A stretch of 64,000 nt of DNA, from the IMG/VR virus record IMGVR_UViG_3300009514_000013, positions 1 to 64,000 of that record; one strand, given 5' to 3'. A program made the position numbers and the translations under genes. This document shows, piece after piece, positions 1 to 64,000 of the stretch. The notes beneath the pieces are model-generated. The model was not told where the DNA came from and made no database searches. It saw only the letters and a program-made list of their open reading frames with translations. Origin of the DNA: a virus. Position 1 is the first letter of the stretch. The number at the start of each line of letters is the position of its first letter.

Positions 1-1
1 T

Positions 2-1330
2 TTGGACCAAAAGAACAAATCAATGCAGGCGTTCATCTACTGCACTCCTGAGAATGGAAGCAGTGGTGTTCTGGGCGAGGCAATTGTTCTCAACGGAACA
101 ACCCCTACAAATCTAGCCTTTTCCAACTTGAGTAATGTTGCGAATGTCAATTCAGCTCCAGATGTCCAAGGGACTGATTTTGCTGAAACCACCGATTACA
201 CAGTTGATCTTGTACTTGGTACGGTAACTCGTGTTGGAGGTGGAGCAATTGGAGATGGTGCAACTGTTTATGTCACCTACAATAGAACCGATATGGTGGC
301 AGCGGCTAGCACATGCGATGTCTTGTTGAAGAATTGTACAGTCCAAGGTCAGCGCTTTGTCGAAAATGGAATTACATACAACGATGTTGAAATTGGATTG
401 ATGGTTGAACCTTCTAGAGGTATTTCAGTAGCACCAAATTCATTCTCTGCAGGTGGTTGGTTTCATTATCGAGACGTTCCGGAATTGTTGGATCTTAGAT
501 ACGATCTAAATCTCGGTATTCCTATGCAGCATCTCAATGGGGTTGTAAGGATTGAGGATTGTGAATTCAAAGATCTGACTTTTGCATGGGATACTGAAGG
601 GCTTGAAGGTGTTTCCGCTACTCCTGGTGGACATACTTATCCGGCAGGTTCCGTGGATCGAAGTTTGTTTATGGCTAAGAGAGTCAAAATGGAACGTATC
701 GGGATTGATAATTTGACTCTCTGGTCGTGTATTCACGGCATCAATAGCGGTCTGGATATTGTCTATGATGATTGTGTCTGGCAGACAAACGGAGCAGTTT
801 TCCAAATGAATTCTTCAGCTGAAGATTCAAGTAGTGCTCATTTGGCCGGATGGGTCGGAGAGTCAAATTCACTAAATATGACCAATTGTCGAGCTCTAGA
901 TATTAAGGCTCCTCCTGGTCAATTTGGTATTTTCAATTTTCAACCTGTATTAATATTTGGCTTCGGAGGTTCAATTCCTAATAGGGCTAGTTCAATAAGT
1001 GGTTGTGAATTTGAATTCACAGGTCCTTTGGTCGACTTCTGGGAAATCATCATTTTTAGTCCTGTGAGTGAACTGTCGTTCAATAACAACAAGATTCGAA
1101 CTAGCCGAGGACATCGAGTGGAGCAAGCTCCTGTTCGTGTGAACGATGGAACTGTGTCTCTCATGGGGAATGATTTCTCAGATTGTCAGATTAATCCTGG
1201 TCATTCAGCTATCCGAATCGGTGGAGGTGGTGTTGATTGCACCATCCACGCTGAGCCGAACGACATGATTGAGGATCAGGGGACTGGTACTAAGATCACC
1301 GGTGGGACGCTGAGCACGACCCTACACTAG
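2..1330 (+). CDS. 5'-partial virion/tail-fibre-like protein with probable right-handed beta-helix C-terminal part
   Basis: DYTVDLVLGTVTRVGGGAIGDGATVYVTY virion-protein-type motif; repeated IEDCEF/YDDCVW/ISGCEF/FNNNKI beta-helix-like turns; lies upstream of lysis genes. Confidence 0.5.
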   Translation: MDQKNKSMQAFIYCTPENGSSGVLGEAIVLNGTTPTNLAFSNLSNVANVNSAPDVQGTDFAETTDYTVDLVLGTVTRVGGGAIGDGATVYVTYNRTDMVAAASTCDVLLKNCTVQGQRFVENGITYNDVEIGLMVEPSRGISVAPNSFSAGGWFHYRDVPELLDLRYDLNLGIPMQHLNGVVRIEDCEFKDLTFAWDTEGLEGVSATPGGHTYPAGSVDRSLFMAKRVKMERIGIDNLTLWSCIHGINSGLDIVYDDCVWQTNGAVFQMNSSAEDSSSAHLAGWVGESNSLNMTNCRALDIKAPPGQFGIFNFQPVLIFGFGGSIPNRASSISGCEFEFTGPLVDFWEIIIFSPVSELSFNNNKIRTSRGHRVEQAPVRVNDGTVSLMGNDFSDCQINPGHSAIRIGGGGVDCTIHAEPNDMIEDQGTGTKITGGTLSTTLH

Positions 1331-1347
1331 GTCAGAAGGAGTAATTC

Positions 1348-1920
1348 ATGACTGTTACATTGATTCTCCAGAACCAAGCATCAGCAGACACAACTGCTAC
1401 GGATGCGGCTGCTTCAGCAGAAGAGACATCGGCTGGCTTGGCAGCACTTCAGGCTGAGACCTCTGAAAGTCTTGCTCGGTTGAGCGAAGACGTGGAAGTC
1501 TTGAAAGATCAGGATGACATCAGAGCTGCCATTGTTGGAGCTGCTGAACTTTCTTTGGACTCAGCTGCTGAGGACATCACAGAAGGCGAGTTGAATGGAG
1601 GAGCAGCAGGCACTGTCCGCCGTACCTTCCAAGCATTCTTACGTCGTTCAGGTGGAGTTTCTCTTGGACTTGGTGGAGCACCTACAGTCACAACTGCTGA
1701 GAATGTTGTCGATGTAGATGTACTTGCTCCGACTGTGAATAGGAATGTCAGCTTCAATAAAGATGGAGTCATGGAAATTGAAATCATCTTTGATACAGAT
1801 GCAGGGGCGACTAAAACCTACGCAGCCGGAGATGATGTAAGTGTAACTCTGTCTTTCAACGGTATGGGTGCTTACGATGGTATTCCTGACGTTACCAAGA
1901 CTTACAACGTTATTACCTAA
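1348..1920 (+). CDS. hypothetical virion structural protein
   Basis: GAAGGAG RBS; Ala/Thr/Asp-rich with short coiled coil and beta-rich C-terminus; position in structural cluster. Confidence 0.45.
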   Translation: MTVTLILQNQASADTTATDAAASAEETSAGLAALQAETSESLARLSEDVEVLKDQDDIRAAIVGAAELSLDSAAEDITEGELNGGAAGTVRRTFQAFLRRSGGVSLGLGGAPTVTTAENVVDVDVLAPTVNRNVSFNKDGVMEIEIIFDTDAGATKTYAAGDDVSVTLSFNGMGAYDGIPDVTKTYNVIT

Positions 1921-1934
1921 GAAGGGATTTGAAT

Positions 1935-2141
1935 ATGGCAACGCAAGCTAACCGCGATTCTCTATCAACCGCTCTCTCTGCTAAGAACCAAGCTGACATC
2001 AAAAAGTATGGTTCTGCTCTCCTCGGTGAATTGAGGAATGGAGATCCGAAACCTACTGGTGGTGAGTTGGATATGTGTGATTCGACCGACGCATGCGCTC
2101 GGATGATTCACGCGATCAACTGGTATCTACGTCAACCGTAA
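1935..2141 (+). CDS. hypothetical protein
   Basis: ORF fills gap between neighbours; GAAGGGA upstream. Confidence 0.5.
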   Translation: MATQANRDSLSTALSAKNQADIKKYGSALLGELRNGDPKPTGGELDMCDSTDACARMIHAINWYLRQP

Positions 2142-2170
2142 AACGTTTTACCACGTGATGCTTTTGGGTC

Positions 2171-2809
2171 ATGACATGGCTAGTTCCAAAAGAACGCAGG
2201 TTCGAAACACCTGATCGTTATTGGTTTCGATACAAGCCAGAGAAAATCCAAGACATCGAAGCTATCATCATTCACTACACAGGTAGTCGAAAAGCCAAAC
2301 CAACTCGCAATTGGTTGACTCGTAAAGACGGGTCTTACGTGTCAGCGCACTTCCTCATCCATAGAGATGGAACTGTGGATCAACTAGCGTCTTTAGACGA
2401 CAGGTGTTTCCACGCTGGTGGTCGTACATCAAAACTCTTCGGAAAAGGGAATGTTAACGGAAGAACGATTGGGATCGAGTTGATGAACGTTGGTCCAATC
2501 ATTCCGCGTGCTGGTGATTCTTGGATGGATACCAATGGGAATCTGTTCAAAGGAGCTGGCATCAGTGCGGGTGGCAAGCGTCCAGGCCGAAGTGATGATT
2601 ACAAGTACATAAACTGGGAAGCATATCCGCCAGAGCAACTAGACGCTCTCCAGGATTTGCTTCGTAAGTTGATCAAAGAATTCCCATCTGTTGGAGAAGA
2701 TCTCAAAAACAGATTGATAGGTCATGAAGAAGTAGATCCGAAACGAAAGATGGATCCGGGTCCGGCGTTTCCTTGGGAAATCATCAGGAATGGAGTTGCC
2801 TGTGGATAG
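2171..2809 (+). CDS. endolysin, N-acetylmuramoyl-L-alanine amidase (Amidase_2/AmpD-like)
   Basis: IIIHYT, VSAHFLIHRDG, FHAG, IGIEL and GHEEV..RKMDPG zinc-amidase motifs. Confidence 0.9.
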   Translation: MTWLVPKERRFETPDRYWFRYKPEKIQDIEAIIIHYTGSRKAKPTRNWLTRKDGSYVSAHFLIHRDGTVDQLASLDDRCFHAGGRTSKLFGKGNVNGRTIGIELMNVGPIIPRAGDSWMDTNGNLFKGAGISAGGKRPGRSDDYKYINWEAYPPEQLDALQDLLRKLIKEFPSVGEDLKNRLIGHEEVDPKRKMDPGPAFPWEIIRNGVACG

Positions 2810-3128
2810 TCAAATTCAAGAACTCATTGCGATAGGGTTCGACAAATGGACTCTGCTGACAGCAGGTGGAATCTTCATTCTTCTAAGAGCATTGCAAAAG
2901 ACTGCCTTAGCGAAGTGGAATTGGTATCGAAGATCATTACCTATCATTCCGGAGTGTTTAGGGATCGCATCTGCGATTTTTGGAGGTCTTCCTGTTTTAG
3001 AAGGACAATCCGTTGTTCTGAAGATTGCGGCAGGTCTCTGGTGTGGATATCTCTCTCAACGCTTCCACAAGGTTTTGGGTCAAACCATATTAGGTGATGA
3101 CAAATCAATCACATCAAAAGAGGACTAA
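2802..3128 (+). CDS. putative holin
   Basis: small protein with 2-3 hydrophobic segments overlapping the endolysin stop. Confidence 0.55.
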   Translation: MDSQIQELIAIGFDKWTLLTAGGIFILLRALQKTALAKWNWYRRSLPIIPECLGIASAIFGGLPVLEGQSVVLKIAAGLWCGYLSQRFHKVLGQTILGDDKSITSKED

Positions 3129-3130
3129 AA

Positions 3131-3484
3131 ATGATGATCGAGAAGATGAAATGGTTATTCGCAGCTTCACTTGCAGCTGTCTTTGGGATTCTGGCTTTGC
3201 TTTATGGGAAAAAGACAAAATCTGTTCTGAGAGCAGAAGTTCGAGCTCATAATCAAAGAGGTCGAGTTCTGAACAATGAGATCAACGTTTTAGCTCACAA
3301 GGTTGAAGTTGAGAAAAACGGTAAGTTGAAGACCAGTCACATAGAAAAGGCTCAACACCTCTCCATGAAGCGTGCTAAGAACGAAGAAAAACGCCTTCGT
3401 TTGATAAAGACGGCGAATGGAGAGATGTCAGATGCTGACCTTGCTGATCACGACAACCACCCTACTCACAACGCAGCCAGTTAA
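3131..3484 (+). CDS. membrane-anchored protein, possible spanin subunit
   Basis: N-terminal TM (WLFAASLAAVFGILALLY), basic coiled-coil, in lysis cassette. Confidence 0.4.
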   Translation: MMIEKMKWLFAASLAAVFGILALLYGKKTKSVLRAEVRAHNQRGRVLNNEINVLAHKVEVEKNGKLKTSHIEKAQHLSMKRAKNEEKRLRLIKTANGEMSDADLADHDNHPTHNAAS

Positions 3485-3920
3485 TTGCTCCTTACAAGAA
3501 GGGGCTATTTGGAACACGGGAGATCAACAAGTTTCTGCTGTTGTTTGTGAAGGTCGAACAGGATTCTTTGTCCCATCTGCTCTGTATCGACGTCTTCGAA
3601 ATCCAGAGAACAGTCATGTCTACAAGTTACTACATGAAGAGTTGAAACTTGCTGACAAAGAGATCGTCCACCTGAAGAAAGCTCTCGAAGCATCATCAAA
3701 AGAATCCCAAAGTTACAAACGTATGGTTGATCAATATCGCCTGGACTGGACCCAATCAGAAGAAGCTTTGAGAGAAGCAAACAAGGACGTCAGATCTTTG
3801 GCATCGGTTTCATTCTTTGAACACCCAGTCTTGTGGTTCACACTGGGTGTGGTTGCTACGGTTGTGATTGTGAATACTCTTCAAGAAGATTCAGGTGCTA
3901 CTGTCGTGGTTCCGAAGTGA
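3426..3920 (+). CDS. exported coiled-coil protein with C-terminal TM, possible spanin-like
   Basis: signal-like N-terminus, coiled coil, C-terminal WFTLGVVATVVIV; overlaps previous gene as Rz/Rz1-type pairs do. Confidence 0.35.
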   Translation, partial: CQMLTLLITTTTLLTTQPVNCSLQEGAIWNTGDQQVSAVVCEGRTGFFVPSALYRRLRNPENSHVYKLLHEELKLADKEIVHLKKALEASSKESQSYKRMVDQYRLDWTQSEEALREANKDVRSLASVSFFEHPVLWFTLGVVATVVIVNTLQEDSGATVVVPK

Positions 3921-4109
3921 TGGTTTCAACTCATTTCTAAGCGAGTCCTCAAGCGAGTCCTCAAGCGAGGACCTAAGCGAGGAGCCAAGCGAGGGCCAAA
4001 GTGAGGTCTCAAGCGAGGAGCCAAGCGAGGAGCCAAGCGAGGAGCCAAGCGAGTCCTCAAGCGAGAACTCAAGCGAGGACCAAAGTGACTTCATTTCAAT
4101 CTTTTTCAT
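3891..4109 (-). CDS. SLxx tetrapeptide-repeat microprotein 1 (about 13 x 12-bp units)
   Basis: MKKIEMK-(SLxx)n-ELK; ATG overlaps TGA of upstream gene (TGATG). Confidence 0.7.
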   Translation of the reverse strand: MKKIEMKSLWSSLEFSLEDSLGSSLGSSLGSSLETSLWPSLGSSLRSSLEDSLEDSLRNELKPSLRNHDSST

Positions 4110-4594
4110 CAATCCAATCCTTTCCAAAACATGATTGGCAGTTCAACCAAATGAACACCAGCTACATCTCTTGCGTATTCCTCGACACCGATCAAGAAAT
4201 CTTGAAAGACATCTAGCGTTGGAGAACCGAGAAGAGCTTCACACCCATCAACTGACCAATGAAGAAACAATGGTTGACCCTCCCACTTGAGAACAGACCA
4301 GATGTCATCTCCCCAGTTGTATGGCCATTCTCTTTCTTCTACCTTCACCTCTTTGTTCTGATCTTTGAGAGAACGATCATATGGAACATACGGACCATCA
4401 TCTCTACCCCAGAACAGTTGTGGTCCCATAGCAGCCCACGTCTTGATCGGTTGAGCGTTTGTCAAGAAAGCTTTGAGAGTCACAGGTTGCAGCATTGTGT
4501 AGAGGGTACCTCTGAGAACAAGAGGTAGAGTTGGATCCCCTAATGGATGCTCCCAGGATGGGAAAGGTTGTCTATGAAGATTGTTGAAGTTCAT
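4109..4594 (-). CDS. hypothetical protein
   Basis: 161-aa ORF tiling the leftward operon. Confidence 0.6.
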   Translation of the reverse strand: MNFNNLHRQPFPSWEHPLGDPTLPLVLRGTLYTMLQPVTLKAFLTNAQPIKTWAAMGPQLFWGRDDGPYVPYDRSLKDQNKEVKVEEREWPYNWGDDIWSVLKWEGQPLFLHWSVDGCEALLGSPTLDVFQDFLIGVEEYARDVAGVHLVELPIMFWKGLD

Positions 4595-4799
4595 CTTCTA
4601 TCCGTCTCAAAGACCAAAGCGAGTCCTCAAGCGAGAACTCAAGCGAGTCCTCAAGCGAGAACTCAAGCGAGGAGCCAAGCGAGGACCTAAGCGAGGAGCC
4701 AAGCGAGGACCAAAGCGAGGAGCCAAGCGAGGACCAAAGCGAGGAGCCAAGCGAGGACCTAAGCGAGGAGTCAATATGTTTCATTTCAAATTCCTTCAT
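4572..4799 (-). CDS. SLxx repeat microprotein 2 (about 13 units)
   Basis: MKEFEMK...(SLxx)n...DEL; starts 1 nt after the RuvC stop. Confidence 0.7.
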   Translation of the reverse strand: MKEFEMKHIDSSLRSSLGSSLWSSLGSSLWSSLGSSLRSSLGSSLEFSLEDSLEFSLEDSLWSLRRIEDELQQSS

Positions 4800-4800
4800 T

Positions 4801-5331
4801 TCATCCACCAACTTTCTTCAAAACTTCTTTCTCTTGTTTGGTACCTTCTTCGAATCCAGCAAGTACCTTCGCCATCTCCATCAAGCCGTATGCATCAGCT
4901 TCATCATCAGTCTTCAACACCAGATTGTATTTGGAAGCGATCGTAGAGACCATCTGAGTTTTGTTTGCATTACCTTTACCAGTGACAAACTTCTTCAGGG
5001 TTGTAGGAGCAACCTCAACCAAGTGATCTGTCATTGGCAACAGACACTTCCGCAGTATTCCACCGAGTTCTCCTAGGTACACTCCAGCTGTATTGGCTCC
5101 ATATGCGTAACCTTCAATCACAATTACTTTCGGACGAATCTCTTGGATGACTTTAAGAGCATTCAAGACCAAATCATCGATACGTCTCATCCGTGCTTCA
5201 ACAGGAGCTTTCTTCCCAGGTGATTTGCTTTTGAACACGTGGACGTCTGTGAACCACTCCCTTTTTCGCAGTACTGATCTCGCTAGTGCAAAGCTCGTAA
5301 GTGATGGATCAATTCCAATAACACACTTCAT
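4801..5331 (-). CDS. ruvC: Holliday junction resolvase, RuvC-like
   Basis: IGIDPS, VIVIEG, KKFVTGKGNANK, DEADAYG catalytic motifs. Confidence 0.9.
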   Translation of the reverse strand: MKCVIGIDPSLTSFALARSVLRKREWFTDVHVFKSKSPGKKAPVEARMRRIDDLVLNALKVIQEIRPKVIVIEGYAYGANTAGVYLGELGGILRKCLLPMTDHLVEVAPTTLKKFVTGKGNANKTQMVSTIASKYNLVLKTDDEADAYGLMEMAKVLAGFEEGTKQEKEVLKKVGG

Positions 5332-5723
5332 TGTAGGTCCTCTGGATCAGGCTCCGAATGTACTGGGCATTGATTGACAGCAACACATAGCGGACATGCT
5401 ACCTTTTGATGTGCATGACATCGGCAAGCACACGAGTCGTTAAGATGTTCTAACCAGTATTCGAAGGCTTCTCTTCTACCTTCGTTCTTCACTTCTTCCA
5501 TTAGACTCACCAAGACTCTTCGATACAGATCGAGATCTGGACTCCTTTCGAAAGTGAAACCTCGAATAAACTTTTTCTTGTCTGATAGAAGTTCTTCTTC
5601 GAACTCATCGAGAACTTCTTTAATGAGCTTCTCATGATCAGGAAGTTCCTCCCATGGATCTTTGCGGCCTGTCTGGATGAGATCCTCATAGGCTTTCTTC
5701 AATATTTTCTTCAAGTTCGTCAT
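5328..5723 (-). CDS. hypothetical protein with C-terminal Cys/His cluster
   Basis: CACRCH..CPLC..CPVH; overlaps neighbours. Confidence 0.6.
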   Translation of the reverse strand: MTNLKKILKKAYEDLIQTGRKDPWEELPDHEKLIKEVLDEFEEELLSDKKKFIRGFTFERSPDLDLYRRVLVSLMEEVKNEGRREAFEYWLEHLNDSCACRCHAHQKVACPLCVAVNQCPVHSEPDPEDLQ

Positions 5724-5952
5724 TTGAACGCCATCTCAAGGAGCCAAGCGAGTCCTCAAGCGAGGAGCCAAGCGAGGAGCCAAGCGAGTACCTAAGCGAG
5801 TCCTCAAGCGAGGACCTAAGCGAGGACCAAAGCGAGTCCTCAAGCGAGTCCTCAAGCGAGTCCTCAAGCGAGAACTCAAGCGAGGACCAAAGCGAGTCCT
5901 CAAGCGAGAACTCAAGCGAGGACCAAAGTGACTTCATTTCAACCTTCTTCAT
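5686..5952 (-). CDS. SLxx repeat microprotein 3 (about 16 units)
   Basis: MKKVEMK-(SLxx)n. Confidence 0.7.
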   Translation of the reverse strand: MKKVEMKSLWSSLEFSLEDSLWSSLEFSLEDSLEDSLEDSLWSSLRSSLEDSLRYSLGSSLGSSLEDSLGSLRWRSNDELEENIEESL

Positions 5953-6577
5953 CAGAAATATCCGTTCCTTCAAACTCGATATCGAACGACAACACATCGT
6001 CGAAATCATCAACTTCAACTGTCTTGAGAATACGCCTCAATAGTTCTCTTTTTGCTCGTTGATACAACTGTTTGTTCTCAAGCCTTACTGTGCATCGAAG
6101 AGGCATTACAAACGTCTCTTCTTCAGGTTCCTTCATCTCTTTTCCGCAACCTTTGCAAGTTGCTCGGAACCCGTTGAATGCTAGACATGATGAGCACTGC
6201 CCTTCTGCAATTCGAAACCTCGTCTTGCGGATGCTTACCTTCTTGTCTGTAAACGAATCAGAGTGCTCATGGGTGAAGAACTCGTCATGTAGATCATTTC
6301 CAAGATCAACACCATCAGGCCACCAGTTTTGTTGTGTTTCTCGCCGTTCAGCTTCAATTCCTTTGTTCGTTTTTGTTACCAGTTTGAAAGCAGGAGTCAT
6401 CTGAGGAGCAAAGCCATCAAACAGAACCAACATCGAATGAGCAAAACCAGCCAGTTTGGCTTGATATGTCACTGCTTCTTTCCGTTCGACCCAAAAGTTG
6501 ATGAGTGACCAAATTGTTTGGAAGAGCTTTTCTCGCATCTCTTCTTGGTTCATTTCTCGATTTACAGGTTTCTTCAT
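5939..6577 (-). CDS. hypothetical protein with zinc ribbon
   Basis: CSSC...CKGC. Confidence 0.6.
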   Translation of the reverse strand: MKKPVNREMNQEEMREKLFQTIWSLINFWVERKEAVTYQAKLAGFAHSMLVLFDGFAPQMTPAFKLVTKTNKGIEAERRETQQNWWPDGVDLGNDLHDEFFTHEHSDSFTDKKVSIRKTRFRIAEGQCSSCLAFNGFRATCKGCGKEMKEPEEETFVMPLRCTVRLENKQLYQRAKRELLRRILKTVEVDDFDDVLSFDIEFEGTDISDEEG

Positions 6578-7416
6578 GAGTGTACTCCTACAACAATCAA
6601 CTCTTTCAGTTTTCGTTTTCGACCTTCCGATCGGCAGCTGATTGATCGATTCATGTCTACTTCGACGATCTTGAAATCTTCAAAAGTATTTCGAGTCCAT
6701 TCAGCATCGCTGCTAGACAGCATCACGTGAACACCTTTGTCATGTAGATCTTTATAAAGACCAGCCAATCGTTCATGATCATCCATGGTGAATCGGTTTC
6801 TGGTATACGAAGTGAACGAGGATGTCTTCGACACAGGGATGTAGGGTGGATCGAAATAGACAAAGTCTCCAGGAAGACAACTTTCACAAATTGTTTCAAA
6901 GTCTAATCTGAGAATCGTCGCTGTCTTTCTGAGTGTCTTGGCAACAGCTCTCAAGTTCTCCTCATCTAGGATCTTTGGGTTCTTGAACTTTCCATATGGG
7001 ACATTGAATTCACCCGATCGGTTCAAACGAAACAGGCCGTTGTAGCATGTCTTGTTTAGGTAGATCGTGCGAGCAGCTGCTTCTGTTGCTGTTAGCTCGA
7101 TTGGTTGCTGTTGTCGAAGTTCTAGGAAGAAATTCTTCTCTCGTTTCTGATGTTCCGACTGAAAAACTTCAAGGATTTTAATAACCCCATCACAGTCTGA
7201 AGCTAAAGAGTGATAGGTATTGATCAATTCTGAATTGAGATCACTGAGACTTGCTCCCAAGTTCAATCGAGAGTTTCTAGCTAGTGAGAAGTACAGTGCT
7301 CCACCACCAAGGAATGGTTCGTAGTACCTACCAAAGGTTTTGGGGATGTACTCCATCAAGTTGGGAAGAAGCCGTTTCTTTCCACCGGCGTATTTCAGAA
7401 ACGGTTTAGGAATCAC
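6574..7416 (-). CDS. dam: DNA adenine methyltransferase, Dam/D12 class
   Basis: KYAGGK, EPFLGGGA, NGLFRLN..GEFNVPYG, DPPY. Confidence 0.92.
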   Translation of the reverse strand: MIPKPFLKYAGGKKRLLPNLMEYIPKTFGRYYEPFLGGGALYFSLARNSRLNLGASLSDLNSELINTYHSLASDCDGVIKILEVFQSEHQKREKNFFLELRQQQPIELTATEAAARTIYLNKTCYNGLFRLNRSGEFNVPYGKFKNPKILDEENLRAVAKTLRKTATILRLDFETICESCLPGDFVYFDPPYIPVSKTSSFTSYTRNRFTMDDHERLAGLYKDLHDKGVHVMLSSSDAEWTRNTFEDFKIVEVDMNRSISCRSEGRKRKLKELIVVGVHS

Positions 7417-7733
7417 TGTTTCAACTCCTCTCTAAGCGAGGACCAAAGCGAGGACCTAAGCGAGTCCTCAAGCGAGTACCTAAGCGAGTCCTCAAGCGAG
7501 GTCTCAAGCGAGGACCTAAGCGAGGAGTAAAGCGAGGAGCCAAGCGAGTCCTCAAGCGAGGAGCCAAGCGAGAACCAAAGCGAGGACCAAAGCGAGAACC
7601 TAAACGAGTACCTAAGCGAGTCCTCAAGCGAGTCCTCAAGCGAGAACTCAAGCGAGTCCTCAAGCGAGGAGCCAAGCGAGGACCTAAGCGAGGTCTCAAG
7701 CGATTTCAATTTGATTTTCTCATCCATGAACAT
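7413..7733 (-). CDS. SLxx repeat microprotein 4 (about 23 units), first gene of leftward operon
   Basis: (SLxx)n-ELKQ; stop overlaps Dam start. Confidence 0.7.
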   Translation of the reverse strand: MFMDEKIKLKSLETSLRSSLGSSLEDSLEFSLEDSLEDSLRYSFRFSLWSSLWFSLGSSLEDSLGSSLYSSLRSSLETSLEDSLRYSLEDSLRSSLWSSLREELKQ

Positions 7734-7748
7734 GGTGTATCACATATA

Positions 7749-7778
7749 TTGACTAGTGTCATTAGGTTCTTTTAGAGT
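7749..7778 (+). promoter_or_regulatory. sigma70-type promoter TTGACT-N18-TAGAGT, probably leaderless transcript
   Basis: in the divergent intergenic gap; ATG 8 nt after the -10 box, no SD. Confidence 0.55.
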
Positions 7779-7786
7779 CTTAAGTT

Positions 7787-8032
7787 ATGAAACCAAATCC
7801 AAAGCTTGATCAGAAAATGATGGCCAATGGATACGTGTCTGTGCACGAAGCTTCGAAGAGAACAGGCATTTCCAAACCACAGATCTACGATGGGATCAAC
7901 ACCGGTAGTATCGAGTCTGTAATGGTTGTCAACCGCAAGTATTTAGAAATCGAAAGCTTTCTTGAGTTTGCAGGAGACGGCGGAAGAGTTCTTTGGGAAC
8001 GATACGAATCTGAAGAAACACAAAGCTCATAG
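7787..8032 (+). CDS. excisionase-like HTH DNA-binding protein
   Basis: VSVHEASKRTGISKPQIYDGIN HTH pattern. Confidence 0.65.
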   Translation: MKPNPKLDQKMMANGYVSVHEASKRTGISKPQIYDGINTGSIESVMVVNRKYLEIESFLEFAGDGGRVLWERYESEETQSS

Positions 8033-8050
8033 AGCACGAGAGGAAGATCC

Positions 8051-9484
8051 GTGGAGTTGACCTTTCGCGTCCACCGTGGACTTGAACTAAAGACAGAAGG
8101 TGTTGATGGAGACCTCCTCAAAGGTCTCAAAAAAGCGTTCACCTATTCCAATCCAGAATTCCACAAGAAAGAAAGGTTTAACGTTTCTACTTGGAACACA
8201 CCTAGGTTTTTGTGTTCATATGAAGATGTTGGAGATACCATCCTTTTCCCACGAGGTGGTATCGGGAAACTCAGGAAAGTTCTTGATGAATTTGGAATCA
8301 CAAATTGCAAGTTCATAGACGATCGTCTTGAGTTGGACACTGTTGAGTTTGAGCTCAGTGAAAGAGCTCAACCCGTTACTCTGAGACCAGACCAAGAAAA
8401 GCTCAAAGCCGCTATTATTCAGCGTGAAAACTGTCTTATCCGATCGGCTACAGGTTCTGGAAAAACAGAACTGATCATCGATCTCATTCGAGAAATCGGC
8501 CAACCGTCTCTAGTTGTTGTTTGGTCATCGGGTCTACTCAAACAATGGGTTGAACGTATCAAACTCAGATGGGGTTGGGATGAAAATGATATTGGAATCG
8601 TGGGTGGTGGGAAGAAACGAATCCGACCTCTTACTATTGCAATGCAACAAACGCTTTGGAAGAACGCTCATGAAATTGCTCCTCATTTTGGTTTGATCGT
8701 CGGTGATGAAATCCAGCGTTGGAGCTCCAGAACATTCCAAGAAACCATTTCTCAGTTTCCAGCTAGATACAGAATCGGAGTATCGGCCGATGAACGTCGT
8801 AAGGATCGCCTTGAGGTACTTACCCACGATGCCTTTGGTCAGGTAGTGGCGGAAATCTCACGAGAGGAACTCATAGCCCAAGGAAAGCTATGCGAAGTAG
8901 AGATCCTTGTTGTCCCAACGGAAAACCGAATCGTTGAACTAGACCAAGCTCCTCCCCAGGATCGGGGTCAAATCCTGGCAAAATTGTATACCAAGATCAT
9001 CGGTCACCTGGTCCAAGACCGATACCGGAACAACATCATTTCTCAGATAGCTGGCCATGAGGCTCACGAAAAGGGCCGTAGCATCATCATCTTCACCGAC
9101 CGAGTGAATCATGCCCGGGAGCTCTCAAAGCTCATCACAGGGGCTGAGAGCGTACCCTGTGGCATGTGCATAGGTGGTCCTGAAAACAGAGAGTTGTTTG
9201 AAGAGACTACCGAACTGCTTAACAACGGTACGATCAAATGCGCTGTTGGTACCTCAGCAGTGTATCAAGGGATTGATATTCCGAGACTCACAGTGGGGAT
9301 CGTCGGGACTCCAACCGGCAACAACCAACAACTCCTTGAGCAACAGATCGGAAGGCTCCGAAGGAAGTTCCCGGGGAAGATCAGAGGCACCCTCTATTAC
9401 ATTTGGGATCGTCATATTTTCCCCAATCATCTACGTAACTTAGAACGTTGGTACGGACGAGACTTGGTCAGGGTGGTGGAGTGA
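8051..9484 (+). CDS. superfamily 2 helicase (DEAD/DEAH-like)
   Basis: SATGSGKT, IVGDE, GIDIPRL, QQIGRLRR. Confidence 0.88.
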   Translation: MELTFRVHRGLELKTEGVDGDLLKGLKKAFTYSNPEFHKKERFNVSTWNTPRFLCSYEDVGDTILFPRGGIGKLRKVLDEFGITNCKFIDDRLELDTVEFELSERAQPVTLRPDQEKLKAAIIQRENCLIRSATGSGKTELIIDLIREIGQPSLVVVWSSGLLKQWVERIKLRWGWDENDIGIVGGGKKRIRPLTIAMQQTLWKNAHEIAPHFGLIVGDEIQRWSSRTFQETISQFPARYRIGVSADERRKDRLEVLTHDAFGQVVAEISREELIAQGKLCEVEILVVPTENRIVELDQAPPQDRGQILAKLYTKIIGHLVQDRYRNNIISQIAGHEAHEKGRSIIIFTDRVNHARELSKLITGAESVPCGMCIGGPENRELFEETTELLNNGTIKCAVGTSAVYQGIDIPRLTVGIVGTPTGNNQQLLEQQIGRLRRKFPGKIRGTLYYIWDRHIFPNHLRNLERWYGRDLVRVVE

Positions 9485-10566
9485 AAGGTATCAACGAACT
9501 CATCCGCAGAGGTGCTATCGCCGAAGTCGGGCACATTCCTTTTTCGGTCTACCTAGTTCTTCGTAATTTCGTCTGGAGAAGTACCAGTAAAGGTGTACCT
9601 GCTCTGCGTAAAGCTCGTGCTAAAGGGCAGGTGATCAGCAAGATCTCCTATCCGAAAATACAGGAGTTGACCTCACTCTCCATTGGTTCAGTACGTAAGG
9701 CAATTACTACATTGGTTGATCGTGGTTGGGTTCAAATTGAGAGCTCTGGAGGTCGGGGTACTTCCTACCTCCTAGGTGTGATCGAAAATCACTCAGAGAC
9801 CTTCTTTGCTGATGATGAGACTGTCACCAGAGATCACTCTCAAAAATCCGAGACTGTCACCAGAGATCAGTCTCAAGTCGGGATCGGGTGTCACGAGAGA
9901 TCAGTCTCAAAATCCGAGACTGTCACCAGAGATCAGTTGAGACTGTCACGTGGTGACACCATAATACATAAAGAATCTGTAAAAGAAGAAAATTACATAA
10001 CCGCGAAGAAGACTAGAAAACGATCTACCAACTCTTCGCGGTACTCTGATCCGAAACAGGAGTCTCGTAACAATGATCGGCGCACCTGGGTAAACCTTGA
10101 TCCACCTGAACCTGCCAGGGTTTCTCGTAAAAAAAGCTCAGTTGTCGATGAAGAAAGTAATCGACGGATTTCCCCCGATGAGCTACGACATCTGAACTCA
10201 GCCCGAGTGAAGAAGCGAGCTGGTCGAATCGGTGATTACACAGGAGACGAAATGGTGGCTGCTTGGCGGTTGATGTTCTCAAAGGCATTTCGAATCGAAG
10301 ACTCGACGTTGGACACTGCGAAGGCTCGAAAGAGAGCAGCGCAAATGATCATCGCTCGAGCCACCGACTGGCACAGCGGAAATCGTGCTCAGCTTTTCGA
10401 TTACCTCCGAAGTCAAATTGGTCTCTGGGCGAACAAGGAACCAGGTGCCAAGTTCCCGGCTGGTTCATTTCCGAAGTTGAACATGTTGCTCAAGCAAGAC
10501 CACAACGGTCGCTCGTGGTGGTGGGACGAGTGGGCTTCAAAAAAGAAGCGTGGGATCAAGGCGTAA
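9481..10566 (+). CDS. replication initiator with N-terminal winged helix
   Basis: SYPKIQELTSLSIGSVRKAITTLVDRGWV wHTH; internal iterons; directly upstream of DnaB, as lambda O/P. Confidence 0.7.
   Translation: MKGINELIRRGAIAEVGHIPFSVYLVLRNFVWRSTSKGVPALRKARAKGQVISKISYPKIQELTSLSIGSVRKAITTLVDRGWVQIESSGGRGTSYLLGVIENHSETFFADDETVTRDHSQKSETVTRDQSQVGIGCHERSVSKSETVTRDQLRLSRGDTIIHKESVKEENYITAKKTRKRSTNSSRYSDPKQESRNNDRRTWVNLDPPEPARVSRKKSSVVDEESNRRISPDELRHLNSARVKKRAGRIGDYTGDEMVAAWRLMFSKAFRIEDSTLDTAKARKRAAQMIIARATDWHSGNRAQLFDYLRSQIGLWANKEPGAKFPAGSFPKLNMLLKQDHNGRSWWWDEWASKKKRGIKA
9817..9958. repeat. iterons of probable replication origin
   Basis: GAGACTGTCACCAGAGATCA at 9817, 9850, 9916 plus a degenerate copy near 9883 (33-bp period) and a partial copy near 9939; AT-rich tract 9961-10000 follows. 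Confidence 0.75.
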
Positions 10567-10578
10567 AATCGCTTTAAC
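10563..10578. promoter_or_regulatory. 16-bp palindromic site variant GTAAAA-TCGC-TTTAAC
   Basis: one mismatch to the motif found at five other gene junctions. Confidence 0.55.
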
Positions 10579-10595
10579 GTGGATGGGGGTTAACG

Positions 10596-11978
10596 ATGGG
10601 TGAGCGTGTTGTTGATGTCGATCTGGCCAACGAGCGAGTCATTTTGGCCACGATGATCCACGACCCCGAGAGACGACGTCAGCTCGCTCTCAGGCTGCGT
10701 TCGGATGACTTCGGGGACCCGAGGCACCAGGTCATGTTTAGAGCCCTGAGTGGCCTCTCAAGGGCTTCTCTCACGTGGTCAGAAGATACCTTCGCTGAAT
10801 TTGCCAAGGGCGAGGACTTCGGATCGTGGAAATATCTAAGAGAAATCGTTGACAAATACGAGGCAAATACCAACCTCGATTACCATATAGATCGGCTCCG
10901 TTTGGACCGTGTGAAACTGGAGTTGATAAGGGATGACCTTCAGGATTTGTCCCGAGCATGTGAGGATCCAAGTGCTCCACCAGAACGAATCAGGAGCGTC
11001 CTGAAGAGCGCTCTGACTCGTATCGATCGCATGGGGCACAAGTTCACCTCCGGTGGAGATCTCCTCGTAGACGGCTATTACGAGACCCTGAAGATGAGGG
11101 CCATTGTTGGTGATGTTGTTGAGGGAACAGGGTTCGAGATCCTTGATTCAGTCCTTGCTCGTGGCTTCGTCCCAGGGACTCTATCAGTCATTGCAGCCAG
11201 ACCCGGTTTTGGAAAGACTACGTTCCTTGCCAACTTCATAAGGCATCGGGTCCACAACAAAAAAGGCATCTACGTCTGCGGATGGGAGATGCTTCCTGAA
11301 GATTACCTAGACATGATGATCTCAGCTGAGACAGGTATCCCCGAAAATGACTTGGTTCGTAGGGTCAAATCGTTTTCAAAGGAACAAAACCGAGCCATCA
11401 TCGAAGCAGCGGAACTCTATCGAAATCGAAATCTGATTGAGTTCGAGGCGAACCCTTTTCCTCATCTCGAAAAGACTCCGAAGAAGTGGGACACCAACGA
11501 TCGCAACCTTGATTTTTTTGAATCGTCAGTTCAAAGAGCTTCAAGAACAAAGACCGTTGTTGCTCTTGATGTTGTTGGCAAGATGTTCTCCGATCGACGT
11601 CCGGATTCAGTGACCGAAGCACTCGTCCGAATCCGTGGAATGGCTCAAGCCTATGGCGTTCACATCATGCTTCTTCACCACATCAACCGAGCTGGTGCAG
11701 AAGGTCGGCCAGCACTTGAACACATCAAGAACTCAGGTGCTTTCGAAGAAGAAGCTGATCTCATTTTTGGTCTTGATCGTCCACGTCTCAGAGCGGGAAT
11801 AGAGAAGCGATCGAAGATGAAAGACACCTTGGACATTCACGTTCTCAAGCAACGCAAAGGTCCAGCACCGGCATGTGTACGCTATACCTTCGACGGTACG
11901 CGGTATGCACTTTCCAATGAAGTTGAGGTTGATCTCAGCATGTTGGAAACAAATGATGAAGAAGATTGGGATATGTGA
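10596..11978 (+). CDS. dnaB: replicative DNA helicase, DnaB-like
   Basis: AARPGFGKTT Walker A, WEM, IKNSGAFEEEADLIFGL, KQRKGP. Confidence 0.88.
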   Translation: MGERVVDVDLANERVILATMIHDPERRRQLALRLRSDDFGDPRHQVMFRALSGLSRASLTWSEDTFAEFAKGEDFGSWKYLREIVDKYEANTNLDYHIDRLRLDRVKLELIRDDLQDLSRACEDPSAPPERIRSVLKSALTRIDRMGHKFTSGGDLLVDGYYETLKMRAIVGDVVEGTGFEILDSVLARGFVPGTLSVIAARPGFGKTTFLANFIRHRVHNKKGIYVCGWEMLPEDYLDMMISAETGIPENDLVRRVKSFSKEQNRAIIEAAELYRNRNLIEFEANPFPHLEKTPKKWDTNDRNLDFFESSVQRASRTKTVVALDVVGKMFSDRRPDSVTEALVRIRGMAQAYGVHIMLLHHINRAGAEGRPALEHIKNSGAFEEEADLIFGLDRPRLRAGIEKRSKMKDTLDIHVLKQRKGPAPACVRYTFDGTRYALSNEVEVDLSMLETNDEEDWDM

Positions 11979-12023
11979 TCACCGTCATTTCGGTAATGAT
12001 TTTCATTTGTTATGGTTTGGATA

Positions 12024-12238
12024 TGGATGAGGGTACAACGAAAACAACAGAGGTAGTTGGTAGGCTTGTAGATACAGGTCACGCGATTTGGTTTGAGAGT
12101 GACAAAGGCGAAGCGTTCGATTTGCCTCCTAGTCTACTCCCTCATTTGATGCGTGATGAGATCCATCGTGGCAACACCGTGGAAGGTTCTATGGGAACTC
12201 TGACCGTAACGGTCGAATGGAAGAAAGGTGAATTGTGA
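12024..12238 (+). CDS. hypothetical protein (start uncertain)
   Basis: ORF tiles operon. Confidence 0.45.
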
Positions 12239-12489
12239 TTAATGAAGTCGAGGTGGTGTGCAACCACATGCAACAAGAGAGTGAATATCATTCCATCGTG
12301 GAAATGGCGCAAGAAGGAGTCCTACAAGGGATGGAGATGCGGGGTATTGTTGATGAGATCGAATCTCATCTTAAACGTCGCATGTTCCCAAATGAAGTTC
12401 TCATTTTGGGTGATGAGATGGACAAAGCAGAACGTTTGATTGAACGAGATGAGCAAGACTACAGGGACATGGTGCGATGGACGATCTGA
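12235..12489 (+). CDS. hypothetical protein
   Basis: AAAGGTG RBS; overlaps upstream stop. Confidence 0.5.
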   Translation: MINEVEVVCNHMQQESEYHSIVEMAQEGVLQGMEMRGIVDEIESHLKRRMFPNEVLILGDEMDKAERLIERDEQDYRDMVRWTI

Positions 12490-12704
12490 AGGAAATGAAG
12501 CCACTTAGGTTCTCGCTTGGCTCCTCGCTTAGGTCCTCGCTTTGGTCCTCGCTTGGCTCCTCGCTTTGGTCCTCGCTTAGGTCCTCGCTTGAGGACTCGC
12601 TTAGGTACTCGCTTGGCTCCTCGCTTGGCTCCTCGCTTGAGGACTCGCTTGGGTACTCGCTTTGGTCCTCGCTTTGGTTCTCGCTTAGAGATGAGTTGGA
12701 TTAA
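12477..12704 (+). CDS. SLxx repeat microprotein 5 (about 16 units)
   Basis: KEMK-PLRF-(SLxx)n-ELD; end overlaps primase start. Confidence 0.7.
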   Translation: MDDLKEMKPLRFSLGSSLRSSLWSSLGSSLWSSLRSSLEDSLRYSLGSSLGSSLEDSLGYSLWSSLWFSLRDELD

Positions 12705-13701
12705 TCTAGACGTCATAGAACTTCTTCAAGTTCTGAAGATCGAAGTTCACAAGTCGGGAACCGAGTTTCGTGGCCACTGTCCTGATCCGGATCATAAGAA
12801 GCGTCCAGGTCCAGGATCTTGGCAAATCAAGCCGAGAGGGAAGAAGGCTGGTCAACATTACTGCTACGCCTGTGGATTTGGTGGTGGTCCGTTTAATCTC
12901 GTTCAGACGGTCCTCGGACTTTCGAAGCAAGAAACTTGGAAATGGCTTTCGGACTTCTGTGGGAACACAATCCCCCAAGGAACTTCGATCGTCTCAAGTG
13001 TCAAAGAAGACGAGGATTCTATTTCTCTTCGATTTCCTAAAGGTACTCGTATTTTATGGGGTGATGTGAATGCATCGGTCCAAGAAGCTAGAGAGTATTT
13101 GGAATCCAGAGGTGTGGTTGAAGAAGAGATTAAACGTTTCAAGATGGGTGCTGTCCCCGTCGATTCCCCTTCTTACGGTGGGCGGTTGATCATTCCGGTG
13201 ATCGTCAACGGTCACTTGGTGGATTATGTTGCGCGTCTATACGTAGATCGTCCGAGTAGTGTCCCTAAAGCACTGTCCGGTAGAAGGGACAGAGGGGCTC
13301 AAAAGGAACTGTCTCTATGGGCTTACGATTTTTTGGATCCAGATCTTGAGGTTGTGCACGTTGTTGAAGGTGTGTGGGGTGCTCTTGCATTGATGAGGGC
13401 TGGTGTCCCCAATGTTGTGGCCTCCTGTGGTTCGTCATGGAGTCCTGAACGCACTGAGTTGTTGGAGCCGTGGGTATCAATCATTCTGATACCCGATGGA
13501 GATGATGCGGGTTCAAAGTTTGAAGCTAGGGCTAGTTCTCTTCGGTTCGGTCATGATTACCGAGTTGTCGATTTACCTCACAAGATGCAACCGGATGACA
13601 TTCCACCGAATCAAATCCATGAGTTGATTGCTGGAGCTCGCCCAGCTCGATTAGCTGATGGTTGCCAAGTTCGATTACAAGAGTTTTCCGGGAAAGATTG
13701 A
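12691..13701 (+). CDS. DNA primase (CHC2 zinc finger + TOPRIM)
   Basis: CPDPDH...CYAC, VVEGVW, PDGDDAG; true start likely MSWINL at 12691. Confidence 0.85.
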   Translation: MSWINLDVIELLQVLKIEVHKSGTEFRGHCPDPDHKKRPGPGSWQIKPRGKKAGQHYCYACGFGGGPFNLVQTVLGLSKQETWKWLSDFCGNTIPQGTSIVSSVKEDEDSISLRFPKGTRILWGDVNASVQEAREYLESRGVVEEEIKRFKMGAVPVDSPSYGGRLIIPVIVNGHLVDYVARLYVDRPSSVPKALSGRRDRGAQKELSLWAYDFLDPDLEVVHVVEGVWGALALMRAGVPNVVASCGSSWSPERTELLEPWVSIILIPDGDDAGSKFEARASSLRFGHDYRVVDLPHKMQPDDIPPNQIHELIAGARPARLADGCQVRLQEFSGKD

Positions 13702-13766
13702 TCTGTTGACTCGTTGATGCGTTGGGTCTATCCAGATGAGACCCAACGCACAATGAGGAGCATTTC

Positions 13767-14414
13767 ATGACTACAGGGACAGCAACCGTCACACCAATCT
13801 CAGAAGCTAAAAATCCCAATATGGAAAAATCAGTCAAACGGCTGAAAGAACTTGAAAAGTCTATCGACAATCTCAAAGAGCAGGTGACCAAGTTGGAGTG
13901 GGACATCGGTAAGAACTTGTCGAACATCAAAGACAAAGCCCTTTGGCAAGTGGCTGGTCATCATAAGAGTTTTGGTGAGTACGTCCAGACCAGATTCGGA
14001 TTCACACGACAAACAGCTTGGAGTTACATCGAAATCGCAACCAAGCTGTCACGAGAAGATGCAGAAGAACTCCCCATCACCTACCAAAGGCAAGTAGTTA
14101 AGATTCCTGATCCTGAAGAACGGCAAAAGCTGATCGAAGAAGTCAAGAAAGAAAAGCCAACCACCCGAGAACTGGCTAAGACCGTTGATGCAAAGAGAAA
14201 AGAAATTGGTCTCAAAACGGAACGGGTTGGGTTTGAAGGAACTGTAATGCTCAACCAACGTCTCAAACCCGGAGTAGTCGCAGAAGGTACATGGGAAGAA
14301 AGTGGTGAAGCTTGGGTTGCCAGATTAGAACTAGGTGGGCAAGTCTTTGAGTTCAAGGATTACGGTCAGGATGTAGATCCAAACTGGACACTGACTTTGC
14401 TTGAAGATGAATAA
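13767..14414 (+). CDS. coiled-coil/HTH protein (DUF3102-like)
   Basis: WDIGKNLSNIK...FGEYVQTRFGFTRQTAWSYIEIA; GAGGAG RBS. Confidence 0.5.
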   Translation: MTTGTATVTPISEAKNPNMEKSVKRLKELEKSIDNLKEQVTKLEWDIGKNLSNIKDKALWQVAGHHKSFGEYVQTRFGFTRQTAWSYIEIATKLSREDAEELPITYQRQVVKIPDPEERQKLIEEVKKEKPTTRELAKTVDAKRKEIGLKTERVGFEGTVMLNQRLKPGVVAEGTWEESGEAWVARLELGGQVFEFKDYGQDVDPNWTLTLLEDE

Positions 14415-16941
14415 AGACACTCTCGTTCATGCCCTGATGGGCTCTCATGACAGCATCCGTTTGATAGGCCGTTCTGGTGAATTCGAAGTTGATTGTGAAG
14501 ATGTCTTCTACGTCAGCCTTGAAGATGCCAGACGACTTCCGGGTTCTTGGAGACAATTTCTGTCTGAACCGAAAAACGGATTTGTACGGGTCAAGTGGCC
14601 TGAGCCTGTTCGAGACAAGGGAAATAGAAAAGGGCGTCTTTCATACTTCACACGCAAATATTTCGAACCTCGTAGGGTCAAGCCTTTAGAAGCTGACATC
14701 GAACCAGTTCAACGGTTCCTGATCGAACATCCGCGGATTGATTTCACTCGTGATTGGCGGAAGCTCTGGTATGACATCGAAGCTGAACGAATCGACAACT
14801 GGGATAAGCCGTGGGAGTCCCGGATACTATCAATCTCGTGGAAATCTTCGAACGGTAAGAGTGGACACCTAAGAGCCAAAGAACTGGACGACAACAGTGA
14901 GCAACGAATCCTACAAGCATTCATCAAGATCGCTAATAAACATGACATCATTCTTGCTTGGAATGGTTCTCGGTTCGACGATCGTATTTTTGCTGGCCGC
15001 TGTGAGTTGCTAGACATTCCATTCGATTCCACTCTCTACCACTGGTTGGATCATCTGAAGATCTTCAAGAAGTACTACCTTCGAAGCGAGGATGGCGCAG
15101 TCACGTCATCGTTTGCTCTTGATGCAATCTCGGAGAAGTTTCTAGGTGAAGAGAAGAAAGTTCCAATCACAAGCCTAGCCATAGAACAAGGGTGGGATCA
15201 GACCGGAGATCTTTTCACTTGGGTCTGGAAGAACTCTCCAGAACTCTTGAAAGAGTACAACGATCAAGACGTTGATCTGATGGTGAAGCTTGAAGAAAAG
15301 ACTGGGTTTATTGATCTGCATCTCTCGTTGTGTCGTCTGTGTAGAGTCTTACCTGGTTCAAGGTCTCTTTTTCCTACGACTTTGGTTGATGGTCGCATGC
15401 TTCAGATAGGTCACAAAAAGAGCTATCACTTTCCAACGAAACGGTATCACTTTAATGATGACGGAGAGCAGGCTAAGGGAGCGTTCGTCCCTGAAGCTGT
15501 CACGGGTCTGCATAGATCAGTTGCTGTTCTCGACTACGCCAAGATGTACCCAAGTATCATCCGCACCTTCAATATGAGCCTTGATACCATTTGTTCCGAT
15601 GGAGATTTGAAAGTTCCCGACACCGACGAACAAGGCAAACCGACTGGTGAGTACGTAGCTAGATTCAAGAGTGATCACGAAGGTCATTTACCATCAGCAC
15701 TACGTGGCATCCTCGTTGCGCGTTCTCAGTACTCAAAGATGCAAAGTGAAGCCGAAGTTGGCAGTCCTGAATTCCATGACGCAGCTCGCCTTTCAACTGC
15801 TTGTAAGGTTCTGGCCAATACATTCTACGGAGTTATCCTCTCACCGAGATCTCGTTACTATCGGAAAGAGATTGGTGAGTCTGTAACGTCTGTTGGGCGG
15901 TACCTGTTGTCTACAACTCTGGCCACTACACAGAAGCATGGCTACAAGTTTGTCTTCGGTGACACTGATTCAGTTGCGTTTGTTGCTACTGATGAACAGG
16001 CACAAGGTATCAAAGATGAAATGAATGGCGAAGTGATACCTGCTCTTCTCGAACCTCTTGGAGTCACCTCGAGTGAGATCATGATCGACTATGAGAAGAG
16101 GTATGATCGTGTTGTTGTCACAGCTTCCAAGAAATATGCAGGAAAGTTTGCTCTCTACAAAGGAAAGGTTGCTGGTGATGATGTTGCATTCGACATCAAA
16201 GGTTTGGAGATAGTTCGCTCTGATGTGTCGATTGCTGCTAGGAACCTCCAGAAGTTCATCATCAACGAGCTTTTGTCTGGTTCTCCTTCCAGCAAGATTT
16301 GGATGGATGTTGAGTCGTTCCGCGATTCACACATGAGTGGTCGGACTGATGTGAAAGATTTGGTATTGTCCAAGGCCATTTCCAAGGATTTGAAAGACTA
16401 CTCAAGCAAACCTCCTCAAGTTCGAGTTGCCGAATGGATGAAGAGTGAAGGTCGAGAGGTTGGAGAGGGTACCAAAGTACCTTTCCTCTTTGTGGATGGA
16501 GACGTGATTCACCCGGACCAACTTGAATCGTCAGAGGATCTGGATCGAGTTTACTACTGGAATAAGTACATCTACCCACCATCACAACGAGTCTTGGAGA
16601 AAGCGTTTCCATCGGAGCAATGGGAGAGCCTTCTGTTTCCAAAGAACTTCGGAAAAGATCAGCTTGACATGTTCATATCAACTGGTCCTTCCCAGAAGAA
16701 GGTACGTCGAACGAGAAAGGTTCCCAAGATCATCATTCATGTTGATCATGAATCCACGAAGGTAAAACAGTTGCGTAAGATGTTTGAGAGTTTCTCTGGC
16801 GATCACCCGGTGAGGGTTGATGTTGAGAGTCCCAAAGAGGTTGTGGAGATGATTTGTCAACAGAAAATTCAGAATCCTCAAACCTGTTCAAAGTTTGGAA
16901 CTGCTTTGCGTACCATCGGAATGTCTTGGTCTCTTGAGTGA
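14407..16941 (+). CDS. family B DNA polymerase with 3'-5' exonuclease
   Basis: YDIE, WNGSRFD, YNDQD exo motifs; DYAKMYPSII, KVLANTFYG, FGDTDS, KKYAG, IKGLE. Confidence 0.95.
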   Translation: MNKDTLVHALMGSHDSIRLIGRSGEFEVDCEDVFYVSLEDARRLPGSWRQFLSEPKNGFVRVKWPEPVRDKGNRKGRLSYFTRKYFEPRRVKPLEADIEPVQRFLIEHPRIDFTRDWRKLWYDIEAERIDNWDKPWESRILSISWKSSNGKSGHLRAKELDDNSEQRILQAFIKIANKHDIILAWNGSRFDDRIFAGRCELLDIPFDSTLYHWLDHLKIFKKYYLRSEDGAVTSSFALDAISEKFLGEEKKVPITSLAIEQGWDQTGDLFTWVWKNSPELLKEYNDQDVDLMVKLEEKTGFIDLHLSLCRLCRVLPGSRSLFPTTLVDGRMLQIGHKKSYHFPTKRYHFNDDGEQAKGAFVPEAVTGLHRSVAVLDYAKMYPSIIRTFNMSLDTICSDGDLKVPDTDEQGKPTGEYVARFKSDHEGHLPSALRGILVARSQYSKMQSEAEVGSPEFHDAARLSTACKVLANTFYGVILSPRSRYYRKEIGESVTSVGRYLLSTTLATTQKHGYKFVFGDTDSVAFVATDEQAQGIKDEMNGEVIPALLEPLGVTSSEIMIDYEKRYDRVVVTASKKYAGKFALYKGKVAGDDVAFDIKGLEIVRSDVSIAARNLQKFIINELLSGSPSSKIWMDVESFRDSHMSGRTDVKDLVLSKAISKDLKDYSSKPPQVRVAEWMKSEGREVGEGTKVPFLFVDGDVIHPDQLESSEDLDRVYYWNKYIYPPSQRVLEKAFPSEQWESLLFPKNFGKDQLDMFISTGPSQKKVRRTRKVPKIIIHVDHESTKVKQLRKMFESFSGDHPVRVDVESPKEVVEMICQQKIQNPQTCSKFGTALRTIGMSWSLE

Positions 16942-16989
16942 TTTTTCAGTTGACCATTTTTTGATGATCCCTTCACCCTGACTAACAGG

Positions 16990-17172
16990 ATGAGATTGGG
17001 AAAGTTCAAAACTCAAAGTGGTAAGCAGCAGTGGTTCCAGTTCATGGAGCTCGAGGAGCCGATCTTTCTTCAAAGAGAGATGGAAGAGCCGTTGAGGAAT
17101 GTTGTTCTATCCTTTTTGAGTTTGTTGGCACTGGTCGCTTGTGTTGTGGCTGCTATGGTTTCGGTGTGGTGA
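16990..17172 (+). CDS. small membrane protein
   Basis: C-terminal TM; TTGACC-N18-CACCCT at 16950-16979 upstream. Confidence 0.45.
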   Translation: MRLGKFKTQSGKQQWFQFMELEEPIFLQREMEEPLRNVVLSFLSLLALVACVVAAMVSVW

Positions 17173-17351
17173 TGAAGAAAGTTGAAATGAAACCTCTTAG
17201 GTCCTCGCTTTACTACTCGCTTTGGTTCTCGCTTGGCTCCTCGCTTTGGTTCTCGCTTTACTCCTCGCTTGAGGACTCGCTTGAGACCTCGCTTAGGTCC
17301 TCGCTTGGCTCCTCGCTTTGGTTCTCGCTTAGAAATGAGTTGAAACAATGA
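17172..17351 (+). CDS. SLxx repeat microprotein 6 (about 12 units)
   Basis: MKKVEMK-PLRS-(SLxx)n-ELKQ; TGATG and ATGA overlaps at both ends. Confidence 0.72.
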   Translation: MKKVEMKPLRSSLYYSLWFSLGSSLWFSLYSSLEDSLETSLRSSLGSSLWFSLRNELKQ

Positions 17352-17947
17352 ACCAAAGACCAGTCAGACGATCAAAACGTAAGGAGACGGAGCTACAAGA
17401 CGCTGAGAGCTTTGTTGATAACTGGGCTTCTGTTATTGATGGTATCGTTGAACTCGATCCAAATGAAGTACACTCTCGCCTTGAACGAGAACTCAAGATA
17501 AAAGGTCTGATGAGTGGTAGTCACTTGTTGTCTGCACTCGCATCAGTCAACTCAAATTATGTTGAAGCATGTCGGTTGAAGAATCGAGCCAGGCGAGAAT
17601 ATGAACTGTACAAAGTGGAGTGGGACACTTGGTTGGAAGAAAAGAAAACAGCCGCTCGCCAAGCTCTTGAGGAAGAGAAAGCTCAGAAAAAGTTCAAGAA
17701 ACAGATTGACATAGCGATGGTGAACGATCAGGTTCGTGTGACTTGGCCACAGGATTATCGGAGTAGATACTCGCGTTGCAAAGATTTCCAAGCGGCGGTT
17801 CATACACTTGAAGATCTGGCTGAAGCGTGGAAGTCACAATCTCGGACACTGGCAGCAATGAAAGATCTGGTGCTAGGGATGGGTGCTGCGAGTGGCAATA
17901 CATTCGAAGAACTATTTGCGAATTTGAAAGGAAAGAACGATGGGTAG
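17348..17947 (+). CDS. helical protein, possible UvsY-like recombination mediator
   Basis: all-helical, next to SSB-like and RecA-like genes; assignment mainly from context. Confidence 0.35.
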   Translation: MNQRPVRRSKRKETELQDAESFVDNWASVIDGIVELDPNEVHSRLERELKIKGLMSGSHLLSALASVNSNYVEACRLKNRARREYELYKVEWDTWLEEKKTAARQALEEEKAQKKFKKQIDIAMVNDQVRVTWPQDYRSRYSRCKDFQAAVHTLEDLAEAWKSQSRTLAAMKDLVLGMGAASGNTFEELFANLKGKNDG

Positions 17948-19130
17948 ACGTTTAAATTCTTACATGGATATGGATACAGCCAGTGGTAATTGGCTGAAGG
18001 CTTGGAAGGATAAGGGCTTTCTGAGAGTTTGGTTGCACCCAAGCCCACCTTGGGTTCGCCATCTCCACAACTTCAAGAAGATCGTGATTGATGAAGATAG
18101 TGGTACACCGAAGAAAAAGATTGGGTGGCTACCGTTCGTATGTTGGGAACCTGATGAATACCACAGACAGAGAAAGTGGGATGACGCTAGCCCTGCTTCA
18201 CTCTGTCCTTTTGACAAGGTCATAGAACACATAGTGAATAGAGATGATCTCTCTGATGATGAAATCATTTTCTCATTCAGAACAAAGAGCGAATCGCATG
18301 AGATTATGAAAGTGGATTTCATCGGAGAAGGTGAGACTGGGAACAGTTGGAAATTCAATGGGGTTGCTCGTATTGAATATGTGATTGGCGTGATCCCCAA
18401 CGATTCTCCAGATGGTGTTTATCTAACCAACGAGCCGTTCTCGATCGGTCAAGGTTTGGTTTCAAGGATCAAAAAAGACATCATGCGAAAGGGTGAAGAG
18501 TTCAATCCAATGGCCAGACCCATTTGCTATACCTTTGAATATGACAAAGATGAAGCTCCTCAAAAACGATACAACGTGACTAGAGATCCTGAGGCTGAAC
18601 TCACCGATGAGATCCAAGAGCTTTGGGAGCAAGAGAGTCCTGATGCTTCTAAGTTCGTTGCTAGAGGAAATCCGGAAACATTACTAGAGTCGATGCAGGC
18701 TGCTGCTCAAGTTGAGATTCCATTCGATGAACTCTTTGCTGATGCGCTAGCTGAATGGTCAAAGAATGAACTTGAAGATGAGATGGAGTTTCCTCCCAGG
18801 GAGAAAGCAACCAAGACCAAGAAGACTAAAGCCCGAGCAACAAAGACAAAAGCCAAAAAGACCAGAGCGAAAGCTAAGACTGAGCCGGTGGAGGCTAAGG
18901 AAGAAGAAGAGAAGCCAAAGCGTCCTGTTCGAAAAGCTGCACCGAAGCCTAAAGAGACGATCTATGAGTGTGACTCATGTGGAGGTGATTGGCCTGAGAG
19001 CCTCGATGCATGCCCGAGTTGCGGTAATGAGGCTGATGATTCCATAGCCAAGTCTGCTCAAGAAGCAGGTGAAAAGAAGCGAAGCAGTATCCCATGGGAC
19101 TTGAGTGAGGATGAGGAAGCCAGAGCATGA
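17940..19130 (+). CDS. putative ssDNA-binding protein (gp32-like) with Lys-rich linker, zinc ribbon and acidic tail
   Basis: HNF, CPFD, KRYNV pattern; CDSC..CPSC; IPWD acidic C-terminus; context. Confidence 0.5.
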   Translation: MGRRLNSYMDMDTASGNWLKAWKDKGFLRVWLHPSPPWVRHLHNFKKIVIDEDSGTPKKKIGWLPFVCWEPDEYHRQRKWDDASPASLCPFDKVIEHIVNRDDLSDDEIIFSFRTKSESHEIMKVDFIGEGETGNSWKFNGVARIEYVIGVIPNDSPDGVYLTNEPFSIGQGLVSRIKKDIMRKGEEFNPMARPICYTFEYDKDEAPQKRYNVTRDPEAELTDEIQELWEQESPDASKFVARGNPETLLESMQAAAQVEIPFDELFADALAEWSKNELEDEMEFPPREKATKTKKTKARATKTKAKKTRAKAKTEPVEAKEEEEKPKRPVRKAAPKPKETIYECDSCGGDWPESLDACPSCGNEADDSIAKSAQEAGEKKRSSIPWDLSEDEEARA

Positions 19131-19411
19131 GTGATGGTTTAAGTGATGCTATAGGCTACTGTCGATCTAAATACGATCATGAACATTCTGGTTCTAAAGA
19201 AGATTGGTATGAAAAAGGGATCCAGGTAGGTCGCAAGCAAGGCTTTTTAGATGCTTTTTCTTCAACCAGATTCACAGAAGAATGTAACAAGTCATTTGTT
19301 GCCGGTTGGGAAAATTGCTTGGAAGATCTTCTTGCAAGAGCTGCCGAGTTAGACCTTGAAACGATCCGAGTGTTGAAAGAAGAGTTGCGTATACACAGGT
19401 CTAAAAAATGA
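19127..19411 (+). CDS. hypothetical protein
   Basis: ATGA-coupled at both ends. Confidence 0.55.
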   Translation: MSDGLSDAIGYCRSKYDHEHSGSKEDWYEKGIQVGRKQGFLDAFSSTRFTEECNKSFVAGWENCLEDLLARAAELDLETIRVLKEELRIHRSKK

Positions 19412-20556
19412 AAAGAAAGCCTAGAAAAAAGACTCCTGCTCACGAGAAAACGCAAGACATGTTCACAGCACTTGCTGGAAACTCACGTCTTGCTAGGTCT
19501 ATGGCTGAGGTTGAAGAGTTCAGATCTGTTCCTACGATCTTCACTTCTTTCAATCGTGCAAGTCAGGTTGCTGGAGCTCCATTATCGTGTCTGTGGTTGG
19601 TTCATGGCCCTCCAGGAGGAGGCAAGACCGCGTTTCTTTGTGGTCTGATTCGTTCCTTTCAAAAGGTTAACGGTCTTGCCTCCTTCATTGACGCAGAGCT
19701 AGCAGCTGACACCAAGAATTGGTTTCGTAGTCTAGGAGTTGATCCATCTAGGTGTTTGTATCTCGGCCGTACTGGTAGTGAAGAAGAGAAAAAAGCTCTG
19801 ACGTATGAGGACATTGTGAAGGAGTCTGATCAGCTGATCGATCGATACCAGGTTGGTAAACGTGATGGAAGCATTCCTATGGGCACTCCGTACATCAACA
19901 TTGTTGATTCGATATCCAAGATGGTTCCTGAGGAGCTCTTCAAGAAGTTGGACAAGGAAGGTGGATCTGCTCTTCGTTCTGGAGCTGGAAGGCTCCAAGC
20001 TCTTCTGAACACAGCTTGGATGATGGAACTAGGTCCAAAAGTTGGTGATGACGATATTCTCTTTGCGATCATTTCTCACGAAATGGAGTCACAGGACGCT
20101 AGCAAGTGGACACCTGATTTCAAAGTTCGAGGTGGTCAAGCTTTGATTTACGATGCCATGGTTCAGATTCGAGTGTCATTCGCAGGACAGGTTAAAGACT
20201 ACTCAGCTGATGGATCTCCGATGGTGGGAAAGAGACATCGGGTTCGAATTCTGAAGAACAAGCATGGTCCTGCTTATGGAGAAGCAATCTTCTACACGAG
20301 CAACGGAAACGGAATGGCTCCAATGGGGTTTGATCGGCCTAGGGAAGTGGTCCATGAAGGCTTACGAAGAGGTCACCTCCAAGGACCAAAGGCTGATGGG
20401 AATCTCAAGCTAACAGCCGGCACATCGATCACTTGGGGCGATGAGAAGTTTCAGCTCAAAAAGCTGTATACACCCGAAGGTCTAGAGCTGGTTGAGAAAA
20501 TCGCTCAAAGGCTCGATTCCGAATTACTGGAGGAAGATCGAGATGCTATCAATTGA
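19408..20556 (+). CDS. RecA/UvsX-like recombinase
   Basis: GPPGGGKT, FIDAE, IVDSI, GGQAL, KNKHGP. Confidence 0.85.
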   Translation: MKRKPRKKTPAHEKTQDMFTALAGNSRLARSMAEVEEFRSVPTIFTSFNRASQVAGAPLSCLWLVHGPPGGGKTAFLCGLIRSFQKVNGLASFIDAELAADTKNWFRSLGVDPSRCLYLGRTGSEEEKKALTYEDIVKESDQLIDRYQVGKRDGSIPMGTPYINIVDSISKMVPEELFKKLDKEGGSALRSGAGRLQALLNTAWMMELGPKVGDDDILFAIISHEMESQDASKWTPDFKVRGGQALIYDAMVQIRVSFAGQVKDYSADGSPMVGKRHRVRILKNKHGPAYGEAIFYTSNGNGMAPMGFDRPREVVHEGLRRGHLQGPKADGNLKLTAGTSITWGDEKFQLKKLYTPEGLELVEKIAQRLDSELLEEDRDAIN

Positions 20557-20591
20557 TGGTCTAGTTAGATTGCCCATGATACGTTTTCAAC

Positions 20592-20903
20592 ATGACATCG
20601 AAGAAAACCCGATCTCGACGAATCGAGAAGAGGACGGCTCAACCTCTGTCCGAGCTGATGGATCTTCCGGAAAAGCCCAAGGAAGAACTGAAGCCAGAAG
20701 TAGCATCGTCAAAACCAAATCGAGATGTTCTGACTGCTCTAGCCGAACTTCCAATGGGAGCTCTTGTTCATCAGATCTCTTCGAGAGCAGGGTTGTCGAA
20801 ATTGGATGCCTACGAATCTCTCAACCTGCTCTGCCAGCAAGGTTACTCAAGAAGAACAGGGAAGGTTTACCAAATCACCCAAAAGGGAAGCAAAGCTTTG
20901 TAA
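20592..20903 (+). CDS. small winged-helix protein
   Basis: VHQISSRAGLSKLDAYESLNLLCQQGY..GKVYQITQKG. Confidence 0.6.
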   Translation: MTSKKTRSRRIEKRTAQPLSELMDLPEKPKEELKPEVASSKPNRDVLTALAELPMGALVHQISSRAGLSKLDAYESLNLLCQQGYSRRTGKVYQITQKGSKAL

Positions 20904-20919
20904 TCTTCCGAGGTGCCTT

Positions 20920-22008
20920 ATGAGTAAGGTTGCCTTCGTTGCCGATGTTCATCTTGGCAACCATCAACGGTACGGTGGAGCTATCGAACTTGGGATGAAC
21001 CGTCGTTGTCGTGAAGTTCTTGAAACTCTGAAAGTAGCTGTAGCTGAAGCTGATGAGTGCGAATCTTTCGGAGTACTTGGTGATCTCTTTGATGTTACTA
21101 AGCCAATTCCACAGATGGTGAAAGCTGTTCAGGACATCCTAGAACCATCACCATCTCCATTCGTCATGATGGGAAATCATGATCAAGTCTCTTCAAGATC
21201 TGGAGATCATGCTCTAGGTCCTCTGGAGCCTGTCTCGGAAGTTATCGAAACGCCTAACCTCATCCACCTAGATGACTGTGACCTGGTTGTTTTACCTTTC
21301 CGGCCAGGTGTCGCCGATGATTGGGTTCCAGAGGACCTAGATTCCTTGTTTTCAAACAGGAGAATTCGTCCAGGTTCTGTTCTCTGTTTGCACCTAGGGA
21401 TCAAAGATTCTGAAACACCTAGCTATCTGACCGGTTCTCATGACTGCATCGACGTTGATCATGTAGCTGAGCTGATGCAGCGATATGACATCATCGCGAC
21501 AGTTGCGGGTAACTGGCATGAGTTGAAGAGTTGGAAGCGTGGTAAAAGTCAGATTCTTCAGATAGGCACTCTTGCTCCAACCGGCTGGGACAATCCGGGC
21601 CTTGATGATTACGGCCATATGGCTATCTGGGATTCGAAGACGATGACGTTTGATGTTCTCGAGATTCCAGGTCCACGCTTCTTGAAGATACGAGATCGAG
21701 AAGAGTTGAAAGCATTACCTCCTGGAGATGAATACGAGATCTACCTTGAGTGGACTGTATCAGATCCGAATGACTTGGTGAGTGCAAACCAAGAGATTGA
21801 GGAGATGATCAGTAAAGGTCGTATCGTCGCTGGTGGTGCATTCCTAGACAAGAAAGAGCAAGAGAAGAAAGCGAGAGTGTCAGCCAAAGCAGCTGCATCA
21901 AGTGAGACTTTGGAAGATGCACTATCGGCTTACATCAACACCATGGAGCTGGATGAACGAGTGACAACAGATCGGCTGATTGGTCTCACCAAGAGGTACT
22001 TGGGATGA
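20920..22008 (+). CDS. SbcD/Mre11-like nuclease
   Basis: ADVHLG, GDLFD, GNHD, GNWH; paired with SbcC-like gene. Confidence 0.88.
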   Translation: MSKVAFVADVHLGNHQRYGGAIELGMNRRCREVLETLKVAVAEADECESFGVLGDLFDVTKPIPQMVKAVQDILEPSPSPFVMMGNHDQVSSRSGDHALGPLEPVSEVIETPNLIHLDDCDLVVLPFRPGVADDWVPEDLDSLFSNRRIRPGSVLCLHLGIKDSETPSYLTGSHDCIDVDHVAELMQRYDIIATVAGNWHELKSWKRGKSQILQIGTLAPTGWDNPGLDDYGHMAIWDSKTMTFDVLEIPGPRFLKIRDREELKALPPGDEYEIYLEWTVSDPNDLVSANQEIEEMISKGRIVAGGAFLDKKEQEKKARVSAKAAASSETLEDALSAYINTMELDERVTTDRLIGLTKRYLG

Positions 22009-22232
22009 ATCAAATTCGCTTTTTGAAGGGCTATTCGCTTAGGGACTCGCTTAACATTTCGTTTATTTGGTCGGTTGACTCTCCACTGAGGTTCTCGCCA
22101 GATGATTCATTTTTAGGTTACTTGCACTGGTCTTTGAGTGACTATCTTGGTGGTCAAATTGCTAATTCCGTGAAAGATGTGTTGAAACAATGGCTGAAAT
22201 CTCAGACGACATCCTTCGAAAATTCGAAATAG
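22005..22232 (+). CDS. degenerate SLxx-like microprotein
   Basis: YSLRDSLNISF..SPLRFSPDDS..WSLSD; retains TCGCTTAGGGACTCGCTT. Confidence 0.55.
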   Translation: MNQIRFLKGYSLRDSLNISFIWSVDSPLRFSPDDSFLGYLHWSLSDYLGGQIANSVKDVLKQWLKSQTTSFENSK

Positions 22233-22564
22233 CTGCTAAGCACTATTGGGATGAGACTTCCAAAGAGTGTTGTGTTTGCCAATGCCAGTTTAGAACTGGT
22301 GATGTCTGCCTAGTGTATGGAGACTTCGATAACCCGATTGAGAGACAGTTCTTCTACTGTGTTCCTGATGGCTACAAGCGAATACTTGCGGGTCAGTTTC
22401 CGTCAGCGTCTTCTCTTTTCGTTTCAGATGAGCACAGATTCAGCCGGATGAAGGATCTTCCGGAAGAACTACAACAGTATGTGATTGAAGGTTTCGAATG
22501 TATCGAAAAGCTCCACCTCGGAATGGAAGAGTTCATCAAAAAGGTCAAGGAGTCTATGCATTGA
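22190..22564 (+). CDS. hypothetical Cys-containing protein
   Basis: 124-aa ORF in operon. Confidence 0.55.
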   Translation: MAEISDDILRKFEIAAKHYWDETSKECCVCQCQFRTGDVCLVYGDFDNPIERQFFYCVPDGYKRILAGQFPSASSLFVSDEHRFSRMKDLPEELQQYVIEGFECIEKLHLGMEEFIKKVKESMH

Positions 22565-22740
22565 ATTCTAGGATTCATACGATTCGGATCGATCTAAAAA
22601 ATCAACTTTGTTGGGCAATAGATGATCAGGTAGAAACGAGTCTACGGTGGTCTAGAGGAGATAGTCTTTGGGACTTTTGGGACTCTCTTCAAGTATCGCA
22701 CGCTTCTTTTTTCACTTGTTGTAAAAATGAGGGCTTATGA
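22561..22740 (+). CDS. degenerate SLxx-like microprotein (start uncertain)
   Basis: ETSLRWSRGDSLWDFWDSL; stop overlaps SbcC start. Confidence 0.4.
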   Translation: MNSRIHTIRIDLKNQLCWAIDDQVETSLRWSRGDSLWDFWDSLQVSHASFFTCCKNEGL

Positions 22741-24398
22741 AGATACGTAGAGTCAGTGGAAAGAACTTCATGCTTTGCAAGGAGTTCGAAATTGAATTCC
22801 CCGACAGGGGATTGATCGTCATCTCCGGACCCAACGGAAGTGGAAAGTCCACGTTCGCTGAATTCAATGCTTTTGGTCTCTTCGGAAAGACTCTTCGTGG
22901 TGCATCTCCATGGCGAAGTGGTGAAGCTGGAGAACTCACGGTCCAAACTGATGGAGTCCAAGTAACTCGGAAATCTACCAAAGGTGGAAGTCAGAAGCTT
23001 GAATGGTCTGAAAGTCAGAGCGATGATGAAGGACCTGTCTATGGTTCGTCTAGCAAAGCCAAAGAACCTCTCATGGAACTACTCGGATCATTCGAGAACT
23101 GGAGGAAGTGTTCAGTCTTCTCATCATCAGACGCAGCTCTCTTCTCCATGGCTACGGACAAGATCCGCAAAGAACTTTTGGAAGACCTACTAGGGATCGA
23201 TAAATTCGATTCAGCTCTGAAGAAGTGTCGTGAAGATCTGAGCCAGGTTGGTTCGAAATACCAGACTCTTGAGATGGAGATTAGACACACTCAGGTTCTT
23301 CTAGAGGAGAAGAAAAACCAACTCCGGCAAGCTTCAGAAGCTATTGAGGAATGGGTGGACCTTAAGCCAGTCCGATCAACCTCATCAAAACTAACCACGA
23401 AGCTTGATGAGATCCGTAAGCAACAGCGCGACGTCGGTAAACAAATCCGGCATCTTGGCTCTCAAGGCGCTGAGGAAAAAGCCACCCTCCGACAGATTCA
23501 AAAACAGCTGTCATGCATTGACGTGGGCCAGTGTCCAACTTGCGGACAAGACGTGGGAGACGATGTGCTCGATCCTTTGAAAGGTGAGGTATCGAAGATT
23601 GAAGCACAACTGGAGAAGTCTCATCTTGAAGTTACCAAACAAATTGATGAGTTGGAGACTCGACTGGATGAACTCCAAACCGCTGGTGATTCCCTCGACA
23701 AAAAGATCTCCGATTCAAAACTCAAACAACGTGAGTTCGAACAGGCGAAGCATGTGAAGGAGAAGTTCGCCAACATCATTGATAATGCTCAGGAAGAGGC
23801 CAACGAACTGTCGGAGAAGATCAACGGTTTAGCATCAGAACTTGAGACGATCTCGTTTGAGAGACTTGAACTCCAATACGTAGAAAAGATCCTTGGGATG
23901 AAAGGCGTACGTGCTCATATTCTCGGGAAGTCACTTGATGGTCTCGAATGTGTGGCCAATTCATACCTCAACCGGATGACTGATGAGAACGCTACTCTGA
24001 AGCTGAAGCCTTACACGGAGAAGAAGACGGGTGGTGTCTCAGATTCGATCTCTATGGAAATAGGTGAATATGGTGGAGGGCTCGGATACAAGGCGTGCTC
24101 AGCTGGCCAGAGACGCCGAGTAGACTTAGCTCTTCTTCTTGGACTAGCTGTGGTCTCAGATGCTTCGAAAGGTAGTTCTCCTGGGATGTTGTGGTTTGAT
24201 GAGGTCTTCGATGCTCTAGACGATCAAGGAGTTCAGGCGGTATCAGAGATTCTTCACGAGATCTCAAAGGAGCGTCCTGTAGTGGTCATCTCTCATCACC
24301 CAGCCATTCTTGGCTACCTCGATCCTGTGGCGAAGTTGAGAATATGGACGGAAAGGGGTTCAGATGGTTTCTCGAAAATCAAAACCCAAAGCAGATGA
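22737..24398 (+). CDS. SbcC/Rad50-like SMC ATPase
   Basis: GPNGSGKST, coiled coils, CPTC zinc hook, SAGQ signature, WFDEVFD, ISHH. Confidence 0.92.
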   Translation: MKIRRVSGKNFMLCKEFEIEFPDRGLIVISGPNGSGKSTFAEFNAFGLFGKTLRGASPWRSGEAGELTVQTDGVQVTRKSTKGGSQKLEWSESQSDDEGPVYGSSSKAKEPLMELLGSFENWRKCSVFSSSDAALFSMATDKIRKELLEDLLGIDKFDSALKKCREDLSQVGSKYQTLEMEIRHTQVLLEEKKNQLRQASEAIEEWVDLKPVRSTSSKLTTKLDEIRKQQRDVGKQIRHLGSQGAEEKATLRQIQKQLSCIDVGQCPTCGQDVGDDVLDPLKGEVSKIEAQLEKSHLEVTKQIDELETRLDELQTAGDSLDKKISDSKLKQREFEQAKHVKEKFANIIDNAQEEANELSEKINGLASELETISFERLELQYVEKILGMKGVRAHILGKSLDGLECVANSYLNRMTDENATLKLKPYTEKKTGGVSDSISMEIGEYGGGLGYKACSAGQRRRVDLALLLGLAVVSDASKGSSPGMLWFDEVFDALDDQGVQAVSEILHEISKERPVVVISHHPAILGYLDPVAKLRIWTERGSDGFSKIKTQSR

Positions 24399-24648
24399 GA
24401 ACCGTTCCCTAGAAGACGGTACTCCGCTTCTTGCTCTCGAGGTTGATACAAATAGAGAGCGTCGACCAAAAACCAAACCTAAGACTCCACTTGAAGAGAA
24501 GTTCAAAGAGCAAAAGAGGATCCTTCAGGTGTACGTGATGAGACAACTTCAGTGGGGTGAGGTCGAGGGTTTCAAACCTATTGAAGTTTCTCTGTTGAAG
24601 GAAGCTTTGGAGGTGCTCGGATGGCTACCAACAGACTTGAAATTGTGA
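24364..24648 (+). CDS. hypothetical protein
   Basis: ORF after SbcC with GAAAGGGG upstream. Confidence 0.45.
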   Translation: MVSRKSKPKADENRSLEDGTPLLALEVDTNRERRPKTKPKTPLEEKFKEQKRILQVYVMRQLQWGEVEGFKPIEVSLLKEALEVLGWLPTDLKL

Positions 24649-24747
24649 ATTTCGTTGCTCCAGAACTTGAAATTCCTGCGAGGTATTCTCTTTTTTTCAT
24701 TGGTATTTCTACATCAATCGAATTTTCTCTACTCGACTCATTAATAA

Positions 24748-26010
24748 ATGAGTTACAATTTCTCTATGGCTACAAGTCAGAAACGACCTAGAGCAAATCA
24801 ACTCGCCCATATCCTTTCTGATCTCAGAAAACTCGCTGTCCCAATCGAATCCCTCAATCCAGATCCAGAAAACACCAGACGTCACTCGGAATCTGATCTG
24901 AACGTCATCAAGTCTTCTCTTGATGAACTCGGCCAGCACCGACCACTTGTTGTCCAGAAGGAAGGTCGGATCATCCGCGTTGGTAATGGTACTTGGACAG
25001 CTGCAAAGGAATTAGGGTGGAAATGGATAGCCGCGGTTGTTGTTGACGAAGACCGTATGACTGCCACAAGACGATCAATCCTCGATAACCGAACTGCTGA
25101 ACTCTCTGAGTGGGATACTGATCAGCTCGTAAAGCGCCTTGATGAAGCCAAGGAAGACGATTGGGAACTAGAAGACTTCGGCTGGGATGATGAAGAACTT
25201 GCTAGGTTGACTGCTTCTGAGGTTGAAGATGAAGAGGTAGATTTTGAAGAGGTTGTCGAGGATGAAGTTCCGGAGCCTCCCAAGAAAGCAGTTTCGAAGC
25301 TAGGTGATGTTTGGAAACTGGGTGATCATATATTGGTTTGTGGCGATTCTCGCGATTCGCAATCTTATTCATCTTTTGATTCTTCGTTTCATATGGTTCT
25401 GACAGATCCTCCTTATGGAGTTGGGTATGTAGGTGGTACTGGTTTGACCATCCAAAATGATACTGAAGATGGGTTGGAAGAAATGTTGACGAATGTTTTT
25501 GGCAATGTTTTGGAAAAGTGTGAAAAAGGATCTATGTGGTACGTTTTTGGACCACCCGGTCCACTTGGAATAATATTTGGGAGAGTTTTATTATCGTTTG
25601 GTGTATTGAGACAGATTCTCATATGGGTGAAAGACCGATTGGTTTTAGGAAGATCTCATTTCCATTACCGCAACGAGCCGATTTTTTATGGATGGAGTGG
25701 AACAAGTTCCAGACATCCTCCTCCAAACAGAAAGCAGGATTCTGTTTGGGAGTTTGATCGACCACATGCCAACAAAGAACATCCTACGATGAAACCTCTG
25801 AATCTACTTCAGCATGCGATCGTGATGGGATCTTCGAAAGGTGATTTTATAGTTGATCCGTTTTCTGGTTCTGGATCTACACTAATAGCATCTGAGGCTA
25901 CCGAAAGAATTTGTTGTTCTGTTGAAATCGATCCTAGATACTCAGATGTCATCATCGAACGTTGGGAGAACTTCACTGGTAAGAAGGCAAAGAGAATCAA
26001 GAAAGGTTAG
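24748..26010 (+). CDS. ParB-like N-terminal domain fused to N4C/N6A DNA methyltransferase
   Basis: LNPDPENTRRH..GNGT..DNRTAELSEWD ParB-N; TDPPYG, HPTMKP, DPFSGSGST. Confidence 0.88.
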   Translation: MSYNFSMATSQKRPRANQLAHILSDLRKLAVPIESLNPDPENTRRHSESDLNVIKSSLDELGQHRPLVVQKEGRIIRVGNGTWTAAKELGWKWIAAVVVDEDRMTATRRSILDNRTAELSEWDTDQLVKRLDEAKEDDWELEDFGWDDEELARLTASEVEDEEVDFEEVVEDEVPEPPKKAVSKLGDVWKLGDHILVCGDSRDSQSYSSFDSSFHMVLTDPPYGVGYVGGTGLTIQNDTEDGLEEMLTNVFGNVLEKCEKGSMWYVFGPPGPLGIIFGRVLLSFGVLRQILIWVKDRLVLGRSHFHYRNEPIFYGWSGTSSRHPPPNRKQDSVWEFDRPHANKEHPTMKPLNLLQHAIVMGSSKGDFIVDPFSGSGSTLIASEATERICCSVEIDPRYSDVIIERWENFTGKKAKRIKKG

Positions 26011-27152
26011 CAACCCGGCCAGAGAATCTCTGAGATGAATACTGGGATCTGATTGGTATGGATCGGAAACAACCTTCCATCGGTTTCGTTTGCAATGTCA
26101 TCAAAAAATGCTTGTAGCTCAACAAATCCGTAGAATGTGATACCTCTCGCTTTCAACTCGTTTGCCACATCTTGCTCTGTTAACCCTCTTGCACTTTGAC
26201 CATGTTCATCAGCAAACAAGAAGATGAATCGATTTGCTCCTGGTCTCCAATGTACGAACCTTCCCTTAGCCGCATCACTGATGATGTCGTATGACAGTTC
26301 GCTACTTCCAAATGTCCTGGTCATAGAAGCCAGGTTGTTCGGGTCAGGGCATGGTCCAACTGGAAATGTCATGCCTAGCGAATAGCATTCTCTATTTGGA
26401 GAAGCTGTTGAGGTGGTGTTCCCACCAGGCATGTCGATTGGGAACATAGCCACATCAGTGGAATCGTCTTGAGTCTGTCGATTCCAGTAGTCAGCCAGCG
26501 AATCTCCAACAACAGAGACACGAGTTCCCATTGAACAACTACGGTCGATAATCACTACGATGTCGATTTTGACTACGTCCCCTGTGTTTGGAACGTCATC
26601 CACAACTCCATTACAATCGTTATCGATCTGGTCACATCGTTCGGCGAATGGAAGAACCTGACCTTCACAAATCCACTTTCCATAATCACAATAAGAAAGT
26701 CCTATTTTGCATGGTGGGTGTGTAGCTTTCCAAAACTCAGCATCGAAGCACCAGTCTCTGGCGATCCCGTCATCAACCAACCCGTTGCAGTCGTTGTCTG
26801 AACCGTCACATTCTTCTGGTTGTTTCTTGTAATCGGTTGAACAGACGATCTCTTCCCCGTTGCAGACAGTCCGTCCCCCTCGACAGATGCCCAACCCACA
26901 TGATTCTCCGACCCCACCGATCCGGTCGTCGACTTCACCATTGCAGTCATTGTCAATACCGTCACAAATCTCATCGCTTGGAAGAATGTCACCGACACAT
27001 GAGACACCTATCGATGATGTTTCAGTGGTTCCAGGCCGACATTGCCCAACTCCCGAAGTTCCACTTGGTCCCGAATAGCAAGAACCGTAGTGACTCACGA
27101 GTGGTTCTTCACACGCATATAGAAGTACCAAGAGGATTGAAAGGCTTCTCAT
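26007..27152 (-). CDS. lipoprotein with three ExCDGxDNDCNG (MopE-like putative metal-binding) repeats and a vWA domain
   Basis: LLVLLYAC lipobox; CDGIDNDC, CDGSDNDC, CDQIDNDC; IVVIIDRSCS MIDAS, FADE. Confidence 0.8.
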   Translation of the reverse strand: MRSLSILLVLLYACEEPLVSHYGSCYSGPSGTSGVGQCRPGTTETSSIGVSCVGDILPSDEICDGIDNDCNGEVDDRIGGVGESCGLGICRGGRTVCNGEEIVCSTDYKKQPEECDGSDNDCNGLVDDGIARDWCFDAEFWKATHPPCKIGLSYCDYGKWICEGQVLPFAERCDQIDNDCNGVVDDVPNTGDVVKIDIVVIIDRSCSMGTRVSVVGDSLADYWNRQTQDDSTDVAMFPIDMPGGNTTSTASPNRECYSLGMTFPVGPCPDPNNLASMTRTFGSSELSYDIISDAAKGRFVHWRPGANRFIFLFADEHGQSARGLTEQDVANELKARGITFYGFVELQAFFDDIANETDGRLFPIHTNQIPVFISEILWPGC

Positions 27153-27634
27153 CTTTCTCTCTCCCTCACTTGCTTCGTGTCAGATGCAAGTCTACGAAGA
27201 TCGTTTTCTACCAGGTTGAAATCAACATCGTGCAACTCAGCTGCTTTGAGCCCATCTTCCATGTGACGAACTCTGTGAGCTAGCTCATGTGGTAGGCATC
27301 CATCCATGGTCAGTTCTCCAAACACTCGTGCAGTGATCCTAGCTTCATGTTGATAGTACCAGCATGGGCACCCAGGCTTGCGAATTACTCTCCATGGAGC
27401 ATTGAGTTGGATATGGATTTCCCAAGTTTCTGGGACCGTTTCGTAACTCTGCATGGATTCTAGGGCTTCTGGAAGATCTGGCCACGTCCACGAAAATGCT
27501 TCCTCTGTGACGATCACTGTGGTATCACCTACGACTATATCTGACCCACAACCACCTGAAAACATTGAAAAGAATATGTTGACTAGTGCCATAAAGGTGC
27601 TTACCGTATTGGTATGGATGAGAGACAAAGCCAA
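27149..27634 (-). CDS. putative exported zinc metallopeptidase
   Basis: hydrophobic N-terminus ending SGGC; HELAH motif with downstream H. Confidence 0.45.
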   Translation of the reverse strand: MALSLIHTNTVSTFMALVNIFFSMFSGGCGSDIVVGDTTVIVTEEAFSWTWPDLPEALESMQSYETVPETWEIHIQLNAPWRVIRKPGCPCWYYQHEARITARVFGELTMDGCLPHELAHRVRHMEDGLKAAELHDVDFNLVENDLRRLASDTKQVRERER

Positions 27635-28027
27635 ATGACTATAACAGACCGCTATTTACCCCCGACACACATCGGGTCCAGAACAGCTGCACTAATTGAG
27701 AATATCGAGGCTATCGATATTCGACAGGAAGAAGATGGATACTTTGATGCTGACACAGTTGTTGCCATCAAACGAAAATCCATTCACAAAGGACTCAAGG
27801 TGGCTCGGGATGCTGGTCGCAACGAGAACGAGTTTCGGATTCGTGAGCTTGAAATGGAAGTAGAGATGTTGAAGTCTCAAGTCGAACGGCTGATCTCCAC
27901 ATTGGAGTTGCACCAGAAAACATCATCGGCTGAATCAAAGATGCTCAAGGATGCCCTTGCTCAAAATCACCTGATGCTGACTTCTCTCTGGAAATCCTTT
28001 GAGCTGAAAAAGGCGGGAAAGAAATGA
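27635..28027 (+). CDS. coiled-coil hypothetical protein
   Basis: heptad pattern; stop overlaps next start. Confidence 0.5.
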   Translation: MTITDRYLPPTHIGSRTAALIENIEAIDIRQEEDGYFDADTVVAIKRKSIHKGLKVARDAGRNENEFRIRELEMEVEMLKSQVERLISTLELHQKTSSAESKMLKDALAQNHLMLTSLWKSFELKKAGKK

Positions 28028-29172
28028 AATACGTCATTGATACGGAACTGGAACCCATAGCAGTTGTGGTCCACTCCAAGGATCAGTCTCACTATGTCTC
28101 GTTTGAACCACATGAAGAGGAGATCATCTCGGCGGATGAGAACGAACCTGAGCCAGATCCTGTGGTGGAACCAGATCCAATCATCGAGGTGCAACCTGAT
28201 CCAGAACCAGAGCCTACACCTGTCACTGAACCTGAACTACCGTTTGAGGTGAACAAACCGGTGCTTCCGAATTCAACAATCTCACGTGGTCATCGTGAAG
28301 GTCTGATCTATGATCCGGGTGTTTATACCTTAAATGGTGATGTTGGAAATCTTGTATTGGCAATTGATGATGTGACGATTGATTTCAATGGGCACTCGGC
28401 AGCTTCTGTGATTATTGCGAGTGGAGTAGGCAACGTTGCTATCAAAAATGGACGAGCTGATCATGTTGTATGCGAGTTCAATTATCGAGACAATCTTGGG
28501 AATGTGAATCAGGTGTACGATAGAGTTGGTAGCCATGATCTCTTTTTCGAAGACATGGTCATTCACTCGGACACGCAATCAGCTCTCAGTCTACGTGGTC
28601 AGAGAGTACACATGTTGAGGTGCAATTTGTTTTCTCGTGACAAGTACGCTGTTTGGGGTGGTGGTATTTCCAACCAAGAAGACTTTCTGTTCGAACAGTG
28701 TGAATTTCGTTCAGGTGGACCGCAAGCTGTGTTCCGTATACATGACGCGTATCGATCACTAGCTTACAATTGTCTGTTCAGGAGTGGTGACCTGGGAGAT
28801 GCCAAGCACGCGTTCCGCTATCATTGTAGTGATAGAAATTCTAGACACTTCGAGACTGGAGATCTTCAGTGGCCGAACCGTCCTGAAGAGCTTCCTGCAC
28901 ATGATCTTGCAATGGTGAAGTGCACTGTGACTGGTTCAGGTAACGGGATCATGTTGGCGAAGACTTCCTCTGAACGAGGTATTGAGGATGTACACTTGAT
29001 CGAGTCAACGTTTGAGGCATCTGGTGTTGATCGATTCAACTTGAATGTTCCGATGATGAGAAGAGTCACGGTGACTGGGAACAATGTTGAGACTCATGGT
29101 GGTGGGGATCCTTACGGACCATATCGGAATCTTCCACAAGATTGGACTTGGGAACGTAACACATGGACCTGA
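28024..29172 (+). CDS. protein with Pro/Glu linker and right-handed beta-helix (pectin-lyase-like) domain
   Basis: EPEPDP linker; PGVYTL..DDVTIDFNGH..NVAIKNG motif and repeated beta-helix turns. Confidence 0.6.
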   Translation: MKYVIDTELEPIAVVVHSKDQSHYVSFEPHEEEIISADENEPEPDPVVEPDPIIEVQPDPEPEPTPVTEPELPFEVNKPVLPNSTISRGHREGLIYDPGVYTLNGDVGNLVLAIDDVTIDFNGHSAASVIIASGVGNVAIKNGRADHVVCEFNYRDNLGNVNQVYDRVGSHDLFFEDMVIHSDTQSALSLRGQRVHMLRCNLFSRDKYAVWGGGISNQEDFLFEQCEFRSGGPQAVFRIHDAYRSLAYNCLFRSGDLGDAKHAFRYHCSDRNSRHFETGDLQWPNRPEELPAHDLAMVKCTVTGSGNGIMLAKTSSERGIEDVHLIESTFEASGVDRFNLNVPMMRRVTVTGNNVETHGGGDPYGPYRNLPQDWTWERNTWT

Positions 29173-29229
29173 GTCATCACTCATTGGTAGGTAGGATTCA
29201 AAGACCGATACATGAAAGGATAAGATGGG

Positions 29230-29517
29230 GTGCTTTCGTTCGATTCAAAAAATATTTCGATTTTAATACGTTTGTTGTTGCTATTGATGCTGAGTGCTTG
29301 CGGCAACTACGTAGAGGAGCAGCCGACAATTCAGTTGACATGCGAGAATCATCTGGTGCGTTGTGAGAACAACAGTTTAGATGAGACTGCTTTGATGAAC
29401 TGTGCTTCGGTTCATGCACATTGTATATGGAAGCGTGGTTCGGGTTGTGATGATTGTGAAGTAACAGCTTACCAAGAGACCTGTCGAGATAGGTGTGGTG
29501 AGCTCAATGAAAACTAG
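29230..29517 (+). CDS. small Cys-rich lipoprotein (start uncertain)
   Basis: LLLLMLSAC lipobox; many Cys. Confidence 0.55.
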   Translation: MLSFDSKNISILIRLLLLLMLSACGNYVEEQPTIQLTCENHLVRCENNSLDETALMNCASVHAHCIWKRGSGCDDCEVTAYQETCRDRCGELNEN

Positions 29518-29530
29518 AAGGAGATAGACA

Positions 29531-29917
29531 ATGTATAGACAAGGCGATGTGTTCATTTTTCCAGTGAAGGATCCTGGTTCTGAGAATGTTGGTCCAGAAG
29601 TGAAGCGAGACAACGGTCGAGTGGTGCTTCAATACGGTGAGGTGACTGGTCATGCTCATGCAATTCATGAATCACCTGTTCATTTGTTTGATTTCAGCGA
29701 TGACTTTCTGAAATCGAATGAGTCATTTCGAAAGAACGTTGAAGATGTCATTGGAGCGCCATTGGATCCTCAAATCGATCGGTTGTTGACGGTTGGTGAA
29801 ATGTCGGCACTAGTTCACGAAGAGCACGATACAATTCCGATTCCTCCAGGAACGTACATTGCAAGGAGGCAGCATGAGTACAGCGATCGTGAGCGTGAAC
29901 GATACGTTGAGGATTAA
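29531..29917 (+). CDS. conserved RQGDV-motif protein, habitual neighbour of DUF6745 genes
   Basis: YRQGDV, GEVTGHAH, LVHEEHDTI, PPGTY..RRQHEY; AGGAG RBS. Confidence 0.75.
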   Translation: MYRQGDVFIFPVKDPGSENVGPEVKRDNGRVVLQYGEVTGHAHAIHESPVHLFDFSDDFLKSNESFRKNVEDVIGAPLDPQIDRLLTVGEMSALVHEEHDTIPIPPGTYIARRQHEYSDRERERYVED

Positions 29918-30077
29918 GAGGGATCTTTATAGGTACACACCGAATTCACTACGTTGGGATCTCATGCATGGTGTCGCTCACCCTTTGGGAGATGCATTAC
30001 GCTTGTCTTTGATTCTCAAGGTTGAGGCAGAACTAGAAAGGTATAAAAATGGAGAAAATCAAAGAACTAACACCTGA
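29907..30077 (+). CDS. degenerate SLxx-like microprotein (start uncertain)
   Basis: DLYR..NSLRWDLMH..HPLGDALRLSL..ELE 4-residue Leu periodicity. Confidence 0.4.
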   Translation: MRIKRDLYRYTPNSLRWDLMHGVAHPLGDALRLSLILKVEAELERYKNGENQRTNT

Positions 30078-31002
30078 ACAGAAAGCCGAGATGGTTGTCT
30101 GGCGAAAGCGATGGTTTGACATTGGGTCATGTTGCGATCCAGCTGACAAGCCAAAAGCAGAAGCAGCCATCTCGAAGATGTACGAGCTCATCGGTCAGAC
30201 TGCACCAAAGTTCATTTGGTGCAAGAGTCCACTTGATGCAAATCGAGAGATTCACCGCTACTCAAAAGGGTTACCGGCTGATCATTCTCTCGAAGGTGAA
30301 GACATCGAAATCCAGGGGGCATACCAATGGGGGCAGATGGACTCCTACTGGATTTCTTTCTACCTCTTCTGTCGGGATGTAGTTGGTGTTGAGTACTCTG
30401 AGAAAGATTCAGAGACGTTGGACCTATGGTCTGAGATTGCTCAGTCTTGTGGTTGGTGGTGGCCTTATGAAGGTGTGTGTTTTGTGTCTGACCGCCCTCT
30501 TGCGGTTCATTGGGAAGACGATCGGGATCCTCCTAGGATTCACAATCCGAATGGACCAGCTGTGGAGTACCGTGATGGATTCAAGGTCTACGCTATTCGG
30601 GACATCCGGGTAGAGCCAAGGATTATCGAGAATCCAGAAACCATCACGTTCGAGGAGATACTCAGAGAGCGAAACGCTGAGATCCGTAGAGTCCTACTCA
30701 GGCAATACGGTGAAGAGCGATTTGTGAATGATTCGCGAGTGAAGATGTTTGCCCAAGATGAAGAAGGTATCCTCTATTCGATTGATGGTGAGGACATCGA
30801 CTTCATGTTGCTCAAGGTCATCAATTCAACGCCTGAACCAGATGGTAGCCTTAAGCCGTATTTTCTCACGACGTTCACTAGTACTGAGACGACGAGAGAG
30901 AATACTGGTATCGACTACCACGGACCATGGACACCTCACGCAGCTAGAGCGATCAGCTTCAAGATTCATCCAGACAAGTTCAATTGTTTGATGGAGACCT
31001 AG
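30049..31002 (+). CDS. DUF6745-domain protein
   Basis: IKELTPEQ, WCKSP, WGQMDSYW, SCGWWWPYEGVCFVSDRP, IHNPNGPAVEYRDG, ERNAEIRRV, VINSTPEPDGS..YFL. Confidence 0.8.
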   Translation: MEKIKELTPEQKAEMVVWRKRWFDIGSCCDPADKPKAEAAISKMYELIGQTAPKFIWCKSPLDANREIHRYSKGLPADHSLEGEDIEIQGAYQWGQMDSYWISFYLFCRDVVGVEYSEKDSETLDLWSEIAQSCGWWWPYEGVCFVSDRPLAVHWEDDRDPPRIHNPNGPAVEYRDGFKVYAIRDIRVEPRIIENPETITFEEILRERNAEIRRVLLRQYGEERFVNDSRVKMFAQDEEGILYSIDGEDIDFMLLKVINSTPEPDGSLKPYFLTTFTSTETTRENTGIDYHGPWTPHAARAISFKIHPDKFNCLMET

Positions 31003-31003
31003 G

Positions 31004-31189
31004 ATGAAGAAAGTTGAAATGAAACCTCTTAGCTCCTCGCTTAGGTCCTCGTTTAGCTCCTCGCTTTGGTCCTCGCTTGGCTCCTCGCTTTGGTCCTCGC
31101 TTGGCTCCTCGCTTAGGTCCTCGCTTGGCTCCTCGCTTGGCTCCTCGCTTAGGTCCTCGCTTGAGGAAGAGTTGAGGTCTCGACGTTAA
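31004..31189 (+). CDS. SLxx repeat microprotein 7 (about 12 units)
   Basis: MKKVEMK-PLSS-(SLxx)n-EEL; starts 1 nt after the DUF6745 stop. Confidence 0.72.
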   Translation: MKKVEMKPLSSSLRSSFSSSLWSSLGSSLWSSLGSSLRSSLGSSLGSSLRSSLEEELRSRR

Positions 31190-31200
31190 AGCGATTTAAC
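31185..31200. promoter_or_regulatory. 16-bp palindromic site GTTAAA-GCGA-TTTAAC
   Basis: contains stop codon of upstream gene; ATG 4 nt downstream. Confidence 0.65.
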
Positions 31201-31374
31201 CGCCATGAACTTCCTCCTAGCCACATCAGTTCCCCCTAAGCAACCTCCTGAACTGGAAGAAAACCCCCCTCTCCCGGTTCAGGAGGTTGTACCCAACACC
31301 CCACCAACCTACTCAGAAGCTGTCGAAGATACCCTCTCAGATGAAGAGGATTACGTACCATTCGAAAGGAATTC

Positions 31375-31647
31375 GTGGTGATCGCATTACGCCTTGTTAT
31401 TGTTAGCCTTTTCCTGTGCTTTGTGGCCTTCGTCTACGGTTTCGTGATAGCTCGGAATTCTATGGATGGAAACGTTGACCACATCAGATGCGAAGCATGG
31501 TGCGACCAGGTCAAAGCTACTGACTACAAGTTGATCGACTCTGGTTGCTGGTGTGAGCACTCAAATGTCTGGTTCAGACAAGCTGATTTCGAAACTGGAG
31601 TTGTTCGAACTTGTGACCAATCTGTTGAATCCGAGGTGGTGAGGTAA
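31375..31647 (+). CDS. membrane-anchored Cys-containing protein
   Basis: N-terminal TM, CEAWC, GCWC. Confidence 0.5.
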   Translation: MVIALRLVIVSLFLCFVAFVYGFVIARNSMDGNVDHIRCEAWCDQVKATDYKLIDSGCWCEHSNVWFRQADFETGVVRTCDQSVESEVVR

Positions 31648-31860
31648 TCCCATTCGTTCATCTGGTTGGTGATCCCATCTTTTTAGAACGACCTTTGTCA
31701 TGGAACGTTGAACTTGAGGTAAGGGAATGTTTGAAGACCTTGTTTGGAAAAGTCCGATTAACTTGGGAGAGATATCCAAATTCCGAGGAATGGTCATTTG
31801 ATTTGAAACGAATTTCATCATTGACTCAACCACCGACGATCATTGATGATTAATTCCCTC

Positions 31861-32595
31861 ATGGCAAAAGCACGAATATCCGAAAAGAAATACAACCTCC
31901 TCCTAGAAGCATTTCGCGAAGTCCCTGGAAGGACATGGAAGGCATCTGAGATCGCCGGAGTGCAGCCTAAAACCGCACAAAGAGCTTGGGAACGCGGTTG
32001 GGATGATCCGATATGGGCTCGAACTCCGATCAGAGAAATCGTCGAGAAAGAACAGATTGCAGCTAGAGCAGAGCTTCAACGCCAAGGTGAAAAAGAGAAA
32101 GCCAAAGACACGGCTGATCGCGAGAAAGCTAAACTCGACATTGTCCAACAACGAACCAAAGAAGCAGCCGGTATCAGGAACTCCACCACCAACGTTCTCG
32201 CCATCATTCAGAACCAAGGGAAATTCCTACAGAGTACCCAACGCATCAACGATCATCTCCTGGTCAAGTTTGAAGAAGATGTCAAAGCAAACAAGATCTC
32301 GGTGAAGGAGTACACTCAGATTATCAACAGCCTGGCCAATGCTGTGACGAGAGCTGTTCAAGGTCTGAAGACCGGAATGGAAGCAGCAAGACTCTACCTT
32401 GGAGAACCTGAGCAGATCGTTGGTTTCGTCCAACCTCAGGTGAACTATCAACTCGACTACAACAAAGCAGAAGCTACATTCGGAGCTGAGTTCATCAAGA
32501 AGGTCATGAGAGACTTGGCGGAAGAGAGGATGACTGCAGAGGTCGATCGCTTCTTCGAATGGGAACATGAGCAAAGGAACATGGAGTTGAACTGA
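31861..32595 (+). CDS. probable terminase small subunit
   Basis: N-terminal HTH (KASEIAGVQPKTAQRAW), helical body, upstream of TerL ATPase gene. Confidence 0.5.
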   Translation: MAKARISEKKYNLLLEAFREVPGRTWKASEIAGVQPKTAQRAWERGWDDPIWARTPIREIVEKEQIAARAELQRQGEKEKAKDTADREKAKLDIVQQRTKEAAGIRNSTTNVLAIIQNQGKFLQSTQRINDHLLVKFEEDVKANKISVKEYTQIINSLANAVTRAVQGLKTGMEAARLYLGEPEQIVGFVQPQVNYQLDYNKAEATFGAEFIKKVMRDLAEERMTAEVDRFFEWEHEQRNMELN

Positions 32596-32771
32596 TGAAG
32601 CAGTTGGAGATGAAAAATGTCAGGCGTGATCTTGATAAGACTCTTGGTTCCTCCATTGTCATGAGACTCGATGCGTTCATTACGTCATCTATTTTTCATC
32701 CACTCATGGATTCGCTTCATCAGTCACTTGTAGGCTCAGTACGTCGTGAAGAGAGAAGAGAGTTGAAGTGA
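32595..32771 (+). CDS. degenerate SLxx-like microprotein (58 aa, below ORF-track cutoff)
   Basis: my translation MKQLEMKNVRRDLDKTLGSSIVMRLDAFITSSIFHPLMDSLHQSLVGSVRREERRELK shares MKxxEMK start and ELK end. Confidence 0.6.
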   Translation: MKQLEMKNVRRDLDKTLGSSIVMRLDAFITSSIFHPLMDSLHQSLVGSVRREERRELK

Positions 32772-32956
32772 TGGAGCCGCTTATGAATGAAGTGAATTCA
32801 AAGCTCAAGCATCCGCTCATGGATCGACTCTATACATTGCTTTCATTTCAACCTCATATTCTACACCCGCTCGATGTTTCTCTTTGGGGATCACTAGGAA
32901 GATCATTCCTAGTAGGAGTTCGTACATGTTTGAACGAAAAGACGAGTTCGAAATGA
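32768..32956 (+). CDS. degenerate SLxx-like microprotein
   Basis: HPLMDRLY..HPLDVSLWGSLGRSF; coupled. Confidence 0.5.
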   Translation: MMEPLMNEVNSKLKHPLMDRLYTLLSFQPHILHPLDVSLWGSLGRSFLVGVRTCLNEKTSSK

Positions 32957-33096
32957 AATTCAGGTCTTTGAATGAGACCTTGGCAGAGTCGCTTGAGTAC
33001 TCCATCGAGGGCGCTCTCAGATTTTCACTTGAGAAACCGCTTAGGGATTCTCTTATCCGGTCGCTGGTGATGCATCTTTCCATGAAGAGTGAATAA
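32953..33096 (+). CDS. degenerate SLxx-like microprotein
   Basis: MKFRSLNETLAESLEYSIEGALRFSLEKPLRDSLIRSL. Confidence 0.55.
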   Translation: MKFRSLNETLAESLEYSIEGALRFSLEKPLRDSLIRSLVMHLSMKSE

Positions 33097-33461
33097 TGGA
33101 CTGGCTCCTTTCTTCAACAACTGGTGTTGTTCTACTCCTGCTGCTATTTCCGGCATTGGTTGGTCTGGTCATAAAACTGTTGCAAAAGCATGAACAGAAG
33201 GTGGAGCCTAGAAACAGCTATGAGTGTTGGATCAGGAAGAGGAAGATGAGAGTTGAAGTAGTCGAGATGATGTGTGACCCGGAGTCGATGAGTGAGTTCA
33301 CGGCTACCGTGTGGCGAGTTGATGAGAACAACAAAAGTCATATCGAACGATACGAATCGTGGTTAGGTGCGCAATGGAGACAAGGTCTAGATTTGGTGGA
33401 TCCAGAAACCAACGACCTACTGAAAACGGAGTTTGAACGATGGGTGAACAAGACAAAGTAG
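33096..33461 (+). CDS. membrane-anchored hypothetical protein
   Basis: N-terminal TM; TAATG coupling. Confidence 0.55.
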   Translation: MDWLLSSTTGVVLLLLLFPALVGLVIKLLQKHEQKVEPRNSYECWIRKRKMRVEVVEMMCDPESMSEFTATVWRVDENNKSHIERYESWLGAQWRQGLDLVDPETNDLLKTEFERWVNKTK

Positions 33462-33624
33462 TTTCCGACGAAGAGCTAGCACAAGTCTTTCATCAGAAGG
33501 CTATGGATGCTCTTGGTGTTTCTGGAGAGGTTGCACTGCAGATGTATCGAGATGGCAATACAGACAACAATCGATTCTGGGATGACATGCGTGTGCTTTT
33601 GCACATGTTCGACAGGGGTGAATA

Positions 33625-33942
33625 ATGAATGTAAATGACTTCGCCAAAAAGCTTGGATGGCCACCACCTACTGACGATCCAGCTTTCCGGACAATTGCGT
33701 TGATCTTCAAGCGATACGTCGTCCATTACATTAAGCTCTTCTTCATCTGGACTGTCCCGATGTTCGCACTTGGCGGTCTTCTCTCCCTTTGGGCTTACCT
33801 AGGCATCAGGACCTCTCTTTGGATCTGGACCCCTGATTCTTACATCATGTACCTAGCCTGGGTTTGGGGCTTCAATTCGATGTTGACCTTTCCAGTACTC
33901 GTACCGTTTGCTTTGTGGGTGGCAGACAAGGTTGGGTTGTGA
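33625..33942 (+). CDS. membrane protein
   Basis: two hydrophobic segments. Confidence 0.55.
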   Translation: MNVNDFAKKLGWPPPTDDPAFRTIALIFKRYVVHYIKLFFIWTVPMFALGGLLSLWAYLGIRTSLWIWTPDSYIMYLAWVWGFNSMLTFPVLVPFALWVADKVGL

Positions 33943-33944
33943 AG

Positions 33945-34316
33945 ATGTCGTCAATCCGATTGGATATTTATTCCTTTTTGGAAGAGCTACCTAAACTAGC
34001 AATGATGGATACAGTACTGGATCTGCCATGTAGTGCTCGGCTTGACCTCTATGAGGGTCTTGATACTCCATTAAGGGAGTCGCTCAACTTTTCAATGCAA
34101 AAGACGATTGAGTTCGAGGTTGGGTGAATGGCGAAATTGAAGCTATGTGGTACGTTCTCCCTACGGGATCATCTCCAAATTGAGCTTGAAGATGTCGTTG
34201 AAAAGAGCTTGTCTGAACCAGTACACGATATCATCATCGGTGAAATCTATGACATCCACAAATCGCTTAATACCTCTCTGTGGCGACACACTCACGTAAC
34301 CTTATATGAGCGTTAA
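33945..34316 (+). CDS. two small ORFs (33945-34127 and 34128-34316), highly degenerate SLxx-like
   Basis: GLDTPLRESLNFSM; FSLRDHLQIELED..KSLNTSLW. Confidence 0.4.
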
Positions 34317-34327
34317 ATCGCTTTAAC
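34312..34327. promoter_or_regulatory. 16-bp palindromic site GTTAAA-TCGC-TTTAAC
   Basis: contains upstream stop; TerL ATG 4 nt downstream. Confidence 0.65.
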
Positions 34328-34331
34328 ACCC

Positions 34332-36317
34332 ATGGCTGAACACTCTCTCCTCCACATCCGCAACCGAGCGATCCAGAAAGCCAGAGGCAACTACAACCAC
34401 TACGCCGAGTTCGCTCTTCGCAACAACTTAGGAGACCACATCAGGCAGGGAGTCCTTCACCGCATCTGGCAGGTTCACATCCAGCACTGTTGGAAGCATG
34501 GGTACGATCCAGCAATCCTGGCCCCATTTGCTCACGGAAAGTGCCAGCCCAAAGGTTCGTTGGTCCAAATGGCCGATGGGTCGAGAGTTCCTATTGAGAG
34601 GATCAACGGTGAACAAGTCATTGGTTTCGATGAAGAGGAATACTCGTTCTCTCCATCTTCTGCCCGGTCATTCCCAAACGGAGTCAAGCGAGTCCTCAGG
34701 TTGAATCTATGGTCTGGTCGTTCTGTTGAAGTAACCGAAAATCACCCACTCCTGACGGCCGATGGGTGGTCTCCAGCTACCAAATTGGAAGTGGGTGATC
34801 ATGTAGCTGTGTCTCGTAAAATTCCAGACGTTGGTCGTACTCGTCTACGTGAAGGTGAGGCGCGACTAATTGGGTATTTCATTGGGGATGGGGGGACAAC
34901 TACACGTCCGATTTTCACAGTAGCCGATGAAGTGATTGAGCAATCCTTTTGTGAGACTGCGAGGGGGCTTGGGTTTGATCCCAATTCTCACTGTTACCAA
35001 AAGACAGCGAAGACGGTATATGTCAAAGGTGCTAGGAAGTGGCTTCGTAGCATAGGCCTTCTTGGTTGCAACTCGCACACAAAGCGCATCCCGGAGAGCA
35101 TCTTCAAGGCACCTCTAGATCAGGTATCCGAGTGTCTCGCTGCTTATTTTGAATGCGATGGTAACGTCTCCACACAACGTACAGGGTCCGCTGAATACTA
35201 TTCGGTTAATCGAGATTTGCTTTCCGATGTCCAATCTCTCCTCCTGCGGTTCTCAATCAGATCTCAACTCAGACGAAAACGAGGTCGTTACAATGGTGAA
35301 GTTCACGAGTCTTGGCGCCTGACGATCACAGGGAGTGATAACCTCGAATTGTTCAGAGATCAGATTCCTGTGATCGGTTCGAAGCGGGAGAAGCTAAAGT
35401 CGATTCAATTGGTCAAGGCAAATGCGAATGACGATGGGGTACCTCTAGTGTACCGTGAGTACCTGTATCAAACTCCTTATTGGCATAAGAGGAATACCGG
35501 TGTTTCTCTCGACCAAATGTCAAAAAGGACTACCAACCGAGAGACTGTTCGGAAAGCAGCCTTAGCTGAAGGAAACAAGTATCTGATGAACTTGGTTTCG
35601 GATTGGGTGTCGTGGGATCGAATCGTATCGATTGAAGACATGGGTGAATTGGAGACCTTTGGGTTGGAAGTCGATCGTCTTCACACGTACATCACTAATG
35701 ACGTCATCGTTCACAACACGATTCAGCTAGTCGTTGGTTTCCCAACATTCCTACTCGGACAAGATCCAAACCAACGCATCAAGGTCATCTGTCAGAATGA
35801 CGTCAGAGCCATGGAGCGCGTCATGGGTATCTCTGCAATCATCAGATCAGCTCCTTACCAGGTCCTGTTCCCAAACGTCAGAGAGGTACCAAGAGAGCTC
35901 GCTAGGAAGAAAGGTCTACAGTCCAAATGGACTTCTCACGAGATCTTCTTACACAGAGAAGGCTTCGCCATTGACCCATCCGTTCAAGCAGCAGGCGTCC
36001 TCTCAGGCGGTACTGGTGGCCGTTGCGATCTCCTCATCTTTGACGATGTTGTTGACCAGAAGAACGCCATTGACCAACCAGAACTCAGACAGAAGGTGAT
36101 CGACAACGTAGACAACGTCTGGTCTCAAAGGCTCGAGCCGACAGGTAGAAAGCTCTTTGTAGGAACTCCATGGCATCAGGCCGATCTGACCCACAAACTC
36201 ATGGAGAGGCCATCCTGGTCGGTCTTACGCAACTGGATATCCGAAGACTTCAAACGGATTGAGATGGAGGTCTACAATCCACCACCTGGCTATCCGATTC
36301 CTGTGCTTCAGGAGTGA
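34332..36317 (+). CDS. terminase large subunit, N-terminal ATPase half, with intein
   Basis: APFAHGK/T Walker A split by intein; TGGRCDLLIFDD Walker B; GTPWHQADL motif III; no nuclease domain. Confidence 0.88.
   Translation: MAEHSLLHIRNRAIQKARGNYNHYAEFALRNNLGDHIRQGVLHRIWQVHIQHCWKHGYDPAILAPFAHGKCQPKGSLVQMADGSRVPIERINGEQVIGFDEEEYSFSPSSARSFPNGVKRVLRLNLWSGRSVEVTENHPLLTADGWSPATKLEVGDHVAVSRKIPDVGRTRLREGEARLIGYFIGDGGTTTRPIFTVADEVIEQSFCETARGLGFDPNSHCYQKTAKTVYVKGARKWLRSIGLLGCNSHTKRIPESIFKAPLDQVSECLAAYFECDGNVSTQRTGSAEYYSVNRDLLSDVQSLLLRFSIRSQLRRKRGRYNGEVHESWRLTITGSDNLELFRDQIPVIGSKREKLKSIQLVKANANDDGVPLVYREYLYQTPYWHKRNTGVSLDQMSKRTTNRETVRKAALAEGNKYLMNLVSDWVSWDRIVSIEDMGELETFGLEVDRLHTYITNDVIVHNTIQLVVGFPTFLLGQDPNQRIKVICQNDVRAMERVMGISAIIRSAPYQVLFPNVREVPRELARKKGLQSKWTSHEIFLHREGFAIDPSVQAAGVLSGGTGGRCDLLIFDDVVDQKNAIDQPELRQKVIDNVDNVWSQRLEPTGRKLFVGTPWHQADLTHKLMERPSWSVLRNWISEDFKRIEMEVYNPPPGYPIPVLQE
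34542..35717 (+). mobile_element. intein with LAGLIDADG homing endonuclease (392 aa)
   Basis: CQPKGS N-terminus, TENHPLL block B, LIGYFIGDG and LAAYFECDG, IVHN/T C-terminal junction. Confidence 0.93.
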
Positions 36318-36444
36318 TCAAGATCATGGACATTGCTGCCATCATAAGTTTGGTGCTGCTTCTGTCTGCAGTTCGAGGTTGGAATGATGAGGAGTAGACG
36401 GAAGTGAGCTTCGTCACAAGTCCTTGAAATCAGTTCTTTTTTGT

Positions 36445-36474
36445 TTGACCTCTCCGACCAGGTGTTTAAACTAT
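36445..36474 (+). promoter_or_regulatory. sigma70-type promoter TTGACC with TAAACT (N16) or AACTAT (N18)
   Basis: T-rich upstream element; ATG at 36481 without SD; heads DUF932 operon. Confidence 0.55.
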
Positions 36475-36480
36475 TTGTAC

Positions 36481-36948
36481 ATGAACAACACGGCAAGCAT
36501 CGAAGTGAAATCCACCAGCAAAAAACACACTACTCGCGACGATCGTGGGCGATTCGCTGCTGAGTGCATCACTTGCGGCGAAGCGAAATCAGACCCCATG
36601 AATGAAAAATGCGACGACTGCAACGCGCATGACTATGGACAATTTTAGGAGTAAGGAACGATGAAACTTTTCATTCGAAGCATTCCCGAAAACGTAACAT
36701 GGAACGAACTATTCGACCTGTGTGATAACGCTAGCAAAATGTCGGCCCTACTCGATGAACAGAACACTATCCGCAAGCGCGAGGGTCGTTCTACGCTACT
36801 TAGGACTGTGGTGCGACATAACCAGGTCGTTCGCCATCTGATGGATGTTGTCGGTCATGAAAGCTTCCCAGCATTCGCACATGCGAACGACTGCACTCCT
36901 GGCGACATGGCATTTGTACGATTTGCGTCACATCCGAAATATCTTTAG
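36481..36948 (+). CDS. two small hypothetical ORFs (36481-36648 with CxxC pairs; 36661-36948)
   Basis: follow the promoter; AGGAG/AAGGA RBS before 36661. Confidence 0.5.
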
Positions 36949-36983
36949 TGAAACCAACACAAGGAAAAGGAAAGGTAACAACA

Positions 36984-37859
36984 ATGAAACTGAACACAAT
37001 CGAAGCACTCGACAAGTACAACATCAACTTTGACGTCCGAAAGGTTCCCGTGACTCTCGCATCTGGAACACCAGTTCCAAACGTCAACGCAATGGTCCGG
37101 ACTGACACTCTCCAGCCATTTGAAGGAGTCTCGGTCTCCGATACCTACGAGGTAGTTCAGACCCGAGACTTCGCTGACATCATTGAGAGGGTCACTGGTA
37201 GATTCCAAGCAGATTTCATCAATGGTGGTTCGTTCAAAGAAGGTCGGGTTGTACATCTCCAATGCAAGCTACCTGACACGATTAGAGTCTTGGATACGGA
37301 TGACGTGATTGAGAAGTATCTGACCTTCGTCAATTCGTTTGACGGCTCATCACGGTTTCTCATCCTTCCAACATCGATTCGGATCTTCTGCCAGAACCAG
37401 ATGCCAGCACTGAACGCTGATGCTCGAGATCGAGGATTGAGGTTCAGTCACACTCGTTCGGTACGACAGCGGATTAAGCAAGCTGATGAAGCAATCCTTT
37501 CGGCTATGAACGCCTACAGGAAGACTGAGGAGACTATTAACCAGTTGGCATCGACTCAGTTCACCGATCAACAGTTCGAACAAGTCAACCGGATGATCTT
37601 CGGAGTTAAGGATGATGTAGAAGAGATTCCAACTCGAACGAAGAATGCAATGGACAAAACCCGAGATCTCTTTGAATCTGGTATTGGGTTGGATCGATGG
37701 AGGGGTACAGCGTGGGCTGCTTACAACGCAGCAACAGAGTATAGCGATCACCATCGATCGCTGAGAGCAACCACTAACAAGTTGGAATCTCAGTTGATGG
37801 GTTCTGGACTTCTCTTCAAGCAAAAGGCTCTTGGGGCGATCATGAACGTGGCTGCGTAG
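36984..37859 (+). CDS. DUF932-family protein
   Basis: YEVVQ, NSFDGS, TSIRIFCQN, RFSHT, GTAWAAYNAATEYSDH. Confidence 0.85.
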   Translation: MKLNTIEALDKYNINFDVRKVPVTLASGTPVPNVNAMVRTDTLQPFEGVSVSDTYEVVQTRDFADIIERVTGRFQADFINGGSFKEGRVVHLQCKLPDTIRVLDTDDVIEKYLTFVNSFDGSSRFLILPTSIRIFCQNQMPALNADARDRGLRFSHTRSVRQRIKQADEAILSAMNAYRKTEETINQLASTQFTDQQFEQVNRMIFGVKDDVEEIPTRTKNAMDKTRDLFESGIGLDRWRGTAWAAYNAATEYSDHHRSLRATTNKLESQLMGSGLLFKQKALGAIMNVAA

Positions 37860-37960
37860 GAAAGGTAGAATGGGATCATTATTTCGGGCGTATGGCCGGT
37901 AGATCTTCAAAAGAGAATGAGATCATGCGTGCTATGGGTACAATTCGTGGTTGGTGATCA

Positions 37961-38239
37961 ATGACTTGGGACTTCACAGGACTCAAACATGAGTACAGGT
38001 GCAATTCATGCGGATATTCAATCTACACTGAACCGGGAAAGAAACCTTCAGTTCTCTGTCCAGCGTGCAATCCGATCATTCTTCCTGGTCTAATGTTTGG
38101 AGACGATGACACTCTCCCAGGCTATCCTGTTGAACCTCCTGATGAAGAGTTGACTGAAGATGAACAAGCGAAGAAGAAGTTGGACAAGTTCTTTCACGAC
38201 CCAAAAGATCCGAAGAACAAGTGGTGGCCTGATGAGTAA
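37961..38239 (+). CDS. small zinc-ribbon protein
   Basis: CNSC, CPAC. Confidence 0.55.
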   Translation: MTWDFTGLKHEYRCNSCGYSIYTEPGKKPSVLCPACNPIILPGLMFGDDDTLPGYPVEPPDEELTEDEQAKKKLDKFFHDPKDPKNKWWPDE

Positions 38240-38299
38240 GTCATCAAAAGTGATGGGTTAAGCGTGTATGAGTACGCATCTCATCAAAAGTGAGGAGAT

Positions 38300-38878
38300 A
38301 TGACTACCTGGTTCACATCAGATCTACATCTTGGTCATAAACGGATGCTGGACTTCAGAAGAGATCCACTCGACCGACCATTCAACTCTGTTCAAGAGCA
38401 TGATGAGCACATCATTAGCCTATGGAACTCCAACGTTGACCCAAAGGACAACGTGTACATCCTGGGTGATCTGTCCTTCCTTCCGAAAGGCGAGCTGCTT
38501 GGAGCTCTGTATCGGATGAACGGTAACAAGCATCTGGTGCTCGGCAATCACGACAAGAGGAACCTGAACAACGAAGTGAAGAAGAGGTTCTGTTGGGTCA
38601 AGGACTACTATGAGCTGAAGTACGAAGGTCAACACATCGTGATGTCTCACTATCCAATGCTGGTCTGGAACAAGCACTACCGAGGTTCTTGGATGCTTCA
38701 TGGTCATTCTCATGGGCATCTCAAAGAGGACCCGTTGGCGAAGCGCATGGATGTCGGCCTAGATGCAGCGAAAAACCTATTGCCTAGTAAGGAGATGCGA
38801 CCACTCTCGTTCGAAGAGGTAAAGAAAGTGATGGACAATCGGGGATTCAAGGCGTTGGATCATCATGGGGCGCAATGA
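38300..38878 (+). CDS. calcineurin-like metallophosphoesterase
   Basis: SDLHLGH, LGD, GNHD, SHYP, HGHSH. Confidence 0.9.
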   Translation: MTTWFTSDLHLGHKRMLDFRRDPLDRPFNSVQEHDEHIISLWNSNVDPKDNVYILGDLSFLPKGELLGALYRMNGNKHLVLGNHDKRNLNNEVKKRFCWVKDYYELKYEGQHIVMSHYPMLVWNKHYRGSWMLHGHSHGHLKEDPLAKRMDVGLDAAKNLLPSKEMRPLSFEEVKKVMDNRGFKALDHHGAQ

Positions 38879-39762
38879 AAGGAAGGGCGATGAAACAATT
38901 GTATGACTTCTCGAATGATCGGAAGAGCGAATCCTTGATTGAGACAGTCAAGAAAGAATTTGAAGTGAAGAAACCAATCCTCGACCCACAAAAAGCTGCC
39001 GAGTATGCGAATGAGCACGGATTGCCTGTGCCGGGGCGGCGCAAACGACATGGTGGAACATTAGATGGATCGCCGTTCTTGATTCGGGAAATGAGGAACG
39101 GGAAGTTGTCCGACCGCAAATGGGTCAGTTGTAGTTCGTATGGGTATGGACATGCTTTTATGTTAGTCCCAACCGGAGAAACACGAAAATTGATGGAGCA
39201 AGAAGATGAGCCCAAAAACAAAGATACAAATCGCTCACGACATCAAGGAGGCAGCAGAAAGGCTGAAGAGTGCTTTGGTGAGTCTTCCAGCGAACAGTTT
39301 AGCGGTGGAGACCATAGAGGAACTAGTGCTAGCTGTGATTACAGCCAACCTAAAACTGCTCAAGCGTGCGACCAAACCTCAGCCCACGGAGTCAAGCCAA
39401 GAGGAGGATGGCGATGGTTAGAACTTGGTGAGTCATTGTCTGAACATGATCAACGTCGATGGTCAGCACAGAATCCAAACAAATGGGCTATGAAGAAAAA
39501 ACTCGACATGTTTGCGGATGAGTCTAGATGGCGCCGTCCCATCTTCGAAGGCAAAACAGATGTGGAACGCGCTATACTTGGTGAGATTCCAGACAAAAGG
39601 CGCCATAGGCCTGAATTAGCGGGTGTAGAGAGATGGTCTTGTCTCCGTCATGACAAGAGAGATGAAGACCATTGGCTTGCTTCAAATATCCCAGGAGCAC
39701 GTTCTGATTTCGATACAGCCGTTGGCTACGATTGTATGTACGGTGAAGAGTTCGAGGAATGA
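38875..39762 (+). CDS. hypothetical protein with nested alternative-frame ORF 39206-39421
   Basis: 295-aa ORF; middle third looks like the shadow of the nested ORF. Confidence 0.4.
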   Translation: MKGRAMKQLYDFSNDRKSESLIETVKKEFEVKKPILDPQKAAEYANEHGLPVPGRRKRHGGTLDGSPFLIREMRNGKLSDRKWVSCSSYGYGHAFMLVPTGETRKLMEQEDEPKNKDTNRSRHQGGSRKAEECFGESSSEQFSGGDHRGTSASCDYSQPKTAQACDQTSAHGVKPRGGWRWLELGESLSEHDQRRWSAQNPNKWAMKKKLDMFADESRWRRPIFEGKTDVERAILGEIPDKRRHRPELAGVERWSCLRHDKRDEDHWLASNIPGARSDFDTAVGYDCMYGEEFEE

Positions 39763-39852
39763 GAAGTATTGTGAAATTCGAATGGCTTGATGGTGATTGT
39801 TTTGGTCCGCGAACGATTATCCTTCGAGCTGGCAGCTCGAGGTCGAGGGTGA

Positions 39853-40047
39853 ATGATGGCTAAAAAGAAAAAGAAAAAGAACCACAAAGGCAAACAGAGC
39901 GTCTACCTTCCCGAACCGATTCTCAACGAGATCCGTTCCGAATCAGCAAGACAAGAGCGATCCATGTCATGGCTCATCCAGAAGTCTTGGGAGCTATCAA
40001 GGAAGAAGCTCATGTCACTGCAGGATATAGAGGTCCTGACGAAGTGA
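39853..40047 (+). CDS. ribbon-helix-helix protein, CdbA/CdbB-like (MXAN_4361/4362, TIGR04563 family)
   Basis: KQSVYLPE..LNEIRSESARQERSMSWLIQKSW matches remembered family pattern KQSLYFPE..L.EI..EA.RQDRSLSW.VQ.AW. Confidence 0.78.
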   Translation: MMAKKKKKKNHKGKQSVYLPEPILNEIRSESARQERSMSWLIQKSWELSRKKLMSLQDIEVLTK

Positions 40048-40314
40048 TCGGTCGTCTCCTCAGACTGAATGTCTTCATAGCTGCTATTTGGGTACCTTGG
40101 ATTGTTGGGAAAGTGGCGATTGAACACACTGGTTTGGATGTGACGAAGTTTCCATTTCCTGTACCTCAGACATGGGCTGTTGGCTTCGTATTCGTCGCTG
40201 GTACATTCTTAGTTGGATACCTTGTGTTGCGAATTATCGAATGGGTCTGGTACGGGGATATTCTTTGACACTTTTCTCCTTCACTTTCCCCGATCAATCA
40301 CTCACCATTTCTGA

Positions 40315-41340
40315 ATGAAGAAAATCCTAGTCCTAGGTGGTGGTCATCAAGGCAAGATCATCGCAAAAGAACTCGCACCTGATTTCGAAGTAATGGTTGG
40401 TGACATTTACGAGACCGTCTTACCAAACGTGGATCCTATATATCTTGATGTTACAGACACTGAGATGCTCAAGGACGAAGTCCTCGGATACGATCTCGTC
40501 ATTGGTGCTCTCCCATCGAAGTTCGGATACCAAGCTGTTAGAGCCGTCCTAGAGGTCGGTGTTCCAATGATAGACCTCTCGTTCTGTCCAGAAGATTTGA
40601 TGGAGTTAAATGGTCTAGCCAAAAAGAATGGCACCTTCCTCATTTCAGATTGTGGTCTCGCTCCAGGTCTCTCCAATCTCATTGTTGGCTACGAATTCAG
40701 CAAGAGAGAAGTAGAGAACATCAAGATCATGGTTGGTGGAGTGGCCAAAGACATCGATGCACCGTATGGGTACAAGGTCAGCTGGTCTGTTGATGACCTC
40801 TTAGAGGAATACACTAGACCTGCAAGGATTCGTATTGATGGAGAGAATGTCCAGATCCCAACGCTCACCAACTACGAGGTTGTAAACATCCCAGGAGTTG
40901 GAATCATGGAAGCGTTCTGCACCGACGGTCTCCGATCACTACTGCGAATTCACGGCCCTAAGAACCTCGTTGAGAAGACTCTCAGGTGGAGAGGTCATGT
41001 TGACCAGATCAAGCCACTGATACGTGATGGAACGTTCGTAGAGACCATCACAAGAGAATGCCAGAATGGTGAGGATCTCGTGGTGATGAGGATCGAGATG
41101 GATGATGATGTCATTCAGACAGTCATCAAGGCATCTGATGGAATCTCCGCTATGTCTCGTGGAACAGCTCTCACTACAGCGATGACAGCTAGGTTGGTTC
41201 TGGAAGATGATGTGTTTGTGAATTCGAAAGGAGTCTACTTCATGGAAGACTTCTTACCAGAAGAGTCGATGAAGTTGTTAGAGATGTTGGAGACTCGAGC
41301 TGGGGTAGCGTTCAATTGGTTCAAGAAAGGAGAAGAGTAA
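40315..41340 (+). CDS. saccharopine dehydrogenase / lysine 6-dehydrogenase-like oxidoreductase
   Basis: LVLGGGHQG Rossmann, DCGLAPGLSN, WSVDDLLEEY, EKTLRWRGH, AMSRGT. Confidence 0.85.
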   Translation: MKKILVLGGGHQGKIIAKELAPDFEVMVGDIYETVLPNVDPIYLDVTDTEMLKDEVLGYDLVIGALPSKFGYQAVRAVLEVGVPMIDLSFCPEDLMELNGLAKKNGTFLISDCGLAPGLSNLIVGYEFSKREVENIKIMVGGVAKDIDAPYGYKVSWSVDDLLEEYTRPARIRIDGENVQIPTLTNYEVVNIPGVGIMEAFCTDGLRSLLRIHGPKNLVEKTLRWRGHVDQIKPLIRDGTFVETITRECQNGEDLVVMRIEMDDDVIQTVIKASDGISAMSRGTALTTAMTARLVLEDDVFVNSKGVYFMEDFLPEESMKLLEMLETRAGVAFNWFKKGEE

Positions 41341-41388
41341 TCGCGACAAAACACTGTCACGATTCTGTCGCGATTCTGTCACGATTCT
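41339..41388. repeat. three tandem 11-bp repeats CTGTCRCGATT plus one inverted copy
   Basis: copies at 41354, 41365, 41376; inverted AATCGCGACA at 41339. Confidence 0.8.
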
Positions 41389-41423
41389 AGTCAATCGGCT
41401 GGGTTAAGAAAGGAGAGGGGTGA

Positions 41424-41654
41424 GTGAAAAAGGCATGGAATGTTATCGTAAGAAACGTGGTAGGTGGTCTGGTTGGCTACGGAGCACTCTCAGCATCAAA
41501 TGACTTCATGGGTATCTTCTTCCCGAAAGTGGAGTCGAGGACTTTCGCTTATGTGGTTGGGGTTGGTATCGGTTTGGTCTTTTTCGTCATATGTATGAAA
41601 CCGATCGTGGATTTGGAAGCTAATCAATCCACATCGGATCCAAGTAGAGAGTGA
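41424..41654 (+). CDS. small membrane protein
   Basis: two TM segments; AGGAG RBS. Confidence 0.55.
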   Translation: MKKAWNVIVRNVVGGLVGYGALSASNDFMGIFFPKVESRTFAYVVGVGIGLVFFVICMKPIVDLEANQSTSDPSRE

Positions 41655-41895
41655 GTTCATCGACGTTCAGCTTGCTCACTGGTTTCCCATCTCGAATCTC
41701 TTCGTTCTGAAACTTCTCTTGAATGAACTGACGAGCTGCTTCCAAGATCTCGTCACACTTCGGTGGTTCTTCCCAGATATTCAGGCACTTCTTGCACAGT
41801 GGAGTAATCACTTTTGACTTGTCGAGAGTGTAGGTCCCAAGAGAGGTCTGGCATTGCATGCATTCGATTTCGATGAGTGGTTGTGTGTGACTCAT
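41620..41895 (-). CDS. small zinc-finger protein, lone leftward gene
   Basis: CMQC, CKKC. Confidence 0.5.
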   Translation of the reverse strand: MSHTQPLIEIECMQCQTSLGTYTLDKSKVITPLCKKCLNIWEEPPKCDEILEAARQFIQEKFQNEEIRDGKPVSKLNVDELTLYLDPMWID

Positions 41896-41916
41896 GCGGT
41901 GAGTATACGCCAGTAC

Positions 41917-41932
41917 GTTAAAGTGCTTTAAC
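41917..41932. promoter_or_regulatory. 16-bp palindromic site GTTAAA-GTGC-TTTAAC
   Basis: in a divergent intergenic gap. Confidence 0.6.
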
Positions 41933-42005
41933 ACAGGGAATGCCCTCTTCAGATTTCTGTTGACCTCTGTTGAACGGGTGGATCATGCTTTCGAGTGTGG
42001 GTGAA

Positions 42006-42212
42006 ATGAAGAAATTGAAATCGCTTAGGTACTCGCTTGGCTCCTCGCTTTACTACTCGCTTTACTCCTCGCTTGAGGACTCGCTTAGGCACTCGCCTAG
42101 GTACTCGCCTTGGTCCTCGTTTAGCTCCTCGCTTTACTCCCCGCTTTGGTTCTCGCTTTGGTCCTCGCTTAGGTTCTCGCTTTGGTCCCAAATGTGTTTA
42201 ACAAAGGAATAA
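42006..42212 (+). CDS. SLxx repeat microprotein 8 (about 14 units, several variant)
   Basis: MKKLK-(SLxx)n; TTGACC-N18-CATGCT at 41960-41989 upstream. Confidence 0.68.
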   Translation: MKKLKSLRYSLGSSLYYSLYSSLEDSLRHSPRYSPWSSFSSSLYSPLWFSLWSSLRFSLWSQMCLTKE

Positions 42213-42216
42213 ACCA

Positions 42217-42561
42217 ATGACAGAAGGAACAGAACTGTTTGAAAGCGTAATCCATCACTTCTCAGAGCAAGTGAATGAGCTTGCTAAGGAGAAAGGTTGG
42301 TGGGAAGAAGATCGCAACGACGGAGAGATGATTGCTCTCATCCATAGCGAATTGTCAGAAGCTCTTGAAGCTCTCAGGCATGGCAACCCACCAAGTGAGA
42401 AGATTCCAGAGTTCAGCCAAGTCGAAGAAGAACTCGCTGATGTTCTCATCCGCATCTTTGATTTCGCCTACACCCGTGGATGGAACCTAGGTGAAGCTGT
42501 TGTGGCCAAGCATGACTACAACCAGAGTCGGCCATACAAACATGGCGGAAAGAAGTTCTAG
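42217..42561 (+). CDS. MazG-like nucleotide pyrophosphohydrolase
   Basis: LIHSELSEALE, EEELADVLIR, N..RPYKHG. Confidence 0.85.
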   Translation: MTEGTELFESVIHHFSEQVNELAKEKGWWEEDRNDGEMIALIHSELSEALEALRHGNPPSEKIPEFSQVEEELADVLIRIFDFAYTRGWNLGEAVVAKHDYNQSRPYKHGGKKF

Positions 42562-42712
42562 ATGAAACTGGTAAAGATTTCGACTCAAGGTTGGTCGGTG
42601 AAAACGGAACTACCGGTAAAGATCCGATCTCTAGCTTCTTTTCTAAGACATTCGATAGCGTGGTCATTTGGATTCAACGAAGAAGATGAGTTAGTCGAAA
42701 GAGGTAGGATCA

Positions 42713-42916
42713 GTGAGTGAAACAACAACGGTGTTTGAAGTCGAATGCATAGCTGAGACTGAGAAAGCAATCCTAGTCACTGACAATGCAGGTTTTGAAG
42801 AATGGATTCCAAAGAGCCAGATTCATGATGATTCTGAAGTGTACAAAGAAGGCACCTCAGGAGATCTCGTGGTCAAGACTTGGATGGCGAAGAAACTCGG
42901 ATTGGATACGGAATGA
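42713..42916 (+). CDS. small conserved phage protein
   Basis: ETEKAILV..WIPKSQI motif. Confidence 0.6.
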   Translation: MSETTTVFEVECIAETEKAILVTDNAGFEEWIPKSQIHDDSEVYKEGTSGDLVVKTWMAKKLGLDTE

Positions 42917-43122
42917 GAATGATCGAGTTCAGTCCGAATCGCATGTACTCTGCGCCAAAAGCTTCTCTTCGATACAGGTTACAAACCGAAGTTATAAACT
43001 TCTTTTGGCCTTACTCGCCTTTAGAGTTTGAACCTATTCAACTTGGGCTGATCTCTTCTCTAACTTCAATTACACATTGCGTAAGACAAGAGCTTGAAGT
43101 AAGGAGCACCCATGACAAGTGA
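42913..43122 (+). CDS. small ORF, possibly degenerate SLxx-like
   Basis: ASLRYRL..SPLEF..SSL..QELE; ATGA coupling. Confidence 0.35.
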   Translation: MRMIEFSPNRMYSAPKASLRYRLQTEVINFFWPYSPLEFEPIQLGLISSLTSITHCVRQELEVRSTHDK

Positions 43123-43645
43123 CAGAAGTTGGTTCCAGACCTACACTGCAAAAGTATTCAGGCCCAAGGAACCCGAATCAGAACTTGTGTGTATCGAAGA
43201 CATCGCCCATCACCTATCGAATATTTGCCGCTACAACGGAGCATGCCGATCGTTCTACTCAGTAGCTCAGCACTCAGTTCTCGTCTCAAGGATTGTTCCG
43301 AGAGAAGATGCACTTTGGGGATTGCTTCATGATGCAGGTGAAGCTTACATAGGTGACATGGTCCGGCCTCTGAAGATCCACATGCTGGAGTTCCAGAAAG
43401 TAGAAGAAGGAGTCATGAAAGCTGTGTGTGAACGCTTTGGACTCAATCCAAAGCAACCTGCATCGGTGACCAAAGCTGACATGACTATCCTTGCAACAGA
43501 AAAGAGAGATCTCTGTAGAGAAGCTCCGATTCCATGGGGTATTGAGCACATCGCTCCAATCACAACAACGATCAGTCCATGGCCACCGCAGAAAGCAAAA
43601 GAGATCTTTTTAGAAGAGTTCCGGAATCTATTTGAGGGAGAGTGA
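43112..43645 (+). CDS. HD-domain phosphohydrolase (5'-deoxynucleotidase-like)
   Basis: IEDIAHHLS..CRYNG, YSVAQHS, LLHDAGEAY..D. Confidence 0.87.
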   Translation: MTSDRSWFQTYTAKVFRPKEPESELVCIEDIAHHLSNICRYNGACRSFYSVAQHSVLVSRIVPREDALWGLLHDAGEAYIGDMVRPLKIHMLEFQKVEEGVMKAVCERFGLNPKQPASVTKADMTILATEKRDLCREAPIPWGIEHIAPITTTISPWPPQKAKEIFLEEFRNLFEGE

Positions 43646-44070
43646 TGACATTGGTAATGGGAAGTCGAACAACACCTGGTCTGCTTGAAGAAGTGAAAGA
43701 GAAGAAGTCTGAACGGAAGTGGGAGAAGCCATCCGGCGAACAAGCTGTTCAGTATGATGAGGGAAAACTTCGGTATGATCTGATTTCTCGATTTGCTCTC
43801 CGTGAAGTTGTCAGAGGAGCTACGTTTGGAGCAAACAGCAAGTATGACGACTGGAATTTCCTTAAAGGAAAAGGGTTGTCAGTCTCAGCTCAGTTGGCTT
43901 CTATCGAACGCCATTTCAACAAAATCATGATGGGAAATGACATCGATGAAGAGTCTAAGGTTCACCATCTTGGGCTGATTGCGCTGCGGGCGATGATGGC
44001 TTACGAGACTCTGATGTTTCACCCAGAACAAGATGATCGCTTCTACAAGAACAACAAGCCGAAGAAATGA
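43642..44070 (+). CDS. DUF5664 / dATP-dGTP diphosphohydrolase-like protein
   Basis: YDEGKLRYDLI, FGA..KY..WN, D.DEESKVHHL. Confidence 0.78.
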   Translation: MMTLVMGSRTTPGLLEEVKEKKSERKWEKPSGEQAVQYDEGKLRYDLISRFALREVVRGATFGANSKYDDWNFLKGKGLSVSAQLASIERHFNKIMMGNDIDEESKVHHLGLIALRAMMAYETLMFHPEQDDRFYKNNKPKK

Positions 44071-44104
44071 ACGCCATCCAACAACTGCTCTTTAGTCAAG
44101 TAGA

Positions 44105-45970
44105 ATGTCGAATGCACAAGAACTATTTGAGAATCTCATCCTCACCGAAACTGATCTCTCTGGATTAGCCGCAACCATCGCTGTCCTCGCTTCTCCTAGC
44201 GATCGAGGTTCTGCACTTACTCGCATCTATATTGGTGTCGACTACTGCAACAAGCTCCTCAATCAACTTCTCCAATTGACAGATCAAGAGCTTCCATTCC
44301 GAGACAAGTTCTTGAAACTTAGTGATGTGTACCAACGGCGTTTGAGTGCTCTTGAAGAGATCGGAAATCAAAGTCGTATACCTACGGTTGGAGCTATGAC
44401 TACCGTTTCTTGGGTTGTTGAACTGGTTGATGAACCACTCCGTGAGATTGTTGATGGGTTGAAGACACTGGCAGCGATTTCATCAATCGAGAACTTCTTG
44501 CGTTGGTGTCTGCTCAGAGTGTGATAAGTTCGAAATTGAAATGACCAAGTGCGTTGGCTGCGAATGGCCATCAGGTTGTAAAGCTCAATTCAACCCACCC
44601 AAAATCATGATCCGGAATCGTTATCGGTACTTGTGCAAAGCTCATGTTCAGATAGCCGAAAGAGATCCGATCTCAACAGCAGAAACTTTCTGGGCGCTCG
44701 ACAATTGGAAACCGAAAGATATGGTTTGTCCGCTCTGTGATGGTCCGTTGATGACTACTGGCGTCTGTGTGAGTTGTGACGAACTCCTAGTCAGACGGGA
44801 AATAGCTGGTCTTTTTGACAAGTTGGTGACTGAAGAGGTTCCTGATGAGGACGACGAATCCTCAGAAGCTGCCTAGGTTAAAGCGATTTAACACATGGAG
44901 AACACCGACGAGATTCGTATCCATCTCACCACCCTGGTGCAGAACGCTGCGAGAGCCTGCAAAATAGCCGGTCTCGAGCATGAATTCAGAAAGCTGTCCC
45001 AAGTCCAGGTAGATTTCAAAACCCGCCTAGCGTGCGTTTTCAAAGCTGTCAGGCTGGTGGAGACTTCCATCTTGGTGAATTGGGGTAAATCGCTCATGAC
45101 CCCAGGTTTTTCTGGCCTAGCCGCGGAATCTATTGCTATCGTTCGATTAGGGGCTATCACTGCTCTCACGGAGGCTGATGTAGATGTCAAAAGGAAATGG
45201 ATCCAAGAACTGGTCAACCGTTCCGACTGTAAAGTTCTCTCCTACTCGAAAGAAGGAACTTGAGAAGCTATTCGAAGAACGTGTCGAACAGTACCTGGGT
45301 GATCCGACGATCAAAGAATTGGTGCAACGATACAGAAAGAAGATCGATCTACAAGAAGAGATCTTCGCATCTCCAATTGATGTTCATGAAGCTTTCGACG
45401 CGGTAGTTGTTGCCCACTGCTTCGCAGATCACGAACCAGTTGACCTAGCGAAGAAGGTTGAAAGTAACCTAGTTATGGTTCGTGCGATGTGTCGCCACTA
45501 CAAGAAACTTGCTGACATCTGGAAAGAGAACTGTGATGCTCTTTGCGAATTGGTGAAAAATGACGACGTTTGAAGAGAAGTACCCAAATGTGAAACCAGC
45601 TCCTCTTCTTTCGGATAGCGATCGAAATAGGTGGATCGTAGAAAAAGAACCACAGAAGGTAGAGACAGAAGATCTCGTTGTAGAGGAGAAAAAGGCTGAA
45701 CCTGTTGTTGATCGATGGGCGAAGATTGGCAAACTCTCTCTCAATCTCGACGGGATCGGTGGTACAGTTCCAGAACTTCTCTTGCTCCTCATTGCAGAAG
45801 TTAGAGAGTTGGTGATGCAACCAAAACAAGAAACAGTTGCTTCAGTGGTTCAATCCAGACCGGATTTGCAGAATGCTTTGAAAGACAGCATCGGAGAGAT
45901 TCAAAAGATGATGGGTGCTCTCAACCGAGGTAAGCCAGGAACTCCATTGAAGAAGGTGAATGGAGAATGA
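44105..45970 (+). CDS. run of five hypothetical ORFs (44105-44524, 44541-44876, 44895-45263, about 45184-45573, 45560-45970)
   Basis: tile the strand with short gaps or overlaps; 44541 has CxxC pairs. Confidence 0.5.
44877..44892. promoter_or_regulatory. 16-bp palindromic site GTTAAA-GCGA-TTTAAC
   Basis: fills the gap between a TAG and the ATG at 44895. Confidence 0.65.
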
Positions 45971-46167
45971 AGAAGGTTGAAATGAAACCTCTTGGCTCCT
46001 CGCTTTGGTTCTCGCTTGAGGACTCGCTTGAGGACTCGCTTGAGTTCTCGCTTGAGGACTCGCTTGAGGACTCGCTTAAGGACTCGCTTTGGTCCTCGCT
46101 TGGCTCCTCGCTTTACTCCTCGCTTGGCTCCTCGCTTTGGTTCTCGCTTAGAGAGGAGTTGAAGTAG
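45967..46167 (+). CDS. SLxx repeat microprotein 9 (about 14 units)
   Basis: MKKVEMK-PLGS-(SLxx)n-ELK; GGAG RBS, ATGA overlap. Confidence 0.72.
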   Translation: MKKVEMKPLGSSLWFSLEDSLEDSLEFSLEDSLEDSLKDSLWSSLGSSLYSSLGSSLWFSLREELK

Positions 46168-46621
46168 TGATTCCTAAACCATCTCCATGGTCCAAGTGGG
46201 TTGTTAAATCTCTACAGATTGTAGGTGGAACCTTCTTGGGGTCTCTCATAAGCATGTTGGCAAGCAACTTCTTCCCTATATCACCGGGATTTCTACTTCT
46301 TTTGTATGGTCTCTCATGCTCCTGGGGTGTCGTCTTCATCACCGACCTCATGATTTTCTGGTCAAAACGTAAAAAGTCCTGATAAGGAAGAACGTAATGA
46401 AAAATGAACACCAAGCTGTCGTACTAGCAATGGCTCAGCACATTTACAAAGATCTTGTCGCCAAGAACATCACTAGTGAAGTGATGACGGATCCACCAGA
46501 AGGAGAAAAAGCTGACCAACTTGCCGACGCTCTAGGCAACGCAGCTGTCTTCTCAATCCAGGCTGCTGAGATCTTCCTCGCATCAGCAGAAGGTTGGTTT
46601 GGTGACGAAGAGGGTAAGTAA
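46167..46621 (+). CDS. two small ORFs (46167-46382 membrane protein; 46397-46621 hypothetical)
   Basis: hydrophobic segments; coupling; AAGGA RBS. Confidence 0.5.
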
Positions 46622-47421
46622 TGGCTGTTGCTCTCATTAAAGAAGACATTGATCGTTGGTTCGAATATGGAGTCTACCCGCGAACAAGGACGATCTACTT
46701 AGGTGGTATTCATGGATACGATCATGGTGAAGATGAAGACCATTTGGGTGAGTCTGGGATCTATTGGAACACCGCACGACGGATGATTCAGAGCCTACAC
46801 TTACTTGATAGCAACATTGATCAACCTATTACTGTTGTGATGAATAGCGTTGGTGGTGACTGGCAGCATGGAATGGCAATCTACGATGCGATTCGTTTGT
46901 CAAAATGTCATATAACGATCATTAACATGTCTCATGCTCGTTCCATGACGAGTTTGATTTTCCAAGCAGCCGATCTGCGCATCATTGCACCGAACGGCTA
47001 TTACATGATTCACGATGGGACCAGTGGATTTGGAGGTATCCCAAGATCAGCTATCAACTGGATACAGTACGAAAAAGATGTGATCTTGCCAAAGATGTAC
47101 AGTATTTATTTGGAACGTATCAAAGAGGTGGATGGTAAAGGGGAGTACAAAGTTGACATCCACGAAGCAGCTGAGATTTTGAATTCGAAAATCCCAGATG
47201 GTTCAAAGCGAATTCTTCCATCGAGAGGGATTGAAGGTATCAAACTCTCTCATATTCAAGCTCTTTGTTCTCAAGATACGATCTTCACACCTACGGAAAT
47301 GATCCGACTTAACTTTGTTGATCGGATGATGGAAACTGGTGATCTTGTGGGGGCTTATGTGAATCCGAAGATGCATGGTCTTCCGACAGGATTGGAGAGT
47401 CTTCAAGATGAAGACGAATAG
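46621..47421 (+). CDS. ClpP-like protease
   Basis: RTIYL, MNSVGG, AIYD, ARSMTSLI, YMIHD. Confidence 0.8.
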   Translation: MAVALIKEDIDRWFEYGVYPRTRTIYLGGIHGYDHGEDEDHLGESGIYWNTARRMIQSLHLLDSNIDQPITVVMNSVGGDWQHGMAIYDAIRLSKCHITIINMSHARSMTSLIFQAADLRIIAPNGYYMIHDGTSGFGGIPRSAINWIQYEKDVILPKMYSIYLERIKEVDGKGEYKVDIHEAAEILNSKIPDGSKRILPSRGIEGIKLSHIQALCSQDTIFTPTEMIRLNFVDRMMETGDLVGAYVNPKMHGLPTGLESLQDEDE

Positions 47422-47429
47422 GACTGCTT

Positions 47430-48578
47430 ATGAAACGGAAAAAATGCGGCAAATGCGGCAAAGTCAGACAGATGGCTTTGAACGGAAAAAGAAAAGATGG
47501 GGCTCAGAAATATAGAAACGTATGTAATTCTTGCAAAGGTAAATCTCCTAATAATCGTCGAAAAGTTGAACGTCCCATCAAGACAAAGATTCCAGATGAA
47601 GCTCCGACCAAAAACCCACAAATACTGAAACTGTGGCAGCTGGCTTCAACACGACCTCAAGCATTCGAAGAACTCTGCGATCGTATGGATGTGTCACCGA
47701 AGATCATGCGGAAACTGATCCAAGAAGCTAGGGATGGTGGTTTAAGCATTCATGTAGAAAACGATCATGTTGGTGCTCGAGTCCAATCTATTGATGACGA
47801 ACAAAATCTTTTCCACAAGAACGATATTTCTCCTGTGGTCGGTAAAGAAGTTGTTGTAGGTGTTATTTCCGATACCCACTACGGATCGAAGTACTGCCTT
47901 CGTGGTCACATCAAAGACGCAGTGAAGAAGATGTACGAAGCTGGTGCTCGAATCATTCTTCATCCTGGAGATGTGATCGATGGTTGTTATCGACACGGTG
48001 AGTTCGAACTCACTCATTACGGTTTAGAGGATCAAGTTCGTGACCTTTTCAAGAATCTACCCAAACACAAGGGTTTATCGTATCACTGCATCACTGGCAA
48101 TCATGACGACACGTTCTGGGACCGGACCGGAGTCAATGTTGGTCACTATATCGAAGGGACCTTTAGGCGTCGTGGACGAAACGATATTCACTTCTACGGC
48201 CAACGAGGAGCTTTCCTCAATATATACGGCGTTCGAGTACATTTGTGGCACCCACGAGGTGGAGGGAGTTACGCTCGAAGTTATGCCCTCCAGAAAAAAC
48301 TAGAAGGGTACATGCCGGGTGAGAAGCCAAAGATCATGGTGGCTGGCCACTGGCATCAGTACTGTCATATTCACGAGAGAGGTATCCACGCATTTATGTG
48401 CCCGACCTTCCAAGGGGGAGGATCTGCGTTTGGTCGCTCGATGAGAGGTTCTCCGAATATCGGTGGATTGTTGTTTAGATGGCGTCTTGCGGAAAACGGA
48501 ACCCTCCGACAATTCAATTCCGAGAAATTCACCTATTACGAGAGAGAAGTTGTCCACGAGGTTGGAGAATCTGAGTAG
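47430..48578 (+). CDS. metallophosphoesterase with N-terminal zinc ribbon and HTH
   Basis: CGKC..CNSC; SDTHYGS, GDVIDG, GNHD, GHWH. Confidence 0.85.
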   Translation: MKRKKCGKCGKVRQMALNGKRKDGAQKYRNVCNSCKGKSPNNRRKVERPIKTKIPDEAPTKNPQILKLWQLASTRPQAFEELCDRMDVSPKIMRKLIQEARDGGLSIHVENDHVGARVQSIDDEQNLFHKNDISPVVGKEVVVGVISDTHYGSKYCLRGHIKDAVKKMYEAGARIILHPGDVIDGCYRHGEFELTHYGLEDQVRDLFKNLPKHKGLSYHCITGNHDDTFWDRTGVNVGHYIEGTFRRRGRNDIHFYGQRGAFLNIYGVRVHLWHPRGGGSYARSYALQKKLEGYMPGEKPKIMVAGHWHQYCHIHERGIHAFMCPTFQGGGSAFGRSMRGSPNIGGLLFRWRLAENGTLRQFNSEKFTYYEREVVHEVGESE

Positions 48579-48660
48579 TTTGGCAGGAACCTAGCTCCTG
48601 ACGTATCTTCAATCTAGAGACTTACTTGGATCTGTTCTAAGGGGTTCTCCGGAATGAGAT

Positions 48661-49023
48661 ATGAAAAGTTTCCTGTTAGCAATCGCCCTATTCCTCGTAC
48701 CTGCCATGGCATCGGCCGATTGTCGCGTTGTTCGTTCAGCTACTAAGAAAAGTAAAGAGTTCGTAACAACCATCTCATGCACGATCGAAGGTCAGTTGGT
48801 GGACCTCCTCCTCATCCGCCAACACCTGGCTGCGGTGAAAATCCAAAACAAAGATTCTGGTTCGTTGATAACGGTGCATGAGGATGATCTCATCTTGAAT
48901 GTTGAAGCATGGTCATGGGCGATCATCCGCCTCCAGAACATCATCCATGAACAAGGTAAAGTGATTCAGAAGCTACAAAAGTCTTGTCGGAAGCATTGTT
49001 TTACGACTAAAGATAAGAAGTGA
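48661..49023 (+). CDS. secreted hypothetical protein
   Basis: signal peptide ending ASA-D. Confidence 0.55.
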   Translation: MKSFLLAIALFLVPAMASADCRVVRSATKKSKEFVTTISCTIEGQLVDLLLIRQHLAAVKIQNKDSGSLITVHEDDLILNVEAWSWAIIRLQNIIHEQGKVIQKLQKSCRKHCFTTKDKK

Positions 49024-49331
49024 CTTCAGACAAGACTCCTCCTGAAGAATGGCTGTTCGAGCAACCGGATCCGGTCAAACAATATGCGAATCGACTACGA
49101 GATGAGTGGTATCGGGAAGACATTAAACTTCTCAGATCGAGAATTCGTGACCTCGAACAGCAGAAAGTAGAAGTTGGAAAAGAACGTGATCGATGGGCGA
49201 AGCGTATGAAGCTCCTTGAAGCTCGAATCAGACACGCAGCTGAAACTCTCGATGGTGGCTTCAGTCCACCCGAGATCAATGAAATCCGCAAAACCAGAGG
49301 TCTACCAATCATCAAACAACTGGAGGACTAG
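49020..49331 (+). CDS. coiled-coil hypothetical protein
   Basis: ORF abuts the TerL C-half start. Confidence 0.5.
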   Translation: MTSDKTPPEEWLFEQPDPVKQYANRLRDEWYREDIKLLRSRIRDLEQQKVEVGKERDRWAKRMKLLEARIRHAAETLDGGFSPPEINEIRKTRGLPIIKQLED

Positions 49332-50105
49332 GTGTCAATTCCAATCCGTCTCAAGTCGATTCCTCTATGGGTTGAACACTGGTCAGAAGAATCACTCCGG
49401 AAGAGATACTCCCAAGAACCAAGAGCATTCGAACGCGGATTCAGACTCAAGGCATTCTCTGATGATGAAGCAACATTCCCGAGCTTCTCCCAATGCGAAG
49501 TCCCTGGGATCACTCTTGGAGAGATTCAACGATCGAACTGGCCCAAGTTCACAGGAGTCGACCTCTCATCTAAGAAGCGTCCTGGTAACACCATTGCCAC
49601 GGTTGCAGTCGATCCGAAGACAAGACGTCGATATCCCATAGACATTCGATATGGTGCCTGGAGGTCATCTGAGACGGCTGAGCAAATCCGTATTGTTGAT
49701 GAACTCTTCAGCCCGATGGTTATCATGGTTGAAGACAACGCTTACCAAGAGGCTCTCCTGGATTGGATCTCTGATGACAAGTCTCGGTTTCCGTATTGGG
49801 TTAAGATCGAAGCCACTACCACTACAGGTGGTAGAAAGTCGGATCTAGAGAAAGGTCTCCCCGGACTTGAGGTCGAATTCTCGAAAAAGGGTTGGGCGTT
49901 TCCCCTATCCGAGTATGAGAATGTGACTCCTGATGAGGCACCACCAGCTGGCCACTGGGCGCGTTTAGCCCAAGAACTTCGCCATCACCCCATTGCAGCT
50001 ACATCGGACGGTGTAATGGCTTTGTGGTTCGCCAGGCAAGGTATTGAACTCTACGGCGGAATGGCTTTCCACGATGTCCAAATTGGAGACTTGACAGTCC
50101 GCTAA
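49332..50105 (+). CDS. terminase large subunit, C-terminal RNase H-like nuclease half
   Basis: PLW.E.W linker, FTGVDLS, VEDNAYQ, SDGVMALWFA; GGAGG RBS before GTG. Confidence 0.82.
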   Translation: MSIPIRLKSIPLWVEHWSEESLRKRYSQEPRAFERGFRLKAFSDDEATFPSFSQCEVPGITLGEIQRSNWPKFTGVDLSSKKRPGNTIATVAVDPKTRRRYPIDIRYGAWRSSETAEQIRIVDELFSPMVIMVEDNAYQEALLDWISDDKSRFPYWVKIEATTTTGGRKSDLEKGLPGLEVEFSKKGWAFPLSEYENVTPDEAPPAGHWARLAQELRHHPIAATSDGVMALWFARQGIELYGGMAFHDVQIGDLTVR

Positions 50106-50120
50106 CACTAATTTGATCTT
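50091..50120 (+). promoter_or_regulatory. candidate promoter TTGACA-N18-GATCTT for downstream ncRNA
   Basis: perfect -35; same N18 xAxxxT geometry as other candidate promoters here. Confidence 0.45.
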
Positions 50121-50129
50121 TTATAGGTT

Positions 50130-50316
50130 GTGCACGCAAACGTGACGGAGGGTCGTAAAAGGAGTACTGGTGGTCCGGGTTGCGACGGAGAAGCCTGCGA
50201 GACTGGCGTATACAGGGGGATGAGACACATGCTGAAGCCCCGATACCAGTCAGGTGGCATTGTGGTTCCGACTGCGATGTTCATCAGTTGTGTGACGATC
50301 GGGAGAGACCGATATC
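50130..50316 (+). ncRNA. candidate structured RNA or leader upstream of the tmRNA-like element
   Basis: nested stems GTCGTAA/TTGCGAC, GACTGG/CCAGTC, GCATTGTGGT/ACTGCGATGT, ATCGG/CCGAT; no convincing ORF. Confidence 0.45.
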
Positions 50317-50396
50317 GGGGATGAGAAGGGTTCGACAGTCTGATGAAATCCTGAAAGGGACCAGGCTGGACCAGCGTTCGATTCGCTGCATCTCCA
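50317..50396 (+). ncRNA. tmRNA tRNA-like-domain-only RNA (mini-ssrA-like)
   Basis: acceptor GGGGATG/CATCTCC-A with G3.U70; GGTTCGAC D-loop analogue; helix CAGTCTG/CAGGCTG; GAC; T arm CAGCG-TTCGATT-CGCTG. Confidence 0.78.
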
Positions 50397-50433
50397 TTGA
50401 AACCAGGTGGGCAAATGAGCCTAGCTTTATTGG

Positions 50434-50631
50434 ATGCGTATGAACTCGGTAAGAAAACATGCTCTCAAAGCGGGAATGGCCAACTCCATGTGGACCCCTG
50501 AAGATATCCGTGAAATTCGCAAGTTGAGGGAAGAGGGTTCCTCTTACAAGGAAATCCTTTACATGTACCCGATGTCCAAATCCACACTTTCCTACATTGT
50601 GAATTACAAAACCCATGTATCATCTCTCTAG
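50434..50631 (+). CDS. small HTH protein
   Basis: WTPEDIREIRKL..SYKEI..MSKSTLSYIV. Confidence 0.6.
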   Translation: MRMNSVRKHALKAGMANSMWTPEDIREIRKLREEGSSYKEILYMYPMSKSTLSYIVNYKTHVSSL

Positions 50632-50639
50632 AGAAAGAG

Positions 50640-53160
50640 ATGGACTCATACTCCAAATCGGATTTCGAACTTCTTGTTTTTGAGAGTGGGATAGCATTCT
50701 CCATCCGAGAAAAAGGCGGTAGCAAAGCAAGATTTGAGAACGTGTCGATAGATGCTATTGGCATTTCAACAAGTGGTTTTCTTTATGGATATTGGTACCC
50801 GATAGATGCGGATTTCCCGACTCGCATCACTGGAGTTTCTTTCAAAGCGGTGTGCGAATTCTGCGAAAGCGAGATGGTTGTCCGTCGCATTACGAAGAAA
50901 CCTGCTCAGTTCAGTGTGTCTTGCAAAGAGTGTAAAAGAATTCTGAATGTTCCGAATCGTCCTCCGCTACGTCTGGTGATCAACAACAAAAAATGATGTA
51001 GGTGTTGATCAATGAGTGATTACGTCCGTGGAGACATCGTTAATCTAAACCGTGCTCAAAGTTCTCAAGTTGAGATTTTGACTGTCCCGACAACCGAAGA
51101 TGAACCGTACACAATAACACTTCCGATCAACGAAGAATATAAGTCTTTCACATACTTAGCATCGGTTGATGATTCGCTATCAGATGTTGCGTTTGGCCTC
51201 GAAGATGTTCTAGAGAAAGAACAAACCAAGTTCTCAGTTGCTGTGAATGACGATCAGGATGCTGTTGTCATCGTTGGACCGTTGGGTCTGTCATTTGAAG
51301 GCACTACCTCAACCAATCTTCGGTACTCGCTCATTGAAGACGCAGTTCGAGCCATTCGTCACGATACTGGTGAAAAGATTGGAAACTGCCGTGTCCTCGC
51401 TTCGGAGAATTCTTTGGAGAAGCTTCGGGAATACGCTACAAGAGATCGTGATGGTACTGTTCGGATTGTGAATCAGATCCGGTTACGAGAATTGAATTCG
51501 GCTAATGTTTTCGAAGTGGAAGCTGATGAGATCCTCACAGTCATCGAAAGAGAAGGAACCGCATGATGGAGAAGACGTGTGTGAACTGTGGGGATGAGTT
51601 CGAGACAGATAACGAGGACTGCCATTGGTGTTCTGAGTCTTGTTGGGGAGAAATAGAAAACCTTCAACTACAGACACACGATTCGTACCACGAAGAAATC
51701 GGTGTTTCAGAAGCAGACAAGGCCCGAACAGCATTATCGTCTCCTATGGAAACAGAGATTTCAGAAGACGTAGAAAAACCATGGACGCGGGATTTGGCGG
51801 TAGCTGAACGACTTGTTGAGAGTGCAGAAATTGCCAACGATCCAAATGACGTTTCCTTTTTGATCGATCTTGCTTCTAGCTATCTGCAACGTGCTCGAGA
51901 TAGCGTCCAACCATTTGTAAATCAAAGGGCTAGCTGATGTTTCAGATTAAAACGTTCGATTTGCCGGTCACTTACAACGAAGTAGGTAATCGGGAAGTGC
52001 TAGAAGACTTCGCCAGAACCAGACTTCGGAGTGACATGAAAAAGATGGGGTATGAAATTATTCCTTCCTCTTTTCGTGTGGTTTGGTATGAATCATCTCG
52101 CGGTGTGGCTACTGCCAATGGCCTTCCGATCAAAGGAGTTAGTTGATGAAGTATGAGCTTGAATTGGATGACACCGGCAATCGGTACTGGTTGTGTACGC
52201 TAGATGACGGTACGCAAGAAGCGATTCCGCCAGGATGGAAATTGGAACTAGGTTCGGGTTCCTGGACTGTCGAAGGTACAAACCACGGGCTTCCGATTGG
52301 AACTGTGGTCGCGGTCGAATTTCCTGAGAATCCAGAAGAGAGGAAGAAAGAATCTCTCTTGAAGCTATTACGACGCTCTCTGCAGAAGTCTTTCAAAGCT
52401 GAAGGATTGGAACTGTCTGACGAAGAAGCTGACGAGAAGATCCAACAGACGATTGATGAGATTCTCGAGAAAACCAAGAACCCCGATGTCTTAAGAGCGA
52501 AATCGTCACTTGAAATTCCTGAGCCACCGCAAATCCTACCTGGTGAACAGAAGATTGTTGATCAGTTGATAGGGGCAGGTTTCGGACGACATGGCTGAAT
52601 CGAAATCACAGACTTCTGAAGCACCTCTAGTAAGACGTTCGGATGTAGAAGTCTTGGATGATCCTCGTCAGATTCGACTGACTCCCAAACAACGGGAGGA
52701 GATGGATCGGAAAATCTACAAGACTTGGAGAGCTGTTCAAGATGGAATTCCAGAACAGAGGCACACTCCTCGAATTGATCCCTACGATGTTGCTCAGATC
52801 GAACAAGACCAGATGCAGGAAGCTGCTAAGAAACCTGAGGTCTGGAAAAAGATCATGGAATATTATGGTTTCACCTGGTATTCAGCTTCTGATCTCGATG
52901 CTCATCCCATGGTAGGACCAGCTCGCTACCGAACTAGAGATCAGAGAATCTTTTTGAAACCTCAGCCTTGTGGTCAATGGAGAAATGACTTGGAGATCCA
53001 AGAAGGTTTTTCTAATCCTCCAGAACGCTTGAAAATGGCTTTCACCTTGAAGGACCTCATCCTTGGATTTCGAACACCTGAGCAATTCGACAAATGGATG
53101 AAGAAACAGATTTCCGCAGTGATTTCGACCCAAATGCGAATGAGCCGAAATTCCGTATAG
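50640..53160 (+). CDS. run of six hypothetical ORFs (50640-50996, 51012-51566, 51563-51937, 51937-52146, 52143-52598, 52591-53160)
   Basis: tile the strand with overlaps; two carry CxxC pairs. Confidence 0.55.
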
Positions 53161-53336
53161 TATTGGCTCTATGCCTGCCAAGTCGAAAGCTCAACTTCGC
53201 TTTCTATTCTCCAAAGGAGCCAAGAAAAAAGGCATCACCGAAGAACAAGTTCGAGAGTGGGCAAGATCTACTCCGAACATCTCTAAACTACCTGAACGTG
53301 TAGGCAAAAAATCTAAGAAGAAGTAGGGTCAAGACA

Positions 53337-55055
53337 ATGGCTGGAATCGATATGTCTTTTGGTGGTCAAGAATTTCCGAGAGCGTTGGAGGTTCGCCAAT
53401 ACCTCTACAACAATGCGATCTTAGGGCAAACGACTAGGCTCCGAACTTTGGATCGATTGGATGCTTTCTACAAAGGTCTTGAATATGCTCACCACCAAAC
53501 CGGATGGGATGGATTCTCCGCAGATCAATTAGAGACGATTTCTCCTGATGCCACTAAACCGTTAGGTTTCACCAAACCAGCCGACAAGACCATGGTTGGT
53601 CAAAAGCGACCAACAGCACCTCTTCGTTTGACCGGAACGGTTGTGGATCGGTTCACAGGCCTCCTCTTCTCGAAGAAGCGTCTACCCAAAGTCACGATTG
53701 AAGATGATCAAGAATCCAACGACTTCGTCCAAGCCGTATTCAAGAAGACACGGTTTTGGAGAACTATGTACAACTCCCGAACCTATGGCGGTTCGATGGG
53801 CTCTTCTTTGATCACAGTTCAGTTGAGGAATGGTCGTTTCTCGTTCAAAGCTCATAGTCCCAAGACGATTCAAGACATCGTTTGGGAAGATCCAGATCTC
53901 AAGATACCTGCTGGAGTTCTCATCCAGTACATCTATTACGTGGAAAAGGATGAAGTAGATCCGAAGACAGGTGCTCCGACTGGAACAATGAAGAACTGTC
54001 CTTATCTCTATCGAAGGATTATAGATGCTGAGTGTGACGTCATTTTCAAACCGGCTGAGATTGTGAACAACAAACTTCCTGAGATGGAGATTGATGAACA
54101 CCAAAGCTACCAGCATAGATTGGGAGAATTCCCTGGAGTCTGGATTCAGAACCTTCCATGTGAAGAAGAAATCGATGGCGTTGCCGATTGCGAAGGTGTC
54201 TATCAGATCTTCGACACAATCGATCGGCAACTGGCTCAATCGAACAAGGGGTTGTTAGCCAATCAGGATCCTACAGTTGTCCTTTCGATTGATAAGAAAC
54301 TCATGTCGGCAGGAGTTCCTATCCACAAAGGATCTGAAAATTCTTTGAATGTTGGAATGGGTGGATCAGCCAACTACTTGGAGATATCTGCATCGGGAAT
54401 CACAGCAGCAAGAGAATTCGTCAAAGACTTGAAACAAGCTGCAATGGATCGAGCTCAGGTTGTTCTTGCTGATCCTCAGACGATGGCTGGTTCAGCACAG
54501 TCTGCTTTAGCAATTGAGTTTCTTTATCAACCGATGCTCGAGAAAGCTGACAGGTTACGAGAGCAGTATGGTCAAGCGATTGAGGTTCTTGTTGACCTAC
54601 TGTTGAAGTTGGGTCGGATTTGGTCGGATCCGCTTCGATATGAAGGAAATGCGAAACCTAAGTTTGATTTGCCTCCGAAGATTGTTGAGATGGATTCAGA
54701 TCCCGAGAATCCAGAAGCTGAGATGGGTGTTCAAAAGCTCAAAGTGTTTCCAGTACCCGGAGAAGGTTCTCAGGTAGCATTGTCTTGGGGTCCTTACTTC
54801 TCGCCTACTCCTACAGATGTTCAGACGCAAATTGGTGTTGTTGCTACAGCTTATGGAGCTGGATTGATTGACCTGGACACGGCAGTCAGCAAAGTAGCTC
54901 ACATCCTGGATATTGAAGATGAAGAAGGTCTGTTACGGCGAGTGAAGGAAGAAAGCAAAAAGCGCAAAGCTGATGTGATGGCTAATTTAGAAGAAGCTGG
55001 AATGGGATGGCCTACCTCTCCAATTCCACGTCCAGAAGGTGAGGAACTCATATGA
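53337..55055 (+). CDS. portal protein (SPP1 gp6-like)
   Basis: 572 aa; H.LGEFPGV, SALAIEFLYQPML.KA..LR..YG pattern; precedes minor head, scaffold and capsid genes. Confidence 0.8.
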   Translation: MAGIDMSFGGQEFPRALEVRQYLYNNAILGQTTRLRTLDRLDAFYKGLEYAHHQTGWDGFSADQLETISPDATKPLGFTKPADKTMVGQKRPTAPLRLTGTVVDRFTGLLFSKKRLPKVTIEDDQESNDFVQAVFKKTRFWRTMYNSRTYGGSMGSSLITVQLRNGRFSFKAHSPKTIQDIVWEDPDLKIPAGVLIQYIYYVEKDEVDPKTGAPTGTMKNCPYLYRRIIDAECDVIFKPAEIVNNKLPEMEIDEHQSYQHRLGEFPGVWIQNLPCEEEIDGVADCEGVYQIFDTIDRQLAQSNKGLLANQDPTVVLSIDKKLMSAGVPIHKGSENSLNVGMGGSANYLEISASGITAAREFVKDLKQAAMDRAQVVLADPQTMAGSAQSALAIEFLYQPMLEKADRLREQYGQAIEVLVDLLLKLGRIWSDPLRYEGNAKPKFDLPPKIVEMDSDPENPEAEMGVQKLKVFPVPGEGSQVALSWGPYFSPTPTDVQTQIGVVATAYGAGLIDLDTAVSKVAHILDIEDEEGLLRRVKEESKKRKADVMANLEEAGMGWPTSPIPRPEGEELI

Positions 55056-55555
55056 ACAAATTCAAATCATGGGCTGTTGAAGAACAAGAAGAAGATTTCG
55101 ACTTCACAGAAGTGAGGAGAAACGAAGAACCTGTTCAACCACAGCAACAAGTTCAACCGACATACCAACAGCCAGTTCCACAAGCACAACCACAAGGAGC
55201 TGTGTTCTATTCTCCACCTCCACAACCAATGATGATTCAACAATCGACTGGCTTTGTCGGCAATTACCATCCAGCACCTCAACCAATAGAACCGATTCCT
55301 CGAACTTGTTGTTTGGTGAAAGCTGATCCTGATGGGGATCCGTATGAACGAATGATGGCGCAGATTCCAGATTCGGCTAAAGAAGCAGGGATTGATAAAT
55401 CAAACGGTGTTGATGCGATGTCTCTCTCGGCTGAATCTATTGATGATCACATTCACCGAGTTCATTCGACACCGTCAGGAATGGTACGCCAACAAGGAAG
55501 ACCGAGCCGAATCAGTACTAAAGGAAACTCCTCAGGTGGTCCAGTTGGATTGTGA
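55052..55555 (+). CDS. Gln/Pro-rich hypothetical protein
   Basis: GAGGA RBS, coupling to portal. Confidence 0.55.
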   Translation: MNKFKSWAVEEQEEDFDFTEVRRNEEPVQPQQQVQPTYQQPVPQAQPQGAVFYSPPPQPMMIQQSTGFVGNYHPAPQPIEPIPRTCCLVKADPDGDPYERMMAQIPDSAKEAGIDKSNGVDAMSLSAESIDDHIHRVHSTPSGMVRQQGRPSRISTKGNSSGGPVGL

Positions 55556-55556
55556 T

Positions 55557-55572
55557 GTTAAATCGCTTTAAC
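55557..55572. promoter_or_regulatory. 16-bp palindromic site GTTAAA-TCGC-TTTAAC
   Basis: between stop at 55555 and ATG at 55577. Confidence 0.65.
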
Positions 55573-55576
55573 ACCA

Positions 55577-56557
55577 ATGGCTGATCCTTTTACCAAGAGG
55601 TTATTTGAACTTCATCTGAATCAACTCCAGAGACACGTTCGAAAGAATGGTGTTAAAGGCCTGGAATCTTTGTATAAAGAAGCTAAAGCTGACTTGTATG
55701 ATCGTCTCCTCCAGGCTGGTGGTAGTTCTGCAACAACGCCAACAGCACTCCAATTGAGAGCGATGATTGCCCAAGTAGATGCGGTTACAGAATCTCTTGG
55801 AAAGAATTTGAATAGTCATCTCAAAGACATATCAAAGTCTGCTTCTGAAATGGGTGCTCGACACGGAATTGATGAGTTCAAGAAGTTGGAGAAACATTTC
55901 ACGGGGAACGTTCCAGTCCTTCAAATTGAAACTGCTGCTCAACTTAAAGGTCTTGTGAAAGATACAACTTCGTCGCTACTCCGTCGCTATAGTCTTGCTT
56001 CGTCTGTTTGGAGTAATCAGGCCATTCAGGACATCGAGCAAGCTATGTCTGTTGGTTCAATGGCTGGTAAGCCAACCAATGACATCATCCAGGAAGTGAT
56101 GGGGAAAACCGGCATCCTGGAACAAGAAAGATGGAGAGCTGAGAGAATTGTTCGGACCGAAACAGCATTTGCTCATGGCCGGTCAAAATACGATGCGATG
56201 AAGCGAACCTCGGAAGAGCTTGGAGAGAAGAAACTCTACAAACGATTGATCGAGACTTTAGACAATCGAACTGGTGATGACTCTTTTGTTCTCCATGGTC
56301 AGACAGTTCCAATCGATGAACCGTTTCGGTGGAAGCACAAACGAGCTGGTTCTTGGGTCGTGACAGAATACCAACATCCTCCAAACAGACCGAATGACAG
56401 AGCTGTTGTGATTCCGTGGGATCCATCATGGGAAGAAACTTCTGGTGAGCGCCCATTGACGCGAGCCGAACTCAATACAGCACCTCCCACAAGATGGCGA
56501 AAGAAAGCAGGAGTTGAGATCCCACCTGGCCATCGTCCTGGTAAACCGGCTAGATAG
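55577..56557 (+). CDS. minor head morphogenesis protein (SPP1 gp7 / Mu F-like)
   Basis: RAERIVRTE, D.RT, LHGQTVPIDEPF, PPNRPNDR. Confidence 0.85.
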   Translation: MADPFTKRLFELHLNQLQRHVRKNGVKGLESLYKEAKADLYDRLLQAGGSSATTPTALQLRAMIAQVDAVTESLGKNLNSHLKDISKSASEMGARHGIDEFKKLEKHFTGNVPVLQIETAAQLKGLVKDTTSSLLRRYSLASSVWSNQAIQDIEQAMSVGSMAGKPTNDIIQEVMGKTGILEQERWRAERIVRTETAFAHGRSKYDAMKRTSEELGEKKLYKRLIETLDNRTGDDSFVLHGQTVPIDEPFRWKHKRAGSWVVTEYQHPPNRPNDRAVVIPWDPSWEETSGERPLTRAELNTAPPTRWRKKAGVEIPPGHRPGKPAR

Positions 56558-56562
56558 AACTT

Positions 56563-56772
56563 ATGGAACAACCAGCCGACAACCCTTCTCTCGATGAGAT
56601 CGAGCTGTGGGTGCGAGCAGCTGCACGTCAGATCCGCGCATGTGCAAAAAACAATATTTACGGGACTCTGAGATTTGAATTCTTCAATGGTCGAATCACA
56701 AGAAGTTTGATCGAGAAATCTGTGAAGGATCCATCAACTCTTGCGCCAGGCTTCGAATCGTCTGTAGATTAG
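56563..56772 (+). CDS. small protein, DUF2292-like
   Basis: YGTLRFEFFNGRIT..EKSVK. Confidence 0.4.
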   Translation: MEQPADNPSLDEIELWVRAAARQIRACAKNNIYGTLRFEFFNGRITRSLIEKSVKDPSTLAPGFESSVD

Positions 56773-56811
56773 CGAAGGTATCAGCAGTCTTAGCTATCAG
56801 GGAGAAATAAA

Positions 56812-59234
56812 ATGCCAATGCCACCAAATGTTCTTCGAAATTGGGCAAACGGAGCCACCCAAAACGCCATGACTCCAGAAGAGGAAAACCCGGGCGAAGA
56901 GAATCTCATGGAGGAAGAATCCGAAGGAGAAGAAGTCGAGGGTAAAAACCGACTTTGGAATGATGGGATCGAAGAAGGTGAAGAAGTAGAGCCAGAGGAA
57001 TTGGAAGAACTCTCCGGATGGCTTGAAGAAAATGAACCTGAGATCGCTGCTGCAGTGAATGAACTCGGAGAAGCAGTTTCTCTGGAAGACGCTGCAATGA
57101 TCGATAGGGCAAAGGTTTCTCTCCAAGAAGCAACTCAGTATCTGAATCCTGAATATCCCGAACTCTCCGAAGGTCAAAAGGAAAAAGCTGAGAAGACTAT
57201 CTCTAAGCACATGCGTGAAAAGGGTCACCCGGCTGCTGGTACTCCAGAACATAAGCAAGCTGTTGCCATCGGACTGGCAGAAGCCCGTAAAGGCGAATCA
57301 AATCCAGGTCCTGAAGATGAAGAAGAGCTAGCCGAAGAAGAGATGGATATGGGTGAAATCTAATGACGCTTCCAGCACGCGATACTCCGGGGACTCTCGG
57401 TACTCTCGGATTCACAGGAGCTGGCTCGGACGAATTCCGAGATTATCGCCCGAGAGATGGTCACACAGTTTCGGTGTATTTCGTCCGAGCCACTGTCAAC
57501 GGAAATGCTGATTTCATTCGAGTTGCCCAAGATGGTAGCGAACAAGTAATTGCTCCTGGAGTTGCGGTAACGGCTGGGACTGAATTGATTCAACAAATTC
57601 AACATCCTGTGAATCAAATTCGTGTTCGATACACCGCAGTGGGAGTAGGCACAGCAACGTGTGAAGCGTTGGATGGTGGCATGGCGTAACTATCCAGTGA
57701 TACGTTCTAAAAATGGATCAACCGAAAAAGAGTTCAACTCCTATTCCTGACACACCTTTTGAGTCTGAAAACGTCATGGCTGAAGACGCGGCCCGTGTGT
57801 TGAAACAACAGAGAGAACAGTCCGGTGGACTTGAAGACGCATCCAATGAAGGCGATGCACGAGTTTCAGATTCAAAACCTTACAAGAATCTGAAATAGCT
57901 CGGGACTTGTAACGAATTCCGTTCGACTGGTAGAACCTTAACTATGCCAACCCCGAGAGATGCTGCGATGAAACATAACGCACCTGGTTCGATGCCTTCT
58001 TATTGTGGTCAGTGTGGTGGACCTGGCTCCATGTGTACTTGTGCAAGTTACAAAGAGCATGGGGCAAACGCCACAAATGCTGGTTCAGCCTCTGCTGACA
58101 ATGGTCCGGAGATCAAAGAGACAAAATCTAATGGGCCCGGCAATGGTTCAGAAAAGAAAGAGAACGGTTCGGAAGAAAAGAAAAACGGAAACCCGTACTA
58201 AGAGGAAACGACATGGCTCAAGACAACACTCAGAATAAGCCCACTCAGCAAGATTCCGAACGAAAAGATGAATACCTTGGCGGTTACAAAGATGGATCGG
58301 AAGGCCTCTCGGAAGCACAGAAGTTCGGAACAGATCAGATTCCTGTGACCCACGATGCTCTTCCTGCGAAAAACCTCCAAAAAGCCGGTGGATAGATGTC
58401 GGTTCCGAAACAAGTAAAGATTTCGGGTGCGATGACCATCGGGCCTATTCAACCAACCACCGCACCTTTCCCAAGTGGTGAAGGTGTTGTGAGTTTGAAT
58501 TTGCTTCACACAAGTCAGGTTGACACAGGTCCCAGATCAAGAATGATCAACTCACCAGCTTCTTTTGAAGATCTCCTTGCTGGTACAGGGATTACCAACC
58601 TTCGTTGGCTGTATCTTCGACCTCGTAATGCAACATTGACGTTCCGTCTGACATCTCCAGCTGGCGTCGATCAAGTCTTAACAATCTCTGAAATGTTGGT
58701 GATGTCTTGCCCATCACCTGGTTCTGAATGGACCTCTCTTGGTGTTCAAGGGGCTGGTGATCTTGAAATGATGCTGGCCGGAGATTAGAAATCCTATTGG
58801 AAGGAAAATAGAAAATGTCTGCAGAAAATCCTACTGTTCGAGAAACTCTTAACAATGGCGTTGTCATGCGCATGTCTGATGCGAGTCGTGAGCTTTGCAT
58901 GGGGGATGTTCTTGCTCGCTTGGTATCAGGTACAGCAGCGGATGAAACCGCTCTGGATCCCGACGGCGCTGGAAACACTTTGAATTTGGCCTCTGCTCCA
59001 TCTTGCTTGTTGGATCTTGTAGCTAACGCGGGAACTTTCACCGGCCGTCTTGAATTGGTGATTGATGCTCGTGACACATCAGCTCCTCGATCTGGTCAAG
59101 CGATGTGGGATGGTCCCGGATCAACCAGGCTTCGATTCAATGCATCTGATGCAATTACTGATCTTGATGCTTGGTATGCCCAATCAACTGACACCTTGAG
59201 CGCTCTTGATCGTGTTCTTGGTCAACGTGACTAA
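56812..59234 (+). CDS. cluster of small late or virion proteins (56812-57363, 57363-57689, 57713-57898, 57944-58201, 58213-58395, 58396-58788, 58815-59234)
   Basis: tile the strand between minor head and scaffold genes; several with RBS. Confidence 0.55.
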
Positions 59235-59248
59235 AATCAAAGGAGAAT

Positions 59249-60196
59249 TTGATGTTTGAAAACGGAAAACCCGTCGAAGGTCAAGTTCAGATTGTCGCTT
59301 CCGATTCTCAGGAACCTCCTAAGGATCCTATGGTTTCGGCTGAACCTCCAAAAGAGGCAGAAGCTCAACCAGTAACCCCGGAAGCGAAATCTTCTGAAGA
59401 AAAGCCAGAAGCCAAAGAAGAGAAAAAGCCCACGTCTGTGAAAGCGAAGAGGACCAACATGGCCCAGCCACCGAAGAAAAAGACATCTCAGCGTAAACGA
59501 TCCATTGAAGATCAAATCGTTTCTCGAGCTCGTCGAGAGTTTCGAAAAAAGATGAAGCCTGTTGCTGAAGCTTTAGGAATTGATCCCAATGACGATGAAG
59601 CTTTCAACGCAAAAATCGACGAAATGTTGAAAGTTCAAGAAGAATCGAAATCTGTGAGTGAGCGTCTGGAAGGTCGGTCGAAAGCTCTTGAAGAAAAAAA
59701 TGGTGAATTGAACGCCAAGATCCACCAACTGCAGACAGAGCTTACGAAATCTCGTCGTGAACTTGTTTCTGAACAAAGAAGCTTTCAGAACCTTCAGATT
59801 GAATATGAAATCAGGACTGAAGCGACGAAAGCTGGTCTCAGAGATCATGACTACGCGGTACATCTCTTCAAACAATTTGTGAAAAGTTCTCCAGAAGATG
59901 CGGAAATTGATCCGGGTTCTTATTTCGAAGGCTTGAAAAAGGATTCTTCGAATCGTCATTTGTTTGTCGAAGAATCCGTATCGGCTGGACCAAAGCCAGT
60001 TTCAGATCAGGTTCAAAATCAAGAAGCAGTAGGAAATAACCAAAACCAAGCCCAGAATCTTCCTCCCCAGGGTGCACCTAAGCCTGTGGATCCAGGGACA
60101 AACACACAGGAAGCTCCTGATGCGCTAACCATGAATCAGCGTGATTTTAACAAACACACGCAAGACAAATATGGGTTCAGAGCTGGGCTGGCTTGA
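59249..60196 (+). CDS. capsid scaffolding protein
   Basis: charged, coiled coil, disordered ends, directly upstream of capsid gene; AAGGAG RBS. Confidence 0.7.
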   Translation: MMFENGKPVEGQVQIVASDSQEPPKDPMVSAEPPKEAEAQPVTPEAKSSEEKPEAKEEKKPTSVKAKRTNMAQPPKKKTSQRKRSIEDQIVSRARREFRKKMKPVAEALGIDPNDDEAFNAKIDEMLKVQEESKSVSERLEGRSKALEEKNGELNAKIHQLQTELTKSRRELVSEQRSFQNLQIEYEIRTEATKAGLRDHDYAVHLFKQFVKSSPEDAEIDPGSYFEGLKKDSSNRHLFVEESVSAGPKPVSDQVQNQEAVGNNQNQAQNLPPQGAPKPVDPGTNTQEAPDALTMNQRDFNKHTQDKYGFRAGLA

Positions 60197-60243
60197 ACCA
60201 AATACGGTGCTTTGTGTAAGTTGCCGTGTAGAGGGAGATTGAA

Positions 60244-61635
60244 ATGGCCGAGTCAACTGTCGGTGCTAACTTTGTTGTAGCGTTTAACCCAACCGTCGTG
60301 AGTGCGATCCAAGACCGTACTCTCGTGCGTGTCTTCCGTGATGCGCTCTTTCCACGCCTCCTGTATCGAGGCGAAGCAGCACCTGAAATGTGGCCGGTCA
60401 ATCTCGGTGCAAATCAGACCTTTACTCGTACTGGTTTGATGCGTCCGACCACTCGGCCTCTTGATCAGAATCAAGATCCTACTCCGAGTGGTTATGACAT
60501 TGAGCAATGGGAAGCAGAAGCCAAGCAATATGGTTCTGCTATCGATACCCACATGCCGACCAGCTATGTTTCGTTGGCTTCAGTCTATTTGCGAAACATG
60601 CATCAACTTGGCCTCCACTCTGGCCAATCTCTCAACCGAACAGTTCGTGACAAAGTGTTCAACGCCTATACGGCTGGAAATACTGTTGTTGATGGTGCTG
60701 TTGGTGGTGGAGTCGCTGTTCCTGTTGTTTCTCTGAATGGTTTCGCCCGAGTCATCTCTGGTGGACGGCCAGTCCCGGTCTCAGCAGCTGCTCCTCTCCA
60801 GGTCACGATTATCTCTGGTGGTGTTCCGATTACACGAAATGTAATCGCTGCAACTCCTACGACTGCTGGTGATGAAATTCACGGTGGTACTCTGACCCTG
60901 GATGTGGCCCATGCGGGTCTCGCAGATCGAGACATCGTTCTTGCTGGGAATCGTTCTCAGGTCATCAACTCAGGCGGTTCAGTTTCGATTGACGGTATCG
61001 CTAGCTCGGATCAGTTCACCATGGCTGACATTCGTGCTTCGATTGCTCAGTTGAGGCGAAACAATGTTCCGGCTCACGAGGATGGCACCTATCACTGCCA
61101 CTTGGATCCGACTTCCGAAAGTCAGATCTTTGGTGACAACGAGTTCCAACGTCTGAACCAATCGATTCCTGATTACGTTCACTATCGTGACTTCGCCCTT
61201 GCTTCTATTGCAGGAACCACGTTCTACAGGAACACCGAAGCTCCTTTGAGTGCGACAGTCGATCAGGATCCTCAGTTCGGAAACACCTTTGCTCCGGAGA
61301 TCTTCAACACTCCAGCTGCTGGGTCTGCAGTTGAGATCCACCGACCTCTCTTCACCGGAACTGGTTACCTGGAAGAGAAATACCTCGATGAGAGCAAATA
61401 CATCTCTGAAGCTGGAATCATCGGTAAAATCGGCGAGTTCGCTGTTGTGAACAACGGCATCCAGATCATGACGGAGCGAATTCGTCTCATCCTTCGTGCT
61501 CCGTTGGATCGGCTCCAGCAACAGACTTCGGCTGCTTGGTCGTTCTCTGGTGACTGGCCTCTGCCTACGGATTCAACTGTCTTGACCTCACCAGCTGACT
61601 ACAAACGAGCTGTTGTCGTTCAACACGGTTCTTAA
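60244..61635 (+). CDS. major capsid protein (N4 gp56-like)
   Basis: 463 aa; KQYG, LRRNNVP..GTYHCHLDP, DRLQQ..AW pattern; position. Confidence 0.8.
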   Translation: MAESTVGANFVVAFNPTVVSAIQDRTLVRVFRDALFPRLLYRGEAAPEMWPVNLGANQTFTRTGLMRPTTRPLDQNQDPTPSGYDIEQWEAEAKQYGSAIDTHMPTSYVSLASVYLRNMHQLGLHSGQSLNRTVRDKVFNAYTAGNTVVDGAVGGGVAVPVVSLNGFARVISGGRPVPVSAAAPLQVTIISGGVPITRNVIAATPTTAGDEIHGGTLTLDVAHAGLADRDIVLAGNRSQVINSGGSVSIDGIASSDQFTMADIRASIAQLRRNNVPAHEDGTYHCHLDPTSESQIFGDNEFQRLNQSIPDYVHYRDFALASIAGTTFYRNTEAPLSATVDQDPQFGNTFAPEIFNTPAAGSAVEIHRPLFTGTGYLEEKYLDESKYISEAGIIGKIGEFAVVNNGIQIMTERIRLILRAPLDRLQQQTSAAWSFSGDWPLPTDSTVLTSPADYKRAVVVQHGS

Positions 61636-61640
61636 TCTTT

Positions 61641-61862
61641 CGGACTCAGGTCCGATTGCACCTCCCAATATGGGAGGTTTCGGGAGTTCGCTCCCACCTA
61701 CGCCTTCGTGCGGTACTAGGGACTCAGGTCTCTAGGTTTACGAGGGTCCGGGATATTGGTTCTTATCCTTTTGTGGATCCCTCCTGCGGGGTTATAGCTG
61801 TGTGCGTTATGAACGCTTTATCAAACCCGGGCCCTCAATTCTTTTTCCAACCGGAAAACCGG
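61641..61862 (+). ncRNA. candidate structured RNA downstream of capsid gene
   Basis: at least eight stems incl. two GAC-TCAG-GTC hairpins, a UUCG-capped hairpin and an 11-bp closing helix 61742-61752/61826-61836. Confidence 0.55.
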
Positions 61863-61870
61863 AGAATCAA

Positions 61871-62347
61871 ATGACAGAAGAAACGCCAAAACGTCGTCGT
61901 GGACGTCCAAAGAAGAATCAATCTCTTTCTGAACCAAAAGGTAGCCAAGTTGTAAAAGCACCACCTGAGAAACCAGAAGAACTGGATGGTGTAGTTTTTG
62001 TTGATGACAAAGGCGATCCAAGAGAGCTGAACGCTCAGGTTGAAGAAACAAAAGAGAGAACTGTAGCTAGTGACAGTGCGAATCAGGAAGCAGCTAAGAA
62101 GGTGGTTGAGCGGCTTCGATATGAAGTTCCACAAATCAAAAAGGTGACAGTCGATGTCCCGAAAGCGACTGATGAGGAGCAACAGAAGGCAAAACCAACT
62201 GTGTACAGAGTTATCAGTTCACCAGGCCCACTAGCTCGAGGTGCTTCAACTTTCGAACTGAAGCGAGGCAAGTTGATCACCAACCGCGACTACGACATTG
62301 AAGGTCTCATAGCTCAGGGCGTACAGTTGGAAGAGTTCCGAGTCTAG
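61871..62347 (+). CDS. hypothetical head-associated protein
   Basis: GGAGA RBS; KRRRGRPKK motif. Confidence 0.6.
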   Translation: MTEETPKRRRGRPKKNQSLSEPKGSQVVKAPPEKPEELDGVVFVDDKGDPRELNAQVEETKERTVASDSANQEAAKKVVERLRYEVPQIKKVTVDVPKATDEEQQKAKPTVYRVISSPGPLARGASTFELKRGKLITNRDYDIEGLIAQGVQLEEFRV

Positions 62348-62374
62348 AGTTTCCCTGGCTCGGGGGAGGAAAAC

Positions 62375-62809
62375 ATGGCAGTTCGTCTGTCCGAGCCAGA
62401 TCGTTGTAGGGTTCGACACCATCTCGGGTACTTGAATACCGAACCTGTAAGTTCAATTGCACTTGGTTTTCCAGGAGCTGGACAAGCTCAATTCTTGGTT
62501 GAAACAGCTATGGACCGGCTCATCCCGGAAGCAGTCGGAAAGATTCTCAAGTATCTAGCGATCTTAGATTCGATTGAAGCTCAGATGGTTGATGCTCTCA
62601 AACGTCTAAAGGTGCAGAAACTAGGAGAGATCACTCTTCGAAACAGCAACGAGGAACCTGTTGAACAAGACCTTCTGGAGAAGGAATACAACCGCTGGGC
62701 GAAACGTCTAGCTGATGATCTCGGTGTTCCGATCAACAAGTTCTCAGAGAGATTCCAAAGCGGTTTCTTCGGTGGTCCTGGAATCAACATTCCTGTAGCA
62801 GGTCCCTAA
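62375..62809 (+). CDS. probable head-tail adaptor
   Basis: RVRHHLG N-terminal motif, size and position. Confidence 0.55.
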   Translation: MAVRLSEPDRCRVRHHLGYLNTEPVSSIALGFPGAGQAQFLVETAMDRLIPEAVGKILKYLAILDSIEAQMVDALKRLKVQKLGEITLRNSNEEPVEQDLLEKEYNRWAKRLADDLGVPINKFSERFQSGFFGGPGINIPVAGP

Positions 62810-63544
62810 ATGGCAAAAACAAATCTCCGACCGTTGGGTGACATGTCTTTGGTGGACTGTCTCACCGAGTGTGTAGATGATGCTCGTCAGCTCTACACCG
62901 ACTTCGGACTTCGTCCTTACAGGGTAAAGCTTGTTTGGATCGGTTGGTCTGTTGATGAAAACGAAGATGGGATGGTGCAAGAAAACGTCTGGGCCGATGT
63001 CAACGAAACCGATCTTGAAACCGTAACTAGAGATCCAGACATCATTGACCCCCACACTGGCCAGCCTGCTCACCTTGCGTCTGTTGGCGTTGGTAGACCC
63101 TTCTTAGCTAGAGAAATAGAACTCCTTCCTACGCCTCGTGTAGGAGCTCTAACAGGGATAGGGAAAAACCAAGATTCGGTTGGTCTAACAGAACGAGGAA
63201 CACTTTCTGTTGATCAGATCTCATCTCGTCTCTCTGAAGATCTTTTGATGGGTCTGGAGTTTCCATTTCGAGATCTTGATCAGCCAGACAATCTGAAACG
63301 AGGAATTGAGTTCTTCTGGGAAGTCCAAGAAGACCGAAAGTCTGGATATGTCACTCCTGGTTTTGAAGGTTGTGAAGAACCACAAGAACTTCGATCAGTT
63401 CGGCATCGGTACCATGTGTCGAGTAAGCCATATCGAAAAGCTGATGCATTTCAATGGAGTGTGAATCTCAATCGTGCGGATGGTGAACGAGGGCGAGAAG
63501 GTGATACGTCAGTCATCGGATCAGGTGGTGATGTAGATGGTTGA
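62810..63544 (+). CDS. probable head closure/neck protein
   Basis: position after adaptor; beta-rich. Confidence 0.4.
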   Translation: MAKTNLRPLGDMSLVDCLTECVDDARQLYTDFGLRPYRVKLVWIGWSVDENEDGMVQENVWADVNETDLETVTRDPDIIDPHTGQPAHLASVGVGRPFLAREIELLPTPRVGALTGIGKNQDSVGLTERGTLSVDQISSRLSEDLLMGLEFPFRDLDQPDNLKRGIEFFWEVQEDRKSGYVTPGFEGCEEPQELRSVRHRYHVSSKPYRKADAFQWSVNLNRADGERGREGDTSVIGSGGDVDG

Positions 63545-64000
63545 GAAAGTCATTGCTTTTAAAGACATCCCGGCGGAACTCCGAAAGGTTGCTGAGAAAG
63601 ATCGTAAAGCTGCAATGAGGGCTGTTCGACGTACACTCGAAGTCGATGCTCAACGTTGGATCCAATGGTCGATTCGTGGAGGTAACTCATCTGGCAATTA
63701 CAGAACTCCGATCAATACTGGTGCTTATGCGAATTCTTGGAAGCACGAAATGACTTCAGATGGTGGAATCTTCTACTCAACTGATGGAGTCAAAGCAGCG
63801 GTTATCGAAGACGGAAGGCGCGAAGCACCAATTCCGATTGTACCATTGGTACATTGGATTCGTCAGAAACTTGGAGAGACTGATGTTAAGAAGGCTACAA
63901 GAATCGCTTTTGCTATCTCAAAGACAGCAGCGGAGAAAGCCCGAGAAGGATTGAAAGTTCTCGATCGGGCTCATCCAAAGATCTTTGATGCGTATGTAAA
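63537..64000 (+). CDS. 3'-partial neck/tail-completion protein (HK97 gp10-like)
   Basis: my translation MVEKVIAFKD...TPINTGAYANSW...IEDGRR; frame open to window end. Confidence 0.55.
   Translation, partial: MVEKVIAFKDIPAELRKVAEKDRKAAMRAVRRTLEVDAQRWIQWSIRGGNSSGNYRTPINTGAYANSWKHEMTSDGGIFYSTDGVKAAVIEDGRREAPIPIVPLVHWIRQKLGETDVKKATRIAFAISKTAAEKAREGLKVLDRAHPKIFDAYV

What the first reader, a model, noticed from the sequence alone, without database searches (positions are those of the whole stretch)
3891..46167. Genome-wide family of micro-genes assembled combinatorially from 12-bp cassettes (TCGCTT-NNNNNC)
Seen: nine loci (3891, 4572, 5686, 7413 on minus; 12477, 17172, 31004, 42006, 45967 on plus) each hold about 12-23 tandem 12-bp units, roughly 130 in total. 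The TCG CTT (Ser-Leu) half is almost invariant even at synonymous positions. The other half comes from a small shared vocabulary: GGCTCC GS, AGGTCC RS, TGGTCC WS, GAGGAC ED, GAGTTC EF, AGGTAC RY, TGGTTC WF, TACTCC YS, GAGACC ET. The order differs at every locus. Each array has an MKKxEMK-like start and usually an EL(K) end, follows the local transcription direction and is start/stop-coupled to its neighbours. Inference: simple slippage would give homogeneous arrays, so a shared vocabulary in scrambled order suggests cassette exchange between loci through the constant CTCGCTT core. This would produce a diversified repertoire of periodic amphipathic peptides, i.e. a diversity-generating system needing no reverse transcriptase.
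Basis: partly seen in the sequence, partly recalled or inferred. Interest (0 to 1): 0.92.

Follow-up and report, generated by a model that had tools for sequence, protein, structure and literature searches.

The report
Dispersed repeat micro-genes detached from DUF6745
An uncultured phage carries nine tiny genes built from near-identical 12-base units, and they look like free-standing copies of a fast-changing helical repeat that related phages build into one unstudied protein (DUF6745), so one protein core may be able to take many exchangeable partners.

Summary
Nine loci hold 130 in-register 12-nt units, and 120 of them carry the exact constant hexamer. Each of the 20 variable dipeptides has a single spelling, in codons that are minor for this phage.

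They are real small genes:
- The starts and ends are conserved.
- They are tightly coupled to neighbouring genes.
- Older, degenerate paralogues keep the Ser-Leu period with different codons.

The peptides match the internal four-residue tract of DUF6745 proteins: 116 of the 150 best hits carry the DUF6745 core. This phage's own DUF6745 gene (30049-31002) lacks the tract, and micro-gene G starts one base after its stop codon.

In 80 other viral loci, an internal tract and detached arrays almost exclude each other. A complex model supports binding: score 0.73, best control 0.01.

Blocks of up to 7 units are shared between loci beyond shuffles. This fits duplication, slippage and recombination under diversifying selection. 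A dedicated cassette-exchange machine is not shown.

The scan had already noted this architecture on other DNA. New here are the genome-wide dispersal and the DNA-level uniformity. The function is unknown.

The parts
3891..4109 (-). Micro-gene A, 72 aa, 14 core units. The last gene of the minus-strand block.
   Evidence: Its ATG overlaps the stop of ORF 4109-4594 by 1 nt.
4572..4799 (-). Micro-gene B, 75 aa, 13 core units.
   Evidence: It starts 1 nt after the stop of ORF 4801-5331, and its end overlaps the start of ORF 4109-4594 by 23 nt.
5686..5952 (-). Micro-gene C, 88 aa, 16 core units. The most acidic, with net charge -14.
   Evidence: It overlaps both neighbours (5939-6577 and 5328-5723). 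It shares 4 head units with A and 7 units with E.
7413..7733 (-). Micro-gene D, 106 aa, 23 core units. The first gene of the minus-strand block.
   Evidence: Its stop overlaps the GTG of ORF 6574-7416 by 4 nt. It was the query and 81/88.
12477..12704 (+). Micro-gene E, 75 aa, 15 core units. It lies between a small ORF and the primase gene.
   Evidence: Its start overlaps ORF 12235-12489. Its end overlaps the likely primase ATG at 12691.
17172..17351 (+). Micro-gene F, 59 aa, 11 core units. It lies downstream of the family B DNA polymerase gene.
   Evidence: TGATG overlap upstream and ATGA overlap with ORF 17348-17947.
31004..31189 (+). Micro-gene G, 61 aa, 11 core units. It lies directly after the DUF6745 gene. 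This is the peptide that was docked.
   Evidence: One base lies between the DUF6745 stop codon (31000-31002) and its ATG.
42006..42212 (+). Micro-gene H, 68 aa, 14 core units. It is the most decayed copy: 4 of its 14 constant halves are altered and it has no EL end.
   Evidence: No plus-strand ORF of 40 aa or more lies in the 350 nt upstream. The next ORF starts 4 nt after its stop.
45967..46167 (+). Micro-gene I, 66 aa, 13 core units.
   Evidence: ATGA overlap with ORF 45560-45970 and a 1-nt overlap with ORF 46167-46382.
30049..31002 (+). DUF6745 core gene, 317 aa, lacking the internal tetrad tract.
   Evidence: Pfam PF20530 at 1.3e-42 and phrog_31813. The alignment places a roughly 30-residue non-repeat linker where homologues carry the tract. 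AF2 model: pLDDT 92.
29531..29917 (+). Small partner gene, 128 aa, with a QGDV motif near its start. It lies upstream of DUF6745.
   Evidence: phrog_27831 at 1.1e-9. The same gene order is seen in L066 and L087.
32595..32771 (+). Degenerate paralogue. It keeps the MKxLEMK-type start and the ELK end, and its period is kept with varied codons.
   Evidence: phmmer E 6.5e-4. Codons.
32926..33096 (+). Degenerate paralogue.
   Evidence: phmmer E 1.3e-4..
34128..34316 (+). Weak degenerate paralogue just upstream of the terminase gene.
   Evidence: phmmer E 1.8e-3..
22005..22232 (+). Weak degenerate paralogue. It holds the one stray two-unit match.
   Evidence: match at 22035. phmmer E 3.8e-3..

Best explanation
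The nine arrays are paralogous small protein-coding genes of 59 to 106 aa. Each encodes a mostly helical peptide of four-residue repeats. Two positions of each repeat are constant (Ser-Leu) and two are hypervariable.

The peptides are free-standing versions of the hypervariable tract that most DUF6745 proteins carry internally, between an SP motif and a WWGQ motif. This phage's DUF6745 has lost that tract. The peptides therefore most likely bind the core in trans, with the leucine stripe on the core and the variable pairs exposed. This step is inferred from a model and is not shown. One core would then be offered nine or more alternative surfaces, ranging in net charge from -14 to +5 and encoded in different operons.

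The arrays evolve by four processes:
- duplication and loss of 12-nt units;
- base changes at first and second codon positions, kept by diversifying selection;
- duplication of whole genes to new sites;
- recombination between copies.

What the complex recognises is unknown.
For: Evidence that the arrays are coding:
- Conservation begins at the ATG and ends near the stop.
- The genes are tightly coupled to their neighbours.
- Five weaker paralogues keep the Ser-Leu period with different Ser and Leu codons.
- RNA folding is no better than shuffles, with z of -1.06 and -0.97.

Evidence that the units are young and under diversifying pressure:
- 20 of 20 dipeptide types have one spelling each.
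- Unit position 6 is C in 125 of 130 units.
- The codons used are minor in 45 long ORFs of the phage: TCG 17%, TCC 10%, CTT 21%, GGC 11%, AGG 12%.

Evidence for the link to DUF6745:
- Searching with D against 1.84 billion representatives gave 309 hits at E<=1e-3. Of the 150 best, 116 carry the DUF6745 core by an HMM built from A3.
- Among the 120 listed homologues of the window's DUF6745, 57 carry a tract of 20 or more residues, of the xxSL, xxSV, xxQL or xxNL type.
- The alignment shows where the tract sits and that it is absent here.

Evidence that tract and detached arrays exclude each other, from 80 viral loci:
- 35 have an internal tract, and 2 of these also have arrays outside the gene.
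- 45 have no tract, and 22 of these have arrays outside the gene (Fisher p=1.9e-5).
- Dereplicated to 62 clusters the four counts are 2, 30, 14 and 16, p=3.5e-4.
- The order partner gene, core gene, micro-genes is also seen in L066 and L087.

Evidence for binding: the complex model scored 0.73 in all three runs, against 0.01 for the best of 3 controls. That mark was reached by 58 of 80 solved complexes and 2 of 110 mismatched pairs. These counts hold only roughly, because my own alignment was used. The runs agree in at least 87% of contacts and the partner's pLDDT is at least 74. All 13 hydrophobic repeat positions of G (twelve Leu and Phe17) are among the contact residues.
Against: - Eight of the nine micro-genes lie 11 to 27 kb from the DUF6745 gene. 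In other phages the arrays are mostly within 1 kb of it.
- Only one peptide (G) was docked. A pass may only reflect the model's knowledge of the fused proteins, so it shows likeness rather than binding.
- In the AF2 model of a fused homologue the tract is two helices, but at pLDDT 41-55.
- 16 of 30 dereplicated tract-less clusters show no array in their flanks.
- Similar tracts also occur in other scaffolds. By eye, 15 of the 150 best hits are such proteins, so another partner is possible.
- There are no expression, proteomic or population data.
- The core has no recognisable fold or family that would suggest a function.
Confidence: 0.6

Rival explanations
1. One reading: a dedicated diversity-generating system. 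Cassettes are actively exchanged between the nine loci through the constant hexamer, without a reverse transcriptase, to produce a changing peptide repertoire within the phage population.
For: - Exact blocks are shared between loci: C/E 7 units, B/G 6, D/I 4, A/C 4. This is beyond shuffles.
- Gene C is a mosaic with an A-like head and an E-like tail.
- The variable half has no synonymous variants.
- The same constant hexamer and one of the same variable hexamers occur in the fused tract of a phage whose core is only 40% identical.
- No reverse transcriptase is present in the record.
Against: - Shared blocks are equally expected from gene duplication followed by local unit gain, loss and mutation.
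- No enzyme is linked to the arrays.
- Degenerate paralogues show that copies simply decay once they are no longer homogenised.
- Within-population variation could not be examined.
- Pairs of units shared between loci (k=2) are not in excess, p=0.35.
Confidence: 0.12
2. The micro-proteins act on their own or with another partner, not with DUF6745. They could be helical peptides that bind a host factor, or decoys for whatever recognises such tracts.
For: - Eight of the nine genes are far from DUF6745 and sit inside replication and recombination operons.
- Tracts of this kind occur in at least one other group of small scaffolds, and once as a 73-aa free protein.
- Net charge ranges widely, from -14 to +5.
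Against: - The core lacks exactly this tract, and micro-gene G starts one base after its stop codon.
- Internal tract and detached arrays exclude each other across loci.
- The complex model passed its controls.
Confidence: 0.2
3. The arrays are not translated. They act as DNA or RNA repeats, for example as protein-binding iterons or a structured RNA, and the open frames are a by-product of the repeat.
For: - A second forward frame and reverse-strand frames are also open across the arrays.
- The constant hexamer is conserved even at its wobble positions.
- A palindromic motif that contains the same hexamer recurs at gene junctions.
Against: - Only the SLxx frame has the conserved ATG leader and the stop coupled to neighbours.
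- The third forward frame is full of stops.
- Degenerate paralogues keep the residues but not the bases.
- RNA folding z-scores are ordinary.
- The peptides match protein tracts in 116 of 150 hits.
Confidence: 0.05
4. The unit order or number is an assembly artefact. Short-read assembly of nine loci that share repeats would be the cause.
For: - The record is a metagenome-derived contig.
- Loci share identical stretches of up to 84 nt.
- No reads were available.
Against: - Each array keeps frame, start, stop and coupling to unique flanks at nine places.
- Comparable arrays exist in many independent assemblies.
Confidence: 0.03

Closest known systems
DUF6745 proteins (Pfam PF20530; phrog_31813) with an internal tetrad-repeat tract
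   Same: They share the four-residue period, the constant polar plus hydrophobic pair, and the variable alphabet (G/R/W/E, then S/D/A). The tract is predicted to be helical. Some use the same Ser-Leu codons.
   Different: Here the repeat is not inside the protein. It is encoded as nine separate genes, and the core gene lacks it. No paper in the searched library holds 'DUF6745' or 'PF20530', so the family's function is unknown.
Detached repeat mini-gene clusters beside repeat-less DUF6745 in other uncultured phages
   Same: A repeat-less core, the small QGDV-type partner gene, and several coupled micro-genes of the same kind.
   Different: In those phages the micro-genes sit in tandem, mostly within 1 kb of the core gene, and their units are more diverged. 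Here 8 of 9 are scattered over 42 kb inside other operons, and the units are nearly identical at the DNA level.
Diversity-generating retroelements (for example the Bordetella phage variable tail protein; recalled)
   Same: A phage protein surface is varied at amino-acid-changing positions while neighbouring bases stay fixed.
   Different: There is no reverse transcriptase in the record and no template/variable repeat pair was identified. The variation sits in tandem 12-nt units at many loci, not in one variable region.
Four-residue, 12-bp repeats in the central helical region of Type I restriction specificity subunits (EcoR124I/II, recalled; Mycoplasma pneumoniae HsdS, PMC8836594, search listing only)
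   Same: 12-bp tandem units encode a helical four-residue repeat, and the copy number changes by slippage or unequal crossing-over and alters function.
   Different: Those repeats are few and uniform, and they act as a spacer within one protein. Here there are 11 to 23 units per gene with hypervariable pairs, as separate genes.
Silent-cassette antigenic variation by gene conversion (for example Neisseria pilin loci; recalled)
   Different: Here all copies look expressible, each with its own start and coupling. There is no single expression site, and no exchange has been shown.

Membership tests
DUF6745-type tetrad-repeat tract (module) | Four-residue period with a constant polar plus hydrophobic pair and a variable pair | tested here: met
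   130 units of xxSL; the constant half is exact in 120 of 130.
DUF6745-type tetrad-repeat tract (module) | Sequence similarity to the tracts of DUF6745 proteins | tested here: met
   116 of the 150 best hits of micro-protein D carry the DUF6745 core, and the match lies at roughly residues 60-250. Similarity between repeats is weaker proof of common descent than similarity between globular domains.
DUF6745 (PF20530) protein | The Pfam domain is present in the same polypeptide | tested here: not met
   The micro-proteins have no Pfam or PHROG family. They are not DUF6745 proteins themselves.
Split DUF6745 system (repeat-less core plus detached micro-genes) | A DUF6745 gene without an internal tract in the same genome | tested here: met
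   ORF 30049-31002: PF20530 at 1.3e-42, with no periodic tract.
Split DUF6745 system (repeat-less core plus detached micro-genes) | The small QGDV-type partner gene lies next to the core | tested here: met
   ORF 29531-29917, phrog_27831 at 1.1e-9. The same order is seen in L066 and L087.
Split DUF6745 system (repeat-less core plus detached micro-genes) | The micro-protein binds the core | tested here: inconclusive
   Model only: score 0.73 against 0.01 for the best of 3 controls; the mark was reached by 58 of 80 solved and 2 of 110 mismatched pairs; contacts agree in at least 87%; partner pLDDT at least 74. One of nine peptides was tried. No experiment.
Split DUF6745 system (repeat-less core plus detached micro-genes) | Micro-genes clustered beside the core gene | tested here: not met
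   Only G is adjacent. The other eight lie 11 to 27 kb away. In other loci the arrays are mostly within 1 kb.
Diversity-generating retroelement | A reverse transcriptase gene | tested here: not met
   PF00078 has 0 matches in the 84-kb record, which is estimated 90% complete. The control genomes gave hits.
Diversity-generating retroelement | A template repeat paired with a variable repeat, with adenine-specific changes | not tested
   I made no dedicated search for a template/variable pair.
Structured non-coding RNA | A fold more stable than shuffled sequence | tested here: not met
   z -1.06 for D and -0.97 for I. I made no Rfam search.

The most novel reading that the evidence does not exclude
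The phage runs a modular recognition system. One DUF6745 core, with its small partner, is loaded with any of nine or more interchangeable hypervariable helical peptides. These are encoded in different operons, so different versions of the complex would appear at different stages of infection. In this reading the peptides are kept diverse by a targeted, reverse-transcriptase-independent process that changes only a few defined bases of each 12-nt unit and moves blocks between loci. The same restriction of change to unit bases 1 and 5, with fixed wobble bases, is seen in the fused tracts of 35 other viral loci.
Probability: 0.15. Interest if true: 0.92.

Novelty: new variant of a known kind. Interest (0 to 1): 0.72.

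Why it matters
DUF6745 is a widespread phage and prophage family with no known function. I found no paper holding 'DUF6745' or 'PF20530' in the searched library.

Its repeat tract changes almost only at amino-acid-changing bases, which is the mark of a surface under strong pressure to vary.

This phage gives an unusually clean case for experiment:
- The tract is physically separated from the core.
- It is present in nine sharply different versions.
- It is written in near-identical DNA units, so recent changes are easy to read.

If the peptides do bind the core, this would be a way for a small virus to give one protein many exchangeable surfaces without a reverse transcriptase or an invertase. 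It would also give a direct handle (pull-downs, co-crystals, swapping peptides) on what DUF6745 recognises.

Tried and rejected
- Families for the micro-proteins: Pfam and PHROGs gave nothing significant. PADLOC gave nothing for the core, the partner or D.
- Word-indexed search of 5.8 billion proteins with D: one hit, P0001. It has no Pfam family itself, but it aligns to the N-terminal part of DUF6745 proteins and carries the tract.
- ESM Atlas: best feature score 0.89, which is a lead only; one structural neighbour row was a DUF6745 cluster.
- Close relatives of this phage:
  - blastn of 4 kb against the phage records found no match.
  - The DNA polymerase found one weak viral locus.
  - P0004 found one locus at 35% identity.
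  - The leader-plus-unit pattern had 0 matches in metagenome contigs.
  - The three-unit pattern matched 51 viral stretches, of which 4 (L012, L015, L017, L022) are fused DUF6745 tracts and the rest are unrelated simple repeats.
- Sequencing runs: none was listed, and no RNA holder was listed. No reads were laid, so population variation, expression and assembly could not be checked.
- Fold of the core: Foldseek against the PDB gave no match at E<=1e-3, and the wide VIA search gave a best Z of 4.2. The C-terminal half was barely tested by that list.
- Sequence search of solved structures: nothing for the partner, and only E 0.39 or worse for the core profile.
- tRNA scan: 0 genes, so a link between the fixed codons and phage tRNAs was dropped.
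- Structured RNA was rejected on z-scores.
- DGR was rejected for lack of a reverse transcriptase.
- Promoter and terminator scan of 3500-8200: fewer sites than in shuffles.
- Papers: searches for tetrapeptide repeats or 12-bp repeats in phages found 0, 1 and 1 papers. None concerns this family (listings only). Supplementary files were not consulted.

Full report
WHAT IS THERE

The window is the first 64 kb of an 84,362-base viral record, estimated 90% complete. The record is a tailed phage. It encodes:
- a family B DNA polymerase;
- a DnaB-type helicase;
- a primase;
- an SbcC-like protein;
- a terminase with an intein;
- a portal protein;
- a major head protein.

Tandem Repeats Finder reports period-12 arrays at nine places. 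The two-unit pattern occurs 107 times against 0.01 expected; 106 of these lie in the nine loci and one lies at 22035. In the whole record the three-unit pattern has 94 matches, all in the nine loci, and the reversed control has none.

Read in the Ser-Leu frame, each array is an ORF of 59 to 106 codons. Together the nine hold 130 in-register units, 11 to 23 per gene. The constant half is exact in 120 of them.

ARE THEY GENES?

Several things point to translation in the SLxx frame.
- Similarity between the copies begins at the ATG. Five of the nine share the same seven-residue start.
- Similarity ends a few codons after the last unit, at an xxEL motif present in 8 of 9.
- At the 5' side, seven of the nine start within 1 nt of, or overlapping, the upstream stop codon. 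D is the first gene of its block, and H follows about 350 nt without an ORF of 40 aa or more.
- At the 3' side, six overlap the next start codon.
- A second forward frame and the reverse strand are also open, but they lack such starts. The third forward frame is full of stops.
- A phmmer search of all stop-to-stop ORFs with the nine peptides found five further weak relatives: 32791-33096, 32571-32771, 34128-34316, 21957-22232 and 22489-22740, with E from 1.3e-4 to 7.7e-3. These keep the Ser-Leu period but spell it with many different codons. One of them keeps both the leader and the ELK end. That pattern is what selection on a protein gives.
- RNA folds of D and I are no more stable than shuffles.

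HOW THE ARRAYS VARY

The variable half has 20 types, and each dipeptide has exactly one spelling. Unit position 6, the wobble base of the second variable codon, is C in 125 of 130 units.

The constant half has ten variants. Four are a synonymous Ser codon and six change the residue.

The codons used are minor ones in 45 long ORFs of the phage: TCG 17% and TCC 10% of Ser, CTT 21% of Leu, GGC 11% of Gly, and AGG 12% of Arg. The uniform spelling is therefore shared recent descent of the units, not codon bias. The differences that have been kept are nearly all amino-acid changing.

Unit order is not random:
- Strings of four units shared between loci number 9, against 0.75 in shuffles.
- Strings of five number 5, against 0.07.
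- The longest shared string is 7 units; 500 shuffles gave at most 6.

The maximal exact blocks are C/E 7 units, B/G 6, D/I 4 and A/C 4. Gene C thus has a head like A and a tail like E. Pairs of units repeated within a locus are also in excess, 16 against 9.4, and higher-order periods of 24 to 48 nt appear. Both fit local duplication.

D and I also share 14 nt beyond their stop codons, so at least one copying event carried a little flank with it.

All of this fits unit gain and loss, point change, gene duplication and recombination between paralogues. None of it requires, or excludes, a dedicated exchange mechanism. No reverse transcriptase is present.

WHAT THEY ARE RELATED TO

Pfam, PHROGs and PADLOC have no family for the peptides.

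The word-indexed search found one protein, P0001. It has a 70-residue head followed by the same xxSL repeat. It is a DUF6745 protein (PF20530, 1.3e-42), and its head aligns with P0001.

One search scanned 121 proteins: the 120 listed homologues plus P0001. Of these, 58 carry a tetrad tract of 20 or more residues, which is 57 of the 120 homologues. The tract types are xxSL, xxSV, xxQL and xxNL, and the variable alphabet is the same as here. The tract sits between a conserved SP motif and a WWGQ motif. At that place the window's protein and its nearest relatives have only a short non-repeat linker.

Searched the other way, micro-protein D hit 309 proteins at E<=1e-3 among 1.84 billion representatives. 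The 150 best divide as follows; only the first count is by HMM, and I sorted the other 34 by eye:
- 116 carry the DUF6745 core, by an HMM built from nine tract-less sequences;
- 15 are other small proteins with a similar tract;
- 1 is a 73-residue free peptide;
- 18 are unrelated low-complexity proteins.

IS THE SPLIT ARRANGEMENT A PATTERN?

I fetched 80 viral loci with DUF6745 relatives and scored 12-nt periodic DNA inside and outside the gene.
- 35 have an internal tract, and only 2 of these also have arrays elsewhere in the flanks.
- 45 have no tract, and 22 of these have arrays outside the gene (Fisher p=1.9e-5).
- After merging genes at 80% identity or more into 62 clusters, the four counts are 2, 30, 14 and 16, p=3.5e-4.

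In L066 and L087 the order is small QGDV-type gene, tract-less DUF6745, then coupled micro-genes with their own conserved heads and tails. The window has the same core arrangement: partner gene 29531-29917 (phrog_27831), core gene, and micro-gene G with one base between the core's stop codon and its ATG.

What differs is dispersal. Elsewhere the arrays lie mostly within 1 kb of the core gene. Here eight of the nine lie 11 to 27 kb away, inside the early minus-strand block and the replication and later operons.

The closest viral relatives of the core (L062 and L063, 40% identity) have a short internal tract. It is written with the same Ser-Leu hexamer and one of the same variable hexamers.

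DO THEY FIT TOGETHER?

The core alone folds with high confidence, pLDDT 92 and pTM 0.83. It matches no solved fold: Foldseek gave nothing at E<=1e-3, and the wide search gave a best Z of 4.2.

In a fused homologue the tract is modelled as two long helices (residues 86-114 and 119-147), but at low confidence, pLDDT 41-55.

The complex job paired the core, with a 50-row alignment, with micro-protein G. The verdict was that the model supports binding.
- The score was 0.73 in all three runs, against 0.01 for the best of 3 controls.
- That mark was reached by 58 of 80 solved complexes and 2 of 110 mismatched pairs. The counts hold only roughly, because my own alignment was used.
- The runs agree in at least 87% of contacts, and the partner's pLDDT is at least 74.
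- All 13 hydrophobic repeat positions of G (twelve Leu and Phe17) are among the contact residues.
- The core residues involved (7-187) include the flanks of the missing tract.

This may partly be the model's memory of the fused proteins. It shows that the peptide can stand in for the tract. It does not show that it binds in a cell.

MECHANISM, WITH ITS STATUS

Shown:
- The nine arrays are a paralogous coding family.
- They are similar to DUF6745 tracts.
- The phage's own core lacks the tract.
- The split and fused forms exclude each other across loci.
- Variation is almost entirely amino-acid changing.

Inferred:
- The peptides dock on the core through the constant Ser-Leu face and present the variable pairs. 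This would give one core nine or more surfaces, with net charge from -14 to +5.
- Diversity arises by ordinary repeat dynamics under diversifying selection.

Unknown:
- the target and purpose of the complex;
- whether all nine peptides bind;
- why the genes are scattered.

COMPARISON AND NOVELTY

No paper in the searched library holds 'DUF6745' or 'PF20530'. The other literature searches gave nothing on this family.

The scan's own earlier notes describe the split DUF6745 arrangement in several other uncultured phages, so the architecture is not unique to this window. I confirmed it independently on my own set of loci.

This case adds two features. The micro-genes are dispersed through the genome in coupled positions, and the 12-nt units are so uniform that only amino-acid-changing differences are visible.

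I file it as a new variant of a catalogued but uncharacterised family. The bolder reading, a targeted RT-free diversification and timed swapping of surfaces, is kept as the novel case.

In 35 fused tracts elsewhere, change is concentrated at unit bases 1 and 5 while all wobble bases stay fixed. That keeps a targeted process on the table.

Noticed in passing
window 31185-31200, 34312-34327, 41917-41932, 44877-44892, 55557-55572: A 16-base palindrome (GTTAAA, four bases, TTTAAC) occurs 5 times against 0 expected. Four of the five copies contain the arrays' constant hexamer or its complement. Three copies lie next to micro-gene G, next to the degenerate paralogue at 34128-34316, or upstream of micro-gene H. 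It may be a shared regulatory or terminator site.
   Followed up: partly
window 7403-7416 and 46167-46180: Micro-genes D and I share 14 bases beyond their stop codons. As a result the downstream genes (the methyltransferase-like ORF 6574-7416 and ORF 46167-46382) begin with the same GTG and four following codons. This is a trace of a copying event that carried flank sequence.
   Followed up: partly
loci L062-L141 (35 with an internal tract): In the fused DUF6745 tracts of other phages, variation is concentrated at unit base 1 (major allele 0.3-0.5) and base 5 (0.5-0.6). All four wobble positions stay at about 0.85-0.97. This gives the recurring G/R/W and D/A/G/V alphabets.
   Followed up: partly
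proteins P0164, P0175, P0191, P0205, P0216, P0217, P0244, P0253, P0256, P0265-P0267 and others: Similar xxSL or xxSV tracts occur in about 15 of the 150 best hits that lack the DUF6745 core. These are proteins of 200-300 residues with other head and tail domains. P0236 is a free 73-residue peptide. The repeat module is not confined to DUF6745.
   Followed up: partly
window 12517-13701: The second open frame of array E runs in frame into the primase gene, so an ORF finder extends the primase by about 58 repeat codons from a TTG. The primase domains start after the array. The ATG at 12691 is the likelier start.
   Followed up: partly
window 34332-36317: The ORF with terminase large-subunit similarity carries an intein with a LAGLIDADG domain.
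   Followed up: no
window 24748-26010: One ORF combines a ParB-like N-terminal part with a DNA methyltransferase.
   Followed up: no
window 41354-41393: An 11-base unit is repeated 3.5 times in the gap after ORF 40315-41340, about 600 bases upstream of micro-gene H.
   Followed up: no
ARAGORN on the whole window reported no tRNA or tmRNA gene.
   Followed up: no

Follow-up and report, generated by a model that had tools for sequence, protein, structure and literature searches.

The window analysed here comprises 64,000 nucleotides (positions 1 to 64,000) of the 84-kb IMG/VR virus record IMGVR_UViG_3300009514_000013. It contains two core genes on the same strand, an RQGDV-family gene and, after a spacer of 131 nt, a gene of the DUF6745 family, which is followed almost immediately by a mini-gene for a repeated tetrapeptide, (SLxx)n (Table 1). 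Both neighbours of the DUF6745 gene had been reported in the first-pass annotation, the upstream one by its RQGDV, GExTGHxH and HxEH motifs and the downstream one as starting 1 nt after the stop, and both are present as reported.

Table 1. Coordinates of the core genes, the clean repeat mini-genes and the degenerate candidates in the window
Feature	Coordinates	Strand	Length	Remarks
RQGDV-family gene	29531..29917	+	128 aa	QGD, GHxH and HxEH motifs; C-terminal Asp invariant
DUF6745 gene, short-linker (tract-less) form	30049..31002	+	317 aa	PF20530 match
Non-repetitive linker	30232..30327	+	32 residues	Relatives have 8-55 tetrapeptide units here (alignment A1)
(SLxx)n mini-gene	31004..31189	+	61 aa	Leader MKKVEMKPL; ATG (31004) 1 nt past DUF6745 stop (31002)
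(SLxx)n mini-gene	3891..4109	-	72 aa	Abuts same-strand gene 4109-4594
(SLxx)n mini-gene	4572..4799	-	75 aa	Clean repeat array
(SLxx)n mini-gene	5686..5952	-	88 aa	Clean repeat array
(SLxx)n mini-gene	7413..7727	-	104 aa	Longest array, 22-23 units; 4-nt overlap with downstream same-strand gene
(SLxx)n mini-gene	12477..12704	+	75 aa	Clean repeat array
(SLxx)n mini-gene	17172..17351	+	59 aa	4-nt overlap with next gene
(SLxx)n mini-gene	42006..42212	+	68 aa	Some units degraded (SP for SL)
(SLxx)n mini-gene	45967..46167	+	66 aa	4-nt overlap with upstream gene
Candidate repeat mini-gene relic, weak	29964..30077	+		About 5 period-4 L/V positions in ...PLGDALRLSLILKVEAEL... (read by eye); spacer between the core genes
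Diverged family member	32595..32771	+	58 aa	MKQLEMK start, RRELK end, period-4 hydrophobic residues; aligned with clean copies (A4)
Diverged candidate member	32884..33096	+		...EFEMKFRSLNETLAESL...; leader resembles that of 4572-4799 (read by eye)
Degenerate candidate member	22005..22232	+	75 aa	Periodicity only
Degenerate candidate member	34128..34316	+	62 aa	Periodicity only

The assignment of the second core gene to DUF6745, proposed in the first-pass annotation, was confirmed by a profile search, in which PF20530 matched the ORF at 145.8 bits (cut-off 27) and E 1.3e-42. It is the sole DUF6745 ORF in the 84-kb genome. The protein aligns with its homologues over the full length, all nearly invariant residues are present (alignments A1, A2), and the shared motifs W..SP, GQ..W, GWWWPY, RLH..GPA and NAE.RR are kept. 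The internal tetrapeptide tract that is typical of phage DUF6745 is absent. S60-P61 and W94-G95-Q96 flank residues 62-93, where the longest 4-periodic run by periodicity score is 3, and the non-repetitive interval of about 32 residues noted in the first reading was recovered at its exact coordinates. Further, the 14 residues that follow SP are hydrophobic in tract-bearing DUF6745 (mean +0.96, n=93) and polar in short-linker DUF6745 (-0.24, n=34), the window protein being polar like the other short-linker forms. The short-linker proteins thus lack the surface found beside the tract in cis, and this speaks against a plain re-docking of the mini-proteins at the same DUF6745 site. NCBIfam and Pfam searches with the core genes gave nothing besides DUF6745, and five proteins compared with the known anti-phage defence families of PADLOC-DB matched 0 families.

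The RQGDV ORF starts with MYRQGDV in translation and contains GEVTGHAH and HEEH. It matched phrog_27831 at E 1.1e-9; a Pfam search of this ORF found no family, and single chance matches only were obtained when Pfam was run on 40 RQGDV proteins. Invariant positions in the 40-sequence alignment are A3, G40, H43, H99 and D128, and the protein probably carries a His-based metal site. The family is large (9,840 clusters at 50% identity, E<=1e-3), and its gene adjoins DUF6745 in 52 of the 55 loci from phages or metagenomes and in 77 of 80 from bacteria. Searches of the ESM Atlas with both core proteins returned unnamed or DUF6745 clusters only, and one structural row aligns RQGDV to a 366-aa DUF6745 cluster. 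Profile searches of the PDB with either family gave nothing below E 0.25. Homologues of unusual length were searched for fusions, and none was informative except P0126, in which the N-part of RQGDV is joined to DUF6745 on a single 2.2-kb contig that may hold a frame error. A common origin of the two core families was considered and rejected: the hhalign probability for DUF6745 against RQGDV is 0.8%, and the two are therefore not related.

A 12-bp-periodic tract lies in the DUF6745 frame in 45 of 54 phage loci, and 93 of the 147 rows of the DUF6745 tree are tract-bearing. The tract is always positioned between W..SP and GQ..W (alignment A1). The family layout described in the first-pass annotation, an internal 4-residue tract together with an RQGDV neighbour, is thus real (45/54 and 52/55 loci). 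A close parallel is provided by MW202476 (Caudoviricetes; UOF77368.1), whose core genes are homologous and whose tract of about 30 units stands at the same site and has the SSL[G/W/R/E] flavour of the window mini-genes; it differs in that the tract is internal and the whole genome, when scanned, contained no free mini-gene. Likewise, the core is homologous in gp37/gp38 of the Mycobacterium abscessus prophage prophiGD102-1, and gp38 holds about 50 internal QLxx units at the same site, again with no free mini-genes. Five whole tract-bearing phage genomes (four with 99-100% CheckV completeness and one deposited as complete) have one array each, within DUF6745, and free mini-genes were found in 0 of the 5. 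DUF6745 matched 371 stretches in genome_contigs, a collection in which each of 185,579 species is represented by a single genome, and its clusters in the ESM Atlas are mostly viral. Among actinobacterial neighbours (ThrE, TerC, radical SAM, a weak LRR_6) no consistent partner was seen.

Exactly nine 12-bp arrays exist in the 84-kb genome, every one within the window. Their 124 units fall into 22 DNA types, with TCGCTT in 120 units and TCACTT in the remaining 4; the mini-gene next to DUF6745 has 10 TCGCTT units across 11 unit positions. The mini-proteins range from 59 to 104 aa, 10 to 23 units and a net charge of +5 to -14, and the third position of the unit is G/W/R/E and the fourth S/D/F/Y. 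Their leaders are short (9-12 aa; alignment A4) and conserved (ATGAAGAAAGTTGAAATGAAACC), and their tails are of the ELK type. Eight of the nine lie singly among unrelated genes, spread over 42 kb and 11-27 kb away from the core genes, in other operons; the mini-genes follow the local coding strand. They look translated, because of the conserved leaders, the overlapping junctions with neighbouring genes and the synonymous Leu/Ser codons. Within the genome TCGCTT is nearly invariant, synonymous sites included, and all three sense frames are open in each array, as might be expected if the arrays acted at the DNA or RNA level (as sites for protein binding, hot spots of recombination or selfish repeats) and the open frames were incidental. 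We consider such a role very improbable. The conserved ATG leaders, stops and neighbour-gene overlaps are confined to the SL frame, the peptide pattern persists between genomes whose DNA is wholly different (TCGCTT in the window, CAAGTC in locus L037), and most relatives carry the array within a long protein. In locus L203, moreover, the copies have diverged in DNA and the period-4 Leu is kept with mixed codons (Leu CTT/CTC/CTA/TTA/CTG/TTG; Ser TCA/TCG/TCT/TCC).

Degenerate candidates number about 5-8, with starts at 22005, 22498, 24621, 32595, 32768, 32884, 33864 and 34128. Added to the nine clean copies, they make the earlier count of up to about 18 copies fair as an upper bound. A degenerate copy had also been claimed between the two core genes. 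The relic in question (29859/29964-30077) has about 5 period-4 L/V positions, below the detection threshold of 6 for period-4 mini-genes, and is therefore by itself indistinguishable from chance; 4-5 mini-genes stand at the syntenic place in L203, which makes a relic plausible there. The degenerate copies would also fit a view of the mini-genes as debris of decayed extra DUF6745 copies, which we find scarcely credible, given that every clean copy keeps its own start, leader and tail and that several lineages share this architecture, with 2-15 copies. An origin of this kind was rejected, as no remnants of the DUF6745 N- or C-domain occur elsewhere in the genome.

The split architecture recurs outside the window. 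L037 combines a repeat-less DUF6745 and an RQGDV gene with 8 tandem QVxx mini-genes and 3 more; its record gave 83 pattern matches against 0 in the control, on one strand and in three clusters inside the 19-kb locus, and none in the remainder of the record. The tract of its nearest fused relative, the sister L038, is of the same QVxx flavour. In L203, whose DUF6745 is 49% identical to the window protein, the order is RQGDV, 4-5 mini-genes, repeat-less DUF6745 and 9 mini-genes, the genes being joined by conserved 8-nt overlaps and the period-4 position being hydrophobic in 167 of 195 units. L204 has 2 mini-genes, and L208 has 1, cut by the contig end. These four loci resemble the window in their short-linker DUF6745, RQGDV gene and free mini-genes on the same strand; unlike those of the window, their mini-genes are tandem, chained by overlaps and next to the core.

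Free-standing mini-genes accompany all five short-linker DUF6745 loci with visible flanks (G000, L037, L203, L204 and L208), compared with 0 of 37 tract-bearing loci and 0 of the five whole tract-bearing genomes, and the co-occurrence of repeat-less DUF6745 with stand-alone mini-genes that the first reading anticipated is thus observed. Over 46 loci, 5 had mini-genes and no tract, 4 had neither, 37 had a tract without mini-genes and 0 had both (Fisher p 9e-5, with kinship between loci ignored). L208 was counted despite its short locus, and without it the comparison is 4/8 against 0/37. Mini-genes were absent from the flanks of L013, L026, L027 and L054, which are tract-less with a non-repetitive insert of 48-78 aa, and none was seen in 80 bacterial DUF6745 loci. 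On the DUF6745 tree the split state requires at least 4 changes. Among five phylogenetically independent pairs, 3 behaved as predicted, 0 went in the opposite direction and 2 showed no difference, an underpowered sign test (p 0.25). The distribution is complementary: the tract occurs within DUF6745 or as separate genes, not both, and this recurs in several lineages.

Direct searches for further members were of limited reach. HMMER with a 75-aa mini-protein yielded 1,872 word candidates and none at E<=1e-3; the query is of low complexity, so this null result is not evidence of absence. A related-locus search with the 66-aa mini-protein gave 180 pattern matches, none confirmed, and a degenerate scan for the leader MKKxEMKxL returned 0 matches. 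Four exact TCGCTT at 12-bp spacing occur in at least 117 stretches, and among the matches listed nearly all are unrelated simple repeats and 4 are DUF6745 tracts. The 12-bp arrays outside DUF6745 in L255 and L302 proved to be dipeptide repeats rather than mini-genes, and the periodicity matches in L015 and L018 were false, being inside or antisense to large ORFs.

To our knowledge, gp54 of mycobacteriophage Tweety is the only tetrapeptide-repeat phage protein that has been studied experimentally. Its 12-bp units encode AA[G/W/Q][S/Y], with copy numbers of 48, 26 and 15 among gp54 and its relatives Che8 gp57 and PMC gp51, and the protein is dispensable (PMC2884959, PMC9262239). Whether the Phrann gp29/gp30 (p)ppGpp-synthetase defence is beaten depends on gp54 repeat number, in which the escape mutants differ; the explanation given is that the repeat is a spacer and that its length sets two domains side by side (PMC9262239). 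As in the window mini-genes, the units described there are of 12 bp, with residues 1-2 fixed and residues 3-4 limited to a few choices, G/W and S/Y among them; the repeat is AAxx in gp54 versus SLxx in the window. Further, gp54 carries its repeat between an N-domain of about 140 aa and a C-tail of about 40 aa and is a single gene rather than a free-standing family. Its flanks had no Pfam match and an hhalign probability of 0.13% against the DUF6745 profile, and no RQGDV gene is among its neighbours. Since gp54 shares only the repeat with the window system, the functional analogy is one of repeats and not of whole proteins. The suggestion that the system is undescribed holds in part: the work on gp54 places tunable tetrapeptide-repeat phage proteins in print, while our literature search turned up no paper that mentions DUF6745 or PF20530 by name, abundant as this family and its RQGDV partner are.

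Taken together, we lean, at somewhat better than even, towards the window phage carrying a widespread phage accessory module in split form, in which detached repeats would serve the task of the RQGDV-DUF6745 core, most likely counter-defence. The usual module consists of an RQGDV protein of about 100-130 aa and a DUF6745 protein in which a variable [polar]-[L/V]-x-x tract is inserted between N-terminal and C-terminal domains of about 60 and 220 aa. In the window phage, the tract and the hydrophobic helix preceding it would have left the DUF6745 gene, and the nine clean mini-genes and several decayed ones would encode tract-only proteins. The repeat could then be an autonomous working part, more than a mere spacer, and the paralogues a permanent stock of variants 'tuned' in different ways. 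In the first-pass annotation the free repeats were proposed to be supplied to the core in trans, as interchangeable specificity or decoy subunits, a role that they may have. Together with the core, the mini-proteins may do the same task as the tract in cis, and this task is most likely to be the neutralising of host or prophage defence, as with Tweety gp54. In nature the tract has come apart into separate proteins more than once, which speaks for a repeat that is able to function without a tether, and a split module may offer phages a possible route to carry many pre-tuned counter-defence variants together.

It is possible, though in our judgement unlikely, that the mini-proteins act on their own as effectors or decoys, with no need of DUF6745 or RQGDV, the fission having freed a self-sufficient module and the distribution reflecting origin rather than partnership. 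The dispersal of eight of the nine mini-genes in this genome and the lost hydrophobicity of the post-SP segment are compatible with such independence, as is the working of a tetrapeptide tract in an unrelated scaffold, Tweety gp54. Nevertheless, mini-genes flank or abut the core in L037, L203, L204 and L208, they are never free beside a tract-bearing DUF6745 in the loci and genomes covered, and the flavour of the repeat tracks the DUF6745 lineage. A RiPP-like system, in which RQGDV (as a metal enzyme) and/or DUF6745 would modify or cut the repeat peptides, appears improbable. It would suit the many small genes whose leader and tail are conserved around a hypervariable core, beside two conserved proteins, one of which, RQGDV, has His residues and a C-terminal Asp that are invariant; a parallel would exist in borosin pathways, which likewise come fused and split. 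However, neither core gene belongs to a known family of modifying enzymes, proteases or exporters, the tract of the fused forms is internal, between two domains, and 10-55 units make a core much longer than is usual.

A bolder extension of the split-module reading, which we advance tentatively and with considerable doubt, is that the tract is a portable, self-sufficient recognition element and that a standing, combinatorially shuffled repertoire of at least nine mini-proteins of different length and charge plugs into, or is handled by, one RQGDV-DUF6745 core. If this were true, a single phage could pre-empt many host or prophage defence variants without awaiting repeat-number mutants, the set would amount to a counterpart, on the side of the virus, to an immune repertoire, and there would be reason to see the Tweety gp54 repeat as the surface that binds and not as a spacer. 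Variability localised within a phage accessory protein is also known from diversity-generating retroelements; the Tweety paper names VR2 of Bordetella phage BMP-1 bbp36, with its 24-bp elements, as a parallel (PMC2884959). A retroelement of this type was rejected for the window phage, as no match to the reverse transcriptase RVT_1 was found in the 84-kb record (CheckV 90% complete). Unlike variation in such retroelements, that in the window consists of unit number and a shared vocabulary of 22 units.

The phage-like DNA of the window (GC 0.45-0.50), which makes up the first 64 kb of a virus record of 84,362 bp, carries a core module of two genes, encoding DUF6745 (Pfam PF20530) and a small His-motif protein of the RQGDV family, followed by a mini-gene of tetrapeptide repeats, with all three ORFs arranged head to tail. 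The first-pass annotation had described here a DUF6745 protein without its usual internal repeat, and that observation as a whole was confirmed. Pfam assigned the 317-aa protein to DUF6745 (E 1.3e-42, 145.8 bits against a cut-off of 27), and the short, non-repetitive SP-to-WGQ interval was found where it had been claimed. The other eight proteins of the same Pfam scan had no family above cut-off, PHROGs returned two families only, both of unknown function, and PADLOC and NCBIfam scans of the proteins matched no family.

Features of the window discussed in the text
Feature	Position	Strand	Remarks
Mini-gene	12477-12704		
Long ORF	12517-13701	+	follows mini-gene 12477-12704; opens within its array in a different frame; true start probably an ATG overlapping the last codons of that mini-gene
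ORF	26007-27152	-	381 aa; repeated CDGxDNDCNGxxDD motifs; likely signal peptide
RQGDV gene	29531-29917	+	128 aa; N-terminus MYRQGDV; contains GEVTGHAH and HEEH
DUF6745 gene	30049-31002	+	317 aa; Pfam DUF6745 match
SP-to-WGQ interval	30232-30327		32 non-repetitive residues between S60-P61 and W94-G95-Q96
Post-SP segment	30232-30273		DUF6745 residues 62-75
Mini-gene	31004-31189	+	61 aa: MKKVEMKPL, SLxx units, EEELRSRR
Palindrome GTTAAAGCGATTTAAC	31185-31200		stop of mini-gene 31004-31189 falls within it
Decayed mini-gene relative	32595-32771		retains period-4 hydrophobic residues and both termini

The layout claimed for the family, an internal tract and an RQGDV neighbour, holds widely. Of 54 phage loci (L001-L054), 45 carry a 12-bp array in frame with DUF6745; five complete genes have none, and the other four loci are truncated by a contig end past the site. 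An RQGDV-family ORF adjoins DUF6745 in 52 of 55 loci, all three misses being cut by contig ends, and in 77 of 80 loci from bacterial genomes, mostly Actinomycetota; no RQGDV-like ORF was found in bacterial loci L236 and L244, and in L269 it lies 7 kb from DUF6745. The RQGDV family comprises 9,840 clusters at E<=1e-3 with four invariant positions (G40, H43, H99 and a C-terminal Asp), and neither a Pfam family nor a solved relative was found for it. The nearest deposited phage protein, UOF77368.1 of MW202476 (45% identity across an alignment covering two-thirds of the query), carries about 30 SSL[G/W/R/E] units, placed precisely between its FIWCDSP and FWGQ motifs, and an RQGDV-like ORF follows it. 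The mycobacterial prophage prophiGD102-1 also encodes the fused module, gp37 being RQGDV-like and gp38 a DUF6745 protein with about 50 QLxx units. Among the 120 homologues listed from 227 matches at E<=1e-5, tracts of SLxx, QLxx, NLxx, SVxx and QVxx flavour and tract-less forms were all represented.

The whole genome of the window contains exactly nine 12-bp-periodic TCGCTT arrays, all within the window and each inside an ORF of 59-104 aa. These mini-genes share a conserved leader, mostly ATGAAGAAAGTTGAAATGAAACC (MKKVEMKP), and tails of the LREELK kind; all run in the same direction as the adjacent genes, with overlaps of 1-4 nt in several cases. Their 124 repeat units fall into only 22 DNA types, most commonly SLGS (27), SLED (25), SLWS (17) and SLRS (13), and the net charge of the mini-proteins ranges from +5 to -14. 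With such a leader and variable units, an unlikely rival explanation is that they are RiPP-like substrates. Another, that the mini-genes are pseudogene debris, is very unlikely. Decayed relatives retain the period-4 hydrophobic residues. The degenerate copy claimed to lie between the core genes shows periodicity at about five positions, which is below the detection threshold, and it is therefore treated as unproven. Diversity-generating retroelement (DGR) activity was rejected as the source of variation: no reverse transcriptase was found in the genome, and the variation is therefore attributed to unit gain, loss and shuffling.

The split form, a short-linker DUF6745 with mini-genes, recurs in other genomes. 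In L037, a 115.7-kb AT-rich viral contig, an RQGDV-like gene begins 22 nt after a repeat-less DUF6745, and eight tandem mini-genes of 49-89 aa (MKSLRDQV, xxQV units, RNALI) are joined by ATGA overlaps, with three more nearby. A degenerate pattern gave 83 matches on one strand of this record (control 0), in three clusters inside the 19-kb L037 locus; the other 96.7 kb, scanned as well, contained no array. The metagenome contig L203 (102.5 kb), whose DUF6745 is the second-closest relative to that of the window (49% identity), has the order RQGDV, 4-5 mini-genes, repeat-less DUF6745 and nine mini-genes (M[T/I][E/K]LGxxL ... SLRELDD); 10 of the 11 mini-gene junctions checked share an 8-nt overlap. 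In L204, RQGDV and a repeat-less DUF6745 precede a mini-gene about 20 nt downstream, with a second on the opposite strand, and in L208 a mini-ORF ends just ahead of a repeat-less DUF6745. Distinctive in the window is that the mini-genes are scattered over 42 kb, as opposed to a chained array. Two further loci show that the tract site is a tolerated break point: a stop codon within an NLxx tract breaks the gene in L209:705-1913, and in L207:3-1538 a 131-aa ORF sits at the tract site between the DUF6745 N-domain and C-domain ORFs. Both the L037 mini-genes and the tract of its sister L038 are QVxx, and thus repeat flavour follows DUF6745 lineage.

A further, very unlikely rival is that the arrays are DNA-level repeats. 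The unit DNA differs fully across genomes (TCGCTT here, CAAGTC in L037) with the peptide pattern kept. Codon analysis of 12 of the 13 L203 mini-genes found the period-4 position hydrophobic in 167 of 195 units, with six Leu and four Ser codons in use. Conserved starts and stops, like the overlaps with other genes, are confined to the SL frame. These are signs, at the level of coding pattern, that the mini-genes are translated.

Co-occurrence of repeat-less DUF6745 with mini-genes, as proposed in the first-pass annotation, was assessed in 46 non-duplicate loci, excluding protein-only hits, N-cut or split genes, three identical duplicates and loci under 4.5 kb without mini-genes (L208 was kept though short). 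Mini-genes accompany five tract-less loci and are absent from four, compared with 0 and 37 tract-bearing loci, respectively (Fisher p 9e-5, uncorrected for kinship); without L208 the figures are 4/8 versus 0/37 (p about 5e-4). Each of the four tract-less loci that lack mini-genes (L013, L026, L027, L054) has a 48-78-aa non-repetitive insert, and true short-linker genes have mini-genes in 5/5. Because the mini-genes of the window are dispersed, five tract-bearing phage genomes were scanned whole (four 99-100% complete by CheckV, the fifth being MW202476, deposited complete); each had one array, within DUF6745, and no free mini-genes. On a FastTree phylogeny of 147 DUF6745 bodies, tract columns excluded, the split state requires at least 4 changes: the window and L203 share a short-linker clade (support 93), a starred clade placed among tract-bearing genes contains L204 and L037, and L208 falls in another starred clade. 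Of five independent pairs, three were as predicted, none against and two uninformative (p 0.25). The association is strong in raw counts but not yet significant with kinship respected.

Taken across loci, these comparisons show a conserved two-gene core with a variable tract that is internal or separately encoded, recurrently so. To this extent the earlier interpretation stands; its trans-supply of repeats fares less well. Where a tract or an insert is present, the first 14 residues beyond SP are hydrophobic (mean +0.96 for the 93 tract-bearing and also for the 20 insert-bearing proteins); in the 34 short-linker forms they are polar (mean -0.24; Mann-Whitney p 8e-12, uncorrected), a difference that cuts against simple re-docking. 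The whole inserted unit, helix and tract, seems to have left the short-linker protein. We infer that the repeat may be an autonomous working part, that the nine paralogues would form a standing set of variants and that their task could be counter-defence; a less likely rival account makes the mini-proteins autonomous effectors.

Phage proteins with tunable tetrapeptide repeats are already a known kind, as are DUF6745 modules, and the literature searched yielded no paper naming DUF6745 or PF20530. Mycobacteriophage Tweety gp54 has 48 AA[G/W/Q][S/Y] units of 12 bp, against 26 in the Che8 homologue and 15 in that of PMC (PMC2884959). A review places the mutations by which Tweety escapes the Phrann gp29/gp30 (p)ppGpp-synthetase defence in gene 54, where the mutants have different numbers of repeats, and proposes that the gp54 repeat sets the juxtaposition of the two end domains (PMC9262239). 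A Pfam scan of gp54 matched no family, the protein shows no similarity to the DUF6745 profile, and there is no RQGDV gene beside it; the likeness is therefore limited to the repeat, and the window genes and gp54 are not members of one family.

Elsewhere in the family, the RQGDV-DUF6745 pair is conserved in Actinomycetota chromosomes (L234-L310), where the insert is non-repetitive and 53-253 aa long. A ThrE exporter gene adjoins the pair in all three scanned Actinomadura/Spirillospora loci, and a divergent protein that matches LRR_6 weakly lies beside it in 2/3 scanned Streptomyces/Kitasatospora loci. Homologues P0122 and P0123 (786 and 780 aa) carry a non-repetitive ~500-aa insert at the tract site; it resembles a tract that has diverged completely and includes motifs such as RDSIRDGMRD. 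P0126 (586 aa, 2.2-kb contig) joins an RQGDV N-part in frame to a DUF6745 whose tract is of the ATxx type; this fusion could be genuine or could reflect a frame error. The ESM Atlas holds cyanobacterial DUF6745-LRR fusions, and in one of its structural rows the RQGDV model aligned to a 366-aa DUF6745 cluster.

Follow-up and report, generated by a model that had tools for sequence, protein, structure and literature searches.

The window analysed here, 64,000 nucleotides of a virus genome held as IMG/VR record IMGVR_UViG_3300009514_000013, carries the ATPase and the nuclease of a large terminase subunit (TerL) in two open reading frames 13 kb apart. This raises the question of whether two proteins make up the terminase of this phage, whether the halves are rejoined at the level of DNA, RNA or protein, or whether the break reflects a faulty assembly or a decaying gene. 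The record as a whole is a single metagenomic contig of the linear class, 84,362 bp long and about 90% complete.

Two reading frames for one large terminase subunit

The ATPase half, terL-N (34332..36317, plus strand), starts with ATG, encodes a precursor of 661 residues and stops at 36315-36317; its translation ends in ...PPGYPIPVLQE, in agreement with the preliminary description. Residues 468-648 matched positions 324-479 of the TerL profile phrog_38 (760 positions) at 1.7e-23, and a second search gave profile positions 324-484. When a profile of the N-half family was compared with the PDB, the solved TerLs 8dgc_E (5.2e-8) and 4bij_A (1.2e-7) were matched. terL-N has the Walker A, Walker B and coupling (C) motifs of an ASCE ATPase of the TerL type, with both Walker B (LLIFDD) and GTPWH present, and Walker A, the Walker B signature FDDxxD and the TPW motif are kept among 17 aligned N-halves. 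The motifs had been recognized in the preliminary description, which had, however, overlooked that an intein lies inside Walker A.

This intein of 392 residues breaks Walker A (APFAHGK) after the Lys, so that its P-loop insertion site lies between GK and T. The N-extein (residues 1-70, 34332..34541) ends in Walker A ...APFAHGK, the intein with its LAGLIDADG homing-endonuclease domain (residues 71-462, 34542..35717) was delimited by Pfam and motifs, and the C-extein (residues 463-661, 35718..36314) supplies the remainder of the ATPase domain, including Walker B and GTPWH, and closes with the linker tail ...GYPIPVLQE, all on the plus strand; without the intein, 269 residues are left. Pfam Intein_splicing matched across residues 80-462 of terL-N (1.5e-15), and LAGLIDADG_3 (6.7e-19, residues 264-345) is nested inside the intein together with two LAGLIDADG-like motifs, LIGYFIGDGG and LAAYFECDGN. 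The residues of a class 1 intein are all in place, namely Cys71, TENH at 135-138 (block B TxxH), a terminal VHN (H461-N462) and Thr463 as the +1 residue. By these features the intein is of the class 1 type with a LAGLIDADG endonuclease, and splicing is predicted. It was not found in any of the nine relatives in which the N-half could be read; intein-less relatives have an unbroken AP[FW]GHGK[TS] at Walker A, and the C-extein is 67% and 49% identical to the N-halves of the related genomes G001 and G002, respectively.

The nuclease half, terL-C (49332..50105, plus strand), encodes 257 residues from a GTG start, which directly follows the TAG (49329-49331) of the ORF upstream. A GGAGG ribosome-binding site of its own was read at 49322..49326 on the same strand, and the protein starts with VSIPI..., both as previously described. 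Residues 10-234 matched phrog_38 positions 485-699 (4.4e-8; positions 482-698 in a second search), and 81 stand-alone homologues of 198-277 aa with 36-65% identity have their N-termini aligned with that of terL-C. D77, E134 and D226 are invariant among 31 sequences and, by analogy, would be the metal ligands of the nuclease, as an acidic catalytic triad. An AF2 model of terL-C (pLDDT 80.6) found its best Foldseek matches in TerL nuclease domains (8dgc_E, 1.3e-6; G20c 5m1k, TMt 0.71; SPP1 2wc9, TMt 0.64), and at the level of this model the RNase-H fold of a TerL nuclease domain is confirmed. The earlier placement of the nuclease in this frame thus agrees with profile, conserved residues and predicted fold.

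Since terL-N covers positions 324-484 and terL-C positions 482-698 of phrog_38, the two are abutting halves of one TerL. The domains do not share a polypeptide: between the stop of terL-N and the new start at 49332 lie 13,014 bp. The ATPase ORF precedes the nuclease ORF on the same strand, unrelated genes separate them, each of the two ORFs has its own start and stop, and the break falls at the domain linker. In the protein alignment, the tail of the N-half (...Y-P-x-P) and the head of the C-half (...P-L-W), both conserved ends, fall on the same short run of linker residues in fused relatives, with an overlap of 9-24 nt in five fused loci. An intact terL elsewhere, which had been named as a finding that would undo the split, was not encountered: terL-N and terL-C are the sole phrog_38 matches in the 84,362-bp record, and PHROG scans of its other large ORFs gave tail and head genes and no further terminase. 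A further terL could lie in the missing 10% of the record; none is present in three relatives at 100% completeness, each of which has exactly these two TerL matches. The split of terL in this phage is real.

A single chain could still arise after transcription or translation, through a giant or trans-splicing intron or a split intein. Intron-split terL genes exist in Jug phages (PMC12880540), in Twort (PMC13729910) and in herpesviruses (PMC6466031), and protein splicing by an intein is predicted elsewhere in this same protein. However, the abutting phrog_38 coordinates (484/482) leave no room for split-intein halves, and the junction ...VLQE / VSIPI... has neither a Cys/Ser/Thr +1 context nor an HN motif. 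Searched with Rfam at the permissive cutoff of E<=1, both strands from 33000 to 51000 gave no group I or II intron, the only matches being a mini-tmRNA and one chance lncRNA match, and the 13-kb interval is densely coding. We consider this route highly improbable.

The 8-bp repeat and the interval between the halves

As noted before, the word CGATTCCT occurs on either side of the break with no change of codon phase; both copies are in phase 1 on the plus strand. The first (36295..36302) lies in codons P-I-P of the N-half tail and the second (49357..49364) in codons S-I-P of the C-half head, and no function is assigned to either. The arrangement invites the idea that, in some genomes, recombination between the copies removes the interval of 13 kb and restores a one-chain terL. 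A join at the repeat would indeed produce a linker similar to the one found in fused relatives, and G002, the closest full-length relative, also has an in-phase 8-mer, of different sequence, at the same motif. Yet the window contains five copies of CGATTCCT against 3.17 expected, and five or more were reached in 19 of 100 shuffles. In ten genomes, the 3' 90 nt of the N-half and the 5' 90 nt of the C-half were searched for common words, the longest of which measured 5-8 nt; apart from the window and G002, the remaining eight genomes have only 5-7 nt in common, and mismatched genome pairs shared at least 8 nt in 7 of 90 cases. CGATTCCT encodes the I-P of a linker motif common to the N-half tail and the C-half head, and as a DNA word it is not conserved in the relatives among the ten genomes. 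Because its count is at chance level and the word is not conserved, an outcome that had been anticipated as speaking against rejoining, the 8-mer is not evidence of rejoining, nor do these data bear out its interpretation as the scar of an old insertion.

Other observations also weigh against excision. The absence of an integrase from the window, pointed out earlier, extends to the whole 84,362-bp record, in which neither Phage_integrase nor Resolvase, that is, no tyrosine or serine recombinase, was found. Excision would take 28 ORFs with it, and the halves keep their own stop, start and ribosome-binding site across a clade that has diverged to saturation at synonymous sites. Restoration of a contiguous gene at the DNA level therefore has next to no likelihood in our judgment. 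With no Rfam intron, no recombinase and an interval that varies in size and content, the proposal of a gene rejoined by excision or splicing is not sustained.

The interval itself (36318..49331, 13,014 bp) is an island of accessory genes, as had been noted earlier. A greedy caller with a threshold of at least 60 aa gave 28 ORFs, and Pfam and PHROG scans identified among them a DUF932 gene, two metallophosphoesterases, a saccharopine-dehydrogenase-like gene, MazG, an HD dNMP phosphatase, a dATP/dGTP diphosphohydrolase N-domain, a ClpP-like protease and two SLxx-repeat ORFs. None of the 28 island ORFs had a tblastn match (E<=1e-5) in G002 or G005, whereas 46 of 91 ORFs outside the island did (Fisher p = 9.7e-8). 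The content of the interval is unrelated between relatives and its size ranges from 1.7 to 17 kb. On this comparison, the space between the halves appears to have become a fast-turnover slot for accessory genes. The promoter with which the interval was thought to open did not hold up: the site at 36445-36472 matches at 9 of 12 positions, and the region has 11 such sites compared with 20.2 expected. terL-N itself is located inside a variable region after replication and recombination genes, and terL-C stands at the head of the structural module. A 22-nt start motif is common to terL-N and a MuF-like head gene, while terL-C instead uses GGAGG and is coupled to the ORF upstream.

The split among related phages

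Both halves are visible in nine of 15 related IMG/VR records, in all nine cases in the order N-half, C-half on the same strand; the other six records are fragments with the C-half only. The ORF-to-ORF gaps in the nine relatives are 1,695, 5,251, 8,039, 13,822, 14,089, 15,133, 15,592, 15,801 and 16,815 bp, compared with 13,014 bp in the window. A single linear contig of about 90% completeness could in principle be misassembled, or derive from a defective phage in which an insertion had disrupted terL. This explanation is scarcely credible, as order, strand and break point are identical in nine independent records from other samples, the genome is syntenic with G002 over its whole length, and both halves show purifying selection and retained catalytic residues. 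Misassembly, which had been listed as a possible refutation of the split, and decay are contradicted by these comparative data; G000 and G002 are colinear end to end, with the halves at the same places.

Relatives were also searched for a contiguous terL, a check that the preliminary description had proposed. Among the best 150 of 754 representative nuclease-half matches, 70 are at most 300 aa long, six have 301-420 aa, 64 have 421-700 aa and ten exceed 700 aa; fused homologues in metagenomes are 43-46% identical. Nine stand-alone ATPase halves, 122-348 aa in length, were likewise found, and for two of these the contig is equal in length to a contig that bears a nuclease half. When 70 IMG/VR loci were classed, 45 had both domains in one open frame, and 17 had no N-half in the DNA at hand (12 C-frames of 232-336 aa, four long frames and one at a contig end). 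Eight loci had separate frames 4 nt to 8.1 kb apart; some adjacent 'splits', e.g., L017 with its 4-nt gap, could be sequencing frameshifts. A tree of 61 nuclease domains, obtained by a 'quick' search, placed every split form in one clade of 26 rows (SH-aLRT 95), within which the 14-row subclade of the window (support 88) consists entirely of split or stand-alone forms. The same tree needs at least five changes between fused and split forms within the window's own family.

Synonymous sites have reached saturation between the window and G001 (pS 0.74 for the N-half and 0.87 for the C-half) at protein identities of 66 and 61%, respectively, and dN/dS of the N-half is about 0.10. The dN/dS values of 0.40-0.52 in high-GC relatives were obtained on stop-to-stop frames and are weaker evidence. 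Judged from these sequence comparisons, both halves are under purifying selection and retain their catalytic residues. The inter-domain linker is the exact site of the break, which is old and has been passed down through a whole clade of uncultured phages of about 85-93 kb.

A probable two-chain terminase and its known counterparts

Throughout a deep clade, both halves have conserved boundaries and catalytic residues and are under purifying selection. This, together with the same layout in cultured phages, leads us to conclude that two separately translated chains, of which the ATPase also needs protein splicing, very probably make the terminase together, as the first of the two earlier alternatives held. 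The P-loop intein of the 661-residue precursor would have to splice itself out to yield a 269-residue ASCE ATPase, the putative motor, and terL-C, translated from its own GGAGG and GTG 13 kb downstream, would provide a 257-residue RNase-H-fold nuclease as the cutter. We infer that the intein splices and that a working terminase forms by non-covalent association of the two chains, which may be stable or limited to the initiation and termination of packaging. Such a two-chain motor is not expected to work by default, since T4 gp17 split at the linker kept its ATPase and nuclease activities and lost DNA translocation (Rao and Black, 2010; PMC3012670).

It is possible, though doubtful, that both chains are functional and form no stable enzyme, in which case the spliced ATPase alone would act as the translocating ring on the portal, and a free or transiently recruited nuclease would make the cuts at initiation and those of headful or terminal-repeat termination. 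This sub-variant of the two-chain reading is set apart solely by the way in which the chains work together. The different genome blocks and translation-start contexts of terL-N and terL-C are in its favor, as is the lack of an added docking domain at either end, where tail and head cover only the normal linker; the N-half tail ...Y-P-x-P and the C-half head ...P-L-W could, however, themselves be a docking pair.

The two-chain reading has a precedent in the cultured Arthrobacter phages KellEzio, BeatusComedenti, Kitkat and DanielleIgnace (genus Kelleziovirus, cluster AT), in which genes are annotated as 'terminase large subunit, ATPase domain' and 'terminase large subunit, nuclease domain'. In KellEzio (KU647626) these are genes 4 and 10, separated by five genes and about 1.8 kb, and the two terminase genes are remarked on by Klyczek 2017 (PMC5513430). 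These phages form plaques and the layout therefore works. As in the window, the ATPase gene comes before a separate nuclease gene on the same strand, and the genes that lie between are unrelated. The window differs from KellEzio in its gap of 13 kb with some 28 ORFs, in the location of the halves in different genome modules, in the intein of its ATPase half and in its genome of 84 kb compared with 59 kb, in which baseplate-wedge genes suggest a contractile tail. The halves of the two phages are remotely related (hhalign probability 96% for the N-half and 90% for the C-half, about 21-22% identity), and the split in the KellEzio-type phages may be independent of that in the window.

One-chain TerLs of the T7 type (PhiV-1, 8dgc chain E; T7 gp19 'DNA maturase B', 4bij; phrog_38), which gave the top PDB sequence match for the N-half and the top fold match for the C-half, have the same domains in the same order on one polypeptide, whereas the window has two genes and a cut linker. 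Inteins of mycobacteriophage TerLs (TerL1 a/b sites) were shown to splice (Kelley, 2016; PMC5050341), and the ATPase-domain intein in the TerL of Microcystis phage Mic1 has Thr as its +1 residue (PMC7156551). Like these, the intein of the window carries a homing endonuclease and lies in the ATPase domain at or near the P-loop, but it resides in a stand-alone ATPase half and not in a one-chain TerL.

Coding sequences in pieces are also described for Jug phages, where group I introns split terL and RNA reads cross the joints (PMC12880540), for Staphylococcus phage Twort, with terL in three coding sequences (PMC13729910), and for herpesvirus UL15/UL89, a spliced two-exon terL with two to five genes in the intron (PMC6466031) and so, like the window, with genes inside the gap. 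Their pieces are rejoined at the RNA level into one chain, whereas the halves in the window have their own start and stop, and no ribozyme or splice signal was found there by Rfam between 33000 and 51000. The two-gene terminase is thus not new in kind; in this phage it is an extreme form of a known, little-studied layout.

Two halves of one terminase gene, the first with an intein

The two ORFs of the preliminary description, terL-N at 34332-36317 (+; 661 aa) and terL-C at 49332-50105 (+; 257 aa, GTG start), were found as described. Against phrog_38, the TerL family profile of 760 positions, terL-N aligned to positions 324-479 (E 1.7e-23) and terL-C to positions 485-699 (E 4.4e-8), and a six-frame search of the whole record with this profile returned matches at 324-484 and 482-698 and no others. 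Since these profile coordinates adjoin, the two ORFs represent a single TerL divided within its inter-domain linker into abutting halves. An intact terL elsewhere, envisaged in the preliminary description, was not found: the IMG/VR record, of which the window covers bases 1-64000 (84,362 bp in all, classed as linear, ~90% complete), holds no third phrog_38 match. The GGAGG ribosome-binding site (RBS) reported for terL-C was located at 49322-49326, and the stop codon of the preceding ORF abuts the GTG. Consensus scans of 33000-51500 gave fewer sites than expected by chance for both promoters (11 vs 20.2 in shuffles) and terminators (9 vs 15.6), and an Rfam scan of 33000-51000 detected no intron. 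A split intein and a ribosome hop were rejected, as there is no spare sequence at either terL end and the gap is 13 kb.

The N-half profile matched the solved TerLs 8dgc_E and 4bij_A. No match to PDB sequences was obtained with the C-half alignment profile, so that a fold search was required; the best PDB matches of its AF2 model (pLDDT 80.6) were the TerL nuclease domains of PhiV-1, D6E, G20c, SPP1, T4/RB49, HCMV and P22. Conservation in 17 N-halves extends to Walker A, to Walker B (FDDxxD) and to the TPW motif, and D77, E134 and D226 are invariant in 31 C-halves. Between the window and the related virus record G001, synonymous sites are saturated (pS 0.74 and 0.87; protein identity 66% and 61%). 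The dN/dS of the N-half is ~0.10 in this comparison and ~0.14 against a second relative, G002; high-GC pairs gave 0.40-0.52, from stop-to-stop frames.

Overlooked in the preliminary description was a predicted intein of 392 residues (nt 34542-35717) between the Walker A Lys and Thr of the ATPase half. Pfam assigned an intein splicing domain to residues 80-462 of the 661-aa ORF (1.5e-15) and a LAGLIDADG_3 endonuclease domain to residues 264-345 (6.7e-19). The ORF reads ...APFAHGK / C71 ... T135-E-N-H138 ... two LAGLIDADG-like motifs ... V-H-N462 / T463-IQLVVG..., and intein-less relatives carry an uninterrupted AP[FW]GHGK[TS]. The intein was absent from all nine relatives in which the N-half was read. 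ATP cannot be bound by a Walker A motif that is interrupted, so the P-loop has to be restored by excision of the intein. TerL inteins at the P-loop are already known, with splicing demonstrated (PMC5050341), and another is described for Mic1 (PMC7156551). By pattern match and tblastn only, locus L037 (a fused TerL, 784-aa frame) showed GK|C...HN|T at the P-loop position of the window intein, and locus L110, on a Gemmatimonadetes MAG contig, an intact Walker A with an intein-like insert farther downstream, followed by an adjacent split.

terL-N (34315-34336) and the MuF-like head gene (55560-55581) have in common a 22-nt motif spanning the start codon (AAATCGCTTTAACACC[C/A]ATGGC), of which a weaker copy lies at 10563-10590. 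The 22-nt sequence contains the inverted repeat GTTAAA-TCGC-TTTAAC immediately 5' of the ATG and was matched twice in the window against 0 expected (100 shuffles). The motif may be a shared translational operator. In the relatives G001, G002 and G005, in which start codons are uncertain, nothing beyond 12-13 nt of the terL-N start motif recurred at other genes.

Distribution and descent of the divided gene

Stand-alone homologues of the nuclease half numbered 81 (198-277 aa, 36-65% identity, N-termini aligned), and 81 of the 82 proteins listed in that search lack a Pfam domain. An exhaustive search of representative sequences with the nuclease half gave 754 matches at E<=1e-3. Among the best 150 of these, 70 proteins were of <=300 aa, 6 of 301-420 aa, 64 of 421-700 aa and 10 of >700 aa, which indicates that this TerL family has stand-alone and fused members in roughly equal numbers.

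Related loci were not retrieved with the single nuclease-half protein; an alignment query was required, and the IMG/VR scan based on it yielded 70 loci. The preliminary description had proposed checking whether relatives have a contiguous terL: both domains lie in one open frame at 45 of the 70 loci and in separate frames at eight, with gaps of 4, 67, 82, 215 and 534 nt at five of them and of 1.7, 5.5 and 8.1 kb at three. The 4-nt 'split', in locus L017, could be a sequencing frameshift. At the remaining 17 loci no N-half was present in the available DNA (12 C frames of stand-alone size, four long frames and one contig end). In the whole records behind the 15 closest loci, both halves were found in nine, in every case on a common strand and with the ATPase half leading; the other six are fragments (10-67% complete) with the C-half only. 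Three relative genomes that are 100% complete have just two TerL matches each, an ATPase and a nuclease half. The ORF-to-ORF gap between the halves ranges from 1,695 to 16,815 bp in relatives, compared with 13,014 bp in the window. Beyond the usual ...GYPIP end, the N-half of G001, the closest relative (L097:6509-7468), has an extra C-terminal tail of ~80 residues, which may resemble a KTSC domain.

Six loci were obtained from the prokaryote-genome collection, on MAGs labelled Myxococcales, Latescibacterota, Xenobia, Planctomycetota, Gemmatimonadetes and Saccharimonadales; four carry a fused form, and the other two are a stand-alone form and an adjacent split. By tblastn against 50,697 phage records, the C-half had no match at 1e-5, and the C-extein of the N-half matched 377 records, all at <60% identity (25-33% among the matches listed). 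By these searches, the clade has no close cultured member.

A quick IQ-TREE analysis of 61 nuclease domains (midpoint root; ten loci with a best segment of <180 residues left out) placed every split form, together with five fused forms, in a 26-row clade (SH-aLRT 95). The window's own 14-row subclade (support 88) holds far-split or stand-alone forms only, and the far-apart layout looks inherited within it. At least five changes between fused and split forms are required on this tree, so linker fission occurred, or was reversed, several times.

The preliminary description had drawn attention to an 8-bp word, CGATTCCT, at both sides of the break. The word does occur at 36295-36302 and 49357-49364 and in the same codon phase, but its frequency is at chance level: its five occurrences in the window compare with 3.17 expected, and a count of five was reached in 19 of 100 shuffles. 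In the window and nine relatives, the final 90 nt of the N-half were also searched for words shared with the initial 90 nt of the C-half. The longest such word measured 8 nt in the window and in G002, where its sequence differs, and 5-7 nt in the remaining eight genomes. As a control, mismatched genome pairs shared words of >=8 nt in 7 of 90 cases. The DNA word is not conserved across the window and the nine relatives, nor above background. At the protein level, the N-half tail (...G-Y-P-I-P...) and the C-half head (...S-I-P-L-W...) align to the same linker residues of fused relatives (Y-x-I-P-L-W), of which the 8-mer encodes I-P, and the tblastn footprints of the two halves overlap by 9-24 nt in five fused loci. 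The 8-mer would fit a short duplication at the break and is too short for proof.

The interval and its surroundings

Gene layout was read from Pfam and PHROG scans; outside the two terL pieces, ORF ends are those of a greedy longest-ORF caller and not gene-finder calls. An endolysin-type amidase, RuvC and a Dam methylase come first, followed by a replication and recombination block (helicase, DnaB, primase, family-B polymerase, RecA-like, SbcCD-like) up to ~24.6 kb and by ORFs without assigned function. The first terL piece at 34.3 kb is separated by 13 kb of accessory genes, as the preliminary description had it, from the second at 49.3 kb, after which come the portal (53337), the MuF-like head protein (55577), the major head protein (60244) and, in the last 20 kb of the record, baseplate and tail genes.

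Over the stretch that runs from the lysis and replication genes to the tail genes, the window's record shows the gene order of G002 and is colinear with it, and the terL halves occupy corresponding places. By tblastn (E<=1e-5), none of the 28 ORFs between the halves matched G002 or G005, compared with 46 of 91 ORFs elsewhere (Fisher p = 9.7e-8). In a looser search (E<=1e-4), the interval ORF 49020-49331 had a homologue in the G001 interval, and ORF 44895-45263 matched G001 and G002. The variable zone also reaches 5' of terL-N, where 24748-34316 (9.6 kb) had no match in G002 and one in G001. With non-conservation on both sides, terL-N is a lone conserved gene within ~24 kb of variable DNA that separates the replication module from the structural one.

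In agreement with the preliminary description, no integrase was seen in the window, nor was a resolvase or transposase, and the relatives' intervals likewise showed none of the three; integrase and resolvase are absent from the whole record. A nucleotide-pool cluster at 42217-44070 comprises a MazG-like pyrophosphatase, an HD dNMP phosphatase (phrog_318, 6e-69) and the N-domain of a dATP/dGTP diphosphohydrolase (PF18909, 3e-21). As PurZ/adenylosuccinate synthase (PF00709) is absent from the whole record, a Z-base (2-aminoadenine) kit was ruled out. Away from the portal and head genes, the interval also encodes a ClpP-family protease (46621-47421; PF00574, 1.9e-19; PHROG 'head maturation protease' families), a candidate for the prohead protease, and an Mre11-like metallophosphoesterase with a Lar-like N-terminus (47430-48578). 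Cargo in the relatives' intervals includes a DnaJ-domain protein, PTPS/QueD-like and SOD-like proteins, HNH, ThyX, an EEP nuclease, a TET-associated glycosyltransferase, a 1,015-aa Laminin_G_3 protein and Dam.

Several further features were recorded. Just 3' of terL-C, Rfam reported a tmRNA match of only ~83 nt (50317-50399, +; 56 bits, gathering score 47, E 8e-20), at which ARAGORN called no tmRNA or tRNA. A 22-nt direct repeat, TGTCACCAGAGATCAGTCTCAA, occurs four times at 9810-9942 (82-100% identical, spacing 32-34 nt), inside or beside an HTH-protein ORF (9448-10566) between the helicase and DnaB-like genes; the repeats resemble iterons and may mark a replication origin. Small ORFs carry the 12-nt unit TCGCTTnGGnnC on their coding strand in at least ten dispersed arrays (3884-4153, 4574-4843, 5691-6008, 7367-7700, 12442-12728, 17146-17360, 22035-22053, 30966-31216, 41962-42200 and 45941-46167), giving (S-L-x-x)n tetrapeptide repeats such as SLEDSLEDSLEFSLEDSL. 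The products constitute a family of small repetitive proteins scattered genome-wide, with two arrays inside the terL interval.

A probable two-chain terminase and its known counterparts

Taken together, the two-gene terminase of the window is real and inherited; its motor half has an intein, and its halves enclose a hypervariable cargo slot. Shown for the two genes are their separateness, intactness, conservation and ancestry, and they very probably yield two separately made functional chains that provide terminase function together. terL-N would be translated as a precursor from which the intein excises to leave a 269-residue ATPase, terL-C would be translated from its own RBS into a 257-residue nuclease, and the spliced ATPase and the nuclease would jointly supply the activity. 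Intein splicing, chain association and stoichiometry are what we infer here. Complex prediction with alignments of the N-half C-extein and the C-half gave no verdict for or against association (scores 0.26 and 0.15, mark 0.32, controls not run); owing to the intein, the ATPase chain used lacked its first 70 residues. Within the two-chain reading, a variant in which the nuclease is recruited only transiently, and is not a stable subunit, seems to us the less likely one. Maturation of a two-chain terminase of this kind would need both protein splicing and two-chain assembly, a combination not found described in the literature searched.

That the split is selected for what it permits, beyond being a tolerated accident, seems less likely than not. 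If it is, one advantage would be that the essential half-genes form fixed anchors flanking the cargo slot; homologous recombination at the conserved halves between co-infecting relatives would swap the whole island as a cassette, and its flanks could not be removed by deletion. A second would be production of motor and cutter at different times or in different amounts, in view of the start motif that the ATPase half has in common with a head-morphogenesis gene, possible gating by the intein, and the position of the nuclease half at the head of the late structural operon. For genome evolution, the contrast of 0/28 with 46/91 conserved ORFs makes this a clean case of a hypervariable cargo slot between two essential half-genes. 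TerL is a standard marker in phage phylogeny and completeness checks, and stand-alone halves, such as the 70 short proteins among the best 150 of 754 matches, will be mis-scored as truncated or missing TerL.

The two-gene terminase is already known but unstudied, and the window presents a variant of it. Three points are added here: a stand-alone ATPase half that carries an intein in its P-loop, a whole-genome test in which non-conservation is confined to the interval and its upstream neighbour, and the chance-level result for the 8-mer. In the openly available literature searched, one mention in print was found, a single sentence in PMC5513430, and no functional study. In PMC12880540 and PMC13729910, terL is split by introns, a layout that does not fit the window, and a split tail-tube gene is known from phiRIO-1 (PMC4819975). 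The same kind of layout is found in the cultured Arthrobacter phage KellEzio, whose genes 4 and 10, with five genes between them, are annotated 'terminase large subunit, ATPase domain' and '..., nuclease domain'; these are only remote homologues of the window's halves (hhalign 96% and 90%, ~21-22% identity). Four plaque-forming Arthrobacter phages are annotated with the two-gene layout, which makes a working two-chain enzyme the economical reading. According to PMC3012670, T4 gp17 split at the linker keeps both partial activities and loses translocation, and in the electrostatic model of that review the C-domain moves against the N-domain via a hinge. In contrast to T4 gp17, the window's clade lives with the linker cut. 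If the split is selected as outlined above, the clade's packaging motor would also translocate DNA without a covalent ATPase-nuclease linker, against the T4 outcome. Together with the cultured Arthrobacter phages, this large natural clade offers a ready means of finding out which motor models depend on a covalent connection.
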